From positions 1-63,708 of the forward strand of contig JAEOTZ010000033.1 of assembly GCA_016839585.1 (NCBI GenBank): 63,708 nucleotides of DNA, in the 5' to 3' direction. Shown here one piece after another: positions 1 to 63,708 of the stretch. The DNA is from Promethearchaeota archaeon (lineage in GTDB: Archaea > Asgardarchaeota > Lokiarchaeia > Sigyniarchaeales > SOKP01). Numbering within the stretch: position 1 is the first letter of the stretch; the number at the start of each line of letters is the position of its first letter. The notes beneath the pieces were generated by a model. The model was not told the origin of the DNA and did no database searches. It saw nothing but the letters and a program-made list of their open reading frames with translations. Made by a program: the position numbers and the translations under genes.

Positions 1-203
1 AAGTCGAATATAATTCTTTGTCTTTCTTCACCTTCTCTTTGATAAACCTCCTCTCGCTTTTCAATAATAGTTCCAATAATATGAACATTCTTTATTTTCC
101 CAAAAATAGTGTATAGTAAGACATCATTCTCAGAAAATTGACCTTCTAAGACATGCTTAATCATACACTTAATTGCTGGAAATTTACTTTGATAAAAACT
201 CAT
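1..203 (-). CDS. Partial CDS running off the window; probable OB-fold RPA32/RPA2-like protein
   Basis: Manual translation from ATG at 203: MSFYQSKFPAIKCMIKHVLEGQFSENDVLLYTIFGKIKNVHIIGTIIEKREE...RIIFD. Resembles the N-terminus of archaeal RPA2-like OB folds. Confidence 0.5.
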   Translation of the reverse strand, partial: MSFYQSKFPAIKCMIKHVLEGQFSENDVLLYTIFGKIKNVHIIGTIIEKREEVYQREGEERQRIIFD

Positions 204-371
204 TCAAATCTATTTCTTATGATTCATAAATTCTAAATAAATATTATTATATGAACAAATTATTTTAGCTATATTTGTTAAGCTGTAAATAATTATTATT
301 ATTTTCAAATCCTTAATTAAAACTGTGTGTTTTAATAATTTTTGATTTCGTTAATAAATAAGAAAAAGTAG

Positions 372-503
372 TAGCGGGGGTTCGATTTTCAATCTGCTGG
401 AAATCAGCACCTTACTTTTGAACGAACGATCTCAGGGTCTCTCCATGGTAAATATTTACCACATATGAGCCCTGCGGCATAAACCAGGCTAGCCCACCCC
501 GCT
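372..503 (-). tRNA. Initiator tRNA-Met (CAT) with two introns: 37/38 (439-463, 25 nt) and T-loop 59/60 (386-416, 31 nt)
   Basis: Acceptor stem AGCGGGG/CCCCGCT with A1:U72; anticodon stem CAGGG/CCCTG with three G:C pairs; loop CTCATA[intron]A; T arm GTTCG-TTCAAA[intron]T-CGAAC. Both introns fold into BHB-like structures with internal hairpins. No CCA encoded. Confidence 0.92.
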
Positions 504-685
504 TTTAATACCTTGAGGATGGTAAGGACTATAAGATTCATGATTAATCTATATATTACAATATTAAAATTATAATTTAATTTTTTTCTATTTTTATAGT
601 GGATTTTAAAAAGAAATAATAATCAATAACTTTAACTTTTAATATAAATTAGATAGAAGAAGTTGAAAAATGAGTATAAAACTAT

Positions 686-2485
686 ATGACATTCTTAGAT
701 TTTTTCTTTAATCCTTGGTTTATAATTTCTCTCATCTTTTGGATACTAGTAGCTCTGCTAGCATATCTATTAAGAAATAAAAAAGAGGCAGCGTATCTCT
801 TTTTCCCATTATTAGCTATGTTTAAAACTAAAAGGTTAAATAACTTTATAAAAAGAATTTCTAAAAAAGCACCAAAATTTTGGAAAATTTTCTGGACAAT
901 TGGGATTTTTATATCATTTGGATTTACAATTTTTGCATTTTACTTCTTCTTTACAAATTTTATTAATTTAATCACAAATCCAAGAATTGAACAAGCAGTA
1001 GTTCCCTTAATTCCTGGAGTTAACGTTGATCTACCTTTACTTTTTTATCTGATTCTCCCCCTTTTGTTTATATTAACCACTCATGAATTTGCTCACGGTA
1101 TTGCTGCTGGCGCTGAAGGCGTAGACATAAAATCTACAGGTGTTTTAGGAGCAGGCTTCTTTTTTGTAATTGGATTTGGCGCTTTCGTCGAAGTTGATGA
1201 AAGAGAATTAAACTCTATTAAATTCCATAGAAATACGCGGTTAAGAATAGCAGCAGCAGGTACATATATTAATGCTATAACTGCAGGTATTGCTTTCATA
1301 TTATTATTAAGTTTTCCCTTAATGATATCACCTTGGTATCGCCAAGTTGCTCAGATAAACACAGTATTAAAGCAGGAAGAAGGAGGCTTCAATTTTGGAA
1401 ATGTTACTAAAGGGGATGTCATACTAGCAATTAAAATGAAAGAGGCACCTGACGAGGATTATGTTACACTTGACAATTATAAAAAAAGAACGCTAAGTAA
1501 TATTTTAAATAACAAAACTAGTTTAAAATGTTCGATTGGTGATAATCTAACATTAAAAATTTACCATCCTTCAAATGATAAATATTTTGAAAAGAATATT
1601 ACCCTTGGTCCTCGATATAATATAGGAATTAGGTATGAATATATTTCTAATGATGAATTAGAAATAACCAAGGTTTATACTGATGCTGAAGGGGGAAATA
1701 ATTATGGTAATATAACAGTAGGAATAATTATAAATAGAATTGATGGAATACCTATAAATGTTACAAATGGAGATACATTAGAAAAACGTTTAACAGATTT
1801 CAATTTGAATATTATAAATCTATCTTCAAATTCAGAATCATGGATATTGGATGTTGATGTTATTGGTGTTCTCATAGGGATTTTTACGAATACTTTTTGG
1901 ATGCATAAAAATGGAGTTGCTAAATTTTTTACAAGTTTTTTTCCTGAATTCTTATTAAGAGAAATAGCTTGGCTTTTTATTATAGCATTTAGTATAACCC
2001 TCTTTAATAATTTGCCTTTACCTATATTTGATGGAGATAGAATGGTAAAAGAATTACTCAATTGGGGGATTGGGGAAGATTATAAATTAATAAAAAAAAA
2101 GAAAGATAAATATCAGTTTTCACCGGATGCAAATGAATATGATTTATCAGAATATCGTGTAGAAAATGTAAATTCTGTAAAAATTTCAATTCAAGATCCT
2201 GCAAAAATAAAAGAATCCAGTGAAATTGTATTATCAGAAGATAATTATAATCTAATAGATAAATTTGGAGATGGTTTTAAAGAAACATTGATATTAGATT
2301 TACCTGAACAAAGTAAATTGGATAAAAATTCGATTGTTGAGATCTCTTATGAATATTGGTACGATCGAAAAAGACCATTAAAAAGAACTATTATTAATAT
2401 TCTAAGATTATTTACATTAATTATAGTGGCGGGGAACTTTATCTTATCAATTGTGAAATTGGGAGCACTAACTTTTTGGATTTAG
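686..2485 (+). CDS. Site-2 protease, M50 family membrane metalloprotease with PDZ-like inserts
   Basis: HEFAH motif, GAFVE, IAAAG, NNLPLPIFDG motif and several TM segments. Confidence 0.92.
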   Translation: MTFLDFFFNPWFIISLIFWILVALLAYLLRNKKEAAYLFFPLLAMFKTKRLNNFIKRISKKAPKFWKIFWTIGIFISFGFTIFAFYFFFTNFINLITNPRIEQAVVPLIPGVNVDLPLLFYLILPLLFILTTHEFAHGIAAGAEGVDIKSTGVLGAGFFFVIGFGAFVEVDERELNSIKFHRNTRLRIAAAGTYINAITAGIAFILLLSFPLMISPWYRQVAQINTVLKQEEGGFNFGNVTKGDVILAIKMKEAPDEDYVTLDNYKKRTLSNILNNKTSLKCSIGDNLTLKIYHPSNDKYFEKNITLGPRYNIGIRYEYISNDELEITKVYTDAEGGNNYGNITVGIIINRIDGIPINVTNGDTLEKRLTDFNLNIINLSSNSESWILDVDVIGVLIGIFTNTFWMHKNGVAKFFTSFFPEFLLREIAWLFIIAFSITLFNNLPLPIFDGDRMVKELLNWGIGEDYKLIKKKKDKYQFSPDANEYDLSEYRVENVNSVKISIQDPAKIKESSEIVLSEDNYNLIDKFGDGFKETLILDLPEQSKLDKNSIVEISYEYWYDRKRPLKRTIINILRLFTLIIVAGNFILSIVKLGALTFWI

Positions 2486-2521
2486 TTATTATTTGTTATC
2501 ACTTACAAAATTGAACTATAA

Positions 2522-3502
2522 TTGGTTTTAATGAATTATAAAATATTCTTAGAAAAGGGAAAATGTTCTCATTGTAAAAATGTAGTTGTCATTAAACGAA
2601 GTTATTCTGGAGAAACTCTCTGTTCTGAATGTTTTGAAAAGAATATTGAAAAAAATATTTACAAAACTATTTCTAAATATAAAATGCTGCATCCTCATGA
2701 TAAAATTATCGTTGCTTTGTCTGGTGGGAAAGATTCAATTTCCCTCCTCTATAATTTAATAAAAATTCAGGAAAGAACATATAATCCTGAACCAATTATA
2801 GCATTAATGGTTGATGAAGGGATAAAAGGTTATAGAAAAAATAGCATTGAAAAAGCTAAGGATTTTTGTAAGATATATGATATAGAACATAAAATTATAT
2901 CATTTAAGGAAAAGATAGGATATAAATTAGATGAGATCATAAGTATCAAGAAGAAATCTATTGATTATAGATATGCTTGTAATTATTGTGCAACGTTTAG
3001 AAGAAGATTGTTAAATGATAGTGCAAAAGATTTAGGAGGTACTGTTTTAGCATTAGGTCATAATCTTACTGATGTAGCAGAAACATTTTTAATGAATATT
3101 TTATATAAACGCTTTCATATAATAGCAAATCAGTATCTCTTTAAAGAACAGAATAGTAGAATTGAAAATTATTTTATAAGGAAAATAACACCCTTGATGA
3201 GAATTCCAGAGGATGAGATCTTTTTATATGCAAACATAAAAAAATTCGATTATTATCCTTCACACTGCCCGTATAGAGAAAAAGATCCTATAATAAGAAA
3301 GAGGGTATTAGATTTTATTCAGAAATGTAAACAATATAGTCCAGAGATAGAATTCAATCTATTCAATGGATTTTTAGAACTATCAAAATCATTATATTAT
3401 CAGAATGAGAAAAAGAATTATAATTCTTGTCAATTATGTGGATATCCATGTGGAAATACTAAAATTTGCACATATTGTAATTATTTAAAAGATTTTACTT
3501 AA
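2522..3502 (+). CDS. ncsA: tRNA 2-thiolation protein, NcsA/Ctu1/TtuA family
   Basis: PP-loop SGGKDS, central CxxC, GHNLTD, CPY, and N- and C-terminal Zn-finger cysteines. Confidence 0.9.
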   Translation: MVLMNYKIFLEKGKCSHCKNVVVIKRSYSGETLCSECFEKNIEKNIYKTISKYKMLHPHDKIIVALSGGKDSISLLYNLIKIQERTYNPEPIIALMVDEGIKGYRKNSIEKAKDFCKIYDIEHKIISFKEKIGYKLDEIISIKKKSIDYRYACNYCATFRRRLLNDSAKDLGGTVLALGHNLTDVAETFLMNILYKRFHIIANQYLFKEQNSRIENYFIRKITPLMRIPEDEIFLYANIKKFDYYPSHCPYREKDPIIRKRVLDFIQKCKQYSPEIEFNLFNGFLELSKSLYYQNEKKNYNSCQLCGYPCGNTKICTYCNYLKDFT

Positions 3503-4491
3503 CGCGTATTATTAATTAAATATTTTCCTAATTCTTTCAATTTTGAATATTTTCTTATTTCTTCTTTAAAAAGAGGTATTTCAATCAAGTTTTTACCTAA
3601 TTTTTCATTAAAAATTTCTCTTATTTTAATTAGGTTTCTTTGTTGCATCTCTCGTCGGGCTCTACAAAAATTACATAAATCAGATGGATCTTGATATAAT
3701 TGATTTACGACTATATTTGAAACGGGGATATTGTTTTTAATAAGTTCATTTAATAATCTACCTGTTTCTGTTATTGCCATCTCTTCAGGGATCATAATAA
3801 TTACAAATGAATTTTTCAAAGGATTAGTGAGATCATCTCTTGCATTAAGGATGGAATTATTCAATCTTTCTAAAATCTTTAAAGAATTATCATCTTTTTT
3901 TTCCTCTCGAGTAATAATTCTTTTTATTGCGCCAAACATATTTCCAAATTTAATTCTCATTTTAATAAGTTTTCCTATCCATCCCGATAAAGTTTCTGGA
4001 AGACTTAAAAATCTAAGTGTATGACCTGTTGGAGCAGTATCAAAAATTATTAAATCATAATTATGTTCCGTTTCTACGAATTCTAACAGTTTTAATAAAG
4101 CTAAAGCCTCATCTATACCAGGAGGATTCATTGAAGTTAATTCTTGCAAATCTTCCATTAAAGGCATTCCTCCCATAATATCAGGCATACCCATTTCTTC
4201 TATTGGATTTATATTTGTTAATCCACGAAATTCTGAAATATTAGCTTTAGGATTAATTTCTAATGCCGTTAAATTATCAATACCAGGTATTTGTTTTGGT
4301 TCACCTGGAGGTAAATCTACTCCTAGGCTATCACCCAATGAATGAGCTGGATCTGTACTAATAATTAAAGTATTCCGACAATGTTCAGCAGCCCAAATTG
4401 CTGAACTTGAAGCACATGTTGTTTTTCCAACACCACCTTTGCCTCCAAACATTACTATATTTAAATTCAATAAAATTTCTTTTAAATCCAT
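3499..4491 (-). CDS. Get3/TRC40/ArsA-family ATPase
   Basis: GGKGGVGKTT, STDPAHSLGD, DTAPTGHTLRFL and a C-terminal CxxC (CNFC) typical of Get3-type proteins. Confidence 0.92.
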   Translation of the reverse strand: MDLKEILLNLNIVMFGGKGGVGKTTCASSSAIWAAEHCRNTLIISTDPAHSLGDSLGVDLPPGEPKQIPGIDNLTALEINPKANISEFRGLTNINPIEEMGMPDIMGGMPLMEDLQELTSMNPPGIDEALALLKLLEFVETEHNYDLIIFDTAPTGHTLRFLSLPETLSGWIGKLIKMRIKFGNMFGAIKRIITREEKKDDNSLKILERLNNSILNARDDLTNPLKNSFVIIMIPEEMAITETGRLLNELIKNNIPVSNIVVNQLYQDPSDLCNFCRARREMQQRNLIKIREIFNEKLGKNLIEIPLFKEEIRKYSKLKELGKYLINNTR

Positions 4492-4582
4492 AAATTATAC
4501 TCCATTTTACCAATTTTACTATAAATTTTTAATAACCATTCTAATAGAGTCAATTAATTTTAAGATAACACCTAATATTTGG

Positions 4583-5869
4583 CTAATATGTAAGTTTAAA
4601 TCGGAGGATTGCAACTATCCCTCCAAATGTACTATATAGCATTTCTCCTTCTTCCGTCTCAGAGGAAATTATTATTACTTCAGTCCCCATAGTCTCTGCG
4701 ATAGCTCCAAGGTCTTCAATTAATGTAGTTTTTTCTGAAATATCAAATGTGTTCGAACTGCATTCTGGACAGATTTCATCTTGAATTGATGATTCAATCA
4801 TTATTAATTCTTGTTCTCTAGCAGTTCTCGATTCTTTATATCCACAATTAGAACATTCTAAATTTAATTTATACACATCCAATTTTTCAGAAAAAATTAT
4901 TGTATTAATAGCACCAATATTTAATGCTTTTTGGACTTCTTCAAGTCCATATGCAGCTAGTCCAGTATCGTTTGAAATTTCTTTTAAAAATTGCTGCATA
5001 ATTTGTTTTTCTCGGATATATTTTACGTTTTCAATTTTATCCTTTATCTTTTCAATTAATGCTCGAATACCTTCAGCACCTCCGTATCCAAGATCAACTA
5101 TATCCATTATTTTTTCACGCAGTCTATAATCCAAGCTCTCATCGTTTACAAATTTTTCTTTAGAGGGACCAGGTCCTCCAATAAAGATTCCCTGCAAATC
5201 TTCCATAGATAAAAATAAATCACTAATTTCCTTTGAGATTCTACGATAGAACTGTTTTTCTTGTTCCTCAATGTCTCTTTCAAATCTCCTCTGTGATTGC
5301 CCACCAGCTCGATGTTTACCATGAATTCCTGAAGTGAATTCTCTCACAACCTCTACATGTTCACCCCTAATATAGCCTACGGCAGATTTAGATCTTCCAA
5401 TAACAATTAAACCATATGATTCTTTTGGTTTAAGTACTTCTTCTAGTGGCCATAACAAAAATTCATTCGCACAATGATATCTGAATGTTGTAACTTTTTC
5501 CGGAGGGGTGATAATTGTTAATTCATTTTTTTCAGTCCCAGGTGTATCATTTTGCGGAATTGCTCCTGAAAACATAATTAACCCATTTTCTGGAATATCT
5601 CTTATATTTTTCAGTTTACCTAAAAGACTATTTATACTATCTAATACATTTTTTCTAGTTAACTTTGATTTAATATTTTGGCTTTCACTGATTTCATTCT
5701 TAAGATAATTTGTTATATCAGAAACCTTACGATCATGCGGAATGTACAATGAAATTAATTCTGTGTGGAATCCCTTTTTACCTTTAAGGTCATCTAAAAC
5801 TTTTTTCGTGTGATAAATTTGCAAATCGTTGCTTTTCTTTTCTACCATAGAGCTCATAATCATCAACAA
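4583..5869 (-). CDS. prf1: Peptide chain release factor aRF1
   Basis: ELISLYIP, NIKS, YxC and GGQS motifs, Zn-ribbon insert, FGGIVAILRF C-terminus. True start may be a few codons downstream. Confidence 0.97.
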   Translation of the reverse strand: MLMIMSSMVEKKSNDLQIYHTKKVLDDLKGKKGFHTELISLYIPHDRKVSDITNYLKNEISESQNIKSKLTRKNVLDSINSLLGKLKNIRDIPENGLIMFSGAIPQNDTPGTEKNELTIITPPEKVTTFRYHCANEFLLWPLEEVLKPKESYGLIVIGRSKSAVGYIRGEHVEVVREFTSGIHGKHRAGGQSQRRFERDIEEQEKQFYRRISKEISDLFLSMEDLQGIFIGGPGPSKEKFVNDESLDYRLREKIMDIVDLGYGGAEGIRALIEKIKDKIENVKYIREKQIMQQFLKEISNDTGLAAYGLEEVQKALNIGAINTIIFSEKLDVYKLNLECSNCGYKESRTAREQELIMIESSIQDEICPECSSNTFDISEKTTLIEDLGAIAETMGTEVIIISSETEEGEMLYSTFGGIVAILRFKLTY

Positions 5870-5945
5870 AATTATAAAAGATACAAAAGATTAATAGTTT
5901 TCCTTTATTTTAAACTATATAAAGACCTATACTTATTTATGAATC

Positions 5946-6479
5946 ATGAATTCTAATGAGAACCAAGATCATAAGGTTCCAAAGGATCATCCACGTTATC
6001 AGAGTTTGAATTATAGACGTAAAATTATTGAAGGAATGAGAAATTTAATTACTGCTGAAGCTGGTTTAATAGCACATGGTAGGGGAGAAAGTTTTGATTA
6101 TATACTAGGTGAGAAAACAAATAGTATAGCCAAGAACGCTATTAAAGCGGCAGTTGCCCTTTTATTACTAGCTAAAAAACCAGTAATATCTGTTAATGGA
6201 AATACTGCTGCTTTATGCCCCAAATACCTTATAGAATTATCTAATGCTGTTAATGCACCTATTGAAATAAATTTATTTTATAGAAAAGAAGGTAGAATTG
6301 GGGCAATTAAAAAAGTATTGGAAAATGCTGGTGCATCTAATCTTTTAGGTATAGATGAAGAAAAAATGGTTGAAATCAAAGAACTTTCAAGTAATAGGAG
6401 AATAGTTGACCCAAATGGTATTTACTTGGCAGATGTAGTATTAATACCATTAGAAGATTATGCCCATTTTGGAATATAA
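5946..6479 (+). pseudogene. Phosphopantothenate synthetase (4-phosphopantoate-beta-alanine ligase), C-terminally truncated
   Basis: HPRYQSL, GLIAHGRGESFDY, SVNGNTAAL and EINLFYR are present. The family motif PLEDGDR is cut after PLED (~6458) and the ORF stops 6 codons later. Confidence 0.85.
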
Positions 6480-6574
6480 TGGTAAAAAGCCCGAAATTAG
6501 CCCAAAAAGTTATGTGTCACCACTGGATATTAAATTAGCAGACACCATAAATTCAACCCAATTTAGATTGATTA

Positions 6575-7009
6575 TTAAATATGAAAATATTTCTCGTTGA
6601 TATCTTTAACAAAATATACTTTTCTTTTATCTTTAACGGATTCAATTAATTTTGATATCTCATTATTTAAATATTTACTATATGTTGTTTTGTCATAATA
6701 ATAAAAATTCATCTCAATAACTTCATAAAATTCATCAGAAGTAAATTCTTGATTTATTTTAAAAAAATTTGTAAGGCAATATCTCACTATATTTGATATC
6801 GAACCAAAATTTTGTATAACCTTCCTAATAATTTTTTCAATAATTGTTTCAATAATTTCTGATATAATTTCTACTGATTTTTTATTATCAATAAAATTCG
6901 ATATTAATTCATATTTTAATAAATAAATAACTCGATTTTTCATTACTTTATATGAACTTCTTTCTATTTCGTCAATAAATGCTTTTTTTAGGGAATTTGA
7001 AGAATTCAT
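6575..7009 (-). CDS. Hypothetical protein, possible C-terminal winged helix
   Basis: 144-aa ORF; the C-terminus (FTSDEFY...TTYSKYLN...LIESVKDKRKVYF) is wHTH-like. Confidence 0.5.
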   Translation of the reverse strand: MNSSNSLKKAFIDEIERSSYKVMKNRVIYLLKYELISNFIDNKKSVEIISEIIETIIEKIIRKVIQNFGSISNIVRYCLTNFFKINQEFTSDEFYEVIEMNFYYYDKTTYSKYLNNEISKLIESVKDKRKVYFVKDINEKYFHI

Positions 7010-7244
7010 AAATATGAATCTTTATTTTTTGTCGGTAATATATTAATAGGAAAATATATTCTTAAACCTATCTATTCATAAAAATGAATATTATTAATTA
7101 AATCAATAAATATATTTAAATATTTAAGCAGTTATTTCATTATTAGGAAAAATTATATAATTATTAGAGTCATATTATTTAAAAAGTAAGTGAGTATAAA
7201 AATTAAAATAATATAATATCTTTTTATTAACTTAAATTCAAGAG

Positions 7245-7715
7245 TTGATTAAAATCTTAAATATGGAACAATTTAAAAAAGAAGATTTACCTGAAATCTT
7301 TAAAATCGGTTACCTTTCTAATGATGCATCATACGTATTAAACAAAATTTTAAAAACAGATAAACACAACATTGAGACAAAAGATATTAATTCTCTCAAA
7401 GATGTATTTACACTTTTTAAGAATGTAGAAAAAGGTAAAGAAAGGATTAAATCATTTAAATATAGTGGAAAAGATTCAATCAAGATCTCAATATATTGGC
7501 AATTAATAAAACTAATTTTGTCATCTTCTAATCAATCTTTTGAACAAATTCAAAAAGAGATTATTGAAATTCAAAAAGAAATAAAGAATTTAATAGATTA
7601 TTTGGAAAATAATCTAGATTTAGATGAAGTAGGTAAAGAAGAAAAGATTTTAAAAGTTAGAGATTTTTTATCTATCTTAAGCAAAAACTACCAAAATATA
7701 AAATTTAATCGTTAA
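7245..7715 (+). CDS. Hypothetical helical protein, first gene of the dcd cassette
   Basis: 156-aa ORF, co-oriented and 40 bp upstream of the next gene. Confidence 0.7.
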   Translation: MIKILNMEQFKKEDLPEIFKIGYLSNDASYVLNKILKTDKHNIETKDINSLKDVFTLFKNVEKGKERIKSFKYSGKDSIKISIYWQLIKLILSSSNQSFEQIQKEIIEIQKEIKNLIDYLENNLDLDEVGKEEKILKVRDFLSILSKNYQNIKFNR

Positions 7716-7755
7716 TATTAAATACTTCATTTAAAAAGGCTTTATTCACCAAAAA

Positions 7756-9150
7756 ATGGAATCTGTAAATGTTACATTTGATGTGACTTCTCAACTAGTC
7801 AATAATTTTAAACAAGTTTTATTAAAACTGAAAAACGAGAGATATGCATCTATTGGAATTATTCGGGAAATTTTCAAGGTGATAGAAGACATAATTGATG
7901 CTTCTGAACAAAAAATATCAGATCTGAAAGAGGAACTCAAGGAAACAAGTTCAATTGAAGAACAAAAAGAAATTATGAATAAGAATTATTATTTAAGTGA
8001 TGCCTTGAATTATATATTTCCTTTATTACGAGATATCACGTTTTCTACAATAAATTTTATTGATTTTGATGATTATGCTATAATTAATTTTATTCGAGAG
8101 AGAATAAGTTCCATCTCCTTTTTTAAAGACAAAGAAATAGTGTGTCTAATTTCTGCAAGTCTTGGTGAATTGAATTTTGAAATGTCATCAAGATTATTTC
8201 ATAAAAATGTAGAGGAATATTTCAATAAGTTGGATGTTAAATTTCCAGATTTTTCTTTACATATAAAATATCCACTGATTTTTAAAGATAATTTTTTAAT
8301 TAAAACCGCATTCTTTCATGAATTCTCTCATTTAATAGATATTCTATTAAAAATCACAGAAAATTATGTTATTGATTTTAAGAATTATGAAGACAAGATT
8401 GAACCTGTCTTAGAAGATTTCATAAATTTACCAATATACCACGGGCTTCCCGAAACTCTCTTAAAAGATCTTTTTTACGTTCAATTAAATAAAATTCTGA
8501 TAAATTGGACAAGGGAATTGATAACTGATATCATATCTGTAATATTACTAGGACCAGCAAGCAGAAGCCTTTTATTATTTTGGAGTTTAACATCGGGACA
8601 TGGTAGTTTTAACTTTTCACATCCTCCATTTTATTTAAGATGTCAATATCTCTCAAAATTACTTGATATTGATGGTTATGAAAATTTAGAAGAAGAAAAT
8701 AAAGCATTTGAATTATCAGAAAAAATATATGAAGTACCTACAGAGAAAATATTTAATCTAGTTATAAAAATTTTAGAGAGTGAAATGGAAAACATAATTT
8801 CAACATCTAAAGAAAGCTTTAAACTAGAAAATAAGGATATTTTAGATTTTTTGGGAAAAAATAATCCCGAAAAAAAGGTTTTATTAGAACTTGTAAGAAA
8901 TGATATTCCCATTGGTGTATATTTACCTGTTCATAAGTATAAAAAAAATAAAAAAACGTTATTAAAATATGAAAAAAATCCCATTTTCAAGATTTTAAAC
9001 GTATTTTGGGAGTATTACTTTGAAATTTTATTCAATACCAAGAAACCAATTAATGAAAAAATTGGATTATTTAGGAGAATTGAAGAAAGAGCTAAAAAGA
9101 GTATAGATATGTTAAGAGGTTATCAAATTTATGACAAATTCAACGAATAA
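7756..9150 (+). CDS. Soluble zincin metallopeptidase-like protein (M48-like motifs)
   Basis: HEFSH, downstream ELITD...LLGPA and SHPPFYLR motifs. Overlaps dcd by 20 bp. Confidence 0.65.
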   Translation: MESVNVTFDVTSQLVNNFKQVLLKLKNERYASIGIIREIFKVIEDIIDASEQKISDLKEELKETSSIEEQKEIMNKNYYLSDALNYIFPLLRDITFSTINFIDFDDYAIINFIRERISSISFFKDKEIVCLISASLGELNFEMSSRLFHKNVEEYFNKLDVKFPDFSLHIKYPLIFKDNFLIKTAFFHEFSHLIDILLKITENYVIDFKNYEDKIEPVLEDFINLPIYHGLPETLLKDLFYVQLNKILINWTRELITDIISVILLGPASRSLLLFWSLTSGHGSFNFSHPPFYLRCQYLSKLLDIDGYENLEEENKAFELSEKIYEVPTEKIFNLVIKILESEMENIISTSKESFKLENKDILDFLGKNNPEKKVLLELVRNDIPIGVYLPVHKYKKNKKTLLKYEKNPIFKILNVFWEYYFEILFNTKKPINEKIGLFRRIEERAKKSIDMLRGYQIYDKFNE

Positions 9151-9805
9151 TAATAACTCAAAAGGGTGTCTCTTAACTTCTGAAATAATAAGACTAATGA
9201 ATAATGATAAATTGAATAAAAGAATAATTATAGCCCCTTATTTACATGAAGAGCAAATTGGAAGAGATAGTGTTGATATTCGCTTATCTGGAGATCTTTA
9301 CGTTCCGTCAAAAATTAAAGCAAGCTATCTGAATCCTTTGGAACCAGAAAAATTTACTAAAAAATCTGAAAAAATAAGAAAACATTTAAAATTAGATTTT
9401 GGGGAATCTTTCACAATTCATCCAGGAGAGTTTATAATAGCAGAGTCTTTTGAATATATATGCCTTCCTAATAATGTAACAGCTAATTTACAAGGTAGGA
9501 GCTCTTGGGGTCGGTTGGGTTTAGTTGTGCATGCTACTGCGGGGATTGTACATCCTAGTTTTCACGGAATTCTTACATTCGAATTATCAAATCTTGGTCC
9601 TATTCCAATTAAACTATACCCTTTAATGCGAATAGCTCAGTTAGTGTTTTATTATGGAACTGGAGAAGGTTATGAAGAACTGAAAAAATCTCAATTCGAT
9701 TCTTCAATCATCTCCAAAATTCCTGATCCAAATTATGATTTTGATTATAAAGTATTAGCAGAAATAAGAAAGTATAGAAAAGAGCAATTAAGAAAAGATA
9801 AATAA
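9131..9805 (+). CDS. dcd: dCTP deaminase (trimeric dUTPase-fold family)
   Basis: SVDIRL, GRSSWGRLGL, AGxVxPxFxGxLTFELxN and RIAQLVF motifs. Confidence 0.92.
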   Translation: MTNSTNNNNSKGCLLTSEIIRLMNNDKLNKRIIIAPYLHEEQIGRDSVDIRLSGDLYVPSKIKASYLNPLEPEKFTKKSEKIRKHLKLDFGESFTIHPGEFIIAESFEYICLPNNVTANLQGRSSWGRLGLVVHATAGIVHPSFHGILTFELSNLGPIPIKLYPLMRIAQLVFYYGTGEGYEELKKSQFDSSIISKIPDPNYDFDYKVLAEIRKYRKEQLRKDK

Positions 9806-10196
9806 TATCTACCCCCTGAATTCTAAATAATTAGATTAAAATCAAAATTCCTTTGATTTTATATAATTTTATAATGGTCTAAGAATTTTGATGGTTAAAA
9901 AATATCTTTTCTTTTATTTAAATTAATGAAATCCTTTATGTTAATTACTTCATTTAACTTACTTTATTTTAATTTTAGTAAAAATATTTTTATGGGAAAA
10001 AACAAAAATCAGAAAAACTTCTGAAAATAGTGATCATTTTGATGGCCTGTCTTTTCCTTTCATAATAAATTTACTTTTTATTTCACAATATGAGATGTCA
10101 TGTGATAAATCAAATGATTGATAATAATGCTTGTTCTTAGCAAATTTTAAAAGAAAAACATTAGATCATCTATATAAAATATCTAAATTTTCCTAA

Positions 10197-10245
10197 TAAA
10201 AGCAGGTAAACCTGCCAACGCCCTGGATTTTTTCAGTCTTGATTT
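10197..10245 (+). ncRNA. Candidate small structured RNA, copy A of the CCCUGGAUUUUU family
   Basis: TATATAAA at 10171, hairpin GCAGGT-AA-ACCTGC (10202-10215), then AACGCCCTGGATTTTT, identical over 16 nt to 28662-28677 (minus strand). Confidence 0.4.
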
Positions 10246-10269
10246 GATCGTTTTATATAAGAAATTTTT

Positions 10270-10518
10270 TTATAACTCATTTTCTAATAAGTTCTTCTTC
10301 TCTTCATCATTAAATACGTCAATAAAACCTCCTAACTCCTGCCGAGACAGCATGTTCTCATCATCGACAACGCCAAAAAACTCTTTATCAAAATCTAAAT
10401 TACATTTAGGACAATGGATAAAATCATCAAAATCTATGATTTTTTCATTTTTACATCGAGGACAGTAATATTTCTTTTTCTTATTCGCCTTAGTCATTTT
10501 TTTATAGTTTTTATACAT
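10270..10518 (-). CDS. Small Zn-ribbon protein
   Basis: CPRC...CPKC; paralog at 29283-29567. Confidence 0.8.
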   Translation of the reverse strand: MYKNYKKMTKANKKKKYYCPRCKNEKIIDFDDFIHCPKCNLDFDKEFFGVVDDENMLSRQELGGFIDVFNDEEKKNLLENEL

Positions 10519-10704
10519 TTATGAGCCTATTATTTCTCTATCACATTTCTAATTTTGAAATCCTATTAGAATTGAAATTTGGATTTATTAATGTCCTAAT
10601 TTTGATTATTGAATAAAATTCTATTTTTTATGTATTTATAGATTTTGTCCTAGTACATGTCCTAATGCATTAATCTTAAATTAAAAAAAATCAGTTTTAA
10701 AAGT

Positions 10705-12396
10705 ATGGCAAAAATTAATATTATCCCTGAAAAAATCCCTAATCAATTCATAGAAAGAAACCAATATGAAGATATCATCCTTTATGCTTTATCCCTTTAT
10801 GGTCCACTGAAACGTGAGGAATTTATAAATAATAAAGATAAGGGCATAATCAACAGAATGAACAAAAACACATTTCATAAATGGGCAAAAAAATTAAAAA
10901 ATAAGAATTATATAAATGTCTCTCGTGAAGGGAAGTATAGTATTTACATAATCACTAATTTAGGAGTAAAAGAGTTAGTAAAACGATTGAAATCATATAA
11001 TCTAGATATAAAAACTATTCTAAATTTAGAGCGGAAATCAATATCTAAAATAGTCAATTTGAATATTCAGTTTTTTAGAAATTTCGAAATAGAAAATGAA
11101 GATATTATGATTGAGTTTCTCAAACTTAAAAATGAAATAACAAGGGATAGATTAAAAAACTTTTCTGAAGAAAAATTTAATAGAGCAATCTTATACCTAA
11201 CCCTAAACCACCCTAAATTTTATGATTCTTATGGGCTCGTGAATATTTCAATTGATGATTTTATTAATAAATATGGTAGTGATATTTTATCAAAAGATGA
11301 ATTAAAATGGTTTCTTCACAGGATTAGTATGAAAAAAATTACAGAGATCTCATTCTACAAATTAAAGCTAGTAGAGAGGGGAATAAATTTATATTTTAGG
11401 TCAAGTGAGGTATTTGGTAACATTTTTGAAAAGTCTATTCAGTCAATACTTAGAGAGCATTATTACTTACAACATATACACAAAAATAAATTCCAAGAAC
11501 TCATTATTAATGAAGTATGTGAAGAAATTACAACTGATCTTATTAATAAATATAAATTTTTTCATAAAGACCTTGAACCCGCTTTATATGATACAATAAA
11601 ATATTATTTATTAACACTCTTAAAAGATCTTAAAAGAAAAGCGTTAATAAAGAGTTTTGACTTATATGAAATTCCCACTCTAATTTTAACATCTAAAATT
11701 TTCGATTTTGAAAGGTTGGATTATTTACAAAAAAGAACTTTATTCCATATTGAGGAAGCATATAATGCTAAATTACCCATTGACTATCGGGATAATATTA
11801 AGTATGCCAATAAATTCATTAAAAAAGCTTTAGATTTTAATAGAAATAATTTGTATAATTATGCCTTAAAAGCACAAATTTTACATCTTACAGGGGATTA
11901 TAATGGAGCATTAGAAACAATACATAAAGCTATTGAATTAGATCCTCAGGAAGCGAATTATTATTCAGATTACGCATTTTTTTTAAACTGGCAAAATAAA
12001 TACGAGGAAGCCTTAAATGCAATAAATAAAGCTATTGAATTAGAACCATATAATGCAGAACACTATTCAGATTTGTCAAGCATTTTCTGGTCTTTAAATC
12101 AACATGAACAAGCTTTAGAGGCTATAAATTTAGCTATAAAAAAAAACGTTCATAATATTAAGTATTATATAAAAAAGGCAAATTGTATAGCCTATGATTT
12201 ACATAGTTATAAAAATGCATTGATGGTGTTAGAAAATGCATTCCATCTTAAACCTAAAAAATTAGAGCTTCTTGAAATTTATAAAACCAAAGCAGGAATT
12301 TTGCTTAGTATGAAGGACCATGAAGCTGCACTCAAAATAATTAGAAAAACAAGACGTCTATATCCCAATAAAGAGATTTACCCAAATATACATTAA
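10705..12396 (+). CDS. Winged-helix + TPR repeat protein
   Basis: N-terminal wHTH (IILYAL...TFHKWAKKL...YIITNLG) and C-terminal TPR repeats (EEALNAINKAIELEP). Confidence 0.8.
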   Translation: MAKINIIPEKIPNQFIERNQYEDIILYALSLYGPLKREEFINNKDKGIINRMNKNTFHKWAKKLKNKNYINVSREGKYSIYIITNLGVKELVKRLKSYNLDIKTILNLERKSISKIVNLNIQFFRNFEIENEDIMIEFLKLKNEITRDRLKNFSEEKFNRAILYLTLNHPKFYDSYGLVNISIDDFINKYGSDILSKDELKWFLHRISMKKITEISFYKLKLVERGINLYFRSSEVFGNIFEKSIQSILREHYYLQHIHKNKFQELIINEVCEEITTDLINKYKFFHKDLEPALYDTIKYYLLTLLKDLKRKALIKSFDLYEIPTLILTSKIFDFERLDYLQKRTLFHIEEAYNAKLPIDYRDNIKYANKFIKKALDFNRNNLYNYALKAQILHLTGDYNGALETIHKAIELDPQEANYYSDYAFFLNWQNKYEEALNAINKAIELEPYNAEHYSDLSSIFWSLNQHEQALEAINLAIKKNVHNIKYYIKKANCIAYDLHSYKNALMVLENAFHLKPKKLELLEIYKTKAGILLSMKDHEAALKIIRKTRRLYPNKEIYPNIH

Positions 12397-12671
12397 AACC
12401 GTATTATTATCTGCCATTCAAAGCAATATTGGCAAAAGTTCAAAATTTTTCTTTATACATTTCCTTTAAGCAGTCTTCATACTTTTATGCTGCATAGTCC
12501 GACGCACTGGAAATATTAAAAAAAAAGTGTATTGTTATAATGATCATTATTAGTGCGGATGTATTTATGATGAAATGAGAGATTAGCATTATCTACACCA
12601 ATAAATAACTAAAGTATAAATTGAGAAGATTATTTCAAAAATTTAAATTAAATCCAAATGGAATATACTAT

Positions 12672-13583
12672 TTATTTTGTCGTTTCTGCTAATTTTAATA
12701 ATATTTTGTAGTATTTTCGTAAAGTAGGTTCAGTTACTTTTATTGCAATTGATATTTCTCTCTGAGATCTATGTTCTCCTTCTAATAGGCAAGCAGTGTA
12801 GATAGCTGCTCCTGCTATTCCAATAGGAGATTTACCAATAAGAAATCCATTTTTCTCCGCTAATTTCAATAATTCAGATGCTCGATTTTGAACTTTTCCC
12901 GAAATATTTAACTCTGCACAAAATCTAGCAACATAAATTATTGGTGAAGGCACTCCAATTTTTATGTCTAATTCTTTTGAGAGCAATCTAGAATATTTAG
13001 AGATTTTATTTTTTTGGATTGGTAATAGATCATTAAAATCATCAAAAGTCTTAGGAATATTATAAGATTTCCAAGAGATATAAATTGCTGCTAATAATAA
13101 TGCTTCAATAGATCTTCCTGCAGTTAATTTTTTATTAACAGCTTTCCTAAGGATATAAGCTGTCAATATTTTAGAATCTTTTGACATTTTTAACTGTGAA
13201 GCTAATCGATCTAATTGACTCATAGCATAAGCAAAATTTTTTTCTGCAGATTTAATCCTTCGAGTTCTTGTGTGCCATTTCCGTAAACGATGAAAATCTG
13301 ACATAGTTTGAGGGTTGATAGACTTCCCAAAAGCATCTCTATTTTTCCGATCTATTGTAGTACTTAATCCTTTATCATATAAAGTAAAGTTTATTGGGGG
13401 ACCTACTCTAATTTTATGTTTTGCTTCTTCAGAGGTAAATGCTCGCCATTCGGGACCAAGATCTATAATTCGCTGCCATAATACCAATCCGCATACATTA
13501 CAGACAATCTCACCCCGAATATTATCTGAAATTAGAACATTATTCCCACATTCTGGACATGTTTCTATTTTTCTCTTTACCAT
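12672..13583 (-). CDS. tfb: Transcription initiation factor TFB (accessory paralog)
   Basis: CPEC...CNVCG Zn ribbon, GPEWRAF B-reader and two cyclin repeats (GRSIEA, GKSPIGIAGAAIY). Confidence 0.95.
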   Translation of the reverse strand: MVKRKIETCPECGNNVLISDNIRGEIVCNVCGLVLWQRIIDLGPEWRAFTSEEAKHKIRVGPPINFTLYDKGLSTTIDRKNRDAFGKSINPQTMSDFHRLRKWHTRTRRIKSAEKNFAYAMSQLDRLASQLKMSKDSKILTAYILRKAVNKKLTAGRSIEALLLAAIYISWKSYNIPKTFDDFNDLLPIQKNKISKYSRLLSKELDIKIGVPSPIIYVARFCAELNISGKVQNRASELLKLAEKNGFLIGKSPIGIAGAAIYTACLLEGEHRSQREISIAIKVTEPTLRKYYKILLKLAETTK

Positions 13584-13987
13584 TCTTTTATATTCAATGA
13601 CTTTTGCATGAATTTTTTTAAATATTTAACTTTCAAATAAAAATTTAAGAGTTTCATTTATCAGAGGACTAATTATATCAAAAAGATCAAATTTCGTATT
13701 TTGCTGATTTCTGCTCGTATTATCGTCTCCTTGCCAGAGTTTAATTTCACTCTCTATTATAATGGGCATTCTTTTTAAACCTCTTTTTAAATCTTTTATA
13801 GATTATATATATCTGAATTATGAAGATTTGTTAATATCATAAATTTGTAAAAATTAAGATTTAAAAAGCCAATTAAAAATATGGAATTTCTGAGAAGAGA
13901 AATGCTTCTCTACTATAATTTTATCTTTTTTAATTTTTTTCCAAGGAAAATAAATATGTTAATATATAATCATTTTCGTGATTTAAA

Positions 13988-14803
13988 ATGAAGTCACGAC
14001 AAATTCTTTCATTGATTATTTTCTTTAGCATTTTAGGAAGTCTATGCATTTGGTTTTTGTATTATCTTAATTTTAGGATTATAATTAAAACCATGACAAC
14101 TATTGAAGGGAGTTTTGTAGTATTATCGGTTATATTAACTAGGATGATTATTTTACTAGTAATGGTAATCATAATGTTCTATAAATGGCAGAAATTAGAA
14201 ACACAATATCTTGACGACATGAAATTCTTATTTGGATTATTTTTCTTGGGATTAGTATTTGGAAAAGCTATAGACCTTCTTTATAACCTTACATGGTTTG
14301 ACTTAAACACAGTTACTTTACTCAATATAGTAAAGGTTAGGTTTATTTTAGTCTTTTTTTATTTATCACCATTATTCTACGGACTTCTGGAAATTCTACT
14401 CGTTTGGATGGCAGGTCGAAAAGAAGAGAAAAAGAAAAATACAAAATTAAACAAGGATAGTTACCGAAAGAAACTAAGATCCACATTAACATTATATATA
14501 ATTGCAATAGAGTTTTTTATAATTATTATTGCTCCAAATTCCACCATAATAGGCATTCTTTTGCCATGTATGGTAATTCCAACTTTATTTTTATGCGTTT
14601 TACTCTTTTATTTAGCCCATAGACTTCAAAAACTCTCAGAAATCAAGCCTCTTGTTGTAATGATTGGATTCCTTACATATTTAATATCAAATATAACTAG
14701 ACCTTCACTGCAAAACATTTTAGGAGAAACACCTTTATACATTCTAATCAGTGAAATCTTTGATCTAATCAACTTTTTTGTAATCTTTGCTGGACTTCTT
14801 TAA
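13988..14803 (+). CDS. Multi-pass membrane protein
   Basis: About 8-9 hydrophobic segments. Confidence 0.8.
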   Translation: MKSRQILSLIIFFSILGSLCIWFLYYLNFRIIIKTMTTIEGSFVVLSVILTRMIILLVMVIIMFYKWQKLETQYLDDMKFLFGLFFLGLVFGKAIDLLYNLTWFDLNTVTLLNIVKVRFILVFFYLSPLFYGLLEILLVWMAGRKEEKKKNTKLNKDSYRKKLRSTLTLYIIAIEFFIIIIAPNSTIIGILLPCMVIPTLFLCVLLFYLAHRLQKLSEIKPLVVMIGFLTYLISNITRPSLQNILGETPLYILISEIFDLINFFVIFAGLL

Positions 14804-15052
14804 AAGTAAATTTTATAGATATATTTTTCATTTTTTTTATTATTTAATATCCAATAAACCAAGAACAAAATATTTAACTTATTGTCTAGATAAGAAGCGT
14901 TGATAAACAAATCGAAATATTCTAAAATATATTTACGTCTTTAGATTATTTAAAGAAAAAGCTTTATCCTGAGTAATATTTCACAGAACTGTAAAATTTA
15001 TAAAATAGAAAAATCAACTATTATATTGGAACAAGGATAAAATTTTAACAAA

Positions 15053-15171
15053 GGCTCCTATCATCACCCTGGATTTTTGTCTTTTGTTAGTGTAAAAATT
15101 TACACTATGATTTCGCCCTCCTCTCCCTATTATATTTTTGACCTTATACTTAGGTCCTGATGACAGGAGCC
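15053..15171 (+). ncRNA. Candidate multibranched small RNA, copy B of the CCCUGGAUUUUU family
   Basis: Closing helix GGCTCCTATCATCA/TGATGACAGGAGCC (13/14); inner hairpins TAGTGTAAA/TTTACACTA and GACCT/AGGTC; single-stranded motifs shared with copies C and D; TTTATAAA at ~14997. Confidence 0.5.
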
Positions 15172-15420
15172 ATCTTTTTACTCAAAGGAAAAAAATAAAA
15201 AATCGAATTTCATGATATTATTGAATTTTCAATTACTTAATCAAAGACTTAATTGTTATTTTAAACTGATTTTTGTCTAATAGATTAATTATACTTCTCA
15301 CTTTCTTTATTTAAATTACAATTAAAGTCAAAGTAAAGTTCATAAAGATCTTCGTAGTTTAAATGAAAAAATTTCAAACTAAATTATTATTGGCACCCTA
15401 GAAGAGAAAAAGAATAGGAT

Positions 15421-15858
15421 TCAACTTAATATTTTCATTAACTCTTGATTTAGCAATTTTATAATATTTTTAATGAATTGACTAATATTGATAAAAATTG
15501 ATTTAAAAGTATTTCTAAGATACAAAACAGGGGATATTTTTAATTTTGTCAGCTCTAGCATCTCATATTTTTCTTCAATTTTAAAAAAATTATTAGGAAA
15601 AACTTGTAGCTCAAGAGAATTGTATTTAACTACATAATCAACTTCATAAGAACCCCTTGAAATATAATTTTTATCAACATAATTTAAGAAATTATGATTG
15701 CATATTACCCCTTTCTCTATTGAAACGCTTATTAATCCGCTACGAGCTTTTAATGTCAAAATCTCAGATAATTCTAAATATTTTTGGGTTTTACATACAG
15801 GGCATACTAATAGGATTTCCTTAGGGTCAAAACTCTTATTTTTATGAATTGAAATCAT
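15421..15858 (-). CDS. Small Zn-binding protein (CxxC...CxH)
   Basis: CPVC...GLISVSI...ICNHNF...VDKN..SRG pattern. Confidence 0.7.
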   Translation of the reverse strand: MISIHKNKSFDPKEILLVCPVCKTQKYLELSEILTLKARSGLISVSIEKGVICNHNFLNYVDKNYISRGSYEVDYVVKYNSLELQVFPNNFFKIEEKYEMLELTKLKISPVLYLRNTFKSIFINISQFIKNIIKLLNQELMKILS

Positions 15859-16495
15859 AGTATATATTTAATTTCTTATTTAAGTTTTTAACAGAAAGAG
15901 GGTGGTGATTTGTTAATACATTTGTTAATTATTCAAAACATTATAATTATCCTAATGCCCAAGTTTACTTTTTTTTCCTAAATTAAAAAGATTCCATACC
16001 CGAAAAGTAAATATAGTAAAATAATTAAGAGATATTAGCAACTGGGATGTATCTATTACAAATCTATTTGGGTATGAATTTTCAAAGACTAATGAAGCAA
16101 GTAAAACTTGATTCACAATTCCCCGGTAACCGGCCACCTATTCCCCTAGATAGGTAAAAATCATTTTCATTAAAAATTAGGGGGCTTTAAATCCACACCT
16201 TACATAAAAATTAAAATATTTTCTTTGAACATGCCGACACAATCCTCAGATTTCAACACCCAATTATGAGGATGAGCTAGGTGACGATTTATTGGGTTGG
16301 TGAAAATCTTAAAGAAAGTTTTGTCGATATTTCATTATAATCAATGTATTAGCAGATCTGGTATAATTTTTCTGCAAAACCTATCATTTAAATACATCTA
16401 ATGTGCACAATATTATAAGAATAAAAATTTCAGTCTAATAATTTTTCAAATAATAATTAAAATAATAAATTGATGTCTTTTTTCGGTTATTTCTA

Positions 16496-16663
16496 TGAAT
16501 TTAAAGCATGAAATCTTAGAAAATCTTCCCAATCCAAGATATATTGATAATCAGTCCATTCAATATGATTTGAATTAATTATTTTTTTTGACTAGTTTTT
16601 CCAAAATATTGAATTTAAAGCAGAGAAATTTTGAATTTAAAGCATCCAATCCAAGATATATTG
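16496..16663 (+). repeat. Short intergenic direct repeats
   Basis: TGAATTTAAAGCA x3 (16496, 16610, 16632) and CCAATCCAAGATATATTG x2 (16529, 16646). Confidence 0.75.
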
Positions 16664-17078
16664 TCTCTTTTTTTAATTGTATCTTAAAGTAACTGAATAA
16701 ATAATTGCTAATTTTAAGTGGCTACAAAACTTAGTAATAAGGTTTAAAAAATGATGAATAAGACATAAATGAAGATATTGATAGAATCAAAGTTATCTAT
16801 ATGCCTTAAATAACTCTATTTATTTCTAGTAGTTTTTTTACTAAACAAATTGTCTATTTTTCTTTTTATTAAATGAATTTATTTACTCTAATTAGATATA
16901 TTTTTCTTTGAATACAAATGATTTGCATTTTATTTATTAAATATGTAATAGATACTGATAAAAAATTTAATAATGTTTTTCAATTTATGTTTTATGACAA
17001 AAATATAATAAAATATTAAAAAGTTTTGAATAAATTTCACTATAAATCAAATTACAATGTTTTTACTTTATATAAGAA

Positions 17079-17894
17079 ATGCAGGTTCACGAGATTCGCA
17101 GGATAACAAATAAAATTAAAAGAAAATCGGAAATAGAGGCATTTATAGAATCAGAATTATTTATAAAAGAATTTCCGTTAGATTTAAAAGAGATTATATT
17201 AAAACAGATTAATGAATCTTTCGAAAAATTAAAAAAATCTTTATTTCAAGCACTAAAAATTATTCTATTAAAGTATTCAAATCAAGATTTGATATCAAAA
17301 ACAGCAGAATTCTTTCAAAAACCAATAAGTCAGAAACCTAAGCCTAAAAAAATATTTTTAACTGAGAAAGAAATTGATGATTTTGAACAATTAAAATCTG
17401 ATTTAAATGATTTTTTTTTAACAATAAAAGATTCATATGCACTTAAAGATCATCTAATTATCGGTTGGAATGAATTCTGTGTTAATCAAGGAATAACTCG
17501 TGAGATTCCTTTAAATCCAAAAATCATAAATATTTTTAAACTAAATGAAATTCCAGAAGAAGAATTCGATTCCCCAACTTACAACATTTTAGATCCAATT
17601 TATAATTTTTTTAATATTCTTGATAAAGAGGATATTGCGAGTTTATTAATTGGAAATTCAGTTTGGAAATTATCAATTGATTATTTTAATAAAATAACTC
17701 GTTATAAGGTTATGCCTCATAATGGAGCATTAATAATACTAACTTACTATGAAGGAATATTAGTAGTTATGAAAACATTGAGAATCTGTAAAAACATTCA
17801 AGATGTTAATACTTTAGCAAAAACATATTATAATATTTCACAATATGAAGAATGTATTAATTTTATAATAGAACCTTGGAGGGAGATATTTTAA
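17079..17894 (+). CDS. Hypothetical protein, gene 1 of the helicase operon
   Basis: 271-aa ORF abutting or overlapping the next gene. Confidence 0.75.
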   Translation: MQVHEIRRITNKIKRKSEIEAFIESELFIKEFPLDLKEIILKQINESFEKLKKSLFQALKIILLKYSNQDLISKTAEFFQKPISQKPKPKKIFLTEKEIDDFEQLKSDLNDFFLTIKDSYALKDHLIIGWNEFCVNQGITREIPLNPKIINIFKLNEIPEEEFDSPTYNILDPIYNFFNILDKEDIASLLIGNSVWKLSIDYFNKITRYKVMPHNGALIILTYYEGILVVMKTLRICKNIQDVNTLAKTYYNISQYEECINFIIEPWREIF

Positions 17895-19684
17895 TGTATA
17901 GATTTGATAATGTGCCACTTTCAATAACCTACCCATCTATAAGCCAAATAAAAGAATTTAAACCTTTTACACTAAAATATTCTCCAATTCTACAAATGGA
18001 GGAAATTGCCGAAAATTCTTGTTTAAGAACACCTTATCTAAGAATCTTAAAAGGTTATGACACTTATATCCCAAAAAATAATATTATAATTCCTTGGGAT
18101 TCAAGAGAAAATATTTATCATATGTATTCACATGATAGTAAAGTATTCGAAGAGATAATTCTTTGGATGATAAAATATTGTAATATTGAATTAGGGATAG
18201 AAGAAGAGGAATTTGAAAAAGAAATATGGGAAAACCGGATAAGAAATGAGATCAATGAAAAACATCATGCTATTTCTGATATAGTAATCGAGACATTTAA
18301 AAAATTTATACATTTTGAAGGCGGATTTGAAAAAATTAAAAATAACAAATTATTATTTAATACTTTTGCATTTTCACCTAATATTCCTGTCCCAAGAGAT
18401 ATCAATAATGTTCCTTATACTTTAAGGGAATATGTCAATGAAAAATTAATAAAACATCCAGAAATTAATTTTAAAAATATTCACCATTCTAAATATTTTA
18501 TAGATCCAAGAGCAGATCTTTTTCCTGCATGTGGAAGAGTTCCACTAATAGATTTAACAACAAAAAACATCATTTCCTTTAAATATTTATCCTTAAATTG
18601 GTTTAAGGATTATAATAGTGAAGTTGATATTGATTCTGCTTTTAAATTAGCTTATATATTTCCTGATTTATTTCATTTATGGTTATGGAGATATGCTGTA
18701 CAAAATTTACCAGATAATTTATCAGTAAATTTCAAATTAACTTATATGGACAAACAAATATTTAAAGCAAATAATTTTCCAGAAATTGAGAATTTTTCAG
18801 AATTTTTAAATTATTCTATAAATGTTATAACTCCCGATGGGATATTTAATGATACATTAATAAAGGATTTAGATATTAATATCTCAAAACTTCTAACAGA
18901 GAAGTTAATTGTTACTACATTAACAAATAGTAATAAACCATATCGAGCAAGAAAAATAGATGATATTTGTCCTTTTCATGATTTTAAAGAATATAATTTA
19001 TGTTGCCATCAATATTTCGGTTATAGACAATGTGTGATGAAGGATGTTATCAAATTTCCTCCAAGTAGATTTGAAAGAAATGTTGCTTTGTTTCAAAAAT
19101 TTCTTAGAAATGAATATAATCATTTATCAAAATATTACTACTGGTTGTATCTTACTATGAAAGCTGACGATATAGATCAATGTATTGAGCAAATCGATAT
19201 GTATATTGGGCAGATCTATCGAAATATTGATTTGAAATTAATATATCATGATAAATCACATGAATTTTTTGTACAAGACGCTCCTATTGATGCAGAACAC
19301 GTTACAATAATACCATGGTCTCCTTTTATTTATTCAGAAGATTGGAATCTTAAAGGTATAATAAGAAAAATTAATGAGAATGAATATCAATTTGAAAACA
19401 CAAACAGCTCTTTCATAAGAAATATAAATCTGCTATTATCTTATTTTCCACAGAATACTCCTTTAAATGTTATTCTAATGAAATCATTAGACGAAAAACC
19501 TTTACATCTGATTCAAAAAGAAAAAAGAGCTTTATGGAATATTGTGAAACATTGGCATGATAAAACTGAAGATGAAACAGATGATCAATTTGAAATAAGA
19601 AAAATGCAAGATAAATTAGAAAATAAATCTAAAAGAGCGGGAGTTGCTATATTTGGAGATAATGAGGTAAAATATTTAGAATAA
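17876..19684 (+). CDS. Cas4/Dna2-like Fe-S PD-(D/E)xK nuclease-fold protein, catalytic motif apparently degenerate
   Basis: N-terminal SCLRxxYL and distal CPF...CCH...C cysteines; GRVPLID...IISFK lies where GxxD...ExK is expected. Start may be ATG 17894. Confidence 0.45.
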   Translation: MEGDILMYRFDNVPLSITYPSISQIKEFKPFTLKYSPILQMEEIAENSCLRTPYLRILKGYDTYIPKNNIIIPWDSRENIYHMYSHDSKVFEEIILWMIKYCNIELGIEEEEFEKEIWENRIRNEINEKHHAISDIVIETFKKFIHFEGGFEKIKNNKLLFNTFAFSPNIPVPRDINNVPYTLREYVNEKLIKHPEINFKNIHHSKYFIDPRADLFPACGRVPLIDLTTKNIISFKYLSLNWFKDYNSEVDIDSAFKLAYIFPDLFHLWLWRYAVQNLPDNLSVNFKLTYMDKQIFKANNFPEIENFSEFLNYSINVITPDGIFNDTLIKDLDINISKLLTEKLIVTTLTNSNKPYRARKIDDICPFHDFKEYNLCCHQYFGYRQCVMKDVIKFPPSRFERNVALFQKFLRNEYNHLSKYYYWLYLTMKADDIDQCIEQIDMYIGQIYRNIDLKLIYHDKSHEFFVQDAPIDAEHVTIIPWSPFIYSEDWNLKGIIRKINENEYQFENTNSSFIRNINLLLSYFPQNTPLNVILMKSLDEKPLHLIQKEKRALWNIVKHWHDKTEDETDDQFEIRKMQDKLENKSKRAGVAIFGDNEVKYLE

Positions 19685-19695
19685 AAGGTTTAATT

Positions 19696-21330
19696 ATGTT
19701 AGATAAATATGGTAAAACAGATTTTCAGAGAAAGGTATCTGAAATAATAAAACAGAGACTTAATACAAGCTTCTTTAATAATTACCAAGAAAAAGCAATA
19801 AAAATAATTTGGGGGCTTTCAAAGGAACAAAGAAACCAAAAATCTCAAAAAAATAAAGAAAAAGATACTAGAAAGTATGAACAAAAAACCCTATTTCCAT
19901 TAAATCAAAAAGCTGAACCCGAACCAAATTTTGGTGTAATCCCAGAAAATCTTAAATTTGATCAAAATGTAATTATAAATTCACACCAATATTATTCATC
20001 TGCGGTTATAATTGGTCCACCTGGAACTGGAAAAACAATTGTTATTGTTAACGGAAGTTTATTATTTATTTCTGCTCCAGTATATCGCAGATCAATGCCA
20101 ATAGTTTATATTGGAACACCTACTAATGAATCAGCAAATCGTATATTGCAGGCATTTCATGAATTTTTTGAAAATAATGATATAGAGGATGGACATAAAT
20201 ATGTTAAGAGAGTCTTTCCCAAAAAAGCGAAAAACTTTTTTATATTACCATTAAAGGATTATATACTTGAAAATCCTCGTCCTCCAAATTATCTTCTAAA
20301 AGAATATCAATCGATGATCTCAATGGCTTGGATCTTTATAGGAACTGTATTCCAACTTCAATTATTATCCAAAAAATATTTCATTAATCCCCAAGTAATC
20401 CTTTATGATGAAGCCTCACAATTAACACCACCTGAGATGTATTTACCCTTTTTTTATGAGAATAATCTTTCACCTAATATCAGAGGCTCTTGTCTAGTAG
20501 GAGATAATTGTCAATTATCACCTATTACATCATTTACAGAATTAAGTACTAATGCTATAGATTTCGCAATTAGGAAGCTTCATTTTGGACAACAAAATGT
20601 TCCTATCAAAAGACAAATTATGCTTAGAAAGCAATATAGAATGCATCCAGCAATACGAGATTTATCAATGAAATTCGCTCCAGGGCGCCATATTATAAGA
20701 GATGGAGATAATACAAAACAAAGGTCACATCTATTACAAAATTTTAAAGAATATAATGGTAATTTTTCGAAAAAAATATATAATATCTTAAATCCTCAAA
20801 AGACAGTCGTAATTATTGATACTTCCAATATAGATGATGCGATTAATCAAAGAGTCGGAAGTTCTCGATATAATATTGGAGAAGTAAATATTGTTAGGGG
20901 TCTATTTAAACTAATTCAACACACTTATAATTTTGATGAATCTAATGAAGAATTTTTAAAATTAATTACACCATATAAGAATCAAGCTACACGATTAAAA
21001 TTGATCTATGAAAAAGCAGGCACAGCAGATAGTTTCCAAGGTCAAGAAGCAGATATTGTGCTAATTAGCTTAACATTAACTGATTGTGTTCCATCACCTC
21101 ACATAAGAGATAACCACCGACTGCATGTTATGTTTTCAAGAGCAAGAAAAAAAATGATAATTATTGGGAGAAAAAGCACTTTTGAATCACCCGAAACAAA
21201 TGCCCCCCATATTCGAGATATATTTTATTATAAATATAGTCCTTCAAATCGAAATACTGATTTAGGATATAAACCGGAATACATTATTTCTCTAAAAAAT
21301 GATTTTTATGATTTTTTATCAAAAATTTAA
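19696..21330 (+). CDS. Superfamily 1B (Upf1/Dna2-like) helicase
   Basis: GPPGTGKT, TPTN, DEASQ, LVGDxxQLxP, QYRMHPAI, ITPY, TADSFQGQEADIV and SRAR motifs. Confidence 0.93.
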   Translation: MLDKYGKTDFQRKVSEIIKQRLNTSFFNNYQEKAIKIIWGLSKEQRNQKSQKNKEKDTRKYEQKTLFPLNQKAEPEPNFGVIPENLKFDQNVIINSHQYYSSAVIIGPPGTGKTIVIVNGSLLFISAPVYRRSMPIVYIGTPTNESANRILQAFHEFFENNDIEDGHKYVKRVFPKKAKNFFILPLKDYILENPRPPNYLLKEYQSMISMAWIFIGTVFQLQLLSKKYFINPQVILYDEASQLTPPEMYLPFFYENNLSPNIRGSCLVGDNCQLSPITSFTELSTNAIDFAIRKLHFGQQNVPIKRQIMLRKQYRMHPAIRDLSMKFAPGRHIIRDGDNTKQRSHLLQNFKEYNGNFSKKIYNILNPQKTVVIIDTSNIDDAINQRVGSSRYNIGEVNIVRGLFKLIQHTYNFDESNEEFLKLITPYKNQATRLKLIYEKAGTADSFQGQEADIVLISLTLTDCVPSPHIRDNHRLHVMFSRARKKMIIIGRKSTFESPETNAPHIRDIFYYKYSPSNRNTDLGYKPEYIISLKNDFYDFLSKI

Positions 21331-21348
21331 AAAAAAGGAGGTAATATT

Positions 21349-22050
21349 ATGCCCTCATATAAATTATATAGAATTAAACCTGATTTTAATATTAAAACTT
21401 ACATTTCAAATAATTGGATAGAGGATGCTGTTTTACCTAAAGGATTATCGGAAAACATAAAGAGAAAATTTAATCAAATTAAAAAAAATATTCAAAAATC
21501 ATCAGTTTCTCAGGATGATTCCTTAAAATTAGGATATAAAGCAAAATTAAACTGTGAACATAAGTTAGTTTTTGGTAGTCAAGAAATTTGGATTCCAAAA
21601 TCTATTGAAATAATAAAAAATGAAGATTTGCTTCTCATTCAAAAATTATCCTCTAATATAAACATGGTAATTGAAAGATCATTAGATATTAATATTGTTC
21701 CAATATCTTTTCCTGAAAAGGATTTACTAGGTTTATGGAGAAAATTGAAAAAAAGTGTTGAAAATGATGGAAAACATATTTCTTTACATAGACTAATTAT
21801 TGAAAAAACTTTTTTGGAATCTGATGAAATAAATGAATTGAATATCAGTACTAGCGATGTTTCACAATTGGGATATTTTAAAGATTTAACTTCCAATGCA
21901 AAAAAAATTAAAGTTATAACTATACGAATTAAAGGATTAGCAGAATCAAAGAAAGTTTTTACTGTTAGAATTGCACGTAATCAGATGCAAATCTATGGAA
22001 CTCATCCAACATCGACAATAATTAAATTTTTAGAATACTTTCAAAAATAA
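21349..22050 (+). CDS. Hypothetical protein, gene 4 of the helicase operon
   Basis: 233-aa ORF with a strong GGAGGT SD. Confidence 0.8.
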   Translation: MPSYKLYRIKPDFNIKTYISNNWIEDAVLPKGLSENIKRKFNQIKKNIQKSSVSQDDSLKLGYKAKLNCEHKLVFGSQEIWIPKSIEIIKNEDLLLIQKLSSNINMVIERSLDINIVPISFPEKDLLGLWRKLKKSVENDGKHISLHRLIIEKTFLESDEINELNISTSDVSQLGYFKDLTSNAKKIKVITIRIKGLAESKKVFTVRIARNQMQIYGTHPTSTIIKFLEYFQK

Positions 22051-22814
22051 TAATTAGTGATTTAAAGATTTCTGTTAATAAAAAGAAAAATATTAAATTA
22101 ATTTATTTTTCTCAAGATAATTCAATTATTGTAAAAAGTTGGAATCTAGAGAACCATTTCAAATATGGAATTCCTGGTCGAAATATTAATTCTTGTCTAA
22201 TTTGTGGGCGGAAATCGCAAGATCAAGATTTATCTCCCTGTAAATTCCATCAAAATGTAGAGAATATAGATTTTAAATTGATTTTCGGAGGTTATTTCCA
22301 AACAAATGTAAATTTTAGTCCTCTAAATCCGTTAACTAGACGATTTTTAGAAATGGAAAATTATAGTACAGACTTATTAATCAGGGAATTTATTGAAATT
22401 TTAAAGATACGTTATAAGAAAGAAAAAGGTAATGAAGAATATTTTTGGGGATCATGGGTTCCAACAACAAATACAATAATGATAAAGATTGCAAAATTAC
22501 TATTACAAGAAATAGAATTATCAATTATAAATCCGGAGATTTATTGTAATTTCTCCCCGCAAATAAAGATATATAATCAAGATAGAAAATCAATGGTAAT
22601 TAAAAAATATCAACCTAAAAAAATAAATAACGAATTAAAATATTTAATAGAAAATAAGAATGGCATAATAATTGATGACTTATATCATCATGGTTATACT
22701 ATGGCAAGAATAATGGAATTATTATCTTCTTATAAAGTTAAGAAAATACTAGGAATCGTTATTGTGAGGACGACGGGTAAAAAAGGAATAAAAATAAAAT
22801 ACTTCCCTAAATAA
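22047..22814 (+). CDS. Zn-finger + phosphoribosyltransferase (ComF-like) protein
   Basis: IIIDDLYHHGYTM PRPP-loop-like motif. The frame is open upstream of the listed 22278 start back to 22026 and encodes CLICG...CKFH, so an ATA/ATT start at ~22047-22053 is likely. Confidence 0.7.
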   Translation: MIISDLKISVNKKKNIKLIYFSQDNSIIVKSWNLENHFKYGIPGRNINSCLICGRKSQDQDLSPCKFHQNVENIDFKLIFGGYFQTNVNFSPLNPLTRRFLEMENYSTDLLIREFIEILKIRYKKEKGNEEYFWGSWVPTTNTIMIKIAKLLLQEIELSIINPEIYCNFSPQIKIYNQDRKSMVIKKYQPKKINNELKYLIENKNGIIIDDLYHHGYTMARIMELLSSYKVKKILGIVIVRTTGKKGIKIKYFPK

Positions 22815-22942
22815 ATTCTAGAAAGTACTAGAAAAGAAAAAGCAAAAATTTCTTCATTGTAGATGTAATATTAATTTAAATTATTCTTCAATTATATATA
22901 TGATTGTAATTTATTGATACAATGAGTATTTATTTTTATTCT

Positions 22943-23380
22943 TCATATTAGATTTTGTGAATTTAAACAATTATTACATAGCACATCGCATTTTTGAATA
23001 TAAGGATTATTTCTCCCAACATGAAAAAACTCAACTTTCTTAAACTTTTCACATAATTCATGGATTTCATCACGTAAAACCAATAAATGCGAGAGATTTT
23101 CCCTATATAATCCATTTATTTGTCGCACAACAAGCTGACTATCAGAAAAAATCTTAATATATCCATTAGTATATTTTATAGCATCTTTTAAGGCATTCAA
23201 AATAGCTAAATACTCTGCTGTGTTATTTGTAGCTTTTCCAATAAAGAAGCTGTTTTAGTGGATTTGAATACCTTCTTTTACAAAAATGAATCCATATGAG
23301 GCAAGACCAGGTTTTCCCCGAGAGGCTCCATCTGTATAAATTGACAAGGTATTTTCCCGTTCTACATTATTTTTTCTCAT
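22943..23380 (-). pseudogene. rnhA: Ribonuclease HI with an in-frame TAA at codon 42
   Basis: YTDGASRGKPG ... IH*NSFFIGKATNNTAEY ... SDSQLVVRQ ... HVGRNN; stop at 23255-23257. Confidence 0.88.
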
Positions 23381-23451
23381 ATAATTTACCTTTATTTCTC
23401 AATGATTTGTATACACCCTATTCTATTCCTTAAATCAATATTAGCATTATT

Positions 23452-23952
23452 TTATCTTTTTTTCATTATTTCAGTAAGTTTACGATATGATAATGGACAG
23501 AAATTACTATTATCCACACTCACATCAAGTTGCATCCCTATTTGAGGTTTTTTTCCATGAGAATGTCCATGAAGACAATAAGAATTATAATTATAATTGT
23601 CAATATTAATAGGATAATGGCAAAGAGTTATCATTTGTCCATTTATTTTAATGACTTTTAAGCATGATACGGTAGCACAAAATTTATATGCTATTTCTAT
23701 AACTTCAAGAGAATCATGATTTCCAATTATGAAATGAATTTTAATATCCTTAAATTTTTCAAAAAATTCTAAAGCTACCTCTGTTTCGAATGTCAAATCT
23801 CCAAGATAATACAGAATATCACCAGTTTTAACACTCTTTTCCAAATTATAAATTATTTGTGAATTCATTTCTTCCACATTTTTAAATGGTCGATTACAAT
23901 ATTTGATAATATTTTTATGTGAAAGATGGTAATCTGCAGTAAACCAAATCAT
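23452..23952 (-). CDS. Calcineurin-like metallophosphoesterase
   Basis: DYHLSH, LGD, GNHD, CHYP and HGHSH motifs. Confidence 0.92.
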   Translation of the reverse strand: MIWFTADYHLSHKNIIKYCNRPFKNVEEMNSQIIYNLEKSVKTGDILYYLGDLTFETEVALEFFEKFKDIKIHFIIGNHDSLEVIEIAYKFCATVSCLKVIKINGQMITLCHYPINIDNYNYNSYCLHGHSHGKKPQIGMQLDVSVDNSNFCPLSYRKLTEIMKKR

Positions 23953-23994
23953 TGAGATTCTCGCTTTAATAATTATACATTCTTTAATTTTAAA

Positions 23995-24999
23995 TTAGAT
24001 GATTAAATGTGAATTATAATCTCGAATACCGTCATAAGTTATTGTGAAAACCGCATTATCATTAGGTAAATGTGGTGCTTCTACAATTTTAGCAATCCGA
24101 GTCGCTCCTCTTCCTTTTAATAATTCAATTTGAATAGATGAGTTATAAAACACAATACTCCCCCCAGCAGGTTTGTTTTTCTTGAGATTAGGATCATAGG
24201 TTACTTGATTTGTAATTACTATTGCTAACTCATTGAAAGATTTAAATAATTTCAATAAGTCAAGCATATGGGTATCTAACCTTTGTTGCCTTTTTAAAAA
24301 AATAGATTCTCCAATGTATTCACTACGGAAGTGACCTATTAAGGAATCTATTATTAATAATTTAATATTCTTCTTCTTAATTATTTTGGACGCTTCTCTT
24401 ACAAGATGTATTTGATGTTCACTGGAATAAGCTCGACCTACAATGATCTTTTTTAACACATGACAATAATCCATATTTAAAGCATCTGCCATCCAAATAA
24501 TTCTTTCAGGACGGAAGTTATTGTCAGTATCTAAATATAATGCACATCCTTCCATGCCTCCCTCGTCATATGGGCGTTGTGCATTTACGCAAAGTTGGTG
24601 AGCAAATTGAGTTTTGCCAGTTCTATATTCTCCAAATATTTGAACTAATTGCCCAGGTTGAATCCCTCCGCCCAATAATTTATCTAATTTTAAACACCCT
24701 GTTGAAATTCCTAAACATTTCTTTAGATTACTCCGATTTTTTTTTTCACAATGGTCTTTCAAAAATTCTTGTGCTTTTTTTATCAATTTAACTCCGATAT
24801 CAAAACTAATGCCTGTTTTTTTAATAACCAATATTGGCGTTATAGCCAATAATTTAACTGTATCAATCTGAGATTTTTGTAACTTATTTTTAATTGATTT
24901 TTTGATTTTTAATTCTTCTAATTTGAAATCTTCTTGATAATTTGATACAGAATTTAGCACTTGGAGTTCATGAGAGCTTAAAATATACATATTAGACAT
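23995..24999 (-). CDS. radA: RadA/Rad51-family recombinase (accessory paralog)
   Basis: ISTGC..LDKLLGGG, GEYRTGKTQ, FRPERI, IIDSLIGHFRSEY, RQQRL, TNQV and PAGG motifs, with an N-terminal HhH-like domain. Confidence 0.92.
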   Translation of the reverse strand: MSNMYILSSHELQVLNSVSNYQEDFKLEELKIKKSIKNKLQKSQIDTVKLLAITPILVIKKTGISFDIGVKLIKKAQEFLKDHCEKKNRSNLKKCLGISTGCLKLDKLLGGGIQPGQLVQIFGEYRTGKTQFAHQLCVNAQRPYDEGGMEGCALYLDTDNNFRPERIIWMADALNMDYCHVLKKIIVGRAYSSEHQIHLVREASKIIKKKNIKLLIIDSLIGHFRSEYIGESIFLKRQQRLDTHMLDLLKLFKSFNELAIVITNQVTYDPNLKKNKPAGGSIVFYNSSIQIELLKGRGATRIAKIVEAPHLPNDNAVFTITYDGIRDYNSHLII

Positions 25000-25046
25000 A
25001 TTTTACGACCACTTTATTTATTAAAATAACTAAATATTTAATTAAT

Positions 25047-25294
25047 CAAACAAAAACCCGCGTTAAACATCTAACAAGACTAGATTTCTTTCATTTCTTC
25101 ATTAATTTCCTAATGTTAAGCTCATTGTTGCAGCTCATCATCAGATCACTCGACAAGTTGTTTCATAGCGATTCGATAATCCACGAGTTATTGTTCTGTT
25201 CTGTGGAAAACCGAGAAACTTCAGACCTCTTGTGGCGGAACACCACAATACCCTATTCTTTATATAATAAAGAAAGGATAGCCGGGTATGTTTG
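25047..25294 (-). ncRNA. Candidate retron msr-msd RNA located downstream of the RT gene
   Basis: Terminal inverted arms CAAACAUACCCG (25294-25283) and CGGGUUUUUGUUUG (25060-25047); unpaired G at 25282; two stem-loops (25280-25249 and 25248-25230); then a ~170-nt structured region. Confidence 0.6.
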
Positions 25295-25340
25295 TTATAT
25301 ATCCATTTTTACACCTAATTGTGATTATGTGACTGAAATG

Positions 25341-26489
25341 TTATTTTGTGATTTTATCTTTAAATAAATATTTAAACTTCAATGATTTTAATTCGAGGAA
25401 TTCTTTGTAAAAATGAAGGTATTTTTCTTTGTTGACACCAATTGCATAACTGCACCGACCTTGGACATTCATCAATTTATTTAGTAGAATGTCTGATAAT
25501 TCTTTCTCACAGTCTACATTTCTTAATTCATGGAGAGCAGCTCGAAGTTTTTTTACCCATTTTCGAGGAAGTGTTAAATGTGATTCATGGGCAATAATTC
25601 CAGTAATCTTCTGTCTTTTTCTTGAAATGAACTCTTTTTGGTAGTTTATATAGAATCCTGATTCTTTAATCAACTCTCTTACTTTAAATCTTAATTCAGT
25701 TGGAACAATTTTCCTTGTTTTACTTGAAAAAGTAATATCATCAGCATACCTAGAGTATTCAAAATTATATTTACGAGCTAATTTATATAAAGCGTAATCC
25801 AATTCGGTTGAAATTAAATTAGAAATATATGGAGAGCTCGGAGCTCCTTGGGGAAGAATGCTCTCAGTATTTTTTAGTAATTTTAACTTCCCATTGGAAT
25901 GTTTACGTGGCAAATATGTAGTTAAATTGGTCAATAAAAACGATATAACTTCTGAATATCCAAATTTCGATTTATACATTTTAAATACATCGGTAAATTT
26001 AATCGTTGGAAAAAAGTTTTTTAAATCCAAGATGTAGATAACTTTAAAACCGTAATGTTGTTCTGCATTTTTTATATTAGATTTTGTTGGGATAAAACCC
26101 ATAGCAAATCGAGAAGATTTTACATTTAAAAGAATACCTTCATAAATTTTTTTTTGAATCTTTTTTAACTCGTCAACTGGAGTGATAATATATCGTTTTC
26201 CACCTGCCTTTTTTTTTATTGGAAATATCTTATATGAAGATTCAGCAGGAACAATTTCTTCTTTTACACTCCCATATCTTATTAAAGTTGAAAATTTTAT
26301 ATCCAGAAATTCTGCTAAATCAAAAGGTCTGATAAATATAGGTAATTTATGTGTGTTCAGAAATGTAAAATTCGGAACAATATCATTCATATATCTCCCA
26401 AATTGAGATAAATAATGCTCTGAAAAATGAAATCCACACCTTACCAAATAGTTTTGATGATATTGCGTTATGGTGGTCAAGATAATCAA
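25341..26489 (-). CDS. Retron-type reverse transcriptase
   Basis: IKKKAGGKRYI, NAEQH (retron NAxxH), LDLKNFFPTI, LPQGAPSSPYISN, YSRYADDITFS and QKITGI (retron VTG-like). Confidence 0.88.
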   Translation of the reverse strand: MIILTTITQYHQNYLVRCGFHFSEHYLSQFGRYMNDIVPNFTFLNTHKLPIFIRPFDLAEFLDIKFSTLIRYGSVKEEIVPAESSYKIFPIKKKAGGKRYIITPVDELKKIQKKIYEGILLNVKSSRFAMGFIPTKSNIKNAEQHYGFKVIYILDLKNFFPTIKFTDVFKMYKSKFGYSEVISFLLTNLTTYLPRKHSNGKLKLLKNTESILPQGAPSSPYISNLISTELDYALYKLARKYNFEYSRYADDITFSSKTRKIVPTELRFKVRELIKESGFYINYQKEFISRKRQKITGIIAHESHLTLPRKWVKKLRAALHELRNVDCEKELSDILLNKLMNVQGRCSYAIGVNKEKYLHFYKEFLELKSLKFKYLFKDKITK

Positions 26490-26707
26490 AATCTAATATC
26501 TATTTTCTAATTACTCCTTTCCTTCAACTATAGGTTTTTTTTAAATATTAAGAAATAGAAATGCATTTTATGTCCTGTAGATTGACCGAGATTTCTCTCA
26601 TTCACATAGATATTTATCTTCCCATTTTCCAGCTTCAAGATAATGTACTCCTCGATAATATATTCCTTACCAGCCATTTCAATCACATCTCACATCCTAT
26701 CCTTTTT

Positions 26708-27286
26708 TTACCTTCTAAATTCTTTTAAAAAATTATTTCCTTCAATTTTGACAATTTTTATTTTTATATTCGGGAAAAGAATGACTTCTTTTTCATTTAA
26801 TCCAATCGTTAATTCACAATTTTTTAGTAAAGTTAAAGCCCAATTAACATCTTTTTTAAAGACTAAACCCGTTATTTCATAATCTTCATCACAAACTTCT
26901 TCATATGGAGGAAATGAAGAATCCCTACTCCAAGCCCAAAATTCTGGAAAGCCCCCTTGACTCAAGGCAAACAACTCTTCTTTACAATTATTAAGAAAAT
27001 TATTCACATTTGTTAAATCCCAAAAACTATAGATTTTAAAAGGATCTGGGAATGATTGGAAATATTTAATTAAGTAATTAAATTGGTTTGTTATTTTCTC
27101 TTCAAGCATTTTCATGGCTTCCATTTTAGATATTTTTACGGTATATACAATATTCTCTATATGTGTTTTAAGCTGATCAGGATAAAAACATCTCCATTCT
27201 TTTAAAAATAACCTTAAATCTCTTTTCATATTCCCTACTTGCTGTATATTTACTTTTAAAAAATTAAAATCTCTATTATTTATCAT
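26708..27286 (-). CDS. Hypothetical protein, possible ADP-ribosyltransferase fold
   Basis: KIYS...WAWSR...ITGLVFKKDVNW...EKEVIL arrangement resembles R-S-ExE ARTs, but the first Arg is absent. Confidence 0.35.
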   Translation of the reverse strand: MINNRDFNFLKVNIQQVGNMKRDLRLFLKEWRCFYPDQLKTHIENIVYTVKISKMEAMKMLEEKITNQFNYLIKYFQSFPDPFKIYSFWDLTNVNNFLNNCKEELFALSQGGFPEFWAWSRDSSFPPYEEVCDEDYEITGLVFKKDVNWALTLLKNCELTIGLNEKEVILFPNIKIKIVKIEGNNFLKEFRR

Positions 27287-27320
27287 AATTGGAAAAACCT
27301 CGTTGCTTCAAGTTGATTAT

Positions 27321-27860
27321 TTATCTATTTTCCTCTATTTCAGTTATTCTCAATTGTTTAGATACCTTATGATAGATTTCAATCGCAATTAATTCTCTCG
27401 CTACTTGTATTTCAGCAGATTTGAATTGTTTTGAAGTAATAATTCCTTCCCATTCACTTTCTGCAAAATCATCATAATTTATTCCATATTCTTCCAAGAG
27501 GTGTTCAAAGATGTAATCTTGAACATTCGAGAGGATTATATATTTAGGATATTTAATGTAATACTTCCCATCTAACTTTTTCTTCTTAATAAATTTATTA
27601 ATAGAATTCGGCTGCTGATGTTTGATACAGTAAAGATATTTTTTTTCAACTTTGAATTCCTTTTGACTAAATGGCTTTAACACCCAAATCCAAATACTTT
27701 CAGCTCTTAATATTTCTCTTAATGATGAAATTTCTTTCTCAGTGATTTTTATATCAAATTTACTTTCTAATTTATATATATAATCATCCTCATCTTCACC
27801 AGTCTTTTTGGCAATCTTTTCCAATGCCAATAATATATCTTCAACATTATACTCATTCAT
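27321..27860 (-). CDS. Hypothetical protein
   Basis: 179-aa ORF, 4-bp overlap with the upstream gene. Confidence 0.75.
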   Translation of the reverse strand: MNEYNVEDILLALEKIAKKTGEDEDDYIYKLESKFDIKITEKEISSLREILRAESIWIWVLKPFSQKEFKVEKKYLYCIKHQQPNSINKFIKKKKLDGKYYIKYPKYIILSNVQDYIFEHLLEEYGINYDDFAESEWEGIITSKQFKSAEIQVARELIAIEIYHKVSKQLRITEIEENR

Positions 27861-28066
27861 TTTTCTCGACCCTCAGTTTGTTCAAACTCAACATAATAAA
27901 TTACTTCAGAATTTTTACCACACTCATTACAAGTGGCAGGGATGTGTAGAAAACCTGAAATAAATTTTAAGGAATTATAATCGTGATCCAAGCAAGATTC
28001 CTCCTTACAGTATGGACACACATCTGGCATTGACACCCTTGGGTGCTCTTCTTCATTACTCGTCAT
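27857..28066 (-). CDS. Small Zn-ribbon protein
   Basis: CPYC...CNECG. Confidence 0.75.
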   Translation of the reverse strand: MTSNEEEHPRVSMPDVCPYCKEESCLDHDYNSLKFISGFLHIPATCNECGKNSEVIYYVEFEQTEGREK

Positions 28067-28256
28067 TTATTTTCCCAGTTGTTTTGATTTTTATTATCTT
28101 TTTATCATTTAAAGCAAATTTTTAGCCTGAATCGGGAGAAGGGAGAATTTATATCTCCCTAACTTCCCTTGTGCTATCACCGCCTTATCCAGGTTAGACA
28201 ATACCATTTTATCAATCACTCTATTCATTTTTCTGTATTTGAGATTACTACAAATC

Positions 28257-28586
28257 TTAAAATTCAATCAAATGATTTTTTATTACATTAATAACCATCT
28301 TCTCAATTTGCTTCTTATTGAGCTTAAAATTTTTACTATATATGAGAAATTCAAGTTGATTATCTTTAAATCCCCACAATATCTCATCAAAATATTTTGG
28401 AAATAACTTTTTTAATGATTTATATACTTTTATCGAAATAGTATCCCCTAAACGTAATTTTCTATTATCTTTATCATGAGTGAGATTAAAACGTAAGACT
28501 TCTTCATAGCTCTTCACTATATGGATTTTATCTTTATAGATTTCTCTCCTTTTATTTTTCTTTAACACGTTATTATATTTTGACAT
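28257..28586 (-). CDS. Hypothetical protein
   Basis: 109-aa ORF with AGGAG SD. Confidence 0.7.
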   Translation of the reverse strand: MSKYNNVLKKNKRREIYKDKIHIVKSYEEVLRFNLTHDKDNRKLRLGDTISIKVYKSLKKLFPKYFDEILWGFKDNQLEFLIYSKNFKLNKKQIEKMVINVIKNHLIEF

Positions 28587-28653
28587 CTTATTACTCCTTT
28601 CTTATCTTAAATCGAAAATTGGAAGTTTACTTAAAGGGTAAAGAATATCTCAC

Positions 28654-28733
28654 CAAAAGACAAAAATCCAGGGCGTTAAGACCATTTCTTAGACTAAGAA
28701 TAATGCCTCTCCGAAAGTTGAAATGGTTCTTAA
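28654..28733 (-). ncRNA. Candidate structured RNA, copy C of the CCCUGGAUUUUU family
   Basis: Helix TTAAGAACCATTTC/GAAATGGTCTTAA followed by CGCCCTGGATTTTTGTCTTTTG; 20/20 identity with 15067-15086. Confidence 0.45.
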
Positions 28734-28883
28734 CCAAATGTATAGGGTTAACGTAGAATTTTGAGATCTTCCCTACTTTCCTTGCCAACTTCTCAACCTT
28801 ATGAAAAATATTAAAACCTCCTTTCCTTATTGTTTTTAATTCTTTTTTATTAGATATGAGCAAATATTTTATTGATTTCTTTT

Positions 28884-29273
28884 TTAAAACCCTTGAAATT
28901 TGGTCAATTCAATGAAATTTGATTTCCTATGAGTTTCTCGAAACTTTTCAAGAACATCTTTTAATAGTGGTTTGACTTTTTTCCTCACATATTTTTCGAT
29001 ATCTCTTTTGGTATTGCTTGTAATGGTATAGGCAAAGATATGGTGATCCTCAGTAGAGTTGTTAATTTTAATTTTTTCTTTAGAGAAAATAATAAGATAT
29101 TTTTTTGTAGGTAAGTATTCGATCTCTTGAGAAAAAGCTCTCTTGAAAAAAATGTCTATAGCAGAAATTACTGCAAATATTTGAGTTTGATTTATCAAAT
29201 AAATTTCCCTCTTTTTAAATGTGGAATTAACAATAAGCTTTCCATCAACAACAATTCCGGCTTCAAATATCAT
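28884..29273 (-). CDS. Longin/roadblock-like small protein, possibly truncated
   Basis: beta-beta-alpha-beta-beta-alpha pattern (IFEAGIVVDG...VISAIDIFFKRAF...LLKDVLEKF). Confidence 0.45.
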   Translation of the reverse strand: MIFEAGIVVDGKLIVNSTFKKREIYLINQTQIFAVISAIDIFFKRAFSQEIEYLPTKKYLIIFSKEKIKINNSTEDHHIFAYTITSNTKRDIEKYVRKKVKPLLKDVLEKFRETHRKSNFIELTKFQGF

Positions 29274-29282
29274 AATAGCTAT

Positions 29283-29567
29283 TTATTCTCTTGTTTTATC
29301 TTTCTTTTTATCTTTTTTCAAGGTTTTATAATATTCTTTAATCTTCTTCGGATCTTTCGAATTTAACATCGCTTCAGTAAAGCCATTCATTTCTTCAATG
29401 GCTAATATATTCTCATCTGAGATTATTTCAAGAAACTCCTTATAAAAATGGAGTTTGCAGTCTAGACATTCAATTATTTCTCCATAATCCTTGACATTTT
29501 TCTTTCCACAACGAGGACATTTTAGCTCATCTTCATTTCCTTCAGTATTGTTATTAGTTTTAAAGAT
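29283..29567 (-). CDS. Small Zn-ribbon protein, paralog of 10270-10518 (absent from the ORF track)
   Basis: Manual translation: ...LKCPRCGKKNVKDYGEIIECLDCKLHFYKEFLEIISDENILAIEEMNGF...; AGGTGA SD followed by ATC as the only plausible start. Confidence 0.75.
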   Translation of the reverse strand: MFKTNNNTEGNEDELKCPRCGKKNVKDYGEIIECLDCKLHFYKEFLEIISDENILAIEEMNGFTEAMLNSKDPKKIKEYYKTLKKDKKKDKTRE

Positions 29568-29604
29568 ATTTCACCTATTTTCATACGTTATTAATTTTCT
29601 TAAT

Positions 29605-29820
29605 TTATTCATTCTTCAAATTGTGGGTTGTTTCCTTTTTATTGCTCAAAATATCAAAATTTATTACTCTTTGTTTAAGGTCATACAATAAACTTTCAAT
29701 TGTGGCTGCTTTGGATTTACCTCCTTCTGTAAAAGTATCTTTATTGGTTAGCAAGAAATCTGTATATAAATCTATTATTTTTTCTAACTTCTTTAAAAAA
29801 ACTTCTTTGTAAATTCCCAT
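29605..29820 (-). CDS. Hypothetical protein
   Basis: 71 aa, GAGGT SD, part of a co-oriented run. Confidence 0.65.
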   Translation of the reverse strand: MGIYKEVFLKKLEKIIDLYTDFLLTNKDTFTEGGKSKAATIESLLYDLKQRVINFDILSNKKETTHNLKNE

Positions 29821-29871
29821 TATATAACCTCTTTTAATTGTAATTCTATAATTATTCTGTTAAACATCATG

Positions 29872-30135
29872 TTAACTTATTCTTTTATTTTCTCTATTGA
29901 AATGCACAAGAAAATCAAAATCTTGCATAAGTTCATTTAATTCTTTTACCTTGCCTTTCTTTAAAGCACATTTAAAATGAAATGTTATAAACAGGATCTT
30001 TTCTTTATCAGTATATAAATGGAAATGGTCAGGATAAGAAGGTCTTTCTATTATTTTTTTACAGATTTGACATTTGGTTGAATTTATATAATTTTTTCTG
30101 TCTAATACTAATTTTAATGCTTTTCTTCTTAACAA
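29872..30135 (-). CDS. Small Zn-finger protein (CxxC...HxxC)
   Basis: CQIC...FHFKC. Confidence 0.65.
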   Translation of the reverse strand: MLRRKALKLVLDRKNYINSTKCQICKKIIERPSYPDHFHLYTDKEKILFITFHFKCALKKGKVKELNELMQDFDFLVHFNRENKRIS

Positions 30136-30200
30136 CTTCTTAAACTCATTCCATACTCCTTCTTGTTTCTGAGGGGTGCTTTTTTCTTTGTTGTTTCTAA

Positions 30201-31418
30201 TTATATAAATACACCTCTCGAAGCTAATAATATTTTAATATTTTGCTCAAACGTCATTAAGGGAATGCCCGGAATTCCTATTATTGATTTATTTCCTTTT
30301 AAATCTTTGTTTTCTGCTTCTACAATAATGAGATTTTTATTTTTATATTCTTGAAGGTAATTCCATAATTTTGAATATGATAAAGGTTTCACTCCTATAT
30401 TTTTACATGTAGTTTCATATAGTTTTAAAGTTTCATTAAGCAGGATAAGGGACTTTTTACTTTTTTGCAGAGGATTCACAATGCTAAATAAGAATACTAA
30501 CTTCTGAAGATCCATTTCAGCCAAAATATTTTGAGTTTGGATGGGAAATAACTCTTGATTTGCTAGCTCAACACATTCTTCTGTGATTATTAAGAGGTTT
30601 TTGCTCTCAGCAATCTTCCCTGCTTTCCATAATAGGTTTAAACCATATCTAATATCACCTTTTATAAAAGTTGTATCAGATACCAATTTAATTAGATCAT
30701 CTGAAACTACTTTTTTTTTCAAGCTAATTCCTGCTCTGTATTTTATTATATCAAAAATCTGGTCTCTTGAATATTTAGCGAATCTAATGATATTTTTTTG
30801 GAGAGTACTTAATGTTCCAGAGTCCAAATCGTTTATACAAGATAAATCTTTAGCAATTCCAATAATAGAGAATTGGTGGGGGGTGTTATATGAATCATCA
30901 TTTAATCGGATTAAAGAGTAAATCAAATCTGTATCACTTTTAATAAGATAATCTAATTCATCTAATACAAGCAATAGATATACCTTCTTGATTTTAATGA
31001 ATTCCTCTACGATTCCTAAGAGATCTGAAGGGGAATACCCTCTTCTAGGAACTTTTTTATATATTGTCTTAGCAATCCTTAATAAAATATTATAGCTTGT
31101 TTTTTCACGACGACAATTAACAAATATGCAGTTAAGCGAAATCCATCTCTTCTCAGCAGCTCCTTTAAGATATTTTCCAAACAGCTTTACTGTCGTAGTC
31201 TTCCCTATTCCTGAGTCTCCTGTTACTAGAATATATTTTGATATTGAATTCTGAAGGGATAAAATAGGTAAGAAAAGCTGTGCTAATAATGATAATTCTC
31301 TTTCTCGATGAGGTAATTCATTTGGAAGAAAATTATTTTCTAATTTACTCTCATCAGCAAAAATTGATTGGTATCTTACCTTATCTAATAATTTGTTAAA
31401 TGATTCTTGCATTAACAA
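30201..31418 (-). CDS. cdc6: Orc1/Cdc6 replication initiator
   Basis: ELPHRERE, GDSGIGKTT, VNC, LVLDELD, GDIRYGLNLL and C-terminal wHTH. Confidence 0.95.
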   Translation of the reverse strand: MLMQESFNKLLDKVRYQSIFADESKLENNFLPNELPHRERELSLLAQLFLPILSLQNSISKYILVTGDSGIGKTTTVKLFGKYLKGAAEKRWISLNCIFVNCRREKTSYNILLRIAKTIYKKVPRRGYSPSDLLGIVEEFIKIKKVYLLLVLDELDYLIKSDTDLIYSLIRLNDDSYNTPHQFSIIGIAKDLSCINDLDSGTLSTLQKNIIRFAKYSRDQIFDIIKYRAGISLKKKVVSDDLIKLVSDTTFIKGDIRYGLNLLWKAGKIAESKNLLIITEECVELANQELFPIQTQNILAEMDLQKLVFLFSIVNPLQKSKKSLILLNETLKLYETTCKNIGVKPLSYSKLWNYLQEYKNKNLIIVEAENKDLKGNKSIIGIPGIPLMTFEQNIKILLASRGVFI

Positions 31419-31695
31419 CCTTCCTTATGATTAAAAAAATGCATAAATTTTATCTGATGTGAATTAATTTCTGCTGAGAATATACCAATTTCTTTTAACA
31501 AAAGTTTAATTTGGATTTCTAATCCTCTGTTAAATGCAATTTCAGTTTTACTGAAAATTCCTAGTATTTTTTTTATTAATTTACAATCCTTACCCATTTC
31601 TAATCATATACCTAAATCATAAGAGATTTTAATAACTTACAGCGAATTTTTCAGATATAACTTCATTTAAATCATTAATAACCCCTGATATTATT

Positions 31696-31724
31696 GTTAG
31701 GGGGGAATTAATACCCCCCTTAAC
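31696..31724. promoter_or_regulatory. G/C-string inverted repeat upstream of cdc6, next to a very AT-rich 500-bp tract (candidate element origin)
   Basis: GTTAGGGGGG-AATTAATA-CCCCCCTTAAC. No canonical ORB core was seen. Confidence 0.35.
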
Positions 31725-32223
31725 CCCGTCAAGACTGTTTTCAATAAAAAATCCTTATTTGTAAATATCTTCCTATAGACATAACCGACAAAAATACTAT
31801 CACTAAATTAATATTGGTTATCATTATTTATAAATATATTACTTTTTTCTCGTATTTTATAGATAAATATCAGACATTGAATGATATATCCTATTTATAA
31901 ATTATTTTCATAATCTTATTTGTAAATATATTTAAAGATTCACTATTTTTTATGATTTATTGGTATTAATCTTATTATAAGTTGTAGTATTTTACTTATT
32001 AATTTAATCTTGTATATATTTGTTTTATATCAGAAATAGTTGAATTTTGAATTATTAATTACATAATAATAAAACTAAGTAGATAAATAACTGGAATTCT
32101 AAGAAATTATAGGAGTTATTAATTGTCTATTGTAAAAACTATTAAATATAAATGCTTATATCTATATACTTCATATTTTAAATTAAATTATAATATTAAT
32201 TACTGAATTATAGATGATTAGGA

Positions 32224-32523
32224 ATGAGAGATGTTGTAGAGCTTAAACAATATTCTGAAGAGAAATCTATACAATTCTTAATCCCTCCCTCCATTCAGGA
32301 AGGTTTAGATATCGAATTTGGTGATCAATTACAGATGCAAATTGAAGGAATATATAAGGAAGGAATGGAAAAGATTACTGTTAATTTCCCAACATCTGGG
32401 ACTGTTATTAGAATAGGAGGGACATCAAAGGGAATAACAGTTCGAAAAGATATTGTAAAACGTTTTAAATTAAAATCAGGATATAGCCTGCAAATAGATT
32501 TTAAGAAAGAGATTACAACATAA
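32224..32523 (+). CDS. Tandem AbrB/SpoVT-type DNA-binding protein, divergent from the cdc6 operon
   Basis: Two repeats: FLIPPSIQEGLDIEFGD and GGTSKGITVRKDIVKRFKLKSG. Confidence 0.75.
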   Translation: MRDVVELKQYSEEKSIQFLIPPSIQEGLDIEFGDQLQMQIEGIYKEGMEKITVNFPTSGTVIRIGGTSKGITVRKDIVKRFKLKSGYSLQIDFKKEITT

Positions 32524-32845
32524 TGATTTGGTAATATAGATTGTGTCTTTCCGATTTATTTCAATTATTTTTTTTAAAAAGTTGATGTATTTCGTGAAAA
32601 ACATCTAATAAATCCTAAATTAGATTAATATTCTGAATTATATACAAAACCATCTTCCCCCGTTTCTAAACGATACTCAAGTGGTATATAGGGATATATC
32701 TCCTATACTGTATACCCAAGCAGTAGTTGATTCTGATTCAATTGATATGGATAACTTAAATGAATATGATAGCACAATAAACGCCATCTAGAAATGGATG
32801 GAAAATTTTAACGAGATGATGGCACAGTCTAGATAAATGGTATTA

Positions 32846-33082
32846 TCATATATGTCTTACCAAAAATTTATGGAGTTTCTCTAGTAAATAGTCTTTACAT
32901 TGAGGATTCGACCATTCCTTCCCTTTAAAAAGATCTTCCTCTTTTGCCTTCCGTTGTAGTCCTAATTTGGCAATAACATAATAAGCATGACGGCGAAAAT
33001 CGGGAAAAATGTTCTCAGAACAGATCTCGTCGAGAGCTAACTGAACCAATAAATTCCTAGCCTGCTCAATTTCTTTACCCAT
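32846..33082 (-). CDS. Small hypothetical protein
   Basis: 78-aa ORF. Confidence 0.65.
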   Translation of the reverse strand: MGKEIEQARNLLVQLALDEICSENIFPDFRRHAYYVIAKLGLQRKAKEEDLFKGKEWSNPQCKDYLLEKLHKFLVRHI

Positions 33083-33282
33083 GTACTATTAGGAGAAAGA
33101 AAAAGTGAATAAAAAGGAGATATCTCTATTAAATTATTATAATGTCTGTCTTTTTAAAAGAGAATATAAAGGAAGGATCTTCCAATTAATGAAATTCTTC
33201 TAACATTTAACTGTATTCCTTAATATTCCTAGTTTCTAAGTTAAAAAAAAAATGAAAAAAATTAGAAAAAAAAGTGAGTATA

Positions 33283-34077
33283 TTATAATTTCTTTTTGAA
33301 CTTCTTTACAAAATAAGCCACGTCACCAGGTGGGGTAACTATTATTTCAGAAGGAAGGTTTGTTTCAAGTTCAAGAAGCCCATCTCGTACCTCTATTGGT
33401 CCAACATCAACAGCATAGACCTCTTCCTCGTTTTTACATTTTTTTAAGTTGCCCGATTTTCCCTTGCAATAAAAAGCATAGATCCCTTTATTAGTTTCAA
33501 ATGTTTCAACAAAATCCTTAGGTAATTCTTGTTCTAAGGCTTGTCTTTTTTCTTGATTTGGCTCAGCAGCAGCAAGTTCTTTATTTTTATTATAAGTTGC
33601 TAGGATATTAGCTTTAATATCTTTCAAAAAGTTTTTATCAATGGGATTTTTCACCATTGTTGTAAAACCGTGAGTACCTTCTACTTTTACTCCAAAACTA
33701 TTAAGCTGATGTTTAGAAATAAGATCATTAATTCTAGACTCTGCTTGAGGTTTCTTAAAAGTAATAGTTGCCGTTACGTTCTCAAGGTCTTCTGGGAGGC
33801 TATTCAAACGTTCATGAGCCCTATTTACGTAAACTTCAAGCTCCTCTTTGGAATTGACTTCAGGAATAGAAAAAACACCTACTTTATCGAATCCAGAGCT
33901 AGATATTCTGACTCTCTTAGCTGCTATGATCTCATTTTGAAGTTTGCGACGTGAAAAACGTTTCTTTTCTATATCAGGTACCATTTCTTCAATAATTTCT
34001 TTTTTTAAAAGTCCTCTTTTTGTTAACATTGTTTTCTTCATTTTGATTTCATCTTTCTCATCTTTCATGTTTCTCAT
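33283..34077 (-). CDS. Hypothetical protein
   Basis: 264 aa, GGAG SD, coupled to the upstream gene. Confidence 0.75.
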   Translation of the reverse strand: MRNMKDEKDEIKMKKTMLTKRGLLKKEIIEEMVPDIEKKRFSRRKLQNEIIAAKRVRISSSGFDKVGVFSIPEVNSKEELEVYVNRAHERLNSLPEDLENVTATITFKKPQAESRINDLISKHQLNSFGVKVEGTHGFTTMVKNPIDKNFLKDIKANILATYNKNKELAAAEPNQEKRQALEQELPKDFVETFETNKGIYAFYCKGKSGNLKKCKNEEEVYAVDVGPIEVRDGLLELETNLPSEIIVTPPGDVAYFVKKFKKKL

Positions 34078-34081
34078 CTCC

Positions 34082-34618
34082 TTAAGATTTAATAGTATTC
34101 GCAGTCATTCTACACCATTCAAACTTGGAACCAAACCAACAATAAAAAGGACCTCCACACCATTCGATTTCAGTTGAAAGTGTAAAACTCACGTTCTTTT
34201 GTTTACGATAAAATTTTAGGCATACATAATACCATTTATTAGCTTGAAGCTCAGAAATTGGTCCCCCCAATTCAGCTTCCTCATTATCGCCAGTTAATAG
34301 ACATAAAATTCGTAACCAGATATCTGCTTCCTCATTATCCACACCAGCAGCACAAGAACTTACTGAGGGTAAATTTGTTGAAAATTCATAAAAACAATAT
34401 AAATATAGGAAACCCGGTCTAACAAAATCCCAAACATCTATATGCGAAGGGCTTCTTCGCACTTCATATATATATGATCCACCTTTTGCCTTGAAAGCAT
34501 TTATACTGTCTGTATACCATAAAAAACTTTGAGTTACGTAAACGAAATTTCCACTAAAAGTTACTATAGGGGTTGTCCATACATCTGGAGACCAATTTTT
34601 TTCTTTACAACTTCCCAT
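34082..34618 (-). CDS. Cys/Trp-rich hypothetical protein
   Basis: 178 aa, GAGGG SD, beta-rich, 8 Cys. Confidence 0.7.
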   Translation of the reverse strand: MGSCKEKNWSPDVWTTPIVTFSGNFVYVTQSFLWYTDSINAFKAKGGSYIYEVRRSPSHIDVWDFVRPGFLYLYCFYEFSTNLPSVSSCAAGVDNEEADIWLRILCLLTGDNEEAELGGPISELQANKWYYVCLKFYRKQKNVSFTLSTEIEWCGGPFYCWFGSKFEWCRMTANTIKS

Positions 34619-35247
34619 TTCTAATCCCTCCTATTATATTTTTAATTTTTTATTTTCATTTTTTGTAACTATATTAAATTTAAAGTGTTGGCTAAACAGG
34701 TTTCTCCTTTTTCATTTTGTTTACTTCAATAGATTTTTTACTTTTTCAGGTTTACTTCTTCTCTCATTCCTTTATTTCTACTTTTTACATTTTTGAGAAA
34801 AATTTCGCCAACAATGTAAAAAATTATCTCGTCATATTTAAATCTTTAGTTAATAGATGAAAATAAACATGATGTTGAAAATTCACCATCCGCCAATGAG
34901 TTTTGAATCTATAAAGCGTTCTGAGGCACAGAGAAGTGAATTATTTGATATTGAACATCTTGCTTTTCTTAAAGGGAAAGACCCTCCTTTGTACAAGACT
35001 TGAAATCATGACTTTTACCGATCATCGAGGATAACATTACAATTTTATTCTTGAGATATTAGTCACTTTTTATTTTTTCTTATATATTCTTTAAATTGAA
35101 ATAATATTGACTGATGAATCTTTACTTAAGACCACTAACAAGACTATAAACAATAAATGAGGATCATAAGCTTTATCAAATCTAGGATTTTAAATAACTA
35201 ATTTTTAAATCTACTTTATAAGGAAAAATATAACTTTTATAAAACTG

Positions 35248-35817
35248 ATGTATTTCGTGAATCTGACCTTAATATTTTTATTCTTAATGGTATGTGTCTA
35301 TTTTGATCTAAAAGATCGTATTATTCCTAATAAATTTCTAAAATTGTATCTTTTAATTACCTTTATTTTAATCCCATTTGACGTTTATTATTATTTAGAT
35401 ATCATATTATGGTATATTTTCATTAAAATTTTAGTATTGATATTTATTTTTATCCTGGTTTTGACGTTATTTACTCTCAAATTGCTTGGAGGAGGAGACG
35501 GGAAAGTTTTGATCCTTTTGTTTCATTCATTTCCTTTTATGTATATTTTTTATTTCTTACAATATTTTTTCCTGATATTTAGTTTATTTTTAATAATTGC
35601 TAAGATAACCATTTATATTCCAAAAGCTAAGATAAAAAATAATGAAAAAAGTGACATCCTAACTAAAGCAATGAATTCTATACTATATGATGATATTAAA
35701 ATTAGACCAAAAAGTAAAGATTTTAGTTTATTGAGAAAAAGACATATCTTCCCATTACTCATACCTATCTTTTTCTCCTATATAACATTGACCATATGGA
35801 TATTATTTATTCTCTGA
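35248..35817 (+). CDS. Prepilin peptidase, A24 family
   Basis: DLKDRIIPN and GGGDGK aspartate motifs, TM segments, PLLIPI. Confidence 0.88.
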   Translation: MYFVNLTLIFLFLMVCVYFDLKDRIIPNKFLKLYLLITFILIPFDVYYYLDIILWYIFIKILVLIFIFILVLTLFTLKLLGGGDGKVLILLFHSFPFMYIFYFLQYFFLIFSLFLIIAKITIYIPKAKIKNNEKSDILTKAMNSILYDDIKIRPKSKDFSLLRKRHIFPLLIPIFFSYITLTIWILFIL

Positions 35818-35838
35818 TTTTAAATAGTTTTTTTTATA

Positions 35839-36393
35839 ATGATATTTAATATGTTTGATATTTTCTTTGATTATTTAGGTCAGTTATTAGATTTTCTATT
35901 TATCTGGTCGAATATAGGTTTATCTATAATGTTTTTTTTATTGGCTAACCATTTAATTAACGCATCTCAGAACTTCGAGCTTAAACAAGATAATTTAAAA
36001 TTACGTATAAAAAAAATAGATATTAAATGTAAATATGGTGTTTTAGTTCTTGGTTTATTATCTGTTTTTTCATTGTTTTATATTTTTCAATCAATGCTTT
36101 CATTTTTCTTCAATATTTTTCCATACTCACCCTTCTTTGAAATCATGTCTAGATTCGGATTACTTTATCAAGAACTTTATGGATATAAAGAGTATCAACT
36201 CATAATTTTGGGAACGGCCGCAGTTTCGCTTCTTTCTTTAATTTTATCTATAATAGGGCTTTATAGTGCTATCTTCAAGAAATTAATACAAGGAGAGAAA
36301 ACAAAAGGGTTCTTGTATTTTATAGGCTTCTTTGCATTAGCTTTTTTTTTTGGTTTACCCTTAATGCTAAGTTACATTAGTCCTACCTTGTAA
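35839..36393 (+). CDS. Membrane protein (~4 TM)
   Basis: Hydrophobic segments; co-oriented with the prepilin peptidase. Confidence 0.75.
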   Translation: MIFNMFDIFFDYLGQLLDFLFIWSNIGLSIMFFLLANHLINASQNFELKQDNLKLRIKKIDIKCKYGVLVLGLLSVFSLFYIFQSMLSFFFNIFPYSPFFEIMSRFGLLYQELYGYKEYQLIILGTAAVSLLSLILSIIGLYSAIFKKLIQGEKTKGFLYFIGFFALAFFFGLPLMLSYISPTL

Positions 36394-36412
36394 TCCTGAT
36401 ATATTAAGTTCT

Positions 36413-36958
36413 CTATTCCTTCCAACTTTTATTCTGGTTCTTAAATAGATCGGTTATTAATTTTTGAAACGCGTCATCAGAGTTCCCTTCATCTAGGGGA
36501 TCTAAAAGTTCCTTATGTTTGTCTTTTGTAAAATTTCGCTCATCATTAGATCCTTTTTCCGAACTTGCTGAAAATCTTGTATTTTTATTCTCTTTCCAAT
36601 CCAATAAAGGTGTAAAATCACTTATATCTTCTTGGTTAATTGAAGATTGGGATGGATCACTAATATTTTGATTAGAAGGGACTATAAGAATGATTATTGC
36701 AAATATAGTAGAAAAGAACAATACATTAAAAAATAATAATTTTTCAATTACAATATTCAACGATTGCTTAAAAATAAAGAAGAAATCAGGCGTAGTAAAA
36801 TAAAAATAAAACGCACCTGTAATCGAAATAAGCACTGGAATTTTTACGTTTCGCAAATTATAACCAATCCTCCAAATCAGGTAAAATAGAACTGGAATCA
36901 TCGCAAGGATAATAAAAAGTAATAATCCACTAGATCTAAAAAAAAATATGTCCGTCAT
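36413..36958 (-). CDS. Membrane protein (3 TM + polar tail)
   Basis: Hydrophobic N-terminal half; the start codon lies inside direct repeat copy 1. Confidence 0.75.
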   Translation of the reverse strand: MTDIFFFRSSGLLLFIILAMIPVLFYLIWRIGYNLRNVKIPVLISITGAFYFYFTTPDFFFIFKQSLNIVIEKLLFFNVLFFSTIFAIIILIVPSNQNISDPSQSSINQEDISDFTPLLDWKENKNTRFSASSEKGSNDERNFTKDKHKELLDPLDEGNSDDAFQKLITDLFKNQNKSWKE

Positions 36959-37091
36959 CTAATCTTTTGTTGAAATAGGTATTAAAAAACCTCACTAAAT
37001 TACATATTTATTTGTTAATAACTTTAAGCTCCTAATCCTAGTTTTAAAAATAGTTCTCTTTAAAATATCCCTTCAAAAAAGATTATATATG
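36949..37091 (+). repeat. Direct repeat copy 1 (~143 bp)
   Basis: Aligns with 42349-42492; shared blocks include GTCATCTAATCTTTT, TAGGTATTAAAAAACCTCAC and TTTAAAAATAGTTCTCTTTAAAATATCCCTTCAAAAAA. Confidence 0.9.
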
Positions 37092-37250
37092 GCATTATAT
37101 TTGAGTGTAAAAACAATAGAAGGAAAAAAAGGAATTTTTGTCTTTAAGAAAGAGGAAAAATAAGATTAGAAAATTTCTTCAAGGTTTTAATTAAAAAATT
37201 GTTTCATAAATCTTTCTACTTTTGATAGATCAATAAGATCTCTATATCTC

Positions 37251-38108
37251 TTAATTCTCTATTAAGCTAGCTATAGTTTTAAGGAATATTTCACCTGATT
37301 TTTGTATTTTTACATATTTTTTTCTATTTATAGGATTATTTTCTATTAGACTATGTTTTTCTAATTCAGATAGATAATAGTTTAATTTAATTTTATTACT
37401 TCTCTCTTCAATTTCTTCATTCTTTAATCCTAAAAGATCTTCAATAGTAAAACCTTTTGGATAATCATTTTTATATTTATTCATAATTTCTAATACGGTA
37501 ATTTCATATTTAGGATATTTTGATAATTTATAATAAGGTATTTCAATTACTTCAAAAGGACCATCTGTCCACCCATGATTTTTATACTTCTTTATTATTT
37601 CATCTGCTTGATTTACACTTTCTTTTTCAATATTCTCTCGATTTTTTAATAAAGATACAATCTCTTGAAAAATATCTACAAAATCAACCATCAAATAATG
37701 GGTGGGTTTTACATAAAATAGTAAAATTCTTTCTGGATATTTTCCTGCAAGATAAAATGATGAAAAAGATAATATTTTTGAAGAAGTTGATGTATTGATA
37801 TAGAAGAAAGTATTTTTAGATTCCTCTATTTCTTTTAAAATTATTTCTTGTAGTAAATTAGTGCATTTAGATAGATTTGTTACATCTATCCCAAATTCCT
37901 TATATTTCCACAATCCTCGTATTTTATTTAGAAATAGTTCCTTGAATCTTTCAGATTCAGCACCTATTTTATCTTCAACATTTTCTTCATCTTTTTTGCT
38001 ATAAATCACATAAATCATATCAGGATTATATTCAGGAATCCCAACTATAGCTCGCTCTAGCTCTAGACCAATAGGGATTATCATTACTTTCCTTTCTTCA
38101 TTAATCAT
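37251..38108 (-). CDS. CARF-like Rossmann (DUF6293/Csa3-like) + wHTH regulator
   Basis: IIPIGLELERA...PDMIYVIY...YINTSTSSKI N-terminal domain; C-terminal wHTH (YYLSELEKHSLI...KIQKSG). Confidence 0.65.
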   Translation of the reverse strand: MINEERKVMIIPIGLELERAIVGIPEYNPDMIYVIYSKKDEENVEDKIGAESERFKELFLNKIRGLWKYKEFGIDVTNLSKCTNLLQEIILKEIEESKNTFFYINTSTSSKILSFSSFYLAGKYPERILLFYVKPTHYLMVDFVDIFQEIVSLLKNRENIEKESVNQADEIIKKYKNHGWTDGPFEVIEIPYYKLSKYPKYEITVLEIMNKYKNDYPKGFTIEDLLGLKNEEIEERSNKIKLNYYLSELEKHSLIENNPINRKKYVKIQKSGEIFLKTIASLIEN

Positions 38109-38272
38109 TTTAGTGACCCTCCCAATTTTGTCGTCACAATGTTTATATAATCTATATCACTTATATATTATATAGATCTTTTTTTTTTGATCTATAAGAA
38201 AAAATATTTATATTATTATCAAAATTAAGGATCTATTTTAAAAGCAATAATATTAAAATAATACAATTTAAA

Positions 38273-38551
38273 GTGAAAAATTTGAAAAAAACCTATACAA
38301 ACACAAAAAAAAGTCGAAATGAAATACCTAAATCACCAGGCGTATATAACCTCAAGAACCGGCAAGGACAAACAGTTTATACTGGAATGACGAAAAACCT
38401 TAATCGAAGGATTAATGAGCATCATTATGATAAATCAAAACACTTTGCTCGTGTAGCAATTACCCCAACAAAAACAAAAGCCCAAGCGAATAAAATTGAG
38501 GATAGTAGATTATCAAATAAAAAACCAGCTCATAATAAAAAGAAAAAATAA
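38273..38551 (+). CDS. Minimal GIY-YIG nuclease
   Basis: PGVYNL...VYTGMTKNLNRRINEH...KIE. Confidence 0.85.
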   Translation: MKNLKKTYTNTKKSRNEIPKSPGVYNLKNRQGQTVYTGMTKNLNRRINEHHYDKSKHFARVAITPTKTKAQANKIEDSRLSNKKPAHNKKKK

Positions 38552-39266
38552 TTTACAATGAGGACTTCTTATAATTAATGAGCTAAATATGTTTTTAGGG
38601 ACTTTAATAATAGGAGTATTAATTGGATTAGTAAATCATATCTAAACAAAACATTTCATTAGAAAGAATTATAGATATCTTTTGCTCAATTTTTATTGGT
38701 ACACTACTATATTTCTTAGGATCATTAATCGAAGTCTACGGTTATTTGTTTGGTGTAATTTTCTTTCTATTAATTAATGAAAAATTGCCTCATTTTGATA
38801 GTAAACAAAAAAAAGTGGTTAAGAAATGAATAATTTTGAAATTGATACATGAAAAACATCAGAAATATGGGGGTGTGAATTATTAGAAATGAAACATTTA
38901 GGTGGGGGCAGGAAAACCTGATTGCATAGATGAAAAGAATCCAAAAAGGATAGGAGAAGTAAAAGATTATAGAAGAAGTATTAATGCATATGATCTGAAA
39001 AGGGAACTTCACAAACCATGAATGAAAGAGGTTAATGAAATAAATATTTTAGTTATGGGATCTTGTACTTCTAAAGCAAAAGAAAATGCTACGTAGATTT
39101 CAAGTTTAAAATTGCGTTGCAGCCTTCGGAATTTTCAGAAATTTTCACATTAAATTTTATTTGAATATCAATATACCAAAGTGTAAATTTAAAAATTAAT
39201 ATTGTCTTTAAGTTTATAAAAAGATAAAAATATAAGTTATTAACAATAGCGAGGTTTTAAATTAAG

Positions 39267-39545
39267 ATGAATGATAATGAAAAAAAAATTGAAATAACTT
39301 TCGTCATACAAGGGAAAGAATTTATCGTTGGGGTTAATATTAACCAAAGCATAAAAGCGGGGGTTCATAAAGCACTAGAACAGGCGGGTCAATCGGGGTC
39401 CCATAAAGATTGGGAATTAAGAACAGAAAGTGGAGATCTAATCAACATGGATTCAAGTTGGAAAGATAGTAATATTACAAGTAACACTAAACTTTTCCTA
39501 TCTAAGGGTGCTGGTAGGGGAGGTTTTACTAATTCAAAGGATTAG
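39267..39545 (+). CDS. bilA: Ubiquitin-like protein (DUF2604/type II BilA-like) with a 6-aa extension after GG
   Basis: Beta-grasp pattern, WELRTESG, LFLSKGAGRGG|FTNSKD. Confidence 0.8.
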   Translation: MNDNEKKIEITFVIQGKEFIVGVNINQSIKAGVHKALEQAGQSGSHKDWELRTESGDLINMDSSWKDSNITSNTKLFLSKGAGRGGFTNSKD

Positions 39546-40116
39546 AATCAATTTACCTCCAAATTTTCAACAAGGACAGATCCCATTAATTATACAAGGA
39601 CATTCAAATATTGATAGACGAAGGCATTTTAGAATAAATGCGGATCATTTACTTCTAGATCAAAATGTCTCCAAGACCTATTTTAATAAAGTGATAGATG
39701 AATTAGAGAAAAAAGGTGGGCTCTATAAAAATATTTGGAAAATCAAAGATATTTTTTATCCTAACATTTTTATTGATATTTTATCAACCAAAGGGAAAAC
39801 CTTACTTATATTATCATTAAATTTTAGGAATTATAATTATTTTCCCCCTCAGGTAGGATTTCTTACACCAGATGGAAAATTAATAAAAAAATTAAATCCT
39901 GATGCAATAATTCCCGATGATCAAGGAATATATCATCTAATTAAACATAACCAGGGCGTATGGGCATGTACGCCCGGAACTTATGAATATCATGATTTTT
40001 ATTTTGATTTAGATCGGTGGGAATTAGAAAGGTATGGCTCGACGTGCAATATTATAGAACTTGTTAATCGCATTATTGGCATGATTGATCGATCAAATGA
40101 AAAGATTCTTTTATAG
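39508..40116 (+). CDS. bilB: Prokaryotic E2 conjugating enzyme (BilB-like)
   Basis: LNFRNYNYFPPQVGF...ACTPGTYEYH...DRWE. The real start may be ATT ~39532 after GGAGGT. Confidence 0.75.
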   Translation: MLVGEVLLIQRIRINLPPNFQQGQIPLIIQGHSNIDRRRHFRINADHLLLDQNVSKTYFNKVIDELEKKGGLYKNIWKIKDIFYPNIFIDILSTKGKTLLILSLNFRNYNYFPPQVGFLTPDGKLIKKLNPDAIIPDDQGIYHLIKHNQGVWACTPGTYEYHDFYFDLDRWELERYGSTCNIIELVNRIIGMIDRSNEKILL

Positions 40117-40592
40117 TGCTTATGAATAAAATTAAATTAATTCTTCTCCCAATTAATGTCCTTGACGCGACACTTAGAAAATTTAAAGAATATGGTAAAA
40201 AAAGTTTAGAAGCATTTGCAATCTGGGTAGGCAAAGAAAAGAATACAAACTTTATTATAAAGGATGTCTGGATCCCTACACAATATAATACAATCCTTTC
40301 TTATTATGTTCCAGATATTGATGTTCATAAAATCAACGTTGAGTTGAATAAAAAAAATTATTCTGCTATTGCACAATTGCATACCCATCCTGAAAATGCG
40401 TTCCATAGCTGTATTGATGATAATTATTCCATTCTAACACTTCCAGGATCATTTAGTATAGTAGTTCCTGATTTCGGAAATATTTCGATTAGAGATAGTT
40501 TGAATAAGATGGTAGTATATCGATTAATTAATAAAGAATGGGTATTACAATCAAAAATTAAGGTGAATAAACTATTCAAAATAATAGAATAA
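40116..40592 (+). CDS. bilC: JAB/JAMM isopeptidase (BilC-like)
   Basis: EAFAIWVG...QLHTHPENAFHSCIDD...SIVVPDFG. Confidence 0.9.
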   Translation: MLMNKIKLILLPINVLDATLRKFKEYGKKSLEAFAIWVGKEKNTNFIIKDVWIPTQYNTILSYYVPDIDVHKINVELNKKNYSAIAQLHTHPENAFHSCIDDNYSILTLPGSFSIVVPDFGNISIRDSLNKMVVYRLINKEWVLQSKIKVNKLFKIIE

Positions 40593-40660
40593 AGAATAAT
40601 AAACCACAATCGCTCCTTAGAAATTTAGATAACTTTTCCACAATTACAAATGAGAAAGAT

Positions 40661-42118
40661 TTGAAGATTTACCAAGAGAAAATTCAGAATTTAAAAATAG
40701 AAGTCATTTTACAAGATAACGATTCAGATATAAAAATAATTGAAAATAATATCCTTATTTGTAATATTGTCCTTAATTTGTTAGACCGTTTTTTAACTAA
40801 TATCCGGTATACCAGTAATCCAGAATATTTAAAAAAATATTTCCCAGACAGTTTTTTACAGAATATCCAGTCTAAAAATTTTGATAGTGAACCTACCTTA
40901 TCAATAATTATAGGAAATAAAAGGGAAGCAGTTCAGAATCCACTATATCTCTCTTCAAACGGTTGGAGCATATATCTTTCGCGAAAAAAGCCTTGTTCTT
41001 GGAAAATATTTGCGAAAAATCCGTTGTCAGCAATTTATATAGCAGCACTTGGCGTTGGCGAGGTTTTTAAATTATTAGTTGAAGATTATGTATCTGTTGA
41101 GATTATAAATGATTTCATTTATGATTTTATCACACATGGAAAGACAAATCAACCAGTTACTAACCCTTTGCTACCTTCGTATCTTGATATAAATTTAATA
41201 CTAGTAGGATGTGGTGCTATTGGTCAAGCAATCGCTTTTGCACTAGATCAATTTGAGTTAAGAGGAAAAATTACACTAATCGATCCCGATATTATAGATG
41301 AATCAAATAAACAGCGTTATCTTCTTGCTTTTAATGAAAATATTGGAAGGAGTAAAACTCAATTTTTATCTAGATATTTGATGGATAATAAAAATAATCT
41401 CCTAACTGTTTTAGAATTTATACAACCTTATGAAATTTCGATTACGATATATGAATCTCTATTTAAAATGGAAAATGTATTTATTTCTGTTGATAATAAA
41501 CGAACTCGAGTGAATTTACAAGCAGCGTTGCCAAGAAGAATATGGAATATTTGGACAGATACAGCTCAAGGAATCTTAAGATATGGAATTGGTAAACATG
41601 ATTTTGCTAATGAAAATCAGTGCTTAGCTTGTGCTTATTATCCTGAAGGTGATATTCCAAATCAAATGGAGCTGAATGCTGCAATATTGGGAATAAGTCA
41701 AGAAGAAATAAACGAGAGACTACAAAGAAATGATTTAATTACTAAAAGTGATTTAGAACATCTAATGAATAACTATACTATTCCCCCAGATCAAATAACT
41801 AGAGTTAAAAGTTTAGAAGGGCAGCCTTTTTCTAATATTTTTCATGGAGAATGTGGAATATACAATGTTAGATTATTGGAAAAACATGAACCAACACCAG
41901 CTACTCATATTTCAGTTTTGGCTGGCGTATATTCAGTAATTCAATTTATACTAACCAAAATGGGAATTGAAAATGGTCATTTAGTAGAATCTGTCGCTGA
42001 ATTTAATGCTTTCGCATATCCAAATGAAGATTGTCTTATTAAAAAAAAAAGACACCCAAAATGCGTCTGTAACGATCCTATATATCAAGTAGTTTATAAA
42101 AATAAATGGGGATTATAG
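40661..42118 (+). CDS. bilD: E1/ThiF activating enzyme with N-terminal inactive domain (BilD-like)
   Basis: VGCGAIG, IDPDxIDESNxQRY, SVDN, CLAC, catalytic-Cys candidate HGECG and CVC. The frame is open upstream to ATA 40589. Confidence 0.88.
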   Translation: MKIYQEKIQNLKIEVILQDNDSDIKIIENNILICNIVLNLLDRFLTNIRYTSNPEYLKKYFPDSFLQNIQSKNFDSEPTLSIIIGNKREAVQNPLYLSSNGWSIYLSRKKPCSWKIFAKNPLSAIYIAALGVGEVFKLLVEDYVSVEIINDFIYDFITHGKTNQPVTNPLLPSYLDINLILVGCGAIGQAIAFALDQFELRGKITLIDPDIIDESNKQRYLLAFNENIGRSKTQFLSRYLMDNKNNLLTVLEFIQPYEISITIYESLFKMENVFISVDNKRTRVNLQAALPRRIWNIWTDTAQGILRYGIGKHDFANENQCLACAYYPEGDIPNQMELNAAILGISQEEINERLQRNDLITKSDLEHLMNNYTIPPDQITRVKSLEGQPFSNIFHGECGIYNVRLLEKHEPTPATHISVLAGVYSVIQFILTKMGIENGHLVESVAEFNAFAYPNEDCLIKKKRHPKCVCNDPIYQVVYKNKWGL

Positions 42119-42348
42119 TTTATTCTAGTTCGGTATTGCTCTCGGATTTAGATGACACTACTTATAAGCTAAAAATTGTATAAATTAAGAAATTAAGTCA
42201 TTTAATCTTCTTATTCATTAATGATTAATTTTTAATATAAGATTATGCATTAATTTGTTTAGATTGTTTTTCTTTACAAAATCTTCTTTTTATTTACACT
42301 TGTATAAGCTATTTATCTAATTTTATTTATATATCTATAAAGTAATAG

Positions 42349-42492
42349 TGTCTGTCATCTAATCTTTTCTTAACGTAGGTATTAAAAAACCTCACGAAAT
42401 TGCATTATTAATTGTCAATAAATTGGAGTTCCTAATCCTAATCTTTAAAAATAGTTCTCTTTAAAATATCCCTTCAAAAAATAATATATATG
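42349..42492 (+). repeat. Direct repeat copy 2 (~144 bp), the pilin promoter region
   Basis: See copy 1; ends at the pilin ATG. Confidence 0.9.
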
Positions 42493-42894
42493 CCAAGCAT
42501 TAAAAAATCTTTAAAAAAAGTAAAAAGTAAGTATAAAAATTTTAAAACAAACGAATCGGGGGGGGATATGATAAACCAAATATTAATGTTAGCTATTGCT
42601 TTGGTAATTATCGGACTTTTATTAGTTTTTGCTATAGCACAGTTTGAAAAAGTGAAAGAAGGCTTTATTGATTTATTTTCAGCAGCAGATAATTCTGGAG
42701 GAGATAATTTAAACATCCTCTCGCAAATTAAAACACAAAGCTTGACTTTAATTAATGATATATGTAATACTGGTGCGGGTCTCCCAATAGACAAAAATAT
42801 TATATGTTTAAAAGGAATCCTATCACCATTTTTCTGTATAGATTCCTTCAACTTTATCAAATCAATTCATAAAATACTCATTTTTACCTTTTGA
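42490..42894 (+). CDS. Pilin-like protein with a class III-like signal peptide
   Basis: Basic leader ...KNFKTNESG followed by hydrophobic ILMLAIALVIIGLLLVFA. Confidence 0.65.
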   Translation: MPSIKKSLKKVKSKYKNFKTNESGGDMINQILMLAIALVIIGLLLVFAIAQFEKVKEGFIDLFSAADNSGGDNLNILSQIKTQSLTLINDICNTGAGLPIDKNIICLKGILSPFFCIDSFNFIKSIHKILIFTF

Positions 42895-42935
42895 ATTAAT
42901 TTTGGAGAATAAATCATATTTAAGTAAAAATTACA

Positions 42936-44498
42936 ATGTCAACTGAACTTGAAGATTATGATTTAAAGAAATATATATCTTTCTGCAAATATTTTCAAAG
43001 ATTTAGTTCACCTGTACTTCGCTTCAAACACATTCCAGAAGAATACAAAAACCAATATAAGATCAAATATCATATCGATGAAGAAGATGTATGCAAGGCA
43101 ACTTTTTTCATTTTTATCAGTTTTCTTATTCCAATATTTTTTTTATTCATCTGCTTCATAAACTTTGGAGTCTTGTTTTTTAACCTTCTCTATTCGCTAA
43201 TATTTGCTTTAATATTCGCTGTTTTGGTTGCATATAACTTCAATATAACTATCTATAAGCAAATTAAAAAAGATGAGAAAATAGTAAACACGTTGTTATC
43301 ATTAATTAAAATTAATTTTTCATTAATGAAAACGATTAAAGATCAAAAATCTGATTTATGTCTTTCGTTTATTAGACTAATTATGGATTACAAACTACCC
43401 ATCTCTGATGTGTTTAAATATATTTATAGGCAAATTCATTTAGGGAATGTTCCCGAAGAAGAATTATTAATGATCGAAACGCCTTCAAAAGATTTTAACT
43501 CTTATGTATCTGAACTTATGATAAAAAATTTTGGTCATGATTATGATATTAATTACTATGATGAGAATTCTACAGAAAAAAATTTCCGAATATTATTAAA
43601 ATCTATACAAACAAAAATAGGGATTATCTTTTTTACAGGGCTTTTCTTTCCATTAGTTTTATCCTCATTTATCCTATTTCAACAGATAAAAGTATTATTC
43701 GCTCTTTTTATAGCTCCTTTTTTATTGTTTTTAATGTATTGGATGTTCAAAAAAATGGTACGAATTAATATCGGATTGATTGGAGTGTTAGATGAGTATT
43801 CTGGAGTAAAAGAGAAAAAGTTTAATGAATTCTTGTTGTTTCTCGAGGTTTTAGCATTAACTTTAAAAAATAATTATAGCCCGGAAATCGCTTTCATTAA
43901 AGCATATTCTAAAAGTAAAACTCATTTGCTTTTATTGAATGATCTTTTTTACGAGCAAATTTCCTCTCTTATCAGCCTTCAATATACATTTGAAGATTTA
44001 ATAAATCATTTGAAGCTAGCCTTAGATTCACCACGATACAAAATTTTATTGGATGTAATTTACGACATGTTAAAAAAGAGTGCATATTATTCTTCAAAAA
44101 AAATTACCGATATACTTAATATTATTGACCGTCATAGAAGACTTGAAGAAAAATTTAGATTAATCGTATCAGGAAAGAAGTTTCTTGTGAAAGTTTTCGT
44201 GTTCTTATTTCCAGGAATCTTAGGCGCAATAGGGGGGATGTTACCATTAGTAATAGCGATAGTAAAAAATATGAATTATGCTGAAAATATGCAAGAGATA
44301 AGCTCTTTCTATGACCTTGTTGATATGTTAGAGGCAATAATAATTTTCTCTATTCTACTAATCTGTACTCTTATAACGTGTTATTATTTTTTAAAGATTG
44401 TGCGCCATAAGAGAATTTATGTGATTCTCCTAATATCGGTCTTCATATTCATCTTGGCATTTTCACAAAGTTTCATGTTTACTGCTACTTTTTTTTAA
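42936..44498 (+). CDS. TadC/PilC/ArlJ-like pilus platform membrane protein
   Basis: Two repeats of TM pair + cytoplasmic helical domain (IHLGNVPEE; LKNNYSPE); pilin, ATPase and peptidase nearby. Confidence 0.7.
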   Translation: MSTELEDYDLKKYISFCKYFQRFSSPVLRFKHIPEEYKNQYKIKYHIDEEDVCKATFFIFISFLIPIFFLFICFINFGVLFFNLLYSLIFALIFAVLVAYNFNITIYKQIKKDEKIVNTLLSLIKINFSLMKTIKDQKSDLCLSFIRLIMDYKLPISDVFKYIYRQIHLGNVPEEELLMIETPSKDFNSYVSELMIKNFGHDYDINYYDENSTEKNFRILLKSIQTKIGIIFFTGLFFPLVLSSFILFQQIKVLFALFIAPFLLFLMYWMFKKMVRINIGLIGVLDEYSGVKEKKFNEFLLFLEVLALTLKNNYSPEIAFIKAYSKSKTHLLLLNDLFYEQISSLISLQYTFEDLINHLKLALDSPRYKILLDVIYDMLKKSAYYSSKKITDILNIIDRHRRLEEKFRLIVSGKKFLVKVFVFLFPGILGAIGGMLPLVIAIVKNMNYAENMQEISSFYDLVDMLEAIIIFSILLICTLITCYYFLKIVRHKRIYVILLISVFIFILAFSQSFMFTATFF

Positions 44499-44505
44499 AT
44501 CCCCC

Positions 44506-45627
44506 TCATTCAAAGACGCCATAATCCAAATCTAGGAAATCTTCAATGCTTAATATGGTAAGATTGTCAATTTTAGTAATATTGTTATAACTTACTAATT
44601 TTGAATAATCGGGATTATTTATAACCAATACATAGATATGATATTTATTGATATGGTCTTTTATGATTTCTGAAAGTGTGTCTAAATTTAAGTTAGAAAA
44701 GATAGAAAATAACCAATTTTGGTTAATTAACACTTGAAAATCTTTCACTATTTCATATTCAATGTTATTCTCGGATAGTTTTTTTTCTAATAGGGTCAAT
44801 ATTTCATTTATTGTTGAGGGAATATTTCGAGGATCTAAGATAAAGCGATCTTTTATTCTCGTTAAGTTATGGCTCATTGGTATGCGCCATAAACACTGCC
44901 AAATAAGATTTATTTTAGGTTTTTGTAAATCCAAGAGTTCTCTTTTAAAAAATTCTCTTGAAATCTTGATAAGATCAATCATAGAGTCTTCTTCTTTCAG
45001 TATTACAACAAGATACGCCGATCCTCTTAAATCTCCTATTTCATCTATTGTATTATACACGAATAAATAACCTTTTATTTCCCGTTCTTCTAAATATTTT
45101 ATTAAATGTTGAAAAAAATAGATTTCATCTGTAAGTAAATCAAGTCTGATATTATAAAAGATATAGTTTAAGGTAGTTTTATCATTAGTAATGGATAATC
45201 CTTTTCTGGCATTAGAAATTGAAATTTTCATTTCATTTAATGTGGAACTGCCCCCGTTACATAAAATGTTTAAAAATTCCATTTCTAATAGATTATTTTC
45301 CAATAACGAATATTGAATTTCTGTTTTGCTTAAGAGTTCGCATAACTTGAAATAATCTTGGACTATGTCTTTTTTTTCTTCACTTGCAAATTGTAATATA
45401 ATATAGGTCCCGGAATTCACCCCTATTTGGATTGTATAAGAGTCTAAGCATGATCTTTTTATGAACTTATTTAAGAGCTGAATCAGATTTGAAACATCTC
45501 GTATTTGTAGAATTCCAAAGGCTACTAATTTTTTGATTTGATTCAAGCTATTATAAATAATTAGGTCTTTCTCAATAAAATACGATAAAGGCTTGTATTT
45601 CCCTTTTTTTTTGGAACTGGTTTTCAA
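44506..45627 (-). CDS. Hypothetical protein
   Basis: 373-aa ORF. Confidence 0.75.
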   Translation of the reverse strand: MKTSSKKKGKYKPLSYFIEKDLIIYNSLNQIKKLVAFGILQIRDVSNLIQLLNKFIKRSCLDSYTIQIGVNSGTYIILQFASEEKKDIVQDYFKLCELLSKTEIQYSLLENNLLEMEFLNILCNGGSSTLNEMKISISNARKGLSITNDKTTLNYIFYNIRLDLLTDEIYFFQHLIKYLEEREIKGYLFVYNTIDEIGDLRGSAYLVVILKEEDSMIDLIKISREFFKRELLDLQKPKINLIWQCLWRIPMSHNLTRIKDRFILDPRNIPSTINEILTLLEKKLSENNIEYEIVKDFQVLINQNWLFSIFSNLNLDTLSEIIKDHINKYHIYVLVINNPDYSKLVSYNNITKIDNLTILSIEDFLDLDYGVFE

Positions 45628-45748
45628 TGATATTCTACATTTTAATTAATTCCTTGTTAAATTATTATAATTCGATTATTTAAAGTCAAGAAAAATCTCT
45701 ATGTTTTTATTAATATTTATAAAATTTCAAATAAAAAGCTAAAAAAAT

Positions 45749-48472
45749 ATGTTTTTTTCGAATTCCATCTATTTTCTTTTTATTGTGTCATTAATCATAA
45801 TGATTTCTGCTGCAATTTATTATTACACAAGGCAAAAATACGAATTTATCAATGTTATTGGATTTTATCTATGTTCGATTACCATCCTTATATCCCTATT
45901 TATACTATTTGAATATATTGTGATCAAAGAAGAAGATCTGTTTATTTCTACTGTATTCACGCTGGAAATGATTCTGATTCTTGTGTTATTCACGTGGATT
46001 TATTATATTATATATAAACGATCAGAAGGTAAGACTTTTTATATTTATACCACGATTATGTTAATTTTTGCTCATATTCTTATCTCGGGATTATATTTAT
46101 CTTTTATATCAGGGACTATAGTTATAGTTTTTGTAGGTATACTAATTCTTATATCCATTTTAAAGATTAATGAATATCGAAAACAGTTATATTTAATGTT
46201 TATCGCGGGGTGGTATTTTTATATTTTACATGTGGCATTTAACGAGTTAGTCTTTGGATTATATGCACTCTTGGGTATATGTGTTATTGTAAGTTTAGGT
46301 TATAGACCGATCACAGGAAGGCTGATAACTCTATATCATGCCATGCGTACCATTACTACTTCCTTTTTGTGGGAAAAAGGATTAAGTTTAAAGAGGAAAG
46401 GAAAGAAACGAACATTATTTTGGATGACTAAAGTTAAAATCACTCAAATAGGCAGAGAAGATAAACTTGAAAAGAAAAAACTTCAGACTTGGCTACAGGA
46501 TTTTTTCCGACATAAGAAGTCAAACCGCGTTCAAATCATGCTTAATAAAGATCGATTTGAGATATCTTTCTTAATTAAAACTCGTACTAGAATCGAAGGT
46601 ATAAGAAAGGGAAATCAATTATTAACTAATTTGAAATCAGCTTATACGGGATTAGACGGAAAATTAGAACATATTGAAGTAGATAACCGATTTCTGTATA
46701 ATAAAGAAAGGTGGTGGTTAATTAAGTTTCCTAAAGCACCCTATAGTAAGCGTATTGATTTGATCAACAGATTAACTACTCTTTTTGGAGAAGATAGAAA
46801 TAAGACAACACTCCTAATTATCTGGAAAAAAGCTTTTCCTAAAAAAATATTGGAACAGAGAGCTAAAATAATTGCCTTAAAATATAAAGATTCAATTGAA
46901 AAAAATACGTATCTCAAAATGTGGAGGGATGAGCTTTTTCACGTAAAGATATATATAAACTATGAAGTTTCAGGAAAAGATTTAGGTTTAAGAAGTCCAG
47001 AATTTTACGCTATGCAAGGTAGAATAAAAAGCCTAGAAGTTGCTGTTAGAAATGAGAAAAAAACTGCTAAAATCAGAAGGGTTTTATGCGGAGCTAGAGC
47101 AGATTTCTTACGTGGAAATTTATACAATGGGAGATATTTAACGCCAATCTCGTTTGATTTTACTTTTAATGATAAAATGCCCTTCAATGTGCCAGTTGGG
47201 TTAAAAAAACAAGTGATAAATTGGCCCCGACATGTGAAAAACAATTCTAATTTTGCCATAGGTAAGTGGAGGGATGAATATGGTCGATTAAGAGAAAATC
47301 TTTTGTATATAAAAGTGGATGATTTTGTCCAAGGGGCAAATCTTATTGGAGGAATGGGTACAGGAAAGAGTTTTTTGATGGGATACATTAATAAATCTAT
47401 TTCTCAAGTCAGACCAGATGTAGGAATCTTAATAATTAATTTTAAAAGAGAACTCGATGAAAATATATACTTCGCTGAAAAATTTTACAAATTCGGTAAA
47501 AATTTCAACTTACCCTATATTATTCCTCTTGATAAAGATAAAATGGAAAAGCAAATTGTTCAAGTAAGTAAGGGAGTAATGGGATCCATTGGATTTGAAG
47601 AAGAAGGGGTCTATGCTTGTAAAGCAGTACTCCAAAATTATATAATCAAGAATGAAGGCCCACCAGATTCAATAGTGGAATTATTGAAAATGGTAAGAGA
47701 TTATTTTTATGAAGAAGGACACGATTATGATGATAGATATAGAGCAAAAATTACTTCAGCGCTTAATACAAGGATTAATACTCAGCTATCAAATCGGGTA
47801 TTAGTGAATACATTAAACCCTTTCAAGAAAGTTGGAAATTGGTATGAGGATTGGATAGATGGTAAAGTCGTGCAAATAGATTTAACCTCTTGCAATGAAT
47901 GGGAACAAAGATTAATCTCAATTCTCATTTTACAGACAATAAGGACTCTTACGCCAGATACGGGTGTTAAGGGATTAAGACACCTTATAGAAATTGATGA
48001 AGCCCATAGAATTCTTAAAAGGTTAACCTCACCTGGAAAACACAAGAGTGATGATTACATAGCCTGTGAACAAATCATAAAAATTTTTGAAATAATGTTT
48101 TCAGAATTTCGAGATCGTGGAATATCATTTCTTATTGCTGATCAACGAGCAGATATTTTAGATGATAGTGCAATCTCCTTACCTTCTTTAAAGTTTTTGT
48201 TGCACCAAAGTTTGACCAGTGTGGAGCGCTTTACAAAGGATCCACAGAATATTGAAACTATTATACGTTTACCTAATCGATATTGCGTATTAGATCGTGG
48301 AGTAACAGGAGAATTTTTTTCATTTAAAACAGCAGACTACTTTCCAGAAAAGACACACAGCAGTGAAACAACTAAGGTTTCAAAGGTACTATGCCCAAAA
48401 TGTAAAAATATTATTGACATTACAAACCAAGCCTGCCCTCATTGCAAATATCGTTTAATCTTGAATACATAA
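45749..48472 (+). CDS. Membrane-anchored VirB4/VirD4/HerA-like ATPase
   Basis: About 7 N-terminal TMs, GGMGTGKS, IEIDEAH, SEFRDRG, IADQR and C-terminal CPKC...CPHC. Confidence 0.85.
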   Translation: MFFSNSIYFLFIVSLIIMISAAIYYYTRQKYEFINVIGFYLCSITILISLFILFEYIVIKEEDLFISTVFTLEMILILVLFTWIYYIIYKRSEGKTFYIYTTIMLIFAHILISGLYLSFISGTIVIVFVGILILISILKINEYRKQLYLMFIAGWYFYILHVAFNELVFGLYALLGICVIVSLGYRPITGRLITLYHAMRTITTSFLWEKGLSLKRKGKKRTLFWMTKVKITQIGREDKLEKKKLQTWLQDFFRHKKSNRVQIMLNKDRFEISFLIKTRTRIEGIRKGNQLLTNLKSAYTGLDGKLEHIEVDNRFLYNKERWWLIKFPKAPYSKRIDLINRLTTLFGEDRNKTTLLIIWKKAFPKKILEQRAKIIALKYKDSIEKNTYLKMWRDELFHVKIYINYEVSGKDLGLRSPEFYAMQGRIKSLEVAVRNEKKTAKIRRVLCGARADFLRGNLYNGRYLTPISFDFTFNDKMPFNVPVGLKKQVINWPRHVKNNSNFAIGKWRDEYGRLRENLLYIKVDDFVQGANLIGGMGTGKSFLMGYINKSISQVRPDVGILIINFKRELDENIYFAEKFYKFGKNFNLPYIIPLDKDKMEKQIVQVSKGVMGSIGFEEEGVYACKAVLQNYIIKNEGPPDSIVELLKMVRDYFYEEGHDYDDRYRAKITSALNTRINTQLSNRVLVNTLNPFKKVGNWYEDWIDGKVVQIDLTSCNEWEQRLISILILQTIRTLTPDTGVKGLRHLIEIDEAHRILKRLTSPGKHKSDDYIACEQIIKIFEIMFSEFRDRGISFLIADQRADILDDSAISLPSLKFLLHQSLTSVERFTKDPQNIETIIRLPNRYCVLDRGVTGEFFSFKTADYFPEKTHSSETTKVSKVLCPKCKNIIDITNQACPHCKYRLILNT

Positions 48473-48569
48473 GGTTCTTCTTATTTTTCTGTTTAGTTTT
48501 TATTAGTTGTGTCAAATTTTTTAGTAACTTATAGTATAGTACAAAACTTTAAATGTGTGATTAAAAAAT

Positions 48570-49286
48570 ATGGGTAAGAACATAAATAAAACACCAAGCA
48601 GAATAAGTAAAAGTACAACTACCATTAATAAGAAAAATAAGGATTTTGGGAAAATAGCAACTAAAAAAATTATCGAAAAAAAAAGAAATAAAGGGACAAA
48701 GCCTACTGAGAAAAAAAGTAGAGGTCCAATTAAAAGAATAAGAATATCTCAAAAAGAATATTCAGATAAAAGTAAGACCGTGATTCGGAAATGGGAAAAA
48801 GCTTCTCAATGCTTACAATCTGAAAATATACCGAAAGCGACTCAGAATCGTAAAAAATCCCTTCAAGATACACAAGCAAAGAATGATAAGACTACAACAC
48901 AGAATTGGGAAAACGCGTCTCAAAATATGTTAATAGATAACCTTCTCAATAAACTCAACAAGAATAAGCAGGTAGGCGGAAAAAAAGAGGAAAAAGAAAA
49001 AAAGGAAAGAGATTCAAATAAAAGCTTAAAGGAGAAGCAAAAAAAGTGGTTTGATGATTTAAAACAATCAATGAAAAATTCTATGAAAAGTTTTAATGAT
49101 GCCCAAAAAAAAGCACTTGATAATTTAGAAAAAACGATATTAGATAAAATGTCATCTAAAGAAAAAGAGGATGAATTTTTAAAAGAAATCTTATTGATTT
49201 TACTTGCTCAGAATGCCTTTTCAAAAGATTTACAAAATTTAGGGCAAGTGAATGTTAGTACTGTCGAACGTGAATCTTACTTATGA
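48570..49286 (+). CDS. Lys-rich hypothetical protein
   Basis: 238-aa low-complexity ORF. Confidence 0.6.
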   Translation: MGKNINKTPSRISKSTTTINKKNKDFGKIATKKIIEKKRNKGTKPTEKKSRGPIKRIRISQKEYSDKSKTVIRKWEKASQCLQSENIPKATQNRKKSLQDTQAKNDKTTTQNWENASQNMLIDNLLNKLNKNKQVGGKKEEKEKKERDSNKSLKEKQKKWFDDLKQSMKNSMKSFNDAQKKALDNLEKTILDKMSSKEKEDEFLKEILLILLAQNAFSKDLQNLGQVNVSTVERESYL

Positions 49287-49375
49287 AATATTTTTTTCCT
49301 AAAAAATAAATTCAATGGAAGAACTTCAAATGTGAAATTATAGGAGTTTTTATTCTTTTCCCTTAAAATAATAGT

Positions 49376-49750
49376 ATGGAAACGCTTGAGAAAGTATTAT
49401 TAATGGCGGTAGGTGTTATCATTCTCTCTTCATTCTTATTTTGGTTAATACCAAATTTCATGAAAATCAATGAATATAAAGAGGATAATGATACTCCCAT
49501 ATGGGATCAGACCCCTACAGATCAAATTATAGAATATGGAGAATATTTCTCTTATGATGTAAACGCATCTGATTTTTTTGGGATAGATCATTATTGGATC
49601 AATGATACTTCTAACTTTTATATCAACAATGAAGGTCTAATCAGAAGTATAACCATCCTTAATGTAGGGGAATATTGGCTAGAAATCAGAGCTTATGATC
49701 CTTCTGATAATTTTATCTCTGCTGAAATTAAAATCACAGTTAATAATTGA
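49376..49750 (+). CDS. Pilin-like N-terminus fused to an Ig/cadherin-like domain
   Basis: METLEKVLLMAVG... TM, then PIWDQTPTDQ...YDVNASD...YWLEIRAYD...ITV. Confidence 0.65.
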   Translation: METLEKVLLMAVGVIILSSFLFWLIPNFMKINEYKEDNDTPIWDQTPTDQIIEYGEYFSYDVNASDFFGIDHYWINDTSNFYINNEGLIRSITILNVGEYWLEIRAYDPSDNFISAEIKITVNN

Positions 49751-49769
49751 ATAACGCCTTTAAGAATTA

Positions 49770-51962
49770 TTGAAAATGATTCACCTAAACAATATTAAAG
49801 TGAGTATTCAAAGAAAAGAAAATCTTGAAGGAAAAAAAGAAAAAGTGCTTAATATTGAATGTAGCACGTGTCCAGAATATTCTAAACAATTTTTGAAAAA
49901 TGAGAAATGTTATTATTGCCTTTTCAATTGTGTAAAAAATAACAAGAATAAAGGATTTGAAAAAATATATATTCAAGCTTTAGACGCCTTAACAGATCAA
50001 AAAACAACGAAATTAATTCTTGAATGTTTTAAAAACATGGAAAAAGCTGAAAAATATTATTCTAAACTATTGAAATTAAGAGAAACCTGTGTTTATAGGG
50101 ACAAGTTTGGGTGTAGAATCTTTGGAGATTTTGAATCTTTCTTTGCTTTAAATGAACAAGATCTTATAGATCCAATATCATTATATTTCAAGACACAACA
50201 AATTATAAAACAAGTTGAAAGTTTTAGTTCTCCAGATCCGGTCTGCTCTGATTGCATTGAAAAAAGTATAGAAATTGTAAATCAATTATTATTAATTTTA
50301 GATTCAGGGTTAATAAGAAAATATAAAACAGTCCAGCAGAAGAGTTCCTTATTTGAGGACCCCTTTTACTTTTATGAGTTTCTGATAACAAAATCTCACT
50401 CAATAAATAAAAGCTATGATAAATCAGTTCTTTCTAAAACAACAATTGGTGAAATGAAAAAGGAAGGATTACTGCAATCATACCAAATTGGTAAGGGTTT
50501 GTTTCAAATTCAAGTATTCGGAATAGCAAACAAGACAGAAAAAATATATTATTATCATTTAATTCATGATTCTGAATCAGAAAAATCCTATTTTGAGAAA
50601 TTGATTGAAAATATCCTTTCTTATATGCAAGTTTTAAGATTTGATGACATAGTTTCGTTGGAAAATTTAATTGAGTTGTATGAGAAAGAAGCCTTACGAA
50701 TTATTGAACTCAATTATAAAATGGCTGACAATAGGAAAAAAAGAGTGGCATTTTACGCCGCCATTACATTTCTTCAATTAAACAAACTTTTCCCGCTTTT
50801 AATTGACAATTATATAGAAGAAATATTTTTAGATTCCCCGGAGAGTAAGATTTACATCGATCATCAAAAACATGGACGCTGTCGTACCAATTTAACTTTA
50901 TCTGGCAAGGACATAAAGCGAATAATTACATTATTACGGTTGTATAGTCAACAGAGATTGGATTATTCAAATCCGACTCTAAAATATGTCATTAAAAACA
51001 AATATTTTTACTGTAGATTTGCCATTGATGTTAAACCTATTAATGTCAATGATTTTTCCTTAGATATTAGGAAATTGAATAAAAACATATTAACAATTCA
51101 AGATTTAATGAAAACAAATACTCTTAATCCTCTAATGACCGCGTTTCTTTACTTCTGTATGATAAGAAGAGTAAACATAACAGTAACAGGAGAGACTGAT
51201 ACTGGCAAGACTACATTAATTAACGCATTTGACATGATTTCCCCTGAATACTTCCGAAAAATTTATGTAGAAAATGTCACCGAATCATTAGAGCAATTAA
51301 TTTTTAATAAACATCAGCTCAAATATCAAGCAGACTCCTTAGATACAAATAATAAGGAGGGATATACAAAAAGCGACCACATAAAAACATTACTTCATCG
51401 CACACCTGATATTATTTATTTAGGTGAGATTCTAACAAAAGAAGAAGCAGAAGCTATGTTTCACTGTTTGGCTGCCGGATTAAAAGGTTTTCAAACTATT
51501 CACTCTCAAAACATTGATTCTTTAATAAATAGGCTGATTCATACATTCAAAATTAATTTTGCTCAATTAGATGATTTGGATCTATTAATCTTAATGACTC
51601 GGGATTTTTATAAAAGAAGGATTGTATCTATTTCAGAAATTGATTTAACAAATTATCATGCCGGTGATTACTATAGGGAGATCTTTCTTTATGAACCTGA
51701 ATCAGAGAAGTGGAATTTACTCAAAAAGCTTTATGAGACTAAGCTAATTACTAAATTAAAGAAGTTTGAGAAATTAAAAGAAGATTCTTTTAACAATTTT
51801 ATGACTTTTTACGAAGAAATCTTTCGGTATCTCTTAAATTGTGAAAAGATTAGGAATGACGAATTAGTTAACTTGTTCAATGAATTGGCACATTTTTCTA
51901 TTATATCTCATTTAGAGGCTCGAAATTTTTGGGAAAAGTGGAAAAAAGAGCATGAATATTGA
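49770..51962 (+). CDS. Type II/IV secretion ATPase (TadA/VirB11/ArlI-like) with a Cys-rich N-terminus
   Basis: IEEIFLD, LDIRK, GETDTGKTT, VENVTE, LLHRTPDIIYLGEI and QTIHS motifs. Confidence 0.92.
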   Translation: MKMIHLNNIKVSIQRKENLEGKKEKVLNIECSTCPEYSKQFLKNEKCYYCLFNCVKNNKNKGFEKIYIQALDALTDQKTTKLILECFKNMEKAEKYYSKLLKLRETCVYRDKFGCRIFGDFESFFALNEQDLIDPISLYFKTQQIIKQVESFSSPDPVCSDCIEKSIEIVNQLLLILDSGLIRKYKTVQQKSSLFEDPFYFYEFLITKSHSINKSYDKSVLSKTTIGEMKKEGLLQSYQIGKGLFQIQVFGIANKTEKIYYYHLIHDSESEKSYFEKLIENILSYMQVLRFDDIVSLENLIELYEKEALRIIELNYKMADNRKKRVAFYAAITFLQLNKLFPLLIDNYIEEIFLDSPESKIYIDHQKHGRCRTNLTLSGKDIKRIITLLRLYSQQRLDYSNPTLKYVIKNKYFYCRFAIDVKPINVNDFSLDIRKLNKNILTIQDLMKTNTLNPLMTAFLYFCMIRRVNITVTGETDTGKTTLINAFDMISPEYFRKIYVENVTESLEQLIFNKHQLKYQADSLDTNNKEGYTKSDHIKTLLHRTPDIIYLGEILTKEEAEAMFHCLAAGLKGFQTIHSQNIDSLINRLIHTFKINFAQLDDLDLLILMTRDFYKRRIVSISEIDLTNYHAGDYYREIFLYEPESEKWNLLKKLYETKLITKLKKFEKLKEDSFNNFMTFYEEIFRYLLNCEKIRNDELVNLFNELAHFSIISHLEARNFWEKWKKEHEY

Positions 51963-51986
51963 AAGTAAGAGGAGGGAAAATTTAAG

Positions 51987-52289
51987 TTGAATTATCTAGC
52001 CATATTATTATTCCCTATTTGTTTTTTATTCCTGTTAATTATTGTCTTATTCATATATGTTTTGCTATCTGGAAATTCATTAGTTTCAATTCTTTGTTTT
52101 ATGGTATATATAATCCTCTTACTAACCTTTTATTATTTCCTGGAAAAATTAAGGCAATTTATTGTGGATACCGGTCTGAAATTTCTGGTTTTTTTTAACT
52201 TTATTTATTATTTAGCAACAGTCGTAAATTTCTTTATTGGAGTCATTCTTTTCATTATGGTTTTGTATCATTTAATTTTAAATCCTTAA
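51987..52289 (+). CDS. Small membrane protein (3 TM)
   Basis: GGAGG SD, highly hydrophobic 100 aa. Confidence 0.7.
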   Translation: MNYLAILLFPICFLFLLIIVLFIYVLLSGNSLVSILCFMVYIILLLTFYYFLEKLRQFIVDTGLKFLVFFNFIYYLATVVNFFIGVILFIMVLYHLILNP

Positions 52290-52319
52290 AATAGTCAGGC
52301 AATATTATCTTAATTATAA

Positions 52320-52561
52320 TGGAAGACCATCAAAATGAATAAAATTATACTCATTTTATTTCAAATAATCATATCAACAATGTTTTGTTGGATTATTTGT
52401 GGCATTAGTCCGAATGCCTTTATCCCATCAACCGAAATGGCATTTGGGAATACTTTTTTCATGATATTATATGCCCCATTTACATCAGCATTGAGTAAAA
52501 TACCTTTGGAGGTTATGAACAAACCTCTAGAAATTCTTTTTCCTGCATATTTTTCATGTTT
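52320..52561 (-). mobile_element. tnpB: IS200/IS605-family remnant: tnpB 3' end (52561-52361) plus right-end hairpin (52332-52357)
   Basis: Manual translation: KHEKYAGKRISRGLFITSKGILLNADVNGAYNIMKKVFPNA...; NADxNGAxNI is the TnpB RuvC-III motif. Confidence 0.85.
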
Positions 52562-52833
52562 TAACCTCTTTTTTTATTTAAATTCCTTTTCTATTGGTGT
52601 CCAAGATATTTGACACACTTACAATAAAAATTATTTTTTTAGTAAAAATCCCTTCTTTCTCTCCATTCTTCTTTCTCTTTTGCTTTTCTTTCTTTCTCTT
52701 CTTTTCTGAAAGAAATACTATGTGCTGTACTATGCCAAATTCGGAATAATAAATAATCGAATATAATTCCAATTATAAAACCTAAAAATATTATCAAAGC
52801 AATATTCATTTTAACATCTCCCGTTTTATTTAT

Positions 52834-53346
52834 TTAAGGTCTATAATATATAGCATCGTAGTAAGTAAATCTGTTTGGTCCGCAATGATTATTACACAGA
52901 AAAATAAACCAATTATCCAAACATGGTGCAGTAAAATTATAATAAAATCCATAATATCGTGGATATGTTATGATATTATATACTTCTTCTAATATTGGAT
53001 CATTCTCATGATCAAAATAAGGATCTTCTACTGCTCTACTAAAGTCTTCAAACATATCACTTGAAACCACATATAGAAATGGATGTTCAAATTGATCGGT
53101 ATCACTAAAATGATTTAAATATACCCAGTTTACTTCCATAGTATAATTTAAAACATAATAATCTTCACTAAAAGTAAGAGTAATCCTATAACTTTCCCAA
53201 TTTTTCATATATGGATCGTATGGTGGTGGTTCTGGTGTTTGCTGATTTTTATCTACAGGTTTTATTAAGATAATTGAATATAATGTCGATGTTACTATTA
53301 AGGACACTACTATTACAATAATTAAAAAAATAAATTTCTTTTTCAA
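52834..53346 (-). CDS. Membrane-anchored or secreted protein (cassette gene)
   Basis: TTG start at 53346 after GAGGT; KKK + TM + Pro-rich linker + beta-rich domain. Confidence 0.75.
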   Translation of the reverse strand: MKKKFIFLIIVIVVSLIVTSTLYSIILIKPVDKNQQTPEPPPYDPYMKNWESYRITLTFSEDYYVLNYTMEVNWVYLNHFSDTDQFEHPFLYVVSSDMFEDFSRAVEDPYFDHENDPILEEVYNIITYPRYYGFYYNFTAPCLDNWFIFLCNNHCGPNRFTYYDAIYYRP

Positions 53347-53435
53347 TTTTTTAACCTCTTTTTTATTTAAATTCATTTCTATTGGTGCTCTCGAAATGAG
53401 GCACACTTACAAATAAAATAAAAAAAAATTAATTA

Positions 53436-53726
53436 TTAAGTTTCTTCTGTTTTTTTCATATATTTTTTTATCCACTTATTTTGGAATTCGATAGTAGCTT
53501 CTTCCAATTTTTTCAACGATTTCAGATCTCTATCTGATGGTATATTTTTACTATATGCAATTCCCATAGCAATTGCCTTATCCTCTAATTTAGGATAGAG
53601 AGTAAGTGCAATTTTCGTTGTTAACATTTTTTCTTCAAGTTTAAGCTTCTTCCAATTAAAATAAATACTCATTAATATTACAATGGCACTACTTACTATT
53701 GATACTATAGCAATCAAATCACTCAT
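53436..53726 (-). CDS. Small single-TM protein (cassette gene)
   Basis: GGAGTGA SD; N-terminal TM followed by a helical tail. Confidence 0.75.
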   Translation of the reverse strand: MSDLIAIVSIVSSAIVILMSIYFNWKKLKLEEKMLTTKIALTLYPKLEDKAIAMGIAYSKNIPSDRDLKSLKKLEEATIEFQNKWIKKYMKKTEET

Positions 53727-53809
53727 CTTCTTTTCTCACTCCTTCATTAATTTCATTTTAATTGGTGCTCTGGAAGTCAGACACACTTACAAAAAAAATA
53801 AATTGATTA

Positions 53810-54115
53810 ATTATTTCTTAAATTCCTGTTTAAAAAGATATTCTTGATCTGAAATATCAATATTAAATCTGTTACCAAGCCATTTAATTATTTATTTTAT
53901 TGTTTTAAATATTTCATATTGCTCATTTGTATATCCCTCTTTACCTTTACATTCTAATTCATTATGATATTCATCCTGTAAAGCAATAACCATCTCTTCT
54001 GCTATAATTTCTTAAAAAAATCAAATCTATGTAAAAAATATTTACTACAAAGAAATAATCGAAATAACTTTATTGTTCCTTCTTGATAAATCCAAAGAAT
54101 AATATCTTTTATCAA
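53810..54115 (-). pseudogene. Frameshifted hypothetical gene upstream of repeat 3
   Basis: Intact 3' part (EIIAEEMVIALQDEYH...QEFKK*); disrupted near a T-run at ~54012-54020. Confidence 0.4.
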
Positions 54116-54204
54116 ATTACCAATTTGTCGTAGTTTATATAGATTTTCTTCAATAATATAATAAAAAAATCCTTTGACAAAATCAGATTGTAGGTAGGAT
54201 TAAT

Positions 54205-54459
54205 ATGGCAAAAAGCGAAATGATAGAAATAATCCAGGGATCAAAGGAGTTTTTATCTCCTTTACAATATAATATACTTAAAACCTTACGATCCCTTGGG
54301 CCCTTAACACGTAAGGATTTAGTAAAAGAACTGAAAAACCCAAGAACCACAATTTATGACAACCTTATAAAGCTTCAGAAACGTAAAAGAATTGAAAAAT
54401 ACTCACGCAATAATGGGAGAATAGGAAGACCCAGCGTTTTTTGGAAGATGAGAGATTAA
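54205..54459 (+). CDS. TrmB/MarR-like wHTH protein
   Basis: GPLTRKDLVKEL..PRTTIYDNL...GRP...W. Confidence 0.85.
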   Translation: MAKSEMIEIIQGSKEFLSPLQYNILKTLRSLGPLTRKDLVKELKNPRTTIYDNLIKLQKRKRIEKYSRNNGRIGRPSVFWKMRD

Positions 54460-54496
54460 ATAATATTTGAAAGAAATCTTCGAGTGTGTCTGAAAA

Positions 54497-55006
54497 ATGC
54501 ATGAAATCGACTTGACACAATTTAATCCTGAATTGCTTTATGATAAAATAGTAGAAGTAGTTTCAAAAAATTTAGGTTGGGTAAACTTTCAAAAAGCAGT
54601 TTTCGAGTATGTTGAAGAACGGGATTATTGTCTATTAGAATTGGAAGAAATATTCGGAATTAAAGGATCTGAGATAAAGAATTTCGAAGGAGATGCAAAA
54701 GTTTTGTATGAAGCATTAAAACAGGCGTTTCCTGATGTTAGACTCTCAGAAGACCAAGAAAAAGAATTGAAAAAAGTTTTTTTAGAAATTTTAATGCTTG
54801 ATTTGGATGAAATCCTTTACTTAATTAAAATTTCTGATGATCAATTATCCAGATTTAAAGAGATCAGGAAGTATGAAAAATTTAAATACAGACATATAGA
54901 TTATTATCAACAATCCATTAAATTAAAAAGGATTGATGACAAACTTAATGAAATTTTTTTTTATCAATATAAAACAAGTGTAGATAATGAAATTAAGCAA
55001 AAATGA
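54497..55006 (+). CDS. Hypothetical protein
   Basis: 169-aa ORF. Confidence 0.7.
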   Translation: MHEIDLTQFNPELLYDKIVEVVSKNLGWVNFQKAVFEYVEERDYCLLELEEIFGIKGSEIKNFEGDAKVLYEALKQAFPDVRLSEDQEKELKKVFLEILMLDLDEILYLIKISDDQLSRFKEIRKYEKFKYRHIDYYQQSIKLKRIDDKLNEIFFYQYKTSVDNEIKQK

Positions 55007-55032
55007 GTGAAGAAACAATTATAAAAGCAATT

Positions 55033-55285
55033 TTAATTTGTTATAGAAATTGTTTCAAAATCACTATATTTTTTCAAGACTAATCTCAGAATATCTTCAA
55101 AACATTCTAAAATCCCTTCCCCAGTTATTGCTATTGTATAACGTGAATTTATGTTTTTAAAATCAAGAATCTTAATCTCTTTTAAGAATTGTATGGAATC
55201 TAATTTCTCTGGTAAATCTTGTTTATTAAAAGCAAGAATAATTGGAAGATCTTCAATAGTTTCATTAAAATAAGAAATTAATTCC
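55033..55285 (-). pseudogene. C-terminal fragment of an Arf/Rab-like small GTPase
   Basis: Manual translation: ELISYF...LPIILAFNKQDLP...TIAITGEGILECFE (G4 and G5 present; G1-G3 missing). Confidence 0.8.
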
Positions 55286-55630
55286 GCCCGTTAAAATAAC
55301 TCCAAGAACGAGAAAAGGTAAAATATACTCTTTAGATTTATTAGAAACTGATTATAAACTTGGTATATGTGTTACAAGATGGAGACCTAGAAATGCTCTT
55401 GAAAATGATCCAGCACGCATTTATGCAAATGAAAAGTTAAGAGAATTTGTTAAAAATTCTAAAAAACACTAACTAAAAATTTCTAATAAACACTAATTCT
55501 ACCAAAACTAGCGATAAAGAGGGTTGTATCGTTTTTTCCCCGAGTAATTAGGATATAATGAGGGACAGCAGAGAGACAGGACAAGAATATGGGGAAAGAG
55601 ATATTTTTCTTTTGTATTTATTAATATTAT

Positions 55631-57088
55631 TTAATTTTCTTTTAATTTAATATCATGGATAGTTATTCTTTCTGTTTTTATATCAAAAATTACCGCTTTC
55701 ATGAATACATAATTATATTTCATTAGATTATTCAGTGCATAATCTATAATGCTTTTTAAGTTCATATTATCTATGATGTAATTGTCTTGTTCAAATTTAG
55801 TATTCATTAAAGAAAATAAGTATAAATTATCATTTTTAAAATCATATGCACTTATAGTAGAATTACTATTTTTATGATGCCATTCTACTGGTTTAAATTT
55901 TTTTAAAGATTTTAGAAAGTCAAAATATTTTTCTTCAAATATTCGAAATTTGTAAAGATCATATTCCTCTTGAACTTTTCTTATGATATTACTAATTGCA
56001 GGTTTTTTTAAATTATTATATGCTTTAGTAATTTCATCTAATGAGTTAATCTTACTTTTTGAGAAAATCTGTAGATCTCTCTTGACATTTTTCCATTTGA
56101 CATTTAATTCTAAGAGATGATAGATATCATCATCATATATTCTAATTAGTGGTCTAAATGTCTTGGCAGCTTGCTTCTCATCATAAATATAATTATCTAT
56201 ATTATTCCTTAAAGTTGCTAATTGATATGTTATTAAATACCCATCACTTAAAATCTCATAACATTCTTCGATAAGAATTTTATCACATAAAACACACCTT
56301 TCCCATCCCTCGATCTCGTAAAGATCTAAATTCTCTTCCTTGACTTGTGTGCGTAGTGAAAGAATTTCTCTTTTACATCGGTCTAATAATCTTTTATTAC
56401 CCTCAAATGAATTATATTTCCAGAAAATGTGTGATAATTCATGATTATATTTGGTCATACCCCAATAACCTGGAAATCCATTAAAAATATCATCAGGAAT
56501 ATCCGACAATTCTTTTGCATTTTCCAATTCTTCTTCTTGATGAATCTTCTTAATTTCATCATGAAATTCTTTTAATTTTTTATAGATCTCCTTAAATCTT
56601 TCTTTATATTGTTCATCTTTTAAAAATGATTCATTATCCATGATTTTTTTTATAAATTCTTTTGAATAACTAATTGATCTGGTTCCAATCTTATAATCAA
56701 TTCGAGATTCATTTTCCTCACTAGGCACATGATTTCTAATAACCTCTCTATCGTCATCAATTTTAATAATGTAATTAATCCTTTTGACAACTTCCTCATC
56801 AATATAATTTTCTTCTATATATTTATCTCTATTTTTTGCATTTCTTTCTATTTTGATTAAAGATTTTATATTACTCTTATCAAATTGTCTATTGATTCTT
56901 TCAAAAAGTTGAAGTCTCTCATCATAAAGCAAATCATATTCTGAAAGTTGTTGCATACATTCTTTTCTTTTACTCTCTGTCCATTCAATAGAATTTCCAT
57001 AGATAATTCTTTCAGGTATTTCAAAATAATACTTTAAGTACCAATCGTCTGGTTTTCTATGAGGATTTATCATATTATGATTATTCAT
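55631..57088 (-). CDS. Hypothetical helical protein
   Basis: 485-aa ORF, one CxxC. Confidence 0.75.
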   Translation of the reverse strand: MNNHNMINPHRKPDDWYLKYYFEIPERIIYGNSIEWTESKRKECMQQLSEYDLLYDERLQLFERINRQFDKSNIKSLIKIERNAKNRDKYIEENYIDEEVVKRINYIIKIDDDREVIRNHVPSEENESRIDYKIGTRSISYSKEFIKKIMDNESFLKDEQYKERFKEIYKKLKEFHDEIKKIHQEEELENAKELSDIPDDIFNGFPGYWGMTKYNHELSHIFWKYNSFEGNKRLLDRCKREILSLRTQVKEENLDLYEIEGWERCVLCDKILIEECYEILSDGYLITYQLATLRNNIDNYIYDEKQAAKTFRPLIRIYDDDIYHLLELNVKWKNVKRDLQIFSKSKINSLDEITKAYNNLKKPAISNIIRKVQEEYDLYKFRIFEEKYFDFLKSLKKFKPVEWHHKNSNSTISAYDFKNDNLYLFSLMNTKFEQDNYIIDNMNLKSIIDYALNNLMKYNYVFMKAVIFDIKTERITIHDIKLKEN

Positions 57089-57168
57089 AATTATAATAAT
57101 TCATATGATGTATATAAATCTTTCACATGAAATGTTTAAATCATTTATCACATTTGGTATAAAAATGT

Positions 57169-57441
57169 CTAGAAAAGTCGATACTTTTTATATTGATCAT
57201 ATAAGGTTATGTTTAAATTTGGGGGATATTCTATATCCACAAGATATAGTTCCTCTGGATTATCAATATTATATAGAATCTCCACATCTATCTCATCAAT
57301 TACTCTCGTATAGTTATTTAGTCCTCCGTCATCGTTATATTGGAATAGCATATCCAGGAATGGAGCAAGAAAAGAGAGAAACATTAATAAAACCACAATA
57401 CCGAATCCAAAAAGTAATGCTTTTTCAAATAGTTCTGCCAT
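57169..57441 (-). CDS. Pilin-like protein, probably truncated
   Basis: MAELFEKALLFGFGIVVLL... resembles the N-terminus of 49376-49750. Confidence 0.55.
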   Translation of the reverse strand: MAELFEKALLFGFGIVVLLMFLSFLAPFLDMLFQYNDDGGLNNYTRVIDEIDVEILYNIDNPEELYLVDIEYPPNLNITLYDQYKKYRLF

Positions 57442-57638
57442 AAAATCTAATTTAAAATAAAAATTTAAAATCCACATATTTTAGAGAAGCATTAAGATCT
57501 TTATAAAGAAAAAATTTTACTTTGTTGTTGGGTTATTAAAAATTTCCACTGTCATTAACCTTTTATTGATTTTTAATCAAAAATTTTTATGCTTAAGGTC
57601 AAGCAAAAAATAAATTTCAATAAGGTTCAATTTTATTA

Positions 57639-58400
57639 ATGATAGGAAATAACAATTTTCTGGGAAGGCATAATTTTGCAGAGAAGAGTCTATTGGGAAT
57701 TGCTTTTCGTTCACATAATTTTGATAATATACCTCCAATAATAGGTATTATACTCGCAGACCAATATGGAAATGTCCTAATGGTTAATGAATATGATTCT
57801 AATGATAAATATGTTTATGGTCCAATAAAATCATATTTGACTAAAAATGATGAAAATTTTCTAGAAATTGATCTAATTTCCGGGTATTTTAGTGCCTTTA
57901 AGACCTTTGCAGGAAATGTTAATATTCAAAATCTTTCACACCTTGAAATTCACGGTTCCAATATTAAGATTCAGATTTATTTTTTGCTTGGTACTTATAT
58001 GATTATTGTTTTTCTTAATTCTTTTACAGATTTGAATTCAAAACAGAAGTCATACATTTTAGAATACTTTCAAAAGATTCTGAAGGAGTATGAAAATGAT
58101 TTTAATAATTTTAATGCACCAAAATCTAGAAAAATTCTTGGGATATTAGAATCCAATGGAAAAAGATGGCTCAAAAACTTAAACACTATTTATATCAATA
58201 GTTTTAAAGAAATTTATTTGAAATACCATGAAGTTATTGGTGAATTTGATAATGAAATAGAGCCAATAATTCAAAATGTATTATGCGAATATTTTAAAAA
58301 TGTAACAGAAGACCTGACTTATGATTTGACAAAAGAAATAAAAAATCAAATTCAAGACAAGCTATTCGATATTCTTCCACGTCTATTTAAAAATTTATAG
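57639..58400 (+). CDS. Longin/roadblock-like domain protein
   Basis: IGIILADQYGN...LISGYFSAFKTFA...LEIHGSNIKIQIYF...MIIVFL pattern. Confidence 0.6.
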   Translation: MIGNNNFLGRHNFAEKSLLGIAFRSHNFDNIPPIIGIILADQYGNVLMVNEYDSNDKYVYGPIKSYLTKNDENFLEIDLISGYFSAFKTFAGNVNIQNLSHLEIHGSNIKIQIYFLLGTYMIIVFLNSFTDLNSKQKSYILEYFQKILKEYENDFNNFNAPKSRKILGILESNGKRWLKNLNTIYINSFKEIYLKYHEVIGEFDNEIEPIIQNVLCEYFKNVTEDLTYDLTKEIKNQIQDKLFDILPRLFKNL

Positions 58401-58421
58401 AAAAACCTATTTTTATTTATT

Positions 58422-59030
58422 TCAAAGAAAAATTTTGTGGTTAATTAAATATAATTTTATTTCTTCTTTGAATTTATGATATTTATCAGGAGTTAAATTA
58501 ACCTTTAAATCCAAAAGAATTTCAGGGAGTTCAATAAAAAAACCTATTAATATATCTTTGTAATAATCATCACCGTAAAAATTTTTTGAATGAATTTGTC
58601 TAGAGTGAATTCTATGATATGACTCCTCTTTTTTACCATTTTTAGTATCATAGGTTAATGATGCTGGTGAACCAAATTTTTTCTCGGGATTCTTAAGATT
58701 TGAGATATTTTTATTTTTTTTCAGATTAAATTTTAAAATTTCTCTGAGAGTTTGGTTTTTAATTATTTTTCCTTGTTTTGTTATTGAAATAACTTGAGGT
58801 CGTTTATGCGATTTCATTATTTAATTTAAACTTTTTAATTTCTTTAAGGCAAGGGATACTTGGCTTTTACTCCTATTTAAATATGAGGTAAGTTCTTCAA
58901 AACTTGTATTTCCATTATTATGGTTTAAAAATAACAGAATTTTTAGACTCATCATAGAGATTGTCTTATTGCTGTTATCTTGCAGCTTAACTTCTTGGAT
59001 AACACTCAAAACATTGTCCCACCTTATCAT
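58422..59030 (-). pseudogene. MarR-like wHTH gene split by an in-frame TAA (58821-58823)
   Basis: ...SKSQVSLALKKLKSLN*IMKSHKRPQVISITKQGK: both listed ORFs share a frame and together form one wHTH. Confidence 0.7.
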
Positions 59031-59070
59031 TACAAAATCGATTTGAAATTAAATCTAAATTATTTCCTTT

Positions 59071-59185
59071 TTGTTAACAATTTATAAACTAAATCTATTT
59101 AAATAAAAAATTCAAGTTAACATGTTGTTAACAGAGATTAATTTGTTTATATGTTATAGACTAACAAGTTTACAAATTGTAAACT
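59071..59185. promoter_or_regulatory. Palindromic operator-like sites in a divergent promoter
   Basis: TTGTTAACAA (59071), GTTAACATGTTGTTAAC (59116) and AGTTTACAAATTGTAAACT (59167). Confidence 0.5.
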
Positions 59186-59302
59186 AATCTAAAAATAAAA
59201 AAATGGAATAGAATCTAATTTCGCTTTTTTATTTAAATATGACCAATAGATTAGACCTTTAATCATAGTAATTTCTTAAAACAAATATGATAAGGTGATG
59301 AA

Positions 59303-59692
59303 ATGTCCTCTAATATATTTATACATACTCAAAGTCCTAAAGAATGCAGTTTGTGTTTTATGGAAATTCGAGATAATCAAAAATTCTACTCAGCAAAAGG
59401 TTGTGTAGGTTGTGCTTGCTATGAATGTTCTATGGAACTACCTGAAGATGAATTAGAAAAATTGATTTTTTTATTTGAATTTTGTCAAGCTAATATTACT
59501 GGTGATAAAGATAGTAAAGAAATTCTTAGAGATATTCTATTAAGGGTGAGAAGAGAAATATTTAATTTAAAAGCTCGTGAAATAAATATAAATTACTGGT
59601 ATCGATTAATTGAAGATAAAGTATGTCTAATAGGACTTAATTTTAAAGAATCATTTAAGTTAAACCTAATCAATCGATATCATAGTGATTGA
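59303..59692 (+). CDS. Cys-rich Zn-finger (RING-like) protein
   Basis: CSLC...CVGCACYEC; AGGTGA SD. Confidence 0.65.
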   Translation: MSSNIFIHTQSPKECSLCFMEIRDNQKFYSAKGCVGCACYECSMELPEDELEKLIFLFEFCQANITGDKDSKEILRDILLRVRREIFNLKAREININYWYRLIEDKVCLIGLNFKESFKLNLINRYHSD

Positions 59693-59717
59693 ACAACTTA
59701 GTAGATTAAAAATATTG

Positions 59718-60015
59718 GATTTTAGATTTTGAAGAGAAAAAGAAAGAAAAACTTAAAGAATCTGAAGAAATCTTTAATATCATTGATAATGCTGAAAGAA
59801 TGGCAAAAGAATACGAAAAAGAAAGAAAAAAGGGTAGAATCCTTCATCTTGATTGTCCTTATGAAAAAATAATAGAAATTTACAAAAAAGCTGAAAAAAA
59901 ATTAGAAAATATTGGTTGGAAAGAAGAGTCAAGTAAATTGTTTGATTCAATTGAATATTATAACGACAAGCTTAAAAAAGATAAAAGATTAAGAGAAATT
60001 GAAGCGAAAAAATAA
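59718..60015 (+). pseudogene. Partial duplicate of the 3' half of 61989-62657
   Basis: 59718-60004 aligns without gaps to 62348-62634. Confidence 0.85.
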
Positions 60016-60033
60016 TGGAGGGAAGTGACTTAA

Positions 60034-60207
60034 ATAAGGCTAAAAGTATGTTTCAAGTGTCATGAATATGTGCCTGTTCTTGAAAATAATTTTATCAATA
60101 AAAAACAATTGGAAAAGTTTGATTCATTACATTCCAGCCATCCTGTTCAGATTGTAAATAAAGAAGAGTTAGTTGATATAAAGGAATGGAAAAATCCTTT
60201 TATATAA
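60034..60207 (+). CDS. Small CxxC...HxxH protein (ATA start)
   Basis: Manual translation: IRLKVCFKCHEYVPV...FDSLHSSHPVQIV. Confidence 0.6.
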   Translation: MRLKVCFKCHEYVPVLENNFINKKQLEKFDSLHSSHPVQIVNKEELVDIKEWKNPFI

Positions 60208-60429
60208 ATTATTTTATAAAAGAACTTAGAATTTCTATGGTTTCCTACCTTTATTCAACCGAAAAATGTAAAAGCTTTTTGGAAAAGTAAGTTTTCAGAG
60301 AATTAGAGAATTTCTATTCCTATAAGGATTTCTATCAGATTTTCTGTAGAAAATCCCTTTGTAAAAAAGATTTAATACTCTATAAAATATAATATAAAAT
60401 ATTTAAAATGATCCAATTTGGTATAAAAT

Positions 60430-60606
60430 ATGTCTAAAGAGAAGAAGATCTTTACCTTAGAAAATGTAAGACTAGCTTCAATGGGACCAGATACTATTGT
60501 TTATATCCCAAGAGCTTTAGTTAAGCATAAAGTTCTTGATCCTGAAAAGAAATATAACGTGCATTTTGAAGAGATTCTTGAGGAAAAACAGGAAAAGGAA
60601 AATTAA
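60430..60606 (+). CDS. Small AbrB-like protein
   Basis: Manual translation: MSKEKKIFTLENVRLASMGPDTIVYIPRALVKHKVLDPEKKYNVHF. Confidence 0.65.
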   Translation: MSKEKKIFTLENVRLASMGPDTIVYIPRALVKHKVLDPEKKYNVHFEEILEEKQEKEN

Positions 60607-61142
60607 TCTCCTTCTCGATAGGAACAAGTATTATAAATATCAAACATTATTTTATTATCTTTTAGAAGTTTAATAATATCTGGGTGATAATCTAATACTA
60701 TTTTCTTTTTTTTAGTTATTTTTATTGTCTGTGGTATATATAATTTATTATGAGATTCTTTTAGTGGAATATAACTAGATAGATATGCTGTTTTATTGTT
60801 ATACTTAATATGACAAATGTAATTCTCGACATTGACTATTTTCTTATCTTTTCTAACTCCTCTGAATTGCAATGATACTGTTTTTTTATCATTTTCAACC
60901 TTAAAATATTCTACTAAATGTGATAGATCTTCGGGATGAACTATTTTATAAAATTCTCTTTTCTTCCATTGAGAAACTTCTTCTTCAGTATATCCAAATA
61001 TTTCACCAAATCTCTTATTAAAATATTTTAAATGGCCTCTTTGAATAATTGCAATTCCCATTGTAGATTTATCAGCAAAATGAAGAAATGTGTCATCCCT
61101 TAATTTAGTAGTAAATTCCTCATTAATTTCTATTCTTGACAT
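60603..61142 (-). CDS. Stand-alone PAS domain protein
   Basis: GIAIIQ...YFNKRFGEIFGYTEEE...IVHPED...RKD. Confidence 0.88.
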   Translation of the reverse strand: MSRIEINEEFTTKLRDDTFLHFADKSTMGIAIIQRGHLKYFNKRFGEIFGYTEEEVSQWKKREFYKIVHPEDLSHLVEYFKVENDKKTVSLQFRGVRKDKKIVNVENYICHIKYNNKTAYLSSYIPLKESHNKLYIPQTIKITKKKKIVLDYHPDIIKLLKDNKIMFDIYNTCSYREGD

Positions 61143-61407
61143 ATTCTTTATCCCTAACCAATTTTAATTTTTCCTTAGTTTGCTAATTTTTGGCAGTATA
61201 AATAAAATACTTTTCATATTTATGTTTTTTTAATGATAATTTGTGGTAAAAATTCATTTAAAGAATTTAAAAGATTTAAAGAAAAAATTAAAAAAAGAAG
61301 ATTTAAATTTATTTAATTTAATTATATTATTGCTATATAGGGAAGTCTATAGGGGATTTTATAAGAATACATTTTAATTTAATTAATTCATACATTAAAA
61401 ATAGAAG

Positions 61408-61974
61408 GTGGGAGAAATTAGCAATGATTTAGTCTTCAAAATATGTCTTTTTGGAGATAAAAATGTTGGAAAAACGTCATTAATCCAAAAAAGTATTCAA
61501 AAAATGTTCAATAAGGAAACAAAACCACCTACATGTATAGATTTTGCGATTAAAAAGTTAACAATGAATTCTTTTAAAATTGCACTTCAAATTTGGATTC
61601 TTAGAAGTGATCCTCAGTTTAAATTTCTTTTCCCCATTTTTACTGGAGGTGTATCCGGAGGTATTTTTATGTATGATATCACCAACTATTCCAGTATAAG
61701 TAACGTAGAAAAGTGGATAACAACATTTAAAGAAGGTTTATCTAATGATAGAAAGAAAATTCCTCTATTATTGGTTGGTGGAAAGTTAGATCTCCATAAA
61801 GAAAGAGTATTATCTAGAAATAATGCTAAAAAAATCTCAAAAAAATATAACTTCTTGAAATATTTCGAATGTTCCTCTAAAACTGGACAAAATATTGAAA
61901 AAATCTTTGAATCTTTAACGAGATCCATACTTAACCATGAAGATTATTTTAATAAAACTAAACAAAATATTTAA
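61408..61974 (+). CDS. Rab-like small GTPase with degenerate G3/G4
   Basis: FKICLFGDKNVGKTS, MYDITN and ECSSKTG; WDxxGQ is replaced by WILRSD and NKxD by GKLD. Confidence 0.88.
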   Translation: MGEISNDLVFKICLFGDKNVGKTSLIQKSIQKMFNKETKPPTCIDFAIKKLTMNSFKIALQIWILRSDPQFKFLFPIFTGGVSGGIFMYDITNYSSISNVEKWITTFKEGLSNDRKKIPLLLVGGKLDLHKERVLSRNNAKKISKKYNFLKYFECSSKTGQNIEKIFESLTRSILNHEDYFNKTKQNI

Positions 61975-61988
61975 AGGAAAAAAAAATT

Positions 61989-62657
61989 ATGGGTGAAAAA
62001 TTCAAAAGTCAAGTAGTCGCAGAAATGATAAATAATGTGGAAAAAATCGCCAGAGATTATGAGTTAGGCATTAAAAAAAACAAATTTGAAATAAAGTGTC
62101 CTTACCCAAAAATAATTCAAACCTATGAAAGCATAATACAAATGCTCATTAATTACGGTTGGAATGAGCAAGCCATGATTTACAATAATCAAATTAAATT
62201 TTATCAAGAAAAACTAGAGAAAGATAAAAAATTGCGCATAATTGAAGTTCAAAAAGTGCAAAAACAAAAAGAAATTGAAGGATTATATAAAAATAAGGAG
62301 ATAGATACAATTAAAGCAGTAATTCTCTCACTCAATAGAGAGGAGAAGATTTTAGATTTTGAAGAGAAAAAGAAAGAAAAAATTAAAGAGTCTGAAGAAA
62401 TCTTTAATATGATTAGTAATGCTGAAAGAATGGCAAAAGAATATGAAAAGGAAATAAATAAGGGTAGGATCCTTCATCTTGATTGTCCGTATGAAAAAAT
62501 AATAGAAATTTACAAAGAAGTTAAAAAAAGATTAGAAAGTATTGGTTGGAAAGAAGAGTCGAATAAATTGATTGATTCAATCAGATATTATAATGACAAA
62601 CTTGAAAAAGATAAAAGATTAAGAGAAATTGAAGAGAGAAAATTAGCTAAAGAATAA
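61989..62657 (+). CDS. Helical protein with two internal repeats
   Basis: Repeated A.xYE...CPY.KII.xY...GW.E...xY..KLEKDK.LR unit. Confidence 0.8.
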   Translation: MGEKFKSQVVAEMINNVEKIARDYELGIKKNKFEIKCPYPKIIQTYESIIQMLINYGWNEQAMIYNNQIKFYQEKLEKDKKLRIIEVQKVQKQKEIEGLYKNKEIDTIKAVILSLNREEKILDFEEKKKEKIKESEEIFNMISNAERMAKEYEKEINKGRILHLDCPYEKIIEIYKEVKKRLESIGWKEESNKLIDSIRYYNDKLEKDKRLREIEERKLAKE

Positions 62658-63629
62658 TAAATGCCTTTTATCTTATAAAAATTTATTACTCTAATTTTGA
62701 GGAATTAGAACCAAATTGGAAAAGAAAGTAAAAACTTAAATAATAGTAGTCTATTATTGAATTGCCAGAAGGTAATTCAAAGACAGGTATAATTACTCTT
62801 TCATAATTTAATTTTGTATTCGGATAATAATATTATCTAAATAACTGAGGGGGGCAATTAATATAAAGATTGAAGTAATTGACAAGAAAAAAAATAAGAT
62901 ATATTATGTATCAGAAGATTTTAAAATCGAATATAAGGGTAAACAGATATCCCTTAAAGAACTCCAAACTGAAGAAAAAAAAATTATAAGTATAATATTC
63001 CAGGAAGATGGAACAATTGATATTTGTTATAAATAATGATAAGAAATAATTGAAATTTAAAGTAGACTAAATTCTAATTTTGATGAAAAAATCAGAATGT
63101 GAAGATTTAAAGATTTAGTCGGTTTAATTACTTTTGAATCTCTTTTTTTTTTCTTTTTTTACAGCAATTAGTTAAAATTGATCATTTTGGACATCAAAAT
63201 AAAGATTTAAATTTAGTGAGGTAATTATATAACTACCTATAAGGAATTTTATAAAAAATTCTATAAAAATCATGTTTTAATCAAACTACAGAATACTCTA
63301 AAAATAGAGGTGTAAAAAAATAGTTAAGAAAAAGAGAGAAAAGAAAAAGAAAGTGAAGCAAGAAGATAAAGAGGAAGAGAAGGAGGAAGTAAAAGAGGAA
63401 GAGAAAGAAGGAGAAAAGGAAGAATAATAATTACTTAAATGTAAGTCAATTTAAATTTCTCTCATTGTTTCCGAATAATCCTTGATTTTTCCATAATCTT
63501 AGTAAATATCCTAAAAAGAATGAAATTGCAATTTATTGAGTCAGATCCACAAAAATGTAAATGTTTGAATATTTGAATGTGTCTATAAAAATAGGGAAGA
63601 GAAATTTATTCTAAATTAATTTGAGCTAG

Positions 63630-63700
63630 CATTGGATTTCGCCCTCTATTAAACTCTATTGAGTTTAATCTCTCCCTGGTATTTTTATGTCTGTTCAGAT
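63630..63700 (+). ncRNA. Candidate structured RNA, copy D of the family (may extend beyond the window)
   Basis: GATTTCGCCCTC (shared with copy B) + hairpin ATTAAACTC/GAGTTTAAT + CTCTCCCTGGTATTTTTATGTC. Confidence 0.4.
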
Positions 63701-63708
63701 TTCTTTTC

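Follow-up and report, generated by a model that had tools for sequence, protein, structure and literature searches.

Trans-acting sibling sRNAs of bacteria, such as the LhrC and RsaE types, depend on Hfq/Sm proteins and carry C/U-rich anti-Shine-Dalgarno seeds. Sm-class snRNAs share a site with the consensus RAU4-6GR, which in U7 snRNA reads AAUUUGUCUAG, and some small ribozymes exist in circularly permuted forms (hammerhead types I–III; twister P1, P3 and P5). Asgard archaea are the closest known prokaryotic relatives of eukaryotes and, to our knowledge, few non-coding RNAs have been described in them beyond the universal ones.

Here we analyze a 63,708-nt stretch of DNA from a Lokiarchaeial genome (the window), for which a preliminary description had proposed four dispersed loci, A to D, as one family of structured elements with an Sm-site-like motif. 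We find that B and D each represent an undescribed family of genes for small, structured non-coding RNA, and that the two families are related. Both families have a common core, a large internal loop clamped on both sides by covarying helices. The strands of this loop are a U-rich module, M1, and a C/U-rich, G-poor module, M2, that contains UUCGCCCUC.

Results

Shared motifs in the window and the genome

The identities on which the proposed family was based are all present in the sequence: 20/20 nt between B and C, 16/16 nt between A and C, and GATTTCGCCCTC plus CTCTCCCT common to B and D. All four loci lie between ORFs, as had been stated. CCCTGGATTTTT matched exactly at 10221(+), 15067(+) and 28662(−); with up to one mismatch it matched four times (0.87 expected), and none of 100 shuffles gave four or more. 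GATTTCGCCCTC occurred at 15109 and 63635, against an expectation of 0.07. There were eight copies of the exact 12-mer genome-wide: one, on contig C60, apparently lies in coding sequence, and the other seven belong to these elements or to paralogues of them. For the second module, M2, the shared core is UUCGCCCUC, short of the full 12-mer. The variant CCCTGGTATTTTT reported for D is indeed there, but it is peculiar to this species, and the consensus of the D family is CCCUGAUUUUAAAAUUU. The idea of small structured RNA elements that combine different helices with shared unpaired modules was borne out, but the four-locus family was not upheld as a whole: B and D belong to conserved families, while C is species-specific and A is probably not a member.

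Locus B belongs to a conserved family of structured RNAs

Locus B has the following parts.

15053-15171, + strand: locus B, full member of a family of ~115-135-nt B-type RNAs
15053-15066 paired with 15157-15171, + strand: helix P1
15067-15086, + strand: module M1
15088-15107, + strand: hairpin P2
15108-15139, + strand: module M2 and C/U-rich linker
15140-15156, + strand: hairpin P3
15172-15179, + strand: probable archaeal terminator, ATC and a T5 run directly after P1
14999-15052, + strand: AT-rich region upstream of B, candidate promoter region
14999-15010, + strand: TATA-like TTTATAAAATAG upstream of B
15036-15049, + strand: TATA-like GGATAAAATTTTAA upstream of B

The order is P1-M1-P2-M2-P3-P1, and the RNA ends lie in one helix. 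Locus B carries P1, M1, P2, the M2 linker and P3 in this order and scores significantly (134 and 128 bits) with the two covariance models that we built, R1 and R2, the combination that defines the family. Its predicted fold has a minimum free energy of −33.5 kcal/mol (z = −5.8). Among 91 family sequences, all 23 modelled pairs of the three helices change on both sides; pairing is kept in 92.6% of cells, sliding the partners lowers this to 29-46%, and none of 500 shuffles reached the observed values. Many G-U pairs are possible on this strand only. The signals around the RNA are conserved as well, with TATA-like AT-rich elements on the 5′ side, including AAGATAAAAATT upstream of related copies, and a T-run on the 3′ side, preceded at the same spot by (A/T)CC in nearly all members.

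Because of the compensatory changes and of G-U pairs possible on just one of the two strands, we read B and D as RNA, and it is very likely that B, D and their relatives are real structured RNA gene families. A search of Rfam 15 with the window and five further loci returned no match at gathering thresholds. When the cut-off was relaxed to E ≤ 10, only snoRNA and lncRNA matches of chance level appeared, far below their thresholds. With nothing similar in Rfam 15 or in the literature that we searched, these RNAs have not been described previously.

Every genome sampled from the GTDB family of the window (25/25 and 21/21) gave a match to the B model, with 1-6 B-type copies per genome. The invariant 19-mer of the family was found exactly in more than 117 stretches, nearly all from Asgard MAGs. 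One sister genus, including a closed 6.04-Mb genome, has divergent copies with UUUUGUCUUUUUGG, a hairpin and UUGAUUUCGCCC. The covariance-model search did not find the B family in the other families sampled. The scan of relatives that had been suggested shows the elements kept across one GTDB family and one sister genus, but not Asgard-wide. The main B copy has shared flanks at ~40 loci/genomes, a 139-aa four-helix membrane protein on the 5′ side and a radical-SAM/HMPTM gene on the 3′ side; its chromosomal position is fixed and its inheritance vertical. Genes beside the copies in general are unrelated housekeeping genes or genes of unknown type.

Conserved strands of the B-type core

M1 of the B family is CCUGGAUUUUUGUCUUUUG, and the unpaired 19-mer contains AU5G, single-stranded between helices in every copy. 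This heptamer raises the possibility that the RNAs form snRNA-like particles of the Sm class: a closed Sm ring would sit on AU5G, and the particles, as prokaryotic forerunners of snRNPs, would serve in RNA processing. The location of GAUUUUUGU between helices in all B copies is in keeping with this reading, as are the recurrence of the motif in differing scaffolds, like the Sm site across snRNAs, and the four LSM-domain genes of the Asgard host. Against it, no Rfam model of an snRNA (U1, U2, U4, U5, U6 and U7 domains) or of any other family matches even at E ≤ 10, so the label 'snRNA-like' given earlier is not sustained. Moreover, within the phylum sample the families turned up in one GTDB family and one sister genus only, the D family has AUUUUA where an Sm site would have AU4-6G, and no intron or processing target was identified. 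We regard such particles as improbable, and it is just as doubtful that M1 is a genuine Sm site for an Asgard Sm-like ring, which would make these the first prokaryotic Sm-class RNPs, built on modular scaffolds.

The M2 linker contains only 6.6% G, and CCUCC occurs in 49/91 B-family copies and is missing in 42/91. In a subset of copies, an element of the upstream leader covaries with CCCUAUUUUAUUU, a part of M2 that may thus be paired instead of free; these copies are likely to form a pseudoknot with the 5′ leader. The lineage uses GGAGGU-type ribosome-binding sites, and the 3′ end of its 16S rRNA is GGAUCACCUCC. One reading of these RNAs is a decoy or sponge, in which a hairpin and the GAU..CCUCC strand mimic the 16S rRNA 3′ end (helix 45 plus GGAUCACCUCC). 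Instead of regulating particular mRNAs, they would either titrate a 16S-end-binding factor or sequester Shine-Dalgarno sequences across the board. The 16S rRNA of the genus ends in CUGGAUCACCUCC, M1 of B contains CUGGAU, GAUUUCGCCCUCCUCC comes after a hairpin in B, and a multi-copy RNA would suit this role. However, the resemblance is short (6 nt plus CCUCC), the pentamer is lacking in the copies counted above, and the C-run is folded into a hairpin in the sister-genus copies. We consider a decoy unlikely.

Locus D and a permuted family

Locus D is cut by the contig end.

63594-63708, + strand: locus D, a D-type RNA truncated by the contig end to its 5′ three quarters
63594-63604, + strand: leader GGGAAGAGAAA
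63618-63626, + strand: 5′ strand of P1
63635-63646, + strand: M2
63647-63669, + strand: conserved hairpin
63670-63692, + strand: M1-like strand
63693-63701, + strand: 3′ strand of P1

Homologues of D were found in 21/24 genomes of the genus, and D gave no match to the B-family model. Its closing helix covaries: AAUUUGAGC, AAUCUGA, AAUUUGUGCG and AAUUCGCA each occur with the matching 3′ strand, and a full D-type copy in a relative folds with z = −5.1. Contigs C16, C42, C64 and C76 have identical 127-nt ends, which shows that at least two near-identical D copies broke the assembly.

D, like C, has the order stem-M2-hairpin-M1-stem, with the RNA ends in the other helix. Since their ends lie in different helices, the B and D/C architectures look like circular permutations of each other. 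This relationship, the invariant junction strands between covarying helices, the likely leader pseudoknot in a subset of copies and the multi-copy nature of the RNA would all be compatible with a new small catalytic RNA, for example a self-cleaving one whose permuted forms would correspond to the hammerhead or twister types, or with a protein-free tertiary core made by the conserved junction strands. Yet the conserved strands, ~20-30 nt long, U/C-rich and G-poor, do not look like the compact cores of known ribozymes, there is no match to a known ribozyme family, and the main copy is one syntenic gene of the chromosome that is not repeat-associated. We consider either kind of RNA improbable, and a new class of naturally permuted ribozymes is a long shot, comparable to the Sm-site reading.

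Loci C and A and a possible fifth member

The remaining loci comprise the following features.

28638-28776, − strand: locus C, species-specific element with D-type module order
28776-28763 paired with 28651-28638, − strand: closing stem of C
28733-28720 with 28688-28676, − strand: 13-bp hairpin of C, after an M2-like strand
28673-28653, − strand: exact M1 of C, after the hairpin
10202-10233, + strand: locus A, a 5-bp hairpin (10202-10215), then CAACGCCCTGGATTTTTT and a T-run
54160-54250, − strand: possible degenerate fifth member, with a 9-bp closing stem and T7 after it

Locus C, which lies ~50 nt upstream of ORF 28586-28257, scored 31-37 bits with the B model over the M1/P2-like half only. 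Its fold is not significant (z = −0.2), and M1 is its only part conserved in the genus. An analogous permuted RNA is found in genome G008 (L210). C also heads a minus-strand gene string that ends in a retron-type reverse transcriptase (25341-26489, −; 277 bits against PADLOC RT_XIII; Pfam RVT_1), and a closing stem around hairpins resembles a retron ncRNA. The RNAs might then be templates of a retron-type or other reverse transcriptase, but the enzyme occurs in 4/40 family genomes and 0/4 of the genus, whereas the RNAs occur in all genomes there. Furthermore, no M1/M2 motif was found near homologues of the enzyme, and 2.1 kb and three ORFs separate it from C. We give this reading hardly any weight.

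The B model scores locus A at an E-value of about 1, which is not significant, and none of 25 genomes of its genus has a counterpart; A is a motif fragment or a terminator-like element, and probably not a family member. At 54160-54250(−), the closing stem surrounds M1-like CCCUGGAUUAUU and M2-like CAUUUCGC. A one-mismatch motif match, a model E-value of 0.53 and a fold z of −1.1 are weak evidence, on which this element is a possible degenerate member.

Partial copies (A, C and a copy on contig C64) could instead be insertion remnants of a DNA-level element: the end of a MITE or IS, an attachment site for an integrase, or a DNA motif bound by a protein. Together A and C make up a 16-bp inverted repeat that encloses 18.4 kb, copies lie at contig ends, and the 19-mer occurs on two IMG/VR contigs. 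These are, however, only 2 of 2.9 million viral contigs, and just one has a full match, a weak one. Pairing kept by compensatory changes and one-stranded G-U pairs speak against a DNA element, as do the low copy number and a main copy that is syntenic in ~40 genomes, and we saw no transposase or integrase beside the copies, no terminal inverted repeats and no target duplications. The IS/MITE-end alternative, raised with the original proposal, was set aside on these grounds, and a DNA-level explanation of any kind is highly improbable.

Discussion

A protein-bound riboregulator as the leading candidate

Our tentative choice for the most likely function is a protein-bound, trans-acting small RNA. 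The RNAs would be free-standing transcripts, running from their own promoter to the T-run, and would work in trans, assembled into small ribonucleoproteins. The invariant M1 strand with AU5G would be the protein docking site, for which an Sm-like (SmAP/Lsm) ring is the first candidate. M2, a pyrimidine-rich strand that varies between paralogues, would be presented for pairing with purine-rich RNA, for example Shine-Dalgarno regions; the GGAGGU-type ribosome-binding sites of the lineage would be candidate partners, and the low G content of the M2 linker and the CCUCC of about half the copies are in line with this. Such a scheme would resemble the Hfq-dependent sibling sRNAs of bacteria. Sm binding of AU5G is a reasonable lead only, which follows from the heptamer between helices and the LSM-domain genes (n = 4 in genome G000).

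Several observations count against a protein-bound riboregulator. No extended complementary targets were found in the genome, and CCUCC is far from universal among the copies. In B and C the stretch between P1 and P2 reads G-A-U5-G-U, with a U where a canonical Sm site has a purine after the G. The 19-nt invariant stretch far exceeds the 7 nt contacted by an Sm ring, so that some further constraint is needed. Finally, the conserved junction strands, permuted topologies and possible pseudoknot would also fit a catalytic or purely architectural RNA.

What is new here is two or three related RNA families that are strongly conserved and multi-copy, with modules in permuted order and a 19-nt invariant single strand that holds a classic Sm/Hfq-type AU5G heptamer. 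If the Sm-site reading were true, they would be a plausible evolutionary precursor of snRNP architecture. Even if the function is ordinary riboregulation, the covariance models allow hundreds of GC-rich islands in these genomes, otherwise unexplained, to be annotated.

Comparison with known systems

Like the LhrC- and RsaE-type sRNAs, the RNAs described here would come from small free-standing genes with several paralogues per genome and a probable T-run terminator, and have a U-rich AU5G-type site beside a hairpin and a pyrimidine-rich strand that may be exposed. They differ in their archaeal host, terminal closing stem, three helices and possible pseudoknot, and in a 19-nt invariant segment and modules that are permuted in sister families. 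Targets and chaperone binding of the RNAs described here are hypothetical.

With Sm-class snRNAs they share a single-stranded A-U-run-G between stem-loops and the reuse of this motif across differing helices, and AUUUUUGUCU resembles the U7 Sm site. In contrast to snRNAs, they have no Rfam snRNA match, a narrow phyletic range and a U after the G, and no guide of the splice-site or histone-downstream-element type was recognized. Conserved junction strands, covarying helices and variants that differ in the open helix recall the hammerhead and twister ribozymes; long U/C-rich, G-poor strands, the lack of similarity to ribozyme models and a single syntenic main copy do not. Y RNAs and vault RNAs are similar in size (~100 nt) and likewise have several paralogues, a terminal stem that joins the 5′ and 3′ ends, an internal loop rich in pyrimidines and a 3′ U-run, but their conserved sequence motifs differ, and there is no Rfam match.

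Selection acts on the structure of the B-type RNA

The preliminary description had placed four elements in one small-RNA family with a shared Sm-site-like motif, possibly snRNA-like; they are listed here as we now define them:

10202-10233, plus strand: locus A, a 5-bp hairpin with CAACGCCCTGGATTTTTT
15053-15171, plus strand: locus B, a full B-type RNA gene
28638-28776, minus strand: locus C, a partial relative of B
63594-63708, plus strand: locus D, a D-type gene cut by the contig end

Direct checking of the four sequences showed that they had been read accurately, and all four do lie between ORFs. With 38-48% G+C, the elements stand out locally in a genome of 3.45 Mb, 91 contigs and 29% G+C, of which the window is contig C16. 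Within the window, CCCTGGATTTTT occurs exactly at 10221(+), 15067(+) and 28662(-) and with one mismatch at 54228(-), which makes 4 matches at ≤1 mismatch against 0.87 expected (none of the shuffles gave as many as 4); GATTTCGCCCTC has two occurrences, at 15109 and 63635, where 0.07 are expected. The observation itself is confirmed. The reading drawn from it, an Asgard small-RNA family with common unpaired motifs, finds support at B and D, partial support at C and none at A.

In our alignment of B copies (A2), the order from 5' to 3' is a terminal stem P1 (11-14 bp), an invariant unpaired stretch, hairpin P2, a C/U-rich linker, hairpin P3 and the 3' strand of P1, followed by (A/U)CC and a T-run. 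The unpaired stretch includes M1, a U-rich module with AU5G, and the linker includes M2, a C/U-rich, G-poor module. RNAalifold supported P1 and P2, with changes on both sides at 10 pairs; run on MAFFT alignments, it failed to recover two helices that were misaligned there, P3 in the B family and P1 in the D family, and these rest on the model-based alignment A3 and on duplex analysis, respectively. A3 comprises 91 matches from 87 loci, aligned with covariance model R1. All 23 modelled pairs show changes on both sides, and standard pairs fill 92.6% of cells, compared with 29-46% after a 1-3-column shift of the 3' partners (0/500 shuffles reached the observed pairing values). G-U pairs are frequent (one P3 pair has 24 and one P1 pair 12, for example) and would be mismatches if the opposite strand were read. 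The window copy folds at -33.5 kcal/mol (z = -5.8) and is the sole full match in a model scan of the window (134 bits); C matched partially, A at chance level and D not at all. Selection acts on the RNA structure, and both strands, M1 and M2, are very strongly conserved. A ribozyme or other RNA with a tertiary core is a rival reading that we regard as very unlikely.

The B-type RNA is lineage-specific, and its main copy is vertically inherited

The same genome holds further B copies: two on contig C76, a 3'-degenerate one on C64, and copies at the ends of C65 and C80 that are probably one gene. BLAST found 1-6 copies per genome in 23/24 genomes of the genus. A second, broader covariance model, R2, was run on 151 genomes sampled evenly across the phylum, where it found the RNA in 25/25 members of the window's GTDB family, from six genera, and gave one weak match outside the family; in an order-level sample, 21/21 family members had the RNA. 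Thus, the RNA is lineage-specific, not Asgard-wide. A wider range, suggested by Hermod-, Thor-, Odin- and Hodarchaeota record titles, found no support in the even sample, so 'Hermodarchaeota'/'Odinarchaeota'-type titles on some MAGs are probably loose labels. In a species-representative genome collection, the exact 19-mer CCTGGATTTTTGTCTTTTG occurred in >117 stretches among the matches listed, nearly all from Asgard MAGs and mostly titled Promethearchaeota; the ~5 bacterial matches among those listed equal the chance expectation in ~600 Gb.

Three weaker model matches (28-41 bits) came from a sister genus, in a closed genome of 6.04 Mb. These copies retain the architecture with UUUUGUCUUUUUGG, the hairpin and UUGAUUUCGCCC, lack CCCUGGA, and carry a TATA-like TTTATATT ~26-33 nt upstream of P1. 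At the position of the M2 C-run they have a CCCC..GGGG fold, and some B-type copies elsewhere (L021 in genome G002; L086) have a 25-35-nt insertion forming an extra hairpin within the C-run; therefore, this part of M2 tolerates or acquires structure.

Searches of the window and further loci against Rfam 15, at the gathering threshold and at E≤10, returned nothing usable for the B- and D-type RNAs; a search for tRNA and tmRNA was also negative. Rfam thus has no entry for these families, and we found no description of them in the literature searched by motif string and topic.

At ~40 of ~105 B-type loci the neighbours are the same:

Upstream, 220-310 nt off, divergent: a 139-aa protein with four hydrophobic helices
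Downstream, ~450-500 nt off: a radical-SAM protein with an HMPTM zinc ribbon

Common neighbours at so many loci point to a chromosomal gene, the main B copy, that is inherited vertically and has dispersed paralogues. We considered the four-helix membrane protein as a partner of the RNA and rejected it, as the conserved adjacency looks like synteny instead. A mobile or attachment element acting as DNA is a rival reading that we consider extremely unlikely: next to the copies in this genome we found neither a transposase or integrase nor any other mobile-element gene. The 16-nt identity between A and C forms an inverted repeat (10216-10231(+) and 28663-28678(-)) that brackets 18.4 kb, within which no integrase was seen. 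This interval contains:

15053-15171, plus strand: B
12672-13583: TFIIB-type gene
19696-21330: AAA_11/12 helicase
23995-24999: RadA
25341-26489, minus strand: reverse transcriptase (RT)

The 19-mer occurs in only two IMG/VR contigs, just one with a weak full match, and a virus link of the B-type RNA was dropped on these two weak matches. One contig filed as viral (UViG 3300029288_000001, 224.8 kb) has a B-type variant at its end (L216; bases 1-137(-), 46 bits); it may come from a large Asgard virus with the RNA, or be an Asgard contig that was misfiled.

D-type genes form a second family

C16 and C42 finish with the same 127 nt, and C64 and C76, reverse-complemented, start with a common 127 nt (the C16-C64 overlap is 110 nt). 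Therefore, at least two near-identical D copies broke the assembly, and the window has just the 5' three quarters of D; with four contigs sharing a 127-nt end, the D-type gene is a cause of assembly breaks. The near-identical duplication takes in the gene and its upstream region (window 63582-63708; ends of C42, C64 and C76), and on C64 and C76 only a few kb separate D from B copies. More distant D copies are found on C3, C87 and C61, and across the genus 21/24 genomes have a D homologue.

Members of the D family conserve UUCGCCCUC, a near-invariant hairpin (UAUUAAACUC / GAGUUUAAU), UCUCUCCCUGAUUUUAAAAUUU and a C/U-rich tail. The D variant CCCTGGTATTTTT is present as first noted, but is species-specific and not the family consensus. 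In duplex analysis the closing helix covaries clearly, with 5' strands AAUUUGAGC, AAUCUGA, AAUCUGAGCA, AAUUUGUGCG, AAUUCGCA and GAUUCGACC, each with a matching 3' strand. In the subgroup that includes the window's genome, the tail UUUC(U/C)CUUCCC is paired to a leader GGGAAG(A/G)GAAA, and relatives differ there by one compensatory change. A relative's full copy has a rod-like fold (z = -5.1).

As general promoter signals, neither AAATAGGGAA, which showed no genome-wide enrichment and marks D copies only, nor AAGATAAAAAT held up. In a motif listing, window 51900-52020(-) has AAATAGGGAA and, ~45 nt on, UUUUCCCUCCUCUUAC; judged by these motifs, it may be another C/U-rich small transcript.

M1 and M2 recur in permuted architectures

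On the minus strand, C folds with a closing stem of 14 positions (13 paired) that encloses first an M2-like strand (AUUCUACG..CCCUAUAC), then a hairpin of 13 bp and last an exact M1, which is the D-type order. The fold is statistically undistinguished (z = -0.2), and M1 alone is conserved in the genus. An analogous RNA in genome G008 (L210) combines GAUUUCGCCC, helices and M1 with a closing stem of 11 bp; thus, permuted M2...M1 scaffolds recur. In B-, D- and C-type forms alike, a single large internal loop separates two helices, with M1 as one of its strands and M2 as the other. B has its open ends in P1, with P2 capped; D and C have the ends in the other helix and the first capped. Whatever the form, M1 leads into the 5' strand of one and the same helix, and M2 follows on from the 3' strand of that helix, so the three forms look like circular permutations of one module.

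A has no homologue among 25 genus genomes and matches the B-type model at E ~1; we treat it as a fragment or terminator-like chance relative. A fifth candidate is possibly, on weak grounds, a degenerate relative (B model E = 0.53, not significant):

54160-54250, minus strand: CCCUGGAUUAUU and CAUUUCGC enclosed by a closing stem of 9 bp, then T7

C terminates ~50 nt upstream of the start of ORF 28586-28257, one of three ORFs upstream of the RT:

26708-27286: function not assigned
27321-27860: function not assigned
28257-28586: function not assigned

The RT itself (25341-26489(-)) is a retron-type enzyme in an Asgard genome (277 bits to PADLOC RT_XIII; Pfam RVT_1 match) that falls below NCBIfam retron-model cut-offs, and homologues occur in just 4/40 genomes of the GTDB family. 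We located no ncRNA belonging to it, and a retron link of C was not supported. That these RNAs serve as templates for reverse transcriptase is extremely unlikely in our judgement.

A leader may form a pseudoknot in some B-type copies

In 23/88 B-type copies (e.g. L038, L063, L077, L112 and L058), the M2 linker has, for its 3' part (CCCUAUUUUAUUU), a complement of 10-14 nt, typically AAAUAAAAUAGGG, at 13-39 nt upstream of P1, compared with 0/86 in downstream and 4/88 in sense controls. Anchored on UAGG/CCUA, copies make 8.57 pairs with their own partner vs. 7.74 ± 0.17 when shuffled (0/2000 shuffles as high), and both sides have changed at least three times (AAAC.. with ..GUUU; UAAUAUAGGG with CCCUAUAUUA). 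AAGATAAAAATT lies 21-28 nt ahead of the leader element, and ~25 nt ahead of P1 in the second C76 copy. The pairing and this spacing suggest that in those copies the leader probably belongs to the transcript and makes a pseudoknot with P1. The window copy is without the element.

Protein binding is the most economical reading

The most economical reading would be a protein-bound small RNA. AU5G is a heptamer bound by Sm/Hfq-type rings; within M1, between helices, it would be the candidate binding site for such a ring. The genome has four LSM-domain genes (C74:1075-1269, C19:4134-4331, C59:53055-53300 and C7:34579-34734). An invariant stretch of 19 nt, longer than an Sm footprint, is a weak point of this reading. 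We rate the narrower case of a snRNA-like Sm-class RNP, as first proposed, as very unlikely.

The M2 linker has 6.6% G, contains CCUCC in 49/91 copies and differs between paralogue classes. The lineage uses GGAGGU-type ribosome-binding sites, with a 16S rRNA 3' end of GGAUCACCUCC, which we also count towards the protein-bound reading. That the RNA instead mimics that 3' end we think unlikely. That CCUCC is not universal is a further weak point of the protein-bound reading. Another is that no extended complementary targets were found: RNA complementary to M1 (G-U allowed) or M2 came only from the antisense strands of the RNA genes themselves. Read as protein-bound, the B- and D-type RNAs would resemble the Hfq-dependent sibling sRNAs of bacteria.

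Follow-up and report, generated by a model that had tools for sequence, protein, structure and literature searches.

A retron-type reverse transcriptase and its RNA recur beside a degenerate RadA paralog and a phosphoesterase in Lokiarchaeia-like archaea

We have found that a retron-type reverse transcriptase (RT), a downstream msr-msd RNA, a RadA paralog (referred to as RadA*) and a calcineurin-like metallophosphoesterase (MPE) follow one another in the same order in about six loci: the window, which is the whole 63,708-nt stretch of DNA that was analysed, and loci L030, L031, L046, L067 and L244. This recurring order is the new element of the finding. Retrons account for ~4% of archaeal RTs (PMC8632793), a RadA/Rad51 paralog is listed for none of the 13 retron types (PMC7736814, Table 1), and we found no description in the literature of a retron tied to such a paralog. 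The features of the locus, whose genes are separated by gaps of 42-71 nt, are collected in Table 1.

Table 1. Features of the retron-RadA* locus (positions are those of the window)
Feature	Position	Strand	Remarks
Retron-type RT	25341-26489	minus	382 aa from TTG 26489; 349 aa from ATG 26390
RT motifs	NAxxH 26069-26055; YADD 25748-25737; ITG 25607-25599	minus	
msr-msd ncRNA	25046-25297	minus, RT strand	downstream of RT
a2 arm (5' inverted repeat)	25283-25296	minus	pairs with a1
Predicted branching G	25282	minus	unpaired, directly 3' of a2 helix
msr stem-loop a	25249-25280	minus	upper stem varies in length
msr stem-loop b	25231-25247	minus	GGUGUUCCGCC core; homologous to type XIII GGCGUUGCGCC hairpin
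msd template	25062-25230	minus	169 nt; cDNA predicted to be of plus-strand sequence, starting at 25062
Opposing G and a1 arm	25061; 25060-25047	minus	G invariant
RadA paralog (RadA*)	23995-24999	minus	Walker A K/T and Walker B D kept
MPE, aq_1665 type	23452-23952	minus	metal-binding motifs intact
rnhA pseudogene	22943-23380	minus	in-frame TAA 23255-23257; neighbour, not core part

The RT reading frame carries the retron hallmarks NAEQH, YADD and ITG, all three of which had been noted in an earlier, sequence-only reading of this DNA. It matches RVT_1 in a profile search (1e-21), retron models fill its top 25 PADLOC matches with RT_XIII at their head (1e-82; runner-up 8e-66), NCBIfam scores it as retron at 2e-56 versus group II at 6e-13, and its best PDB match is the Ec86 RT. 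By these profile scores and the PDB match the protein appears to side with retron RTs and not with group II, DGR or UG RTs. The retron assignment proposed earlier thus stands on the profiles, and the best of these is that of type XIII, yet in quick trees the RT belongs to a clade separate from type XIII (SH-aLRT 99) whose base is unresolved and whose placed members are Lokiarchaeia-like. N108, A109, H112, YADD, T263 and G264 are invariant across 10 clade members in the RT alignment. Homologs also conserve the N-terminal extension, and DNA homology to genome G129 starts exactly at 26489. A diversity-generating retroelement was considered and rejected: the RNA region has no second copy in the genome or the window, and there is no template/variable repeat pair.

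The RNA lies close behind the RT, as had been suggested for an element of ~250 nt, with a2 beginning 44 nt past the RT stop; the arms, the unpaired G25282, the two stem-loops and the template region described for it are all present. Its folding z is -4.1, and none of 200 shuffles folded as well. Arms and stems covary among 12 homologs, in which 98% of cells are paired and 6 of 17 pairs show two-sided changes, a level reached by none of 500 shuffles; both sides have changed in three of the five inner a1/a2 pairs, and stem-loop b is paired in 100% of cells with two-sided changes in two pairs. G25282 is invariant in the 12 clade RNAs and in 16 when canonical type XIII RNAs are added. This comparative evidence confirms a predicted msr-msd layout on the RT strand, that is, a contiguous RNA with paired a1/a2, a putative branching G, msr hairpins and msd, as in retrons. 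The core of the msr can be aligned to SWIM-linked RNAs, the same hairpin is found upstream of several bacterial type XIII RTs, and by this alignment the RNA appears to be of type XIII. The downstream position of the RNA, thought unusual in the earlier reading, turned out to be common to other type XIII retrons (other Asgard loci and one from Bacillota). By analogy with Ec86, and with the invariant G25061 as the opposing G, the cDNA is predicted to start at 25062; the start proposed earlier, ~25061, was close and is corrected by one nucleotide. An Rfam search with the RNA gave no relevant match, and a promoter and terminator scan with bacterial models performed at chance level. We rejected an antisense reading of the RNA: the RT strand shows 21 G-U versus 4 A-C cells, the sense strand folds better in all six RadA-linked RNAs, the invariant G stands after a2 on the RT strand only, and the bacterial type XIII hairpin is on the RT strand as well. 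Folding energy alone slightly favours antisense in L026, L027, L048, L049 and L054.

The order of the four parts is kept while the flanks change. At L046, from another genus, the RT is 76% identical and the shared DNA runs from 26489 to 23463, from the RT start to the end of the MPE gene; at L244 identity falls to 43% for the RT, 40% for RadA and ~50% for the MPE, so that the linkage recurs down to 43% RT identity. As shown by comparison of these loci, RT, radA and MPE are under purifying selection (dN/dS at most 0.28; 0.12-0.21, 0.15-0.28 and 0.14-0.28, respectively) and the parts of the cassette travel together. The deep linkage comes from the one contig with L244, where the RNA scores weakly (E 0.047 with the model, folding z -1.3) and falls within the read-through extension of the RT frame; RadA there keeps the catalytic Glu and the FRSG motif, an RPA gene lies upstream, and the kinship of this RadA with RadA* in the tree carries a long-branch warning. 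Beside the RT of five clade relatives (L026, L027, L048, L054 and L051) radA is absent, and the RT therefore does not need it. In L049, which represents a different branch, the RNA is followed at ~30 nt by an additional copy of RPA. The locus itself sits within a mosaic integrated element with Cdc6, TFIIB and a pilus-type ATPase; in the sister elements G023 and G008, which share the backbone, none of RT, radA and MPE was found. No close viral relative was found either. The partner genes include no recognisable toxin or known effector domain, in agreement with the sequence-only reading. A type III effector role for the convergent PRTase gene (22278-22814) was rejected, the gene being part of a separate five-gene operon outside the shared block.

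RadA* departs from its host counterparts at sites that we take to matter for its function. Its catalytic Glu is replaced (Asp159), L1 reads GES for GRG and L2 is three residues shorter, changes that we read through the roles these residues presumably have in RadA; Asp in place of the Glu and an altered L1/L2 recur in every close copy. The FxxA polymerisation motif, present in host RadAs, is absent from all seven close copies, and in the structural model its region is a low-confidence linker, while 12 of the 13 acceptor-pocket positions match those of host RadA. Out of 154 genomes from the order, two have the RadA* N-terminus, each time behind this retron, and RadA* without retron remains was not found among the homolog loci or in these 154 genomes. 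RadA lacking FxxA is monomeric but still binds ATP and FxxA peptide (PMC5117717). The idea that RadA recombines the msDNA has fared poorly: with RadA* degenerate and the template lacking a genomic target, recombination is unlikely.

The MPE gene follows radA in all seven loci that reach that far and have a full-length radA. Its only PDB match is aq_1665 (1xm7), and the debranching role suggested earlier found no backing, there being no Dbr1 chain among the PDB matches and no Dbr1 family match. The family occurs mostly away from RTs (11 fetched loci are without one), and the L031 MPE is of another lineage, with a dS of 1.5 versus 0.15 for the RT. An RT-metallophosphoesterase fusion, P0263, was ruled out as a Rosetta-stone case because its phosphoesterase has no significant similarity to the MPE of the locus. 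The rnhA gene, previously counted as part of the module, can no longer be regarded as such: it lies behind the MPE gene in two of seven informative loci (intact in L031; not there in L030, L033, L046, L067 and L244), it is broken here, where the in-frame TAA may be an assembly error, and it falls outside the DNA block common to two relatives.

The predicted DNA product is long (107-184 nt) and folds weakly. The 169-nt msd has an energy of -39.1 kcal/mol as RNA versus -9.2 as DNA (DNA z +1.0), and the one long stable msd hairpin of retrons, lacking here, is found in the RadA-less relatives. The folding energy of the predicted cDNA lies between -0.04 and -0.10 kcal/mol/nt in all eight scored loci with a RadA or RPA link, as against -0.11 to -0.23 kcal/mol/nt in 11 further loci, a contrast that represents about three independent lineages and whose value depends on the assumed cDNA end. 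Weak folding of the predicted msDNA fits binding by RadA. Among homologs msd length ranges between 57 and 184 nt and sequence conservation is low, and no homologous target for it was found in the genome, which is 99% complete.

We propose, at roughly even confidence and from comparative evidence, that the retron-RadA* cassette makes a decoy or sensor out of a RadA paralog, with single-stranded DNA as the bait. The cassette has four parts (RT, msr-msd RNA, RadA* and MPE) and is carried by a mobile element that is integrated in a Lokiarchaeia-like archaeon. Judging from retron biochemistry, the RT would prime on the 2'-OH of G25282 and copy from 25062 towards the msr hairpins, and host RNase H would trim the RNA; the DNA, probably largely single-stranded, could then serve as a ligand of RadA*. 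RadA* would build no normal filament, yet might accept the FxxA of another RadA-binding protein. The particle of RT, msDNA and RadA* would, like other retrons, be a switch, here one imitating a recombination intermediate, and an invader's ssDNA-binding, nuclease or anti-RadA protein could trigger it by disturbing the particle. Freed RadA* might then cap host RadA filaments, or the phosphoesterase might be activated. A broader version is tentative and somewhat doubtful: an Asgard retron lineage may have repeatedly recruited duplicates of host RadA and RPA and evolved an unfolded msDNA ligand, giving a recombination-intermediate decoy that guards the Rad51/RPA machinery against viruses. We found no description of a decoy retron mechanism guarding this machinery.

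It is also conceivable, though rather unlikely, that the retron, with its genuine RT and RNA, stands alone and that its neighbours radA, RPA and the phosphoesterase belong to a gene block of mobile elements into which the retron inserted a single time, travelling along with the block ever since. The mosaic element around the locus, the RadA-less relatives, the RT-free phosphoesterase loci, the foreign lineage of the L031 enzyme and the stand-alone retron cassettes already described (PMC7736814) would all be compatible with this. Against it, the order is kept at 43% RT identity when all flanks have changed, RadA* was not found apart from retron remains, the cDNA fold follows the type of partner, and the backbone shared with G023 and G008 yielded none of the three genes.

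An accessory or regulatory role of RadA*, comparable to that of iRadA or RadB, seems quite unlikely to us; in this case RadA* would bind the RT or host RadA and tune recombination or the lifecycle of the element, with no part in defence. This would leave the retained priming G and template unexplained, and the kept Walker motifs together with 45-50% identity to host RadA make RadA* much less eroded than a typical accessory subunit, although inactive RadA homologs do partner polymerases via an FxxA-type pocket (PMC11791011), the acceptor pocket is conserved in RadA*, and some retrons may be domesticated for non-defence roles (PMC7736814). Least probable to us, and improbable outright, is the model of the sequence-only reading, in which msDNA is made, trimmed, debranched and recombined by RadA into a target, as natural recombineering or as an aid to mobility. 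The conserved RT-radA-MPE linkage, the long and weakly folded cDNA and the L244 RadA, with its catalytic Glu, FRSG motif and upstream RPA gene, speak for it, and strand exchange is possible without ATP hydrolysis (PMC9950535); against it stand an msd of variable length and little conservation with no target in the genome, the loss of FxxA and the altered L1/L2 in RadA*, and the failure of both rnhA and the Dbr1 match to hold up. A decoy or alarm seems a better description of the cassette than a tool for gene editing. Should the link prove functional, retrons would gain a new class of partner, and Asgard immunity would be seen to draw on the Rad51/RPA machinery inherited by eukaryotes. The link also suggests that the structure of an msDNA may be matched to its protein partner, and a retron that naturally copies a poorly folded template of 110-180 nt behind its RT may help donor DNA production.

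The nearest known systems are the type XIII retrons (RT clade 10; Mx162, Mx65, Ne144 and Sa163; Mestre et al. 2020, PMC7736814). The locus shares with them a homologous msr hairpin and branch-G context and, with the Asgard members and one from Bacillota, an RNA downstream of the RT, and the closest bacterial relatives retrieved are mostly SWIM-linked. Unlike them, it has a RadA paralog and a phosphoesterase as partners in place of SWIM/DEDE or WGR-HEAT/ARM proteins (no SWIM_XIII match among the neighbours, as against 1e-168 at other Asgard loci, and no window reading frame in the SWIM cluster, cluster 114), a shorter RT that lacks ~100 N-terminal profile positions and forms its own clade, and a predicted msDNA without a long stable hairpin. 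The stand-alone (msr-msd)-RT cassettes of clades 2 and 11 (PMC7736814) likewise have no classical toxin, and the RadA-less L026, L048 and L054 resemble them, but their RTs belong to other clades and the locus has two genes conserved behind its RNA. The PolB2 mutasome, in which the inactive RadA homolog iRadA partners a polymerase (PMC11791011), offers a parallel of a degenerate RadA homolog beside a polymerase, with an FxxA-type pocket as the likely docking site; here that polymerase is replaced by a retron RT that has a template RNA, there is no PPB2, RadA* keeps its Walker motifs, and its binding to the RT is putative. Compared with canonical RadA/Rad51, RadA* is changed at FxxA, the catalytic Glu, the L1 Arg, a conserved His and one site-II Arg and has lost the N-terminal LPGVG motif, yet it retains Walker A/B and the acceptor pocket and is predicted to adopt the same fold (model pTM 0.70).

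The minus-strand cassette of the window reads, in one direction, reverse transcriptase (RT), msr-msd RNA, radA, phosphoesterase and a broken rnhA, as the sequence-only reading had described it, and all of its coordinates hold. The RT carries the retron hallmarks attributed to it (NAEQH, YADD and ITG); its best profile is type XIII (1e-82) and its best relative among solved structures is the Ec86 RT. With the exception of a long msd hairpin, the locus has the testable features of a retron, and by this analysis it would work like one.

The RNA starts 44 nt past the RT stop (fold z -4.1) and is detected behind RT relatives of 96% down to ~40% identity. The covariation set out as a check is borne out: pairing reaches 98% over the a1/a2 helix and both msr stems in an alignment of 12 copies, and 6/17 pairs show two-sided changes, counts that relatedness inflates; 0/500 shuffles matched the covariation and slid controls drop to 28-56%. 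The predicted branching G and the opposing G are invariant, 21 G-U against 4 A-C cells place the RNA on the RT strand, and the second msr hairpin is a homolog of the GGCGUUGCGCC hairpin that precedes the RT, on its own strand, in several bacterial type XIII retrons. On this comparative evidence the msr-msd RNA is real. It does lie after the RT, as had been claimed, but this position is not special to the locus. Retron RNA is described as "frequently upstream" (10.1101/2024.01.25.577267); within the same order, canonical WGR/ARM-SWIM-RT retrons have it behind the RT, commonly as 2-3 copies, and a Peptostreptococcaceae type XIII retron likewise has it downstream.

Features of the window and of related loci (L, locus; G:C, genome and contig; MPE, calcineurin-like phosphoesterase; RadA*, RadA paralog)
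Feature	Coordinates	Remarks
RT	25341-26489 (-)	
msr-msd RNA	25046-25297 (-)	branching G25282; opposing G25061
RadA*	23995-24999 (-)	
MPE	23452-23952 (-)	
rnhA	22943-23380 (-)	pseudogene
Five-gene operon	17079-22814 (+)	271 aa, 602 aa, SF1 helicase, 233 aa, PRTase; convergent with cassette
20-nt inverted repeat	15067-15086 / 28654-28673	perfect; 13.6 kb apart
Second Cdc6 and pilus-type ATPase, prepilin peptidase, ThiF gene	30201-51962	other Cdc6 and ATPase copies on contig C15
296-nt direct repeat	59718-60013 / 62348-62643	91% identical; overlaps 222-aa ORF near Ras-like GTPase gene
Deeper branch	L244:338-4677	RPA-like gene, 127-aa gene, RT, candidate RNA, RadA paralog, MPE
Truncated RadA* (189 aa)	L064:526-1211	after 3' part of RNA only, no RT; before 1977-aa gene
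RPA-linked retron	L049:8066-11715 (G137:C63)	MPE divergently transcribed
Type XIII retron, RNA ~3.2 kb downstream	L055:5548-11121 (G154:C7)	SIR2-TPR gene between RT and RNA; RNA end close to convergent phosphoesterase
2-3 tandem msr-msd copies downstream of RT	L053:10057-10634, L056:2422-2746, L059:10189-10752, L060:9105-9678	canonical Asgard type XIII
MPE family gene heading WGR-SWIM-RT operon	L060:16041-16589 (G129:C21)	canonical, co-oriented, 108 nt before first gene; RT frameshifted
RTs with N-terminal fusions	L027:715-2460, L051:10126-12372	also proteins P0259, P0263
rnhA-like copies	G000:C68:3302-7289 (L063), C18	one full-length, several partial; two small contigs

The order RT-RNA-radA-MPE recurs, as the synteny check required of a linked module, in the window, L030, L031/L032, L046 (another genus) and L067, and partial versions run to contig ends at L023, L024, L033 and L068. 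Flanks vary on both sides, and the DNA common to the window and L046 extends from 26489 to 23463, that is, from RT start to MPE end. The next deeper readable branch, L244, has the same order, with a ParB gene further on; its RT frame reads through the candidate RNA and, at 43% identity, falls below the 60% functional-association cut-off of Mestre et al. (PMC7736814). dN/dS lies at 0.12-0.28 across RT, RadA and MPE, and the RadA* N-terminus was found in only 2/154 genomes of the order, both times behind this retron. These comparisons show a conserved four-part cassette of RT, RNA, RadA* and MPE, of which L064 is apparently a remnant. The inclusion of rnhA does not stand: it is a neighbour only, following MPE in the window (with a stop codon) and L031 (intact) and not in L030, L033, L046, L067 or L244, and the source genome has another full-length copy.

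In 7/7 close copies RadA* is without the FKSA motif seen in host RadA, and Asp stands where the catalytic Glu would be; in the 6/6 copies reaching that far the L1 GRG is replaced, L2 shortened, and a conserved His and Arg lost. The Walker K/T and D are retained, and the FxxA-receiving pocket equals that of host RadA at 12/13 positions. RadA without FxxA is monomeric and still binds ATP and FxxA peptide (PMC5117717). RadA* is accordingly expected to stay monomeric or to end filaments rather than build them. It is a selected but altered RadA, and not an ordinary recombinase. L244 encodes a less degenerate RadA paralog, in which Glu, His and FRSG are kept and L1 is changed, and which may or may not be an ortholog of RadA*.

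The predicted cDNA, taken as the complement of the stretch bounded by the second hairpin and by the opposing G, was folded with DNA parameters. It gave -0.04 to -0.10 kcal/mol/nt at seven RadA-linked loci and one RPA-linked locus (L049), against -0.14 to -0.20 at four clade members without such partners and -0.11 to -0.23 at seven SWIM-linked loci. The RadA/RPA-linked range overlaps neither of the others, with a nominal p of 0.0003 that overstates the contrast, since the first group holds ~3 lineages, the cDNA end is predicted and the L244 RNA is possibly decaying. A weak fold would be expected if msDNA were the ligand of a single-stranded DNA-binding partner. At L049, whose RT belongs to the same clade, a1 is followed after ~30 nt by a full-length RPA gene that is additional to another in that genome (44% identity between the two), and the predicted cDNA begins with 44 unpaired T-rich bases.

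By analogy with known retrons, 2'-5' priming at G25282 would start msDNA synthesis. Our own proposal is that RadA* would sit on the unfolded product and that the particle could serve as a decoy or a sensor: disturbing it would free RadA* to cap host filaments or switch the phosphoesterase on; we consider this reading evenly poised between right and wrong. True recombination, the use of msDNA proposed earlier, is highly improbable: no msd homolog was found elsewhere in the source genome and the msd is highly variable in both length and sequence, neither of which fits a donor for recombination. An accessory role for RadA* outside defence is improbable.

That radA and MPE are hitch-hiking cargo beside the retron is rather doubtful. 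The MPE family occupies 20 places in the order. At six of them a retron RT lies no more than ~5 kb away, with several arrangements and several RT lineages represented, and at another the distance is 11 kb; 11 of the places retrieved show no RT. MPE is thus enriched near retrons, not exclusive to them. The suggested kinship of MPE with Dbr1 finds no support, its only solved relative being aq_1665.

The window makes up contig C16 in a genome of 3.45 Mb that is 99% complete and whose RadA homologs are annotated Promethearchaeota/Lokiarchaeota; metagenomes containing its DNA are from marine sediment. Housekeeping genes occupy the first 10 kb. The rest carries TFIIB, Cdc6 and a pilus-type ATPase as second copies, along with a prepilin peptidase and numerous small ORFs; it is a mosaic with elements of other genomes and resembles an integrated mobile element. 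Neither an integrase nor an attachment site was identified, so its mobility is something we infer. The 30201-51962 module recurs at ~80% identity in G023:C7 and G008:C116, neither of which yielded the retron. L030 has a distant version of the five-gene operon (20-34% identity) near its cassette in opposite orientation, and L031 has the last two genes of the operon at the same place. The 20-nt inverted repeat, possibly recombination or binding sites, flanks both operon and cassette; the region of its left copy has matches in L031 and L240 as well.

In quick trees the RT belongs to a clade, 14-15 sequences strong and with an SH-aLRT of 99, that is separate from SWIM-linked RTs, its base unsettled. 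Members of known origin are all Lokiarchaeia-like, and a phylum-wide search found no member outside the class. Several clade RTs bear unrelated fusions at the N-terminus: a hydrophobic segment accompanied by what may be a PH-like domain, a second domain together with a weak DUF2240 match, or a metallophosphoesterase with leucine-rich repeats. Our search, with most subscription papers outside it, found no published account of a retron paired with RadA and a phosphoesterase. Type XIII retrons have a SWIM partner, which is missing here, and no SWIM gene was found beside clade members whose genomic context was read; as the RT tree does not decide the matter either, we do not assign the locus to type XIII; the most fitting description is an Asgard variant related to type XIII whose partners are RadA and a phosphoesterase.

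What the first reader, a model, noticed from the sequence alone, without database searches (positions are those of the whole stretch)
52593..53792. Array of small gene cassettes delimited by covarying 32-bp hairpin sites (integron-like, but not attC)
Seen: three sites of exactly 32 bp (ATTGGTG-N14-CACACTTACAA). Each folds as a GTG..CAC stem with one extrahelical base and compensatory changes (CAA/TTG, CTC/GAG, CTG/CAG) around a GAnnT loop. On the minus strand each site follows a T-rich tract downstream of the previous gene and precedes a leader with an SD; the leader GAATTTAAATAAAAAA(A)GAGGTTAAAA is shared by two copies. The genes between the sites are unrelated small membrane-anchored proteins. 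Known: integron attC and REP/IS605 ends are recognised as ssDNA hairpins with extrahelical bases, but these sites lack the attC RYYYAAC/GTTRRRY cores. Inference: a gene capture/shuffling array with an unknown recombinase, or RNA-processing signals.
Basis: partly seen in the sequence, partly recalled or inferred. Interest (0 to 1): 0.74.

Follow-up and report, generated by a model that had tools for sequence, protein, structure and literature searches.

The report
Hairpin spacer cassettes of Asgard mobile DNA
The three 32-base hairpin sites are real and belong to a family of about 90 conserved gene-heading spacers on a 112-kb mobile element and related DNA of Loki-type Asgard archaea; they most likely act as expression signals and also as the seams at which small accessory genes get swapped, much like the promoter/stem-loop cassettes of T4-type phages.

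Summary
Observation confirmed. TTGTAAGTGTG-N14-CACCAAT (minus strand) occurs three times in the window and nowhere else in the 3.45-Mb genome. The same element occurs 1-3 times in eight other genomes of the same archaeal family, and it gave 71 model matches on 56 marine-sediment contigs. It also occurs 8 times, plus one weak match, all on one strand, on a 112-kb terminal-repeat element (G400) that IMG/VR classes as viral.

Across 65 distinct copies the inner four stem pairs covary (97% paired, 0 of 500 shuffles as good). Wobble pairs favour the gene-sense strand.

The site is the core of a stereotyped spacer: stop codon, T-run, hairpin, A-rich leader, Shine-Dalgarno sequence, start codon. Homology between contigs often breaks at these spacers and gene order differs on either side. 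The break point is not fixed, there are no attC cores, and no recombinase is consistently adjacent.

In the window the array is a ~1.85-kb insertion that the two closest relatives lack. It ends in a truncated TnpB insertion sequence.

Best reading (0.55): a composite regulatory cassette of a Lokiarchaeial mobile element that doubles as a homology patch for modular shuffling, like PeSLs. A dedicated integron-like recombination site is not excluded (~0.12). No RNA-end data could be obtained.

The parts
53761..53792 (-). Hairpin site A (TTGTAAGTGTG-TCTGACTTCCAGAG-CACCAAT)
   Evidence: Exact pattern match. Covariance model score 69.2 bits. Sense-strand RNA fold -12.3 kcal/mol, z -2.8.
53381..53412 (-). 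Hairpin site B (stem CCTC/GAG(A)G)
   Evidence: 70.7 bits; -13.3 kcal/mol, z -3.4. An identical stem occurs in the 94%-identical metagenome relative L142.
52593..52624 (-). Hairpin site C (stem TCAA/TTGG with a U.G pair)
   Evidence: (64.6 bits). Its stem differs at 9 of 14 positions from the L142 copy although the DNA upstream is about 94% identical.
53727..53804 (-). Spacer module A: T-run, site A, leader with GGAG, up to the ATG of the 96-aa gene
   Evidence: Sequence read directly and alignment.
53347..53432 (-). Spacer module B: T-run, site B, leader AGAAATGAATTTAAATAAAAAAGAGGTTAAAAAA, up to the TTG start
   Evidence: It matches the family consensus.
52558..52635 (-). Spacer module C: T-run, site C and leader, truncated at the junction with the IS fragment
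53436..53726 (-). Cassette gene, 96 aa, N-terminal membrane helix, no known family
52834..53346 (-). Cassette gene, 170 aa (TTG start), N-terminal membrane helix. No homologue in 134 genomes of the family; 4 metagenome homologues.
52639..52809 (-). Small gene, 56 aa, membrane helix. It follows the 170-aa gene without a hairpin site; the pair is kept together in L142.
53811..53993 (-). Decayed small ORF upstream of site A, with an in-frame TAA at 53892-53894
   Evidence: Sequence read directly.
52318..52562 (-). 3' end (last ~59 codons plus right end) of a TnpB-only insertion sequence, fused to the leader of module C
   Evidence: It is 82-93% identical to many copies in genomes of the same genus. 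Full copies are about 1.4 kb.
52325..54113 (.). The whole ~1.8-kb insertion (array plus IS fragment), absent from the two closest relatives
   Evidence: In G279 and G284 the pilus-locus end joins the wHTH gene region within 241 bp and 57 bp respectively.

Best explanation
Each site is the core of a conserved intergenic cassette of about 50-90 bp, carried by a mobile element (virus or large plasmid) of Lokiarchaeia-type Asgard archaea.

Layout. In gene-sense order the cassette reads: stop codon of the previous gene, about 15 nt, a T-run (an archaeal terminator signal), the hairpin, an A-rich leader, a Shine-Dalgarno sequence, and a start codon about 31-35 nt after the site.

Proposed expression role (inferred). 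The hairpin forms in the gene-sense strand, most likely in RNA. There it would serve the downstream and/or upstream gene as a stabilising, processing or protein-binding stem-loop, within a terminator/leader unit.

Proposed shuffling role. All copies share the same flanks, so the cassettes also act as portable patches of homology. Recombination between them swaps, inserts and deletes the small, mostly orphan accessory genes they head. This is the same logic as the PeSL promoter/stem-loop cassettes of T4-type phages.

The window. Its three-site array is a truncated, chromosome-borne piece of such an array, acquired as a ~1.85-kb insertion and cut short by a TnpB insertion sequence.

Shown: family membership, covariation, fixed architecture, presence on a mobile element, variable gene order with homology breaks at the cassettes, and insertion status.
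Inferred: transcription of the hairpin, its molecular role, and homologous rather than site-specific recombination.
For: 1. Structure. Eight hand-aligned copies gave 4 of 4 variable pairs with double changes, 97.5% paired, 0 of 500 shuffles as good. Sixty-five distinct metagenome copies gave 81 doubly changed cells, 97.2% paired, 0 of 500, and slid controls at 31-46% paired. G.U/U.G cells outnumber A.C/C.A cells 22 to 9 on the gene-sense strand, and sense-strand folds are more stable than antisense folds. All four changes at site position 32 are matched at position -1.

2. Expression-signal layout. Conservation runs from -9 to +9 around the site (T-run, then AAAAATAAA). Fifty-three sites have a same-strand stop codon within 60 nt upstream, median about 15 nt. 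Fifty-one have a same-strand start within 60 nt downstream, mode 31-35 nt, with GAGG-type motifs before it.

3. Mobile-element origin. G400 (IMG/VR, 111,837 bp, 144-bp terminal repeats, 183 of 196 ORFs on one strand; PolB, RFC, FEN1, ThyX, topoisomerase, integrase) carries 8 good sites plus one weak match, all on the gene strand. In host genomes the element is sporadic: 1-3 copies in 9 genomes of one family. The covariance model found none in the 150 other genomes sampled across the phylum, and the pattern search of 400 found no convincing site outside that family. The window array is missing from the closest relatives G279 and G284.

4. Shuffling. The same upstream gene is followed by different genes across a site (F5-S-F2, F5-S-F1, F5-S-F42; F2-S-F10, F2-S-F4, F2-S-F1), and there are cassette-sized indels between L119 and G400. 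Twenty-one site pairs have homology on only one side, against 9 with homology on both. L142 shares exactly [site B - 170 aa - 56 aa - 5' part of site C] at 94% identity, with unrelated flanks on both sides.

5. Break points vary. Some fall at the T-run or 5' flank and others after the leader at the ATG. This is as reported for PeSLs (PMC2839356; PMC4122927).

6. Interchangeable spacers. The same gene family (F4) is headed by the hairpin cassette on some contigs and by a different conserved spacer on others.
Against: The T-run directly upstream should terminate archaeal transcription. No well-placed TATA box can be assigned: the TTTAAATA in the leader is too close to the start codon, and the A/T-rich stretch upstream has no fixed motif.

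The invariant flanks (TTGTAAGTGTG, CACCAAT, bulged A, AUUUC-type loop) point to a specific binding partner, which was not identified.

The hairpin core itself is present or absent in an otherwise homologous spacer (L119 versus G400). Either a small mobile unit or precise deletion could explain this.

G400 has no recognisable capsid, terminase or portal gene, so 'virus' rests on IMG/VR's classification.

Copies are related by descent, so shuffle statistics overstate independence.
Confidence: 0.55

Rival explanations
1. Dedicated site-specific recombination site. The hairpin folds in single-stranded DNA and is cut and rejoined by an unidentified recombinase, so the array is a true integron-like gene-capture platform.
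For: The hairpin is strand-specific and covarying, has an unpaired base and has invariant flanks, as in attC or IS608 ends. The arrays are co-oriented with variable content. Homology breaks at the sites. Tyrosine integrases occur on some site-bearing elements (L096, L122, G400).
Against: No recombinase gene lies in or next to the window array. Integrases elsewhere are 2-6 kb away and account for only 4 of 147 neighbouring ORFs. Break points are not fixed relative to the site. There are no attC cores and no Y1/HUH transposase in the 99%-complete host genome or on G400. The window insertion is not bounded by sites, and the relatives have no empty site. The fixed spacing to the Shine-Dalgarno sequence and start codon, and the conserved leader, are not expected of a pure recombination site.
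Confidence: 0.12
2. Intercistronic RNA-processing or stability signal only. Arrays are transcribed as long polycistronic RNAs, a host or element nuclease cuts next to the hairpin, and the gene shuffling is incidental.
For: Nearly all genes of G400 lie on one strand. The wobble bias favours the sense strand. The possible outer helix uses the U-run and the A-run, so it needs an RNA spanning both. T7 RNase III sites are a precedent (my own knowledge).
Against: A run of 5-9 T directly upstream should stop archaeal RNA polymerase before the hairpin is made. No nuclease partner is known. No Rfam family matches. This reading overlaps with the best explanation and differs mainly in denying a role in recombination, which the breakpoint data argue for.
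Confidence: 0.15
3. Miniature mobile hairpin. The ~32-38-nt core is itself a tiny insertion element (REP/MITE-like) that lands between a terminator T-run and the next leader.
For: The hairpin core is precisely present or absent in an otherwise homologous F19-F22 spacer. 'Empty' T-run/A-run spacers exist on G400. The flanks TTTTA / AAAAA are constant.
Against: Copy number is very low (3 in the host genome, 8 on G400). No Y1 transposase or RAYT is present. Stems differ between copies in one genome, unlike REP families. A palindrome can equally be lost by slippage. Only one such polymorphism was seen.
Confidence: 0.08
4. DNA-level operator or hairpin promoter. The site is bound as DNA by a transcription factor (for example the neighbouring wHTH protein), or is recognised as an extruded hairpin by an element-encoded polymerase, as in phage N4.
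For: The flanks are invariant around a variable centre. A TrmB-like wHTH gene lies next to the array, and it is 53% identical to the N-terminus of a G400 protein beside the integrase. If the T-run is the TATA box, the start site would fall inside the hairpin (geometry, inference).
Against: A protein that reads duplex DNA does not explain compensatory stem changes or the G.U strand bias. The wHTH gene is present in relatives that lack any site. No RNA polymerase gene was detected among the G400 ORFs scanned.
Confidence: 0.07

Closest known systems
PeSL (promoter-early stem-loop) cassettes of T4-type phages (Arbiol et al. 2010, PMC2839356; Comeau et al. 2014, PMC4122927)
   Same: Both are short conserved composite intergenic units that contain a stem-loop plus expression signals. 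Both are repeated in one orientation in front of small orphan genes in variable regions of a large mobile genome. In both, homology between related genomes breaks at the units and the crossover point varies within the unit. Both lead to insertion, deletion or replacement of single genes.
   Different: There is no sequence relation, and the host is an archaeon. The terminator signal here is a T-run placed before the hairpin, whereas a PeSL stem-loop is itself a bacterial-type terminator placed before a sigma-70 promoter. Here the hairpin has invariant flanks, a bulged A and a covarying inner stem, which suggests a specific binding partner. Promoter and terminator activity and mini-circles have been shown experimentally for PeSLs. 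None of these is shown here.
Integron attC sites and cassette arrays, including archaeal integrons (Ghaly et al. 2022, PMC9668308) and CALINs
   Same: Both are co-oriented arrays of small, unrelated, often orphan genes separated by imperfect hairpins that fold in one strand and carry an unpaired base. Stem sequence varies while the structure is kept.
   Different: The sites are 32 nt, against 57-141 nt for attC. They lack the R''/R' cores and have no IntI or attI. The site sits at a fixed distance upstream of the next start codon together with a conserved leader. The crossover point is not fixed.
Putative mobile promoters / promoter reuse (Nijveen et al. 2012, PMC3575422)
   Same: Near-identical upstream regulatory stretches are found in front of unrelated genes and are shared between genomes.
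   Different: Those were defined by similarity only, in bacteria, with no structured covarying core and no array organisation.
REP elements / IS200-IS605 subterminal hairpins (Y1 HUH transposases)
   Same: Both are short intergenic imperfect palindromes with conserved flanking nucleotides that are read in one strand. A TnpB insertion-sequence fragment lies next to site C.
   Different: No Y1 transposase is present in the host genome or on G400. Copy number is very low. The neighbouring IS is a TnpB-only element whose ends are unrelated to the site.

Membership tests
Integron (attC cassette array) | IntI-type tyrosine recombinase with attI and Pc at the head of the array | tested here: not met
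   No recombinase lies among the ORFs in or around the window array. Integrases on L096, L122 and G400 are generic and sit 2-6 kb from the sites.
Integron (attC cassette array) | attC with R''(RYYYAAC) and R'(GTTRRRY) cores, 57-141 nt | tested here: not met
   Neither core occurs on either strand of 52550-53860. The site is 32 nt.
Integron (attC cassette array) | Single fixed crossover point within the site | tested here: not met
   Homology breaks at the T-run or 5' flank in some pairs and after the leader at the ATG in others.
Integron (attC cassette array) | Strand-specific folded hairpin with extrahelical base(s) | tested here: met
   Covariation is strong and G.U pairs are biased to one strand. 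The unpaired base is mostly A.
PeSL-type composite regulatory cassettes | Conserved intergenic unit with a stem-loop, repeated in front of orphan genes in variable regions of a phage or mobile genome | tested here: met
   The cassette proteins have no Pfam family, and the 170-aa protein has no homologue in 134 genomes of the family.
PeSL-type composite regulatory cassettes | Breaks of homology and gene indels between related genomes fall at the units | tested here: met
PeSL-type composite regulatory cassettes | The unit has promoter and terminator activity | not testable with these tools
   A T-run and an SD-bearing leader are present.
PeSL-type composite regulatory cassettes | Recombination between units yields excised mini-circles | not testable with these tools
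   No reads could be examined.
REP/RAYT or IS200/IS605 hairpin ends | Cognate Y1 HUH transposase in the genome | tested here: not met
   PF01797 gave no match in G000 (99% complete) or in G400, while the controls gave matches.
REP/RAYT or IS200/IS605 hairpin ends | Many near-identical copies per genome | tested here: not met
   There are three copies in G000, and their stems differ.
CRISPR repeat / solitary repeat unit | Matches a regularly spaced repeat array of the host | tested here: not met
   No array of the motif was found in 400 genomes of the phylum. No CRISPR-like array is present in the G000 assembly.
Any Rfam RNA family | Score at or above the family's gathering threshold | tested here: not met
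   There were no matches in the window at gathering thresholds and no relevant match at E up to 10.

The most novel reading that the evidence does not exclude
The hairpin is the recombination site of an undescribed gene-cassette system of Asgard mobile elements that acts on single-stranded DNA. A recombinase not yet recognised (or a host enzyme) would cut at the conserved flanks, so that hairpin-headed orphan genes are captured, excised and exchanged between elements and host chromosomes. This would be functionally an integron built from unrelated parts. The precise presence or absence of the bare hairpin and the four compensated changes at the helix base are compatible with it.
Probability: 0.12. 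Interest if true: 0.85.

Novelty: new variant of a known kind. Interest (0 to 1): 0.56.

Why it matters
Very little is known about how the genomes of Asgard archaea, and of their viruses and plasmids, acquire and reshuffle accessory genes, or about what their gene-expression signals look like.

This element is a compact, easily searched marker with a 32-nt core and about 90 instances. It tags a family of Lokiarchaeial mobile elements, including a complete 112-kb one, and their fragments in host chromosomes. It marks the exact seams at which small membrane and surface genes are exchanged.

If the PeSL-like reading holds, modular shuffling through conserved regulatory cassettes has arisen independently in an archaeal mobile element. 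The motif also offers a defined candidate RNA-protein (or DNA-protein) recognition pair to look for in the few cultured Loki-type archaea.

Tried and rejected
- **Rfam:** no family matches.
- **tRNA or tmRNA:** none in the window.
- **CRISPR repeat or solitary repeat:** no arrays of the motif were found, and the periodic repeats in G000 are LRR-type coding repeats.
- **K-turn, bulge-helix-bulge splice motif, 5' splice-site or group II resemblance (GUAAGU / GUGYG):** considered from the sequence alone and dropped. The non-bulged strand lacks the G.A pairs, the bulges are 5 nt and 1 nt rather than 3 and 3, and variants GTTAGT and GGAAGT occur.
- **TTTAAATA in the leader as TATA box:** rejected. 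It lies only about 14 nt from the start codon.
- **Genome-wide promoter profile from crude gene calls:** uninformative. Upstream regions of tRNA genes gave only a loose TTTTAATTA motif.
- **Link between the site and the neighbouring TnpB IS ends:** none. The IS ends are unrelated, and the IS is merely fused to the leader of module C.
- **Strict-pattern hits in bacteria and in five IMG/VR contigs:** these lie in GC-richer, coding-looking sequence without the stem and are chance matches.
- **Stem-loop consistently inherited with the downstream (or upstream) gene:** not borne out.
- **Capsid, terminase and portal families on G400:** no match.
Full report
**1. The observation**

Chance expectation is 0.01. 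With up to two mismatches, looser regular expressions and a covariance model, these remain the only copies in the 3.45-Mb, 29% GC, 99%-complete assembly.

Read on the minus (gene-sense) strand, each site is TTGTAAGTGTG-N14-CACCAAT. The N14 forms a 3-4-bp inner stem with a 5-nt loop and one unpaired base, stacked on GUG/CAC. The three stems differ by compensatory changes.

The repeat is larger than the site. Copies B and C are 82% identical over 83 bp, and A and B over 71 bp. As RNA, the sense strand folds better than the antisense strand: -12.3, -13.3 and -9.5 against -9.9, -8.9 and -6.3 kcal/mol.

The three genes between the sites encode 96, 170 and 56 aa. They have no Pfam family and each has an N-terminal hydrophobic helix. 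The 'gene' after site C is an artefact. The leader of module C is fused at 52562 to the last 245 bp of a TnpB-only insertion sequence, whose full copies (~1.4 kb) are common in the genus.

**2. The family**

An exact-pattern scan of one genome per prokaryotic species found the site in three Promethearchaeota MAGs and one 'uncultured archaeon'. In each it lies in an intergenic region and has a different, complementary stem. The bacterial hits were in coding sequence without a stem.

A two-mismatch scan of 400 genomes of the phylum, followed by a covariance-model search of fetched loci, found convincing sites only in the window's own family. These are G000 (3), G251 (1), G256 (1), G267 (3), G281 (2), G300 (1), G309 (1), G319 (2) and a decayed copy in G268.

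A metagenome scan with a degenerate pattern returned 56 marine-sediment contigs. The model finds 71 sites on them, and many contigs carry two or three co-oriented sites 290-1200 bp apart.

One IMG/VR contig (G400) is a complete-looking element. It is 111,837 bp with 144-bp direct terminal repeats and 25% GC. Of its 196 ORFs, 183 lie on one strand. It encodes PolB, a clamp loader, FEN1, ThyX, a helicase, a topoisomerase, DNA methylases, a DNA-modification enzyme and an integrase. It carries eight good sites plus one weak match, all on the gene strand, two groups being clusters of three. No HK97 capsid, terminase or portal family was detected. I therefore call it a mobile element that IMG/VR classes as viral.

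**3. Structure**

On eight hand-aligned copies, all four variable pairs show double changes. 97.5% of cells are paired and no shuffle of 500 reaches the observed covariation. Slid controls pair at 36-49%.

On 65 distinct metagenome copies, aligned to the model and so somewhat biased towards it, 81 cells carry double changes, 97.2% are paired, and 0 of 500 shuffles match.

The outer TTG/CAA helix never varies, so it gives no evidence on its own. However, the pair just outside it (position -1 with site position 32) reads A-T in 64 copies, T-A in 3 and G-C in 1, and all four changes of position 32 are compensated. G.U/U.G cells outnumber A.C/C.A cells 22 to 9 on the gene-sense strand. So the fold belongs to the sense strand, as RNA or as single-stranded DNA.

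No Rfam family matches. I found no paper that holds the motif in a relevant context.

**4. Architecture**

Across 81-82 distinct copies, conservation runs from about -9 to +9 around the site: T-run TTTTTTTTA, the site, then AAAAATAAA. A/T-rich sequence without a fixed motif lies further upstream, and an A-rich leader with a GAGG-type motif lies downstream.

In 53 cases a same-strand gene stops within 60 nt upstream, median about 15 nt. In 51 cases a same-strand gene starts within 60 nt downstream, most often 31-35 nt after the site. The site therefore sits in a compact 'stop, T-run, hairpin, leader, SD, start' spacer.

The TTTAAATA that many leaders contain is too close to the start codon (~14 nt) to be its TATA box. 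A TATA box would have to be the T-run or the A/T-rich stretch overlapping the upstream stop codon. That puts the start site either at the base of the hairpin or inside it. This cannot be settled without RNA ends.

G400 also uses other, different conserved spacers: AAATAGTCTTTAAATAATTA and TATAAACAAGGTTTATA. One gene family (F4) is headed by the hairpin spacer on three contigs and by the second type on G400 and L122. In one otherwise homologous spacer the bare hairpin core is present in L119 and absent in G400.

**5. Shuffling**

Gene order differs across sites. The same upstream gene (F5) is followed across a site by F2, F1 or F42, and F2 is followed by F10, F4 or F1. G400 has two extra hairpin-headed units between F21 and F19 relative to L119.

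Of the site pairs from different contigs that share high similarity on at least one side, 21 share it on one side only and 9 on both.

The best case involves the window itself. Contig L142 shares window 53418-52570 at 94% identity, which is exactly site B, the 170-aa gene, the 56-aa gene and the 5' part of site C. The sequence on both sides is unrelated, and the site C stem differs at 9 of 14 positions. More distant homologues of the 170-aa protein have no site.

The break point is not fixed. It falls in the T-run or 5' flank in some pairs and after the leader at the start codon in others. The stem-loop does not consistently travel with either neighbour.

**6. Context in the window**

The two closest relatives, G279 and G284, have 75-83% nucleotide identity in the flanking pilus-ATPase locus. 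In them the end of that locus joins the upstream region of the wHTH gene within 241 bp and 57 bp. The window has about 1.8 kb there. The array plus IS fragment is thus an insertion, or a deletion shared by both relatives. Its ends are not at hairpin sites, and the relatives show no empty site.

No recombinase gene lies in or next to the array. Pfam Y1_Tnp finds nothing in the host genome or in G400.

On other contigs tyrosine integrases occur in 4 of 147 neighbouring ORFs. The three located (on L096, L122 and G400) sit 2-6 kb from the sites, at the head of strings of small genes as on any integrative element. Other neighbours are surface proteins (NosD beta-helix, Ig-like, CBM96, transglutaminase-like), RmuC, topoisomerase, a GHKL ATPase, a large deaminase protein and methylases.

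**7. Interpretation**

The data fit a composite regulatory cassette of a Lokiarchaeial mobile element. Its conserved sequence also serves as a patch of homology for modular shuffling of small accessory genes.

The closest described thing is the PeSL of T4-type phages. A PeSL is a ~70-bp stem-loop plus early promoter that flanks orphan genes in hyperplastic regions. Recombination between PeSLs causes indels and mini-circles, and the crossover points differ between phages (PMC2839356; PMC4122927).

The differences are the archaeal host, a T-run terminator placed before rather than within the stem-loop, and a hairpin with invariant flanks, a bulged A and a covarying inner stem. That last feature argues for a specific binding partner.

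The integron reading fails its defining tests: IntI, attC cores and a fixed crossover. It shares only the folded, strand-specific hairpin. I keep it as the most novel reading not excluded, at about 0.12.

What the hairpin does at the molecular level remains inferred. It could be a 5' stabiliser, a 3' stabiliser or processing site, a protein operator or an attenuator.

**8. Limits**

- No RNA or read-level data could be obtained.
- Copies are related by descent, so shuffle statistics are not probabilities.
- ORF calls on metagenome contigs are crude.
- The covariance-model scan of relatives scores only the best candidates per genome.
- Calling G400 viral rests on IMG/VR.

Noticed in passing
window 52318-52562 (-): The 3' 245 bp (last ~59 codons plus right end) of a TnpB-only insertion sequence of about 1.4 kb. 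The IS is present in many copies at 82-93% identity across genomes of the genus. Here it is truncated and fused to the leader of hairpin module C, and its right end abuts the end of the pilus locus.
   Followed up: partly
window 55029-55285 (-): This stretch gave many 72-85% DNA matches in every genome of the genus. On the minus strand it reads as the C-terminal half of a Ras/Arf-like small GTPase (NKQD motif) with no N-terminal half. It is probably a gene fragment, and the matches are paralogues rather than a mobile repeat.
   Followed up: partly
window 54205-54459 (+) and G400 66223-67413 (L133:224-1414): The 84-aa TrmB/MarR-like wHTH protein beside the array is 53% identical over 68 aa to the N-terminus of a 396-aa protein that sits directly upstream of the integrase on the 112-kb element G400. 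The same wHTH gene is also present in relatives that lack any hairpin site.
   Followed up: partly
G400 (IMGVR_UViG_3300028610_002494), e.g. 58424-58516, 65446-65556, 79601-79723, 100051-100165: The 112-kb element has at least two further conserved spacer types: AAATAGTCTTTAAATAATTA (TATA-like, at variable distance from the start codon) and the palindromic CCTTGTTTATATAAACCTTGTTTATA. They look like other promoter or terminator classes of the same element.
   Followed up: no
window 49770-51962 (+) and G000:C15:14995-15814: The T2SSE/FlaI-type ATPase locus in the window is a second, rarer copy. Only G279 and G284 have it at 80-83% identity. Most genus members, and G000 itself on contig C15, carry a ~70%-identical paralogous locus.
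   Followed up: no
L082:2832-8096 (-): A 1754-aa protein with a cytidine/AID-APOBEC-like deaminase domain lies upstream of a hairpin site on a sediment contig.
   Followed up: no
G000 contigs C2:19-7643, C31:16804-17331, C59:25289-26271: Long runs of ~72-nt periodic repeats turned up in a CRISPR-style scan. They look like coding LRR-type repeats, not CRISPR arrays.
   Followed up: no
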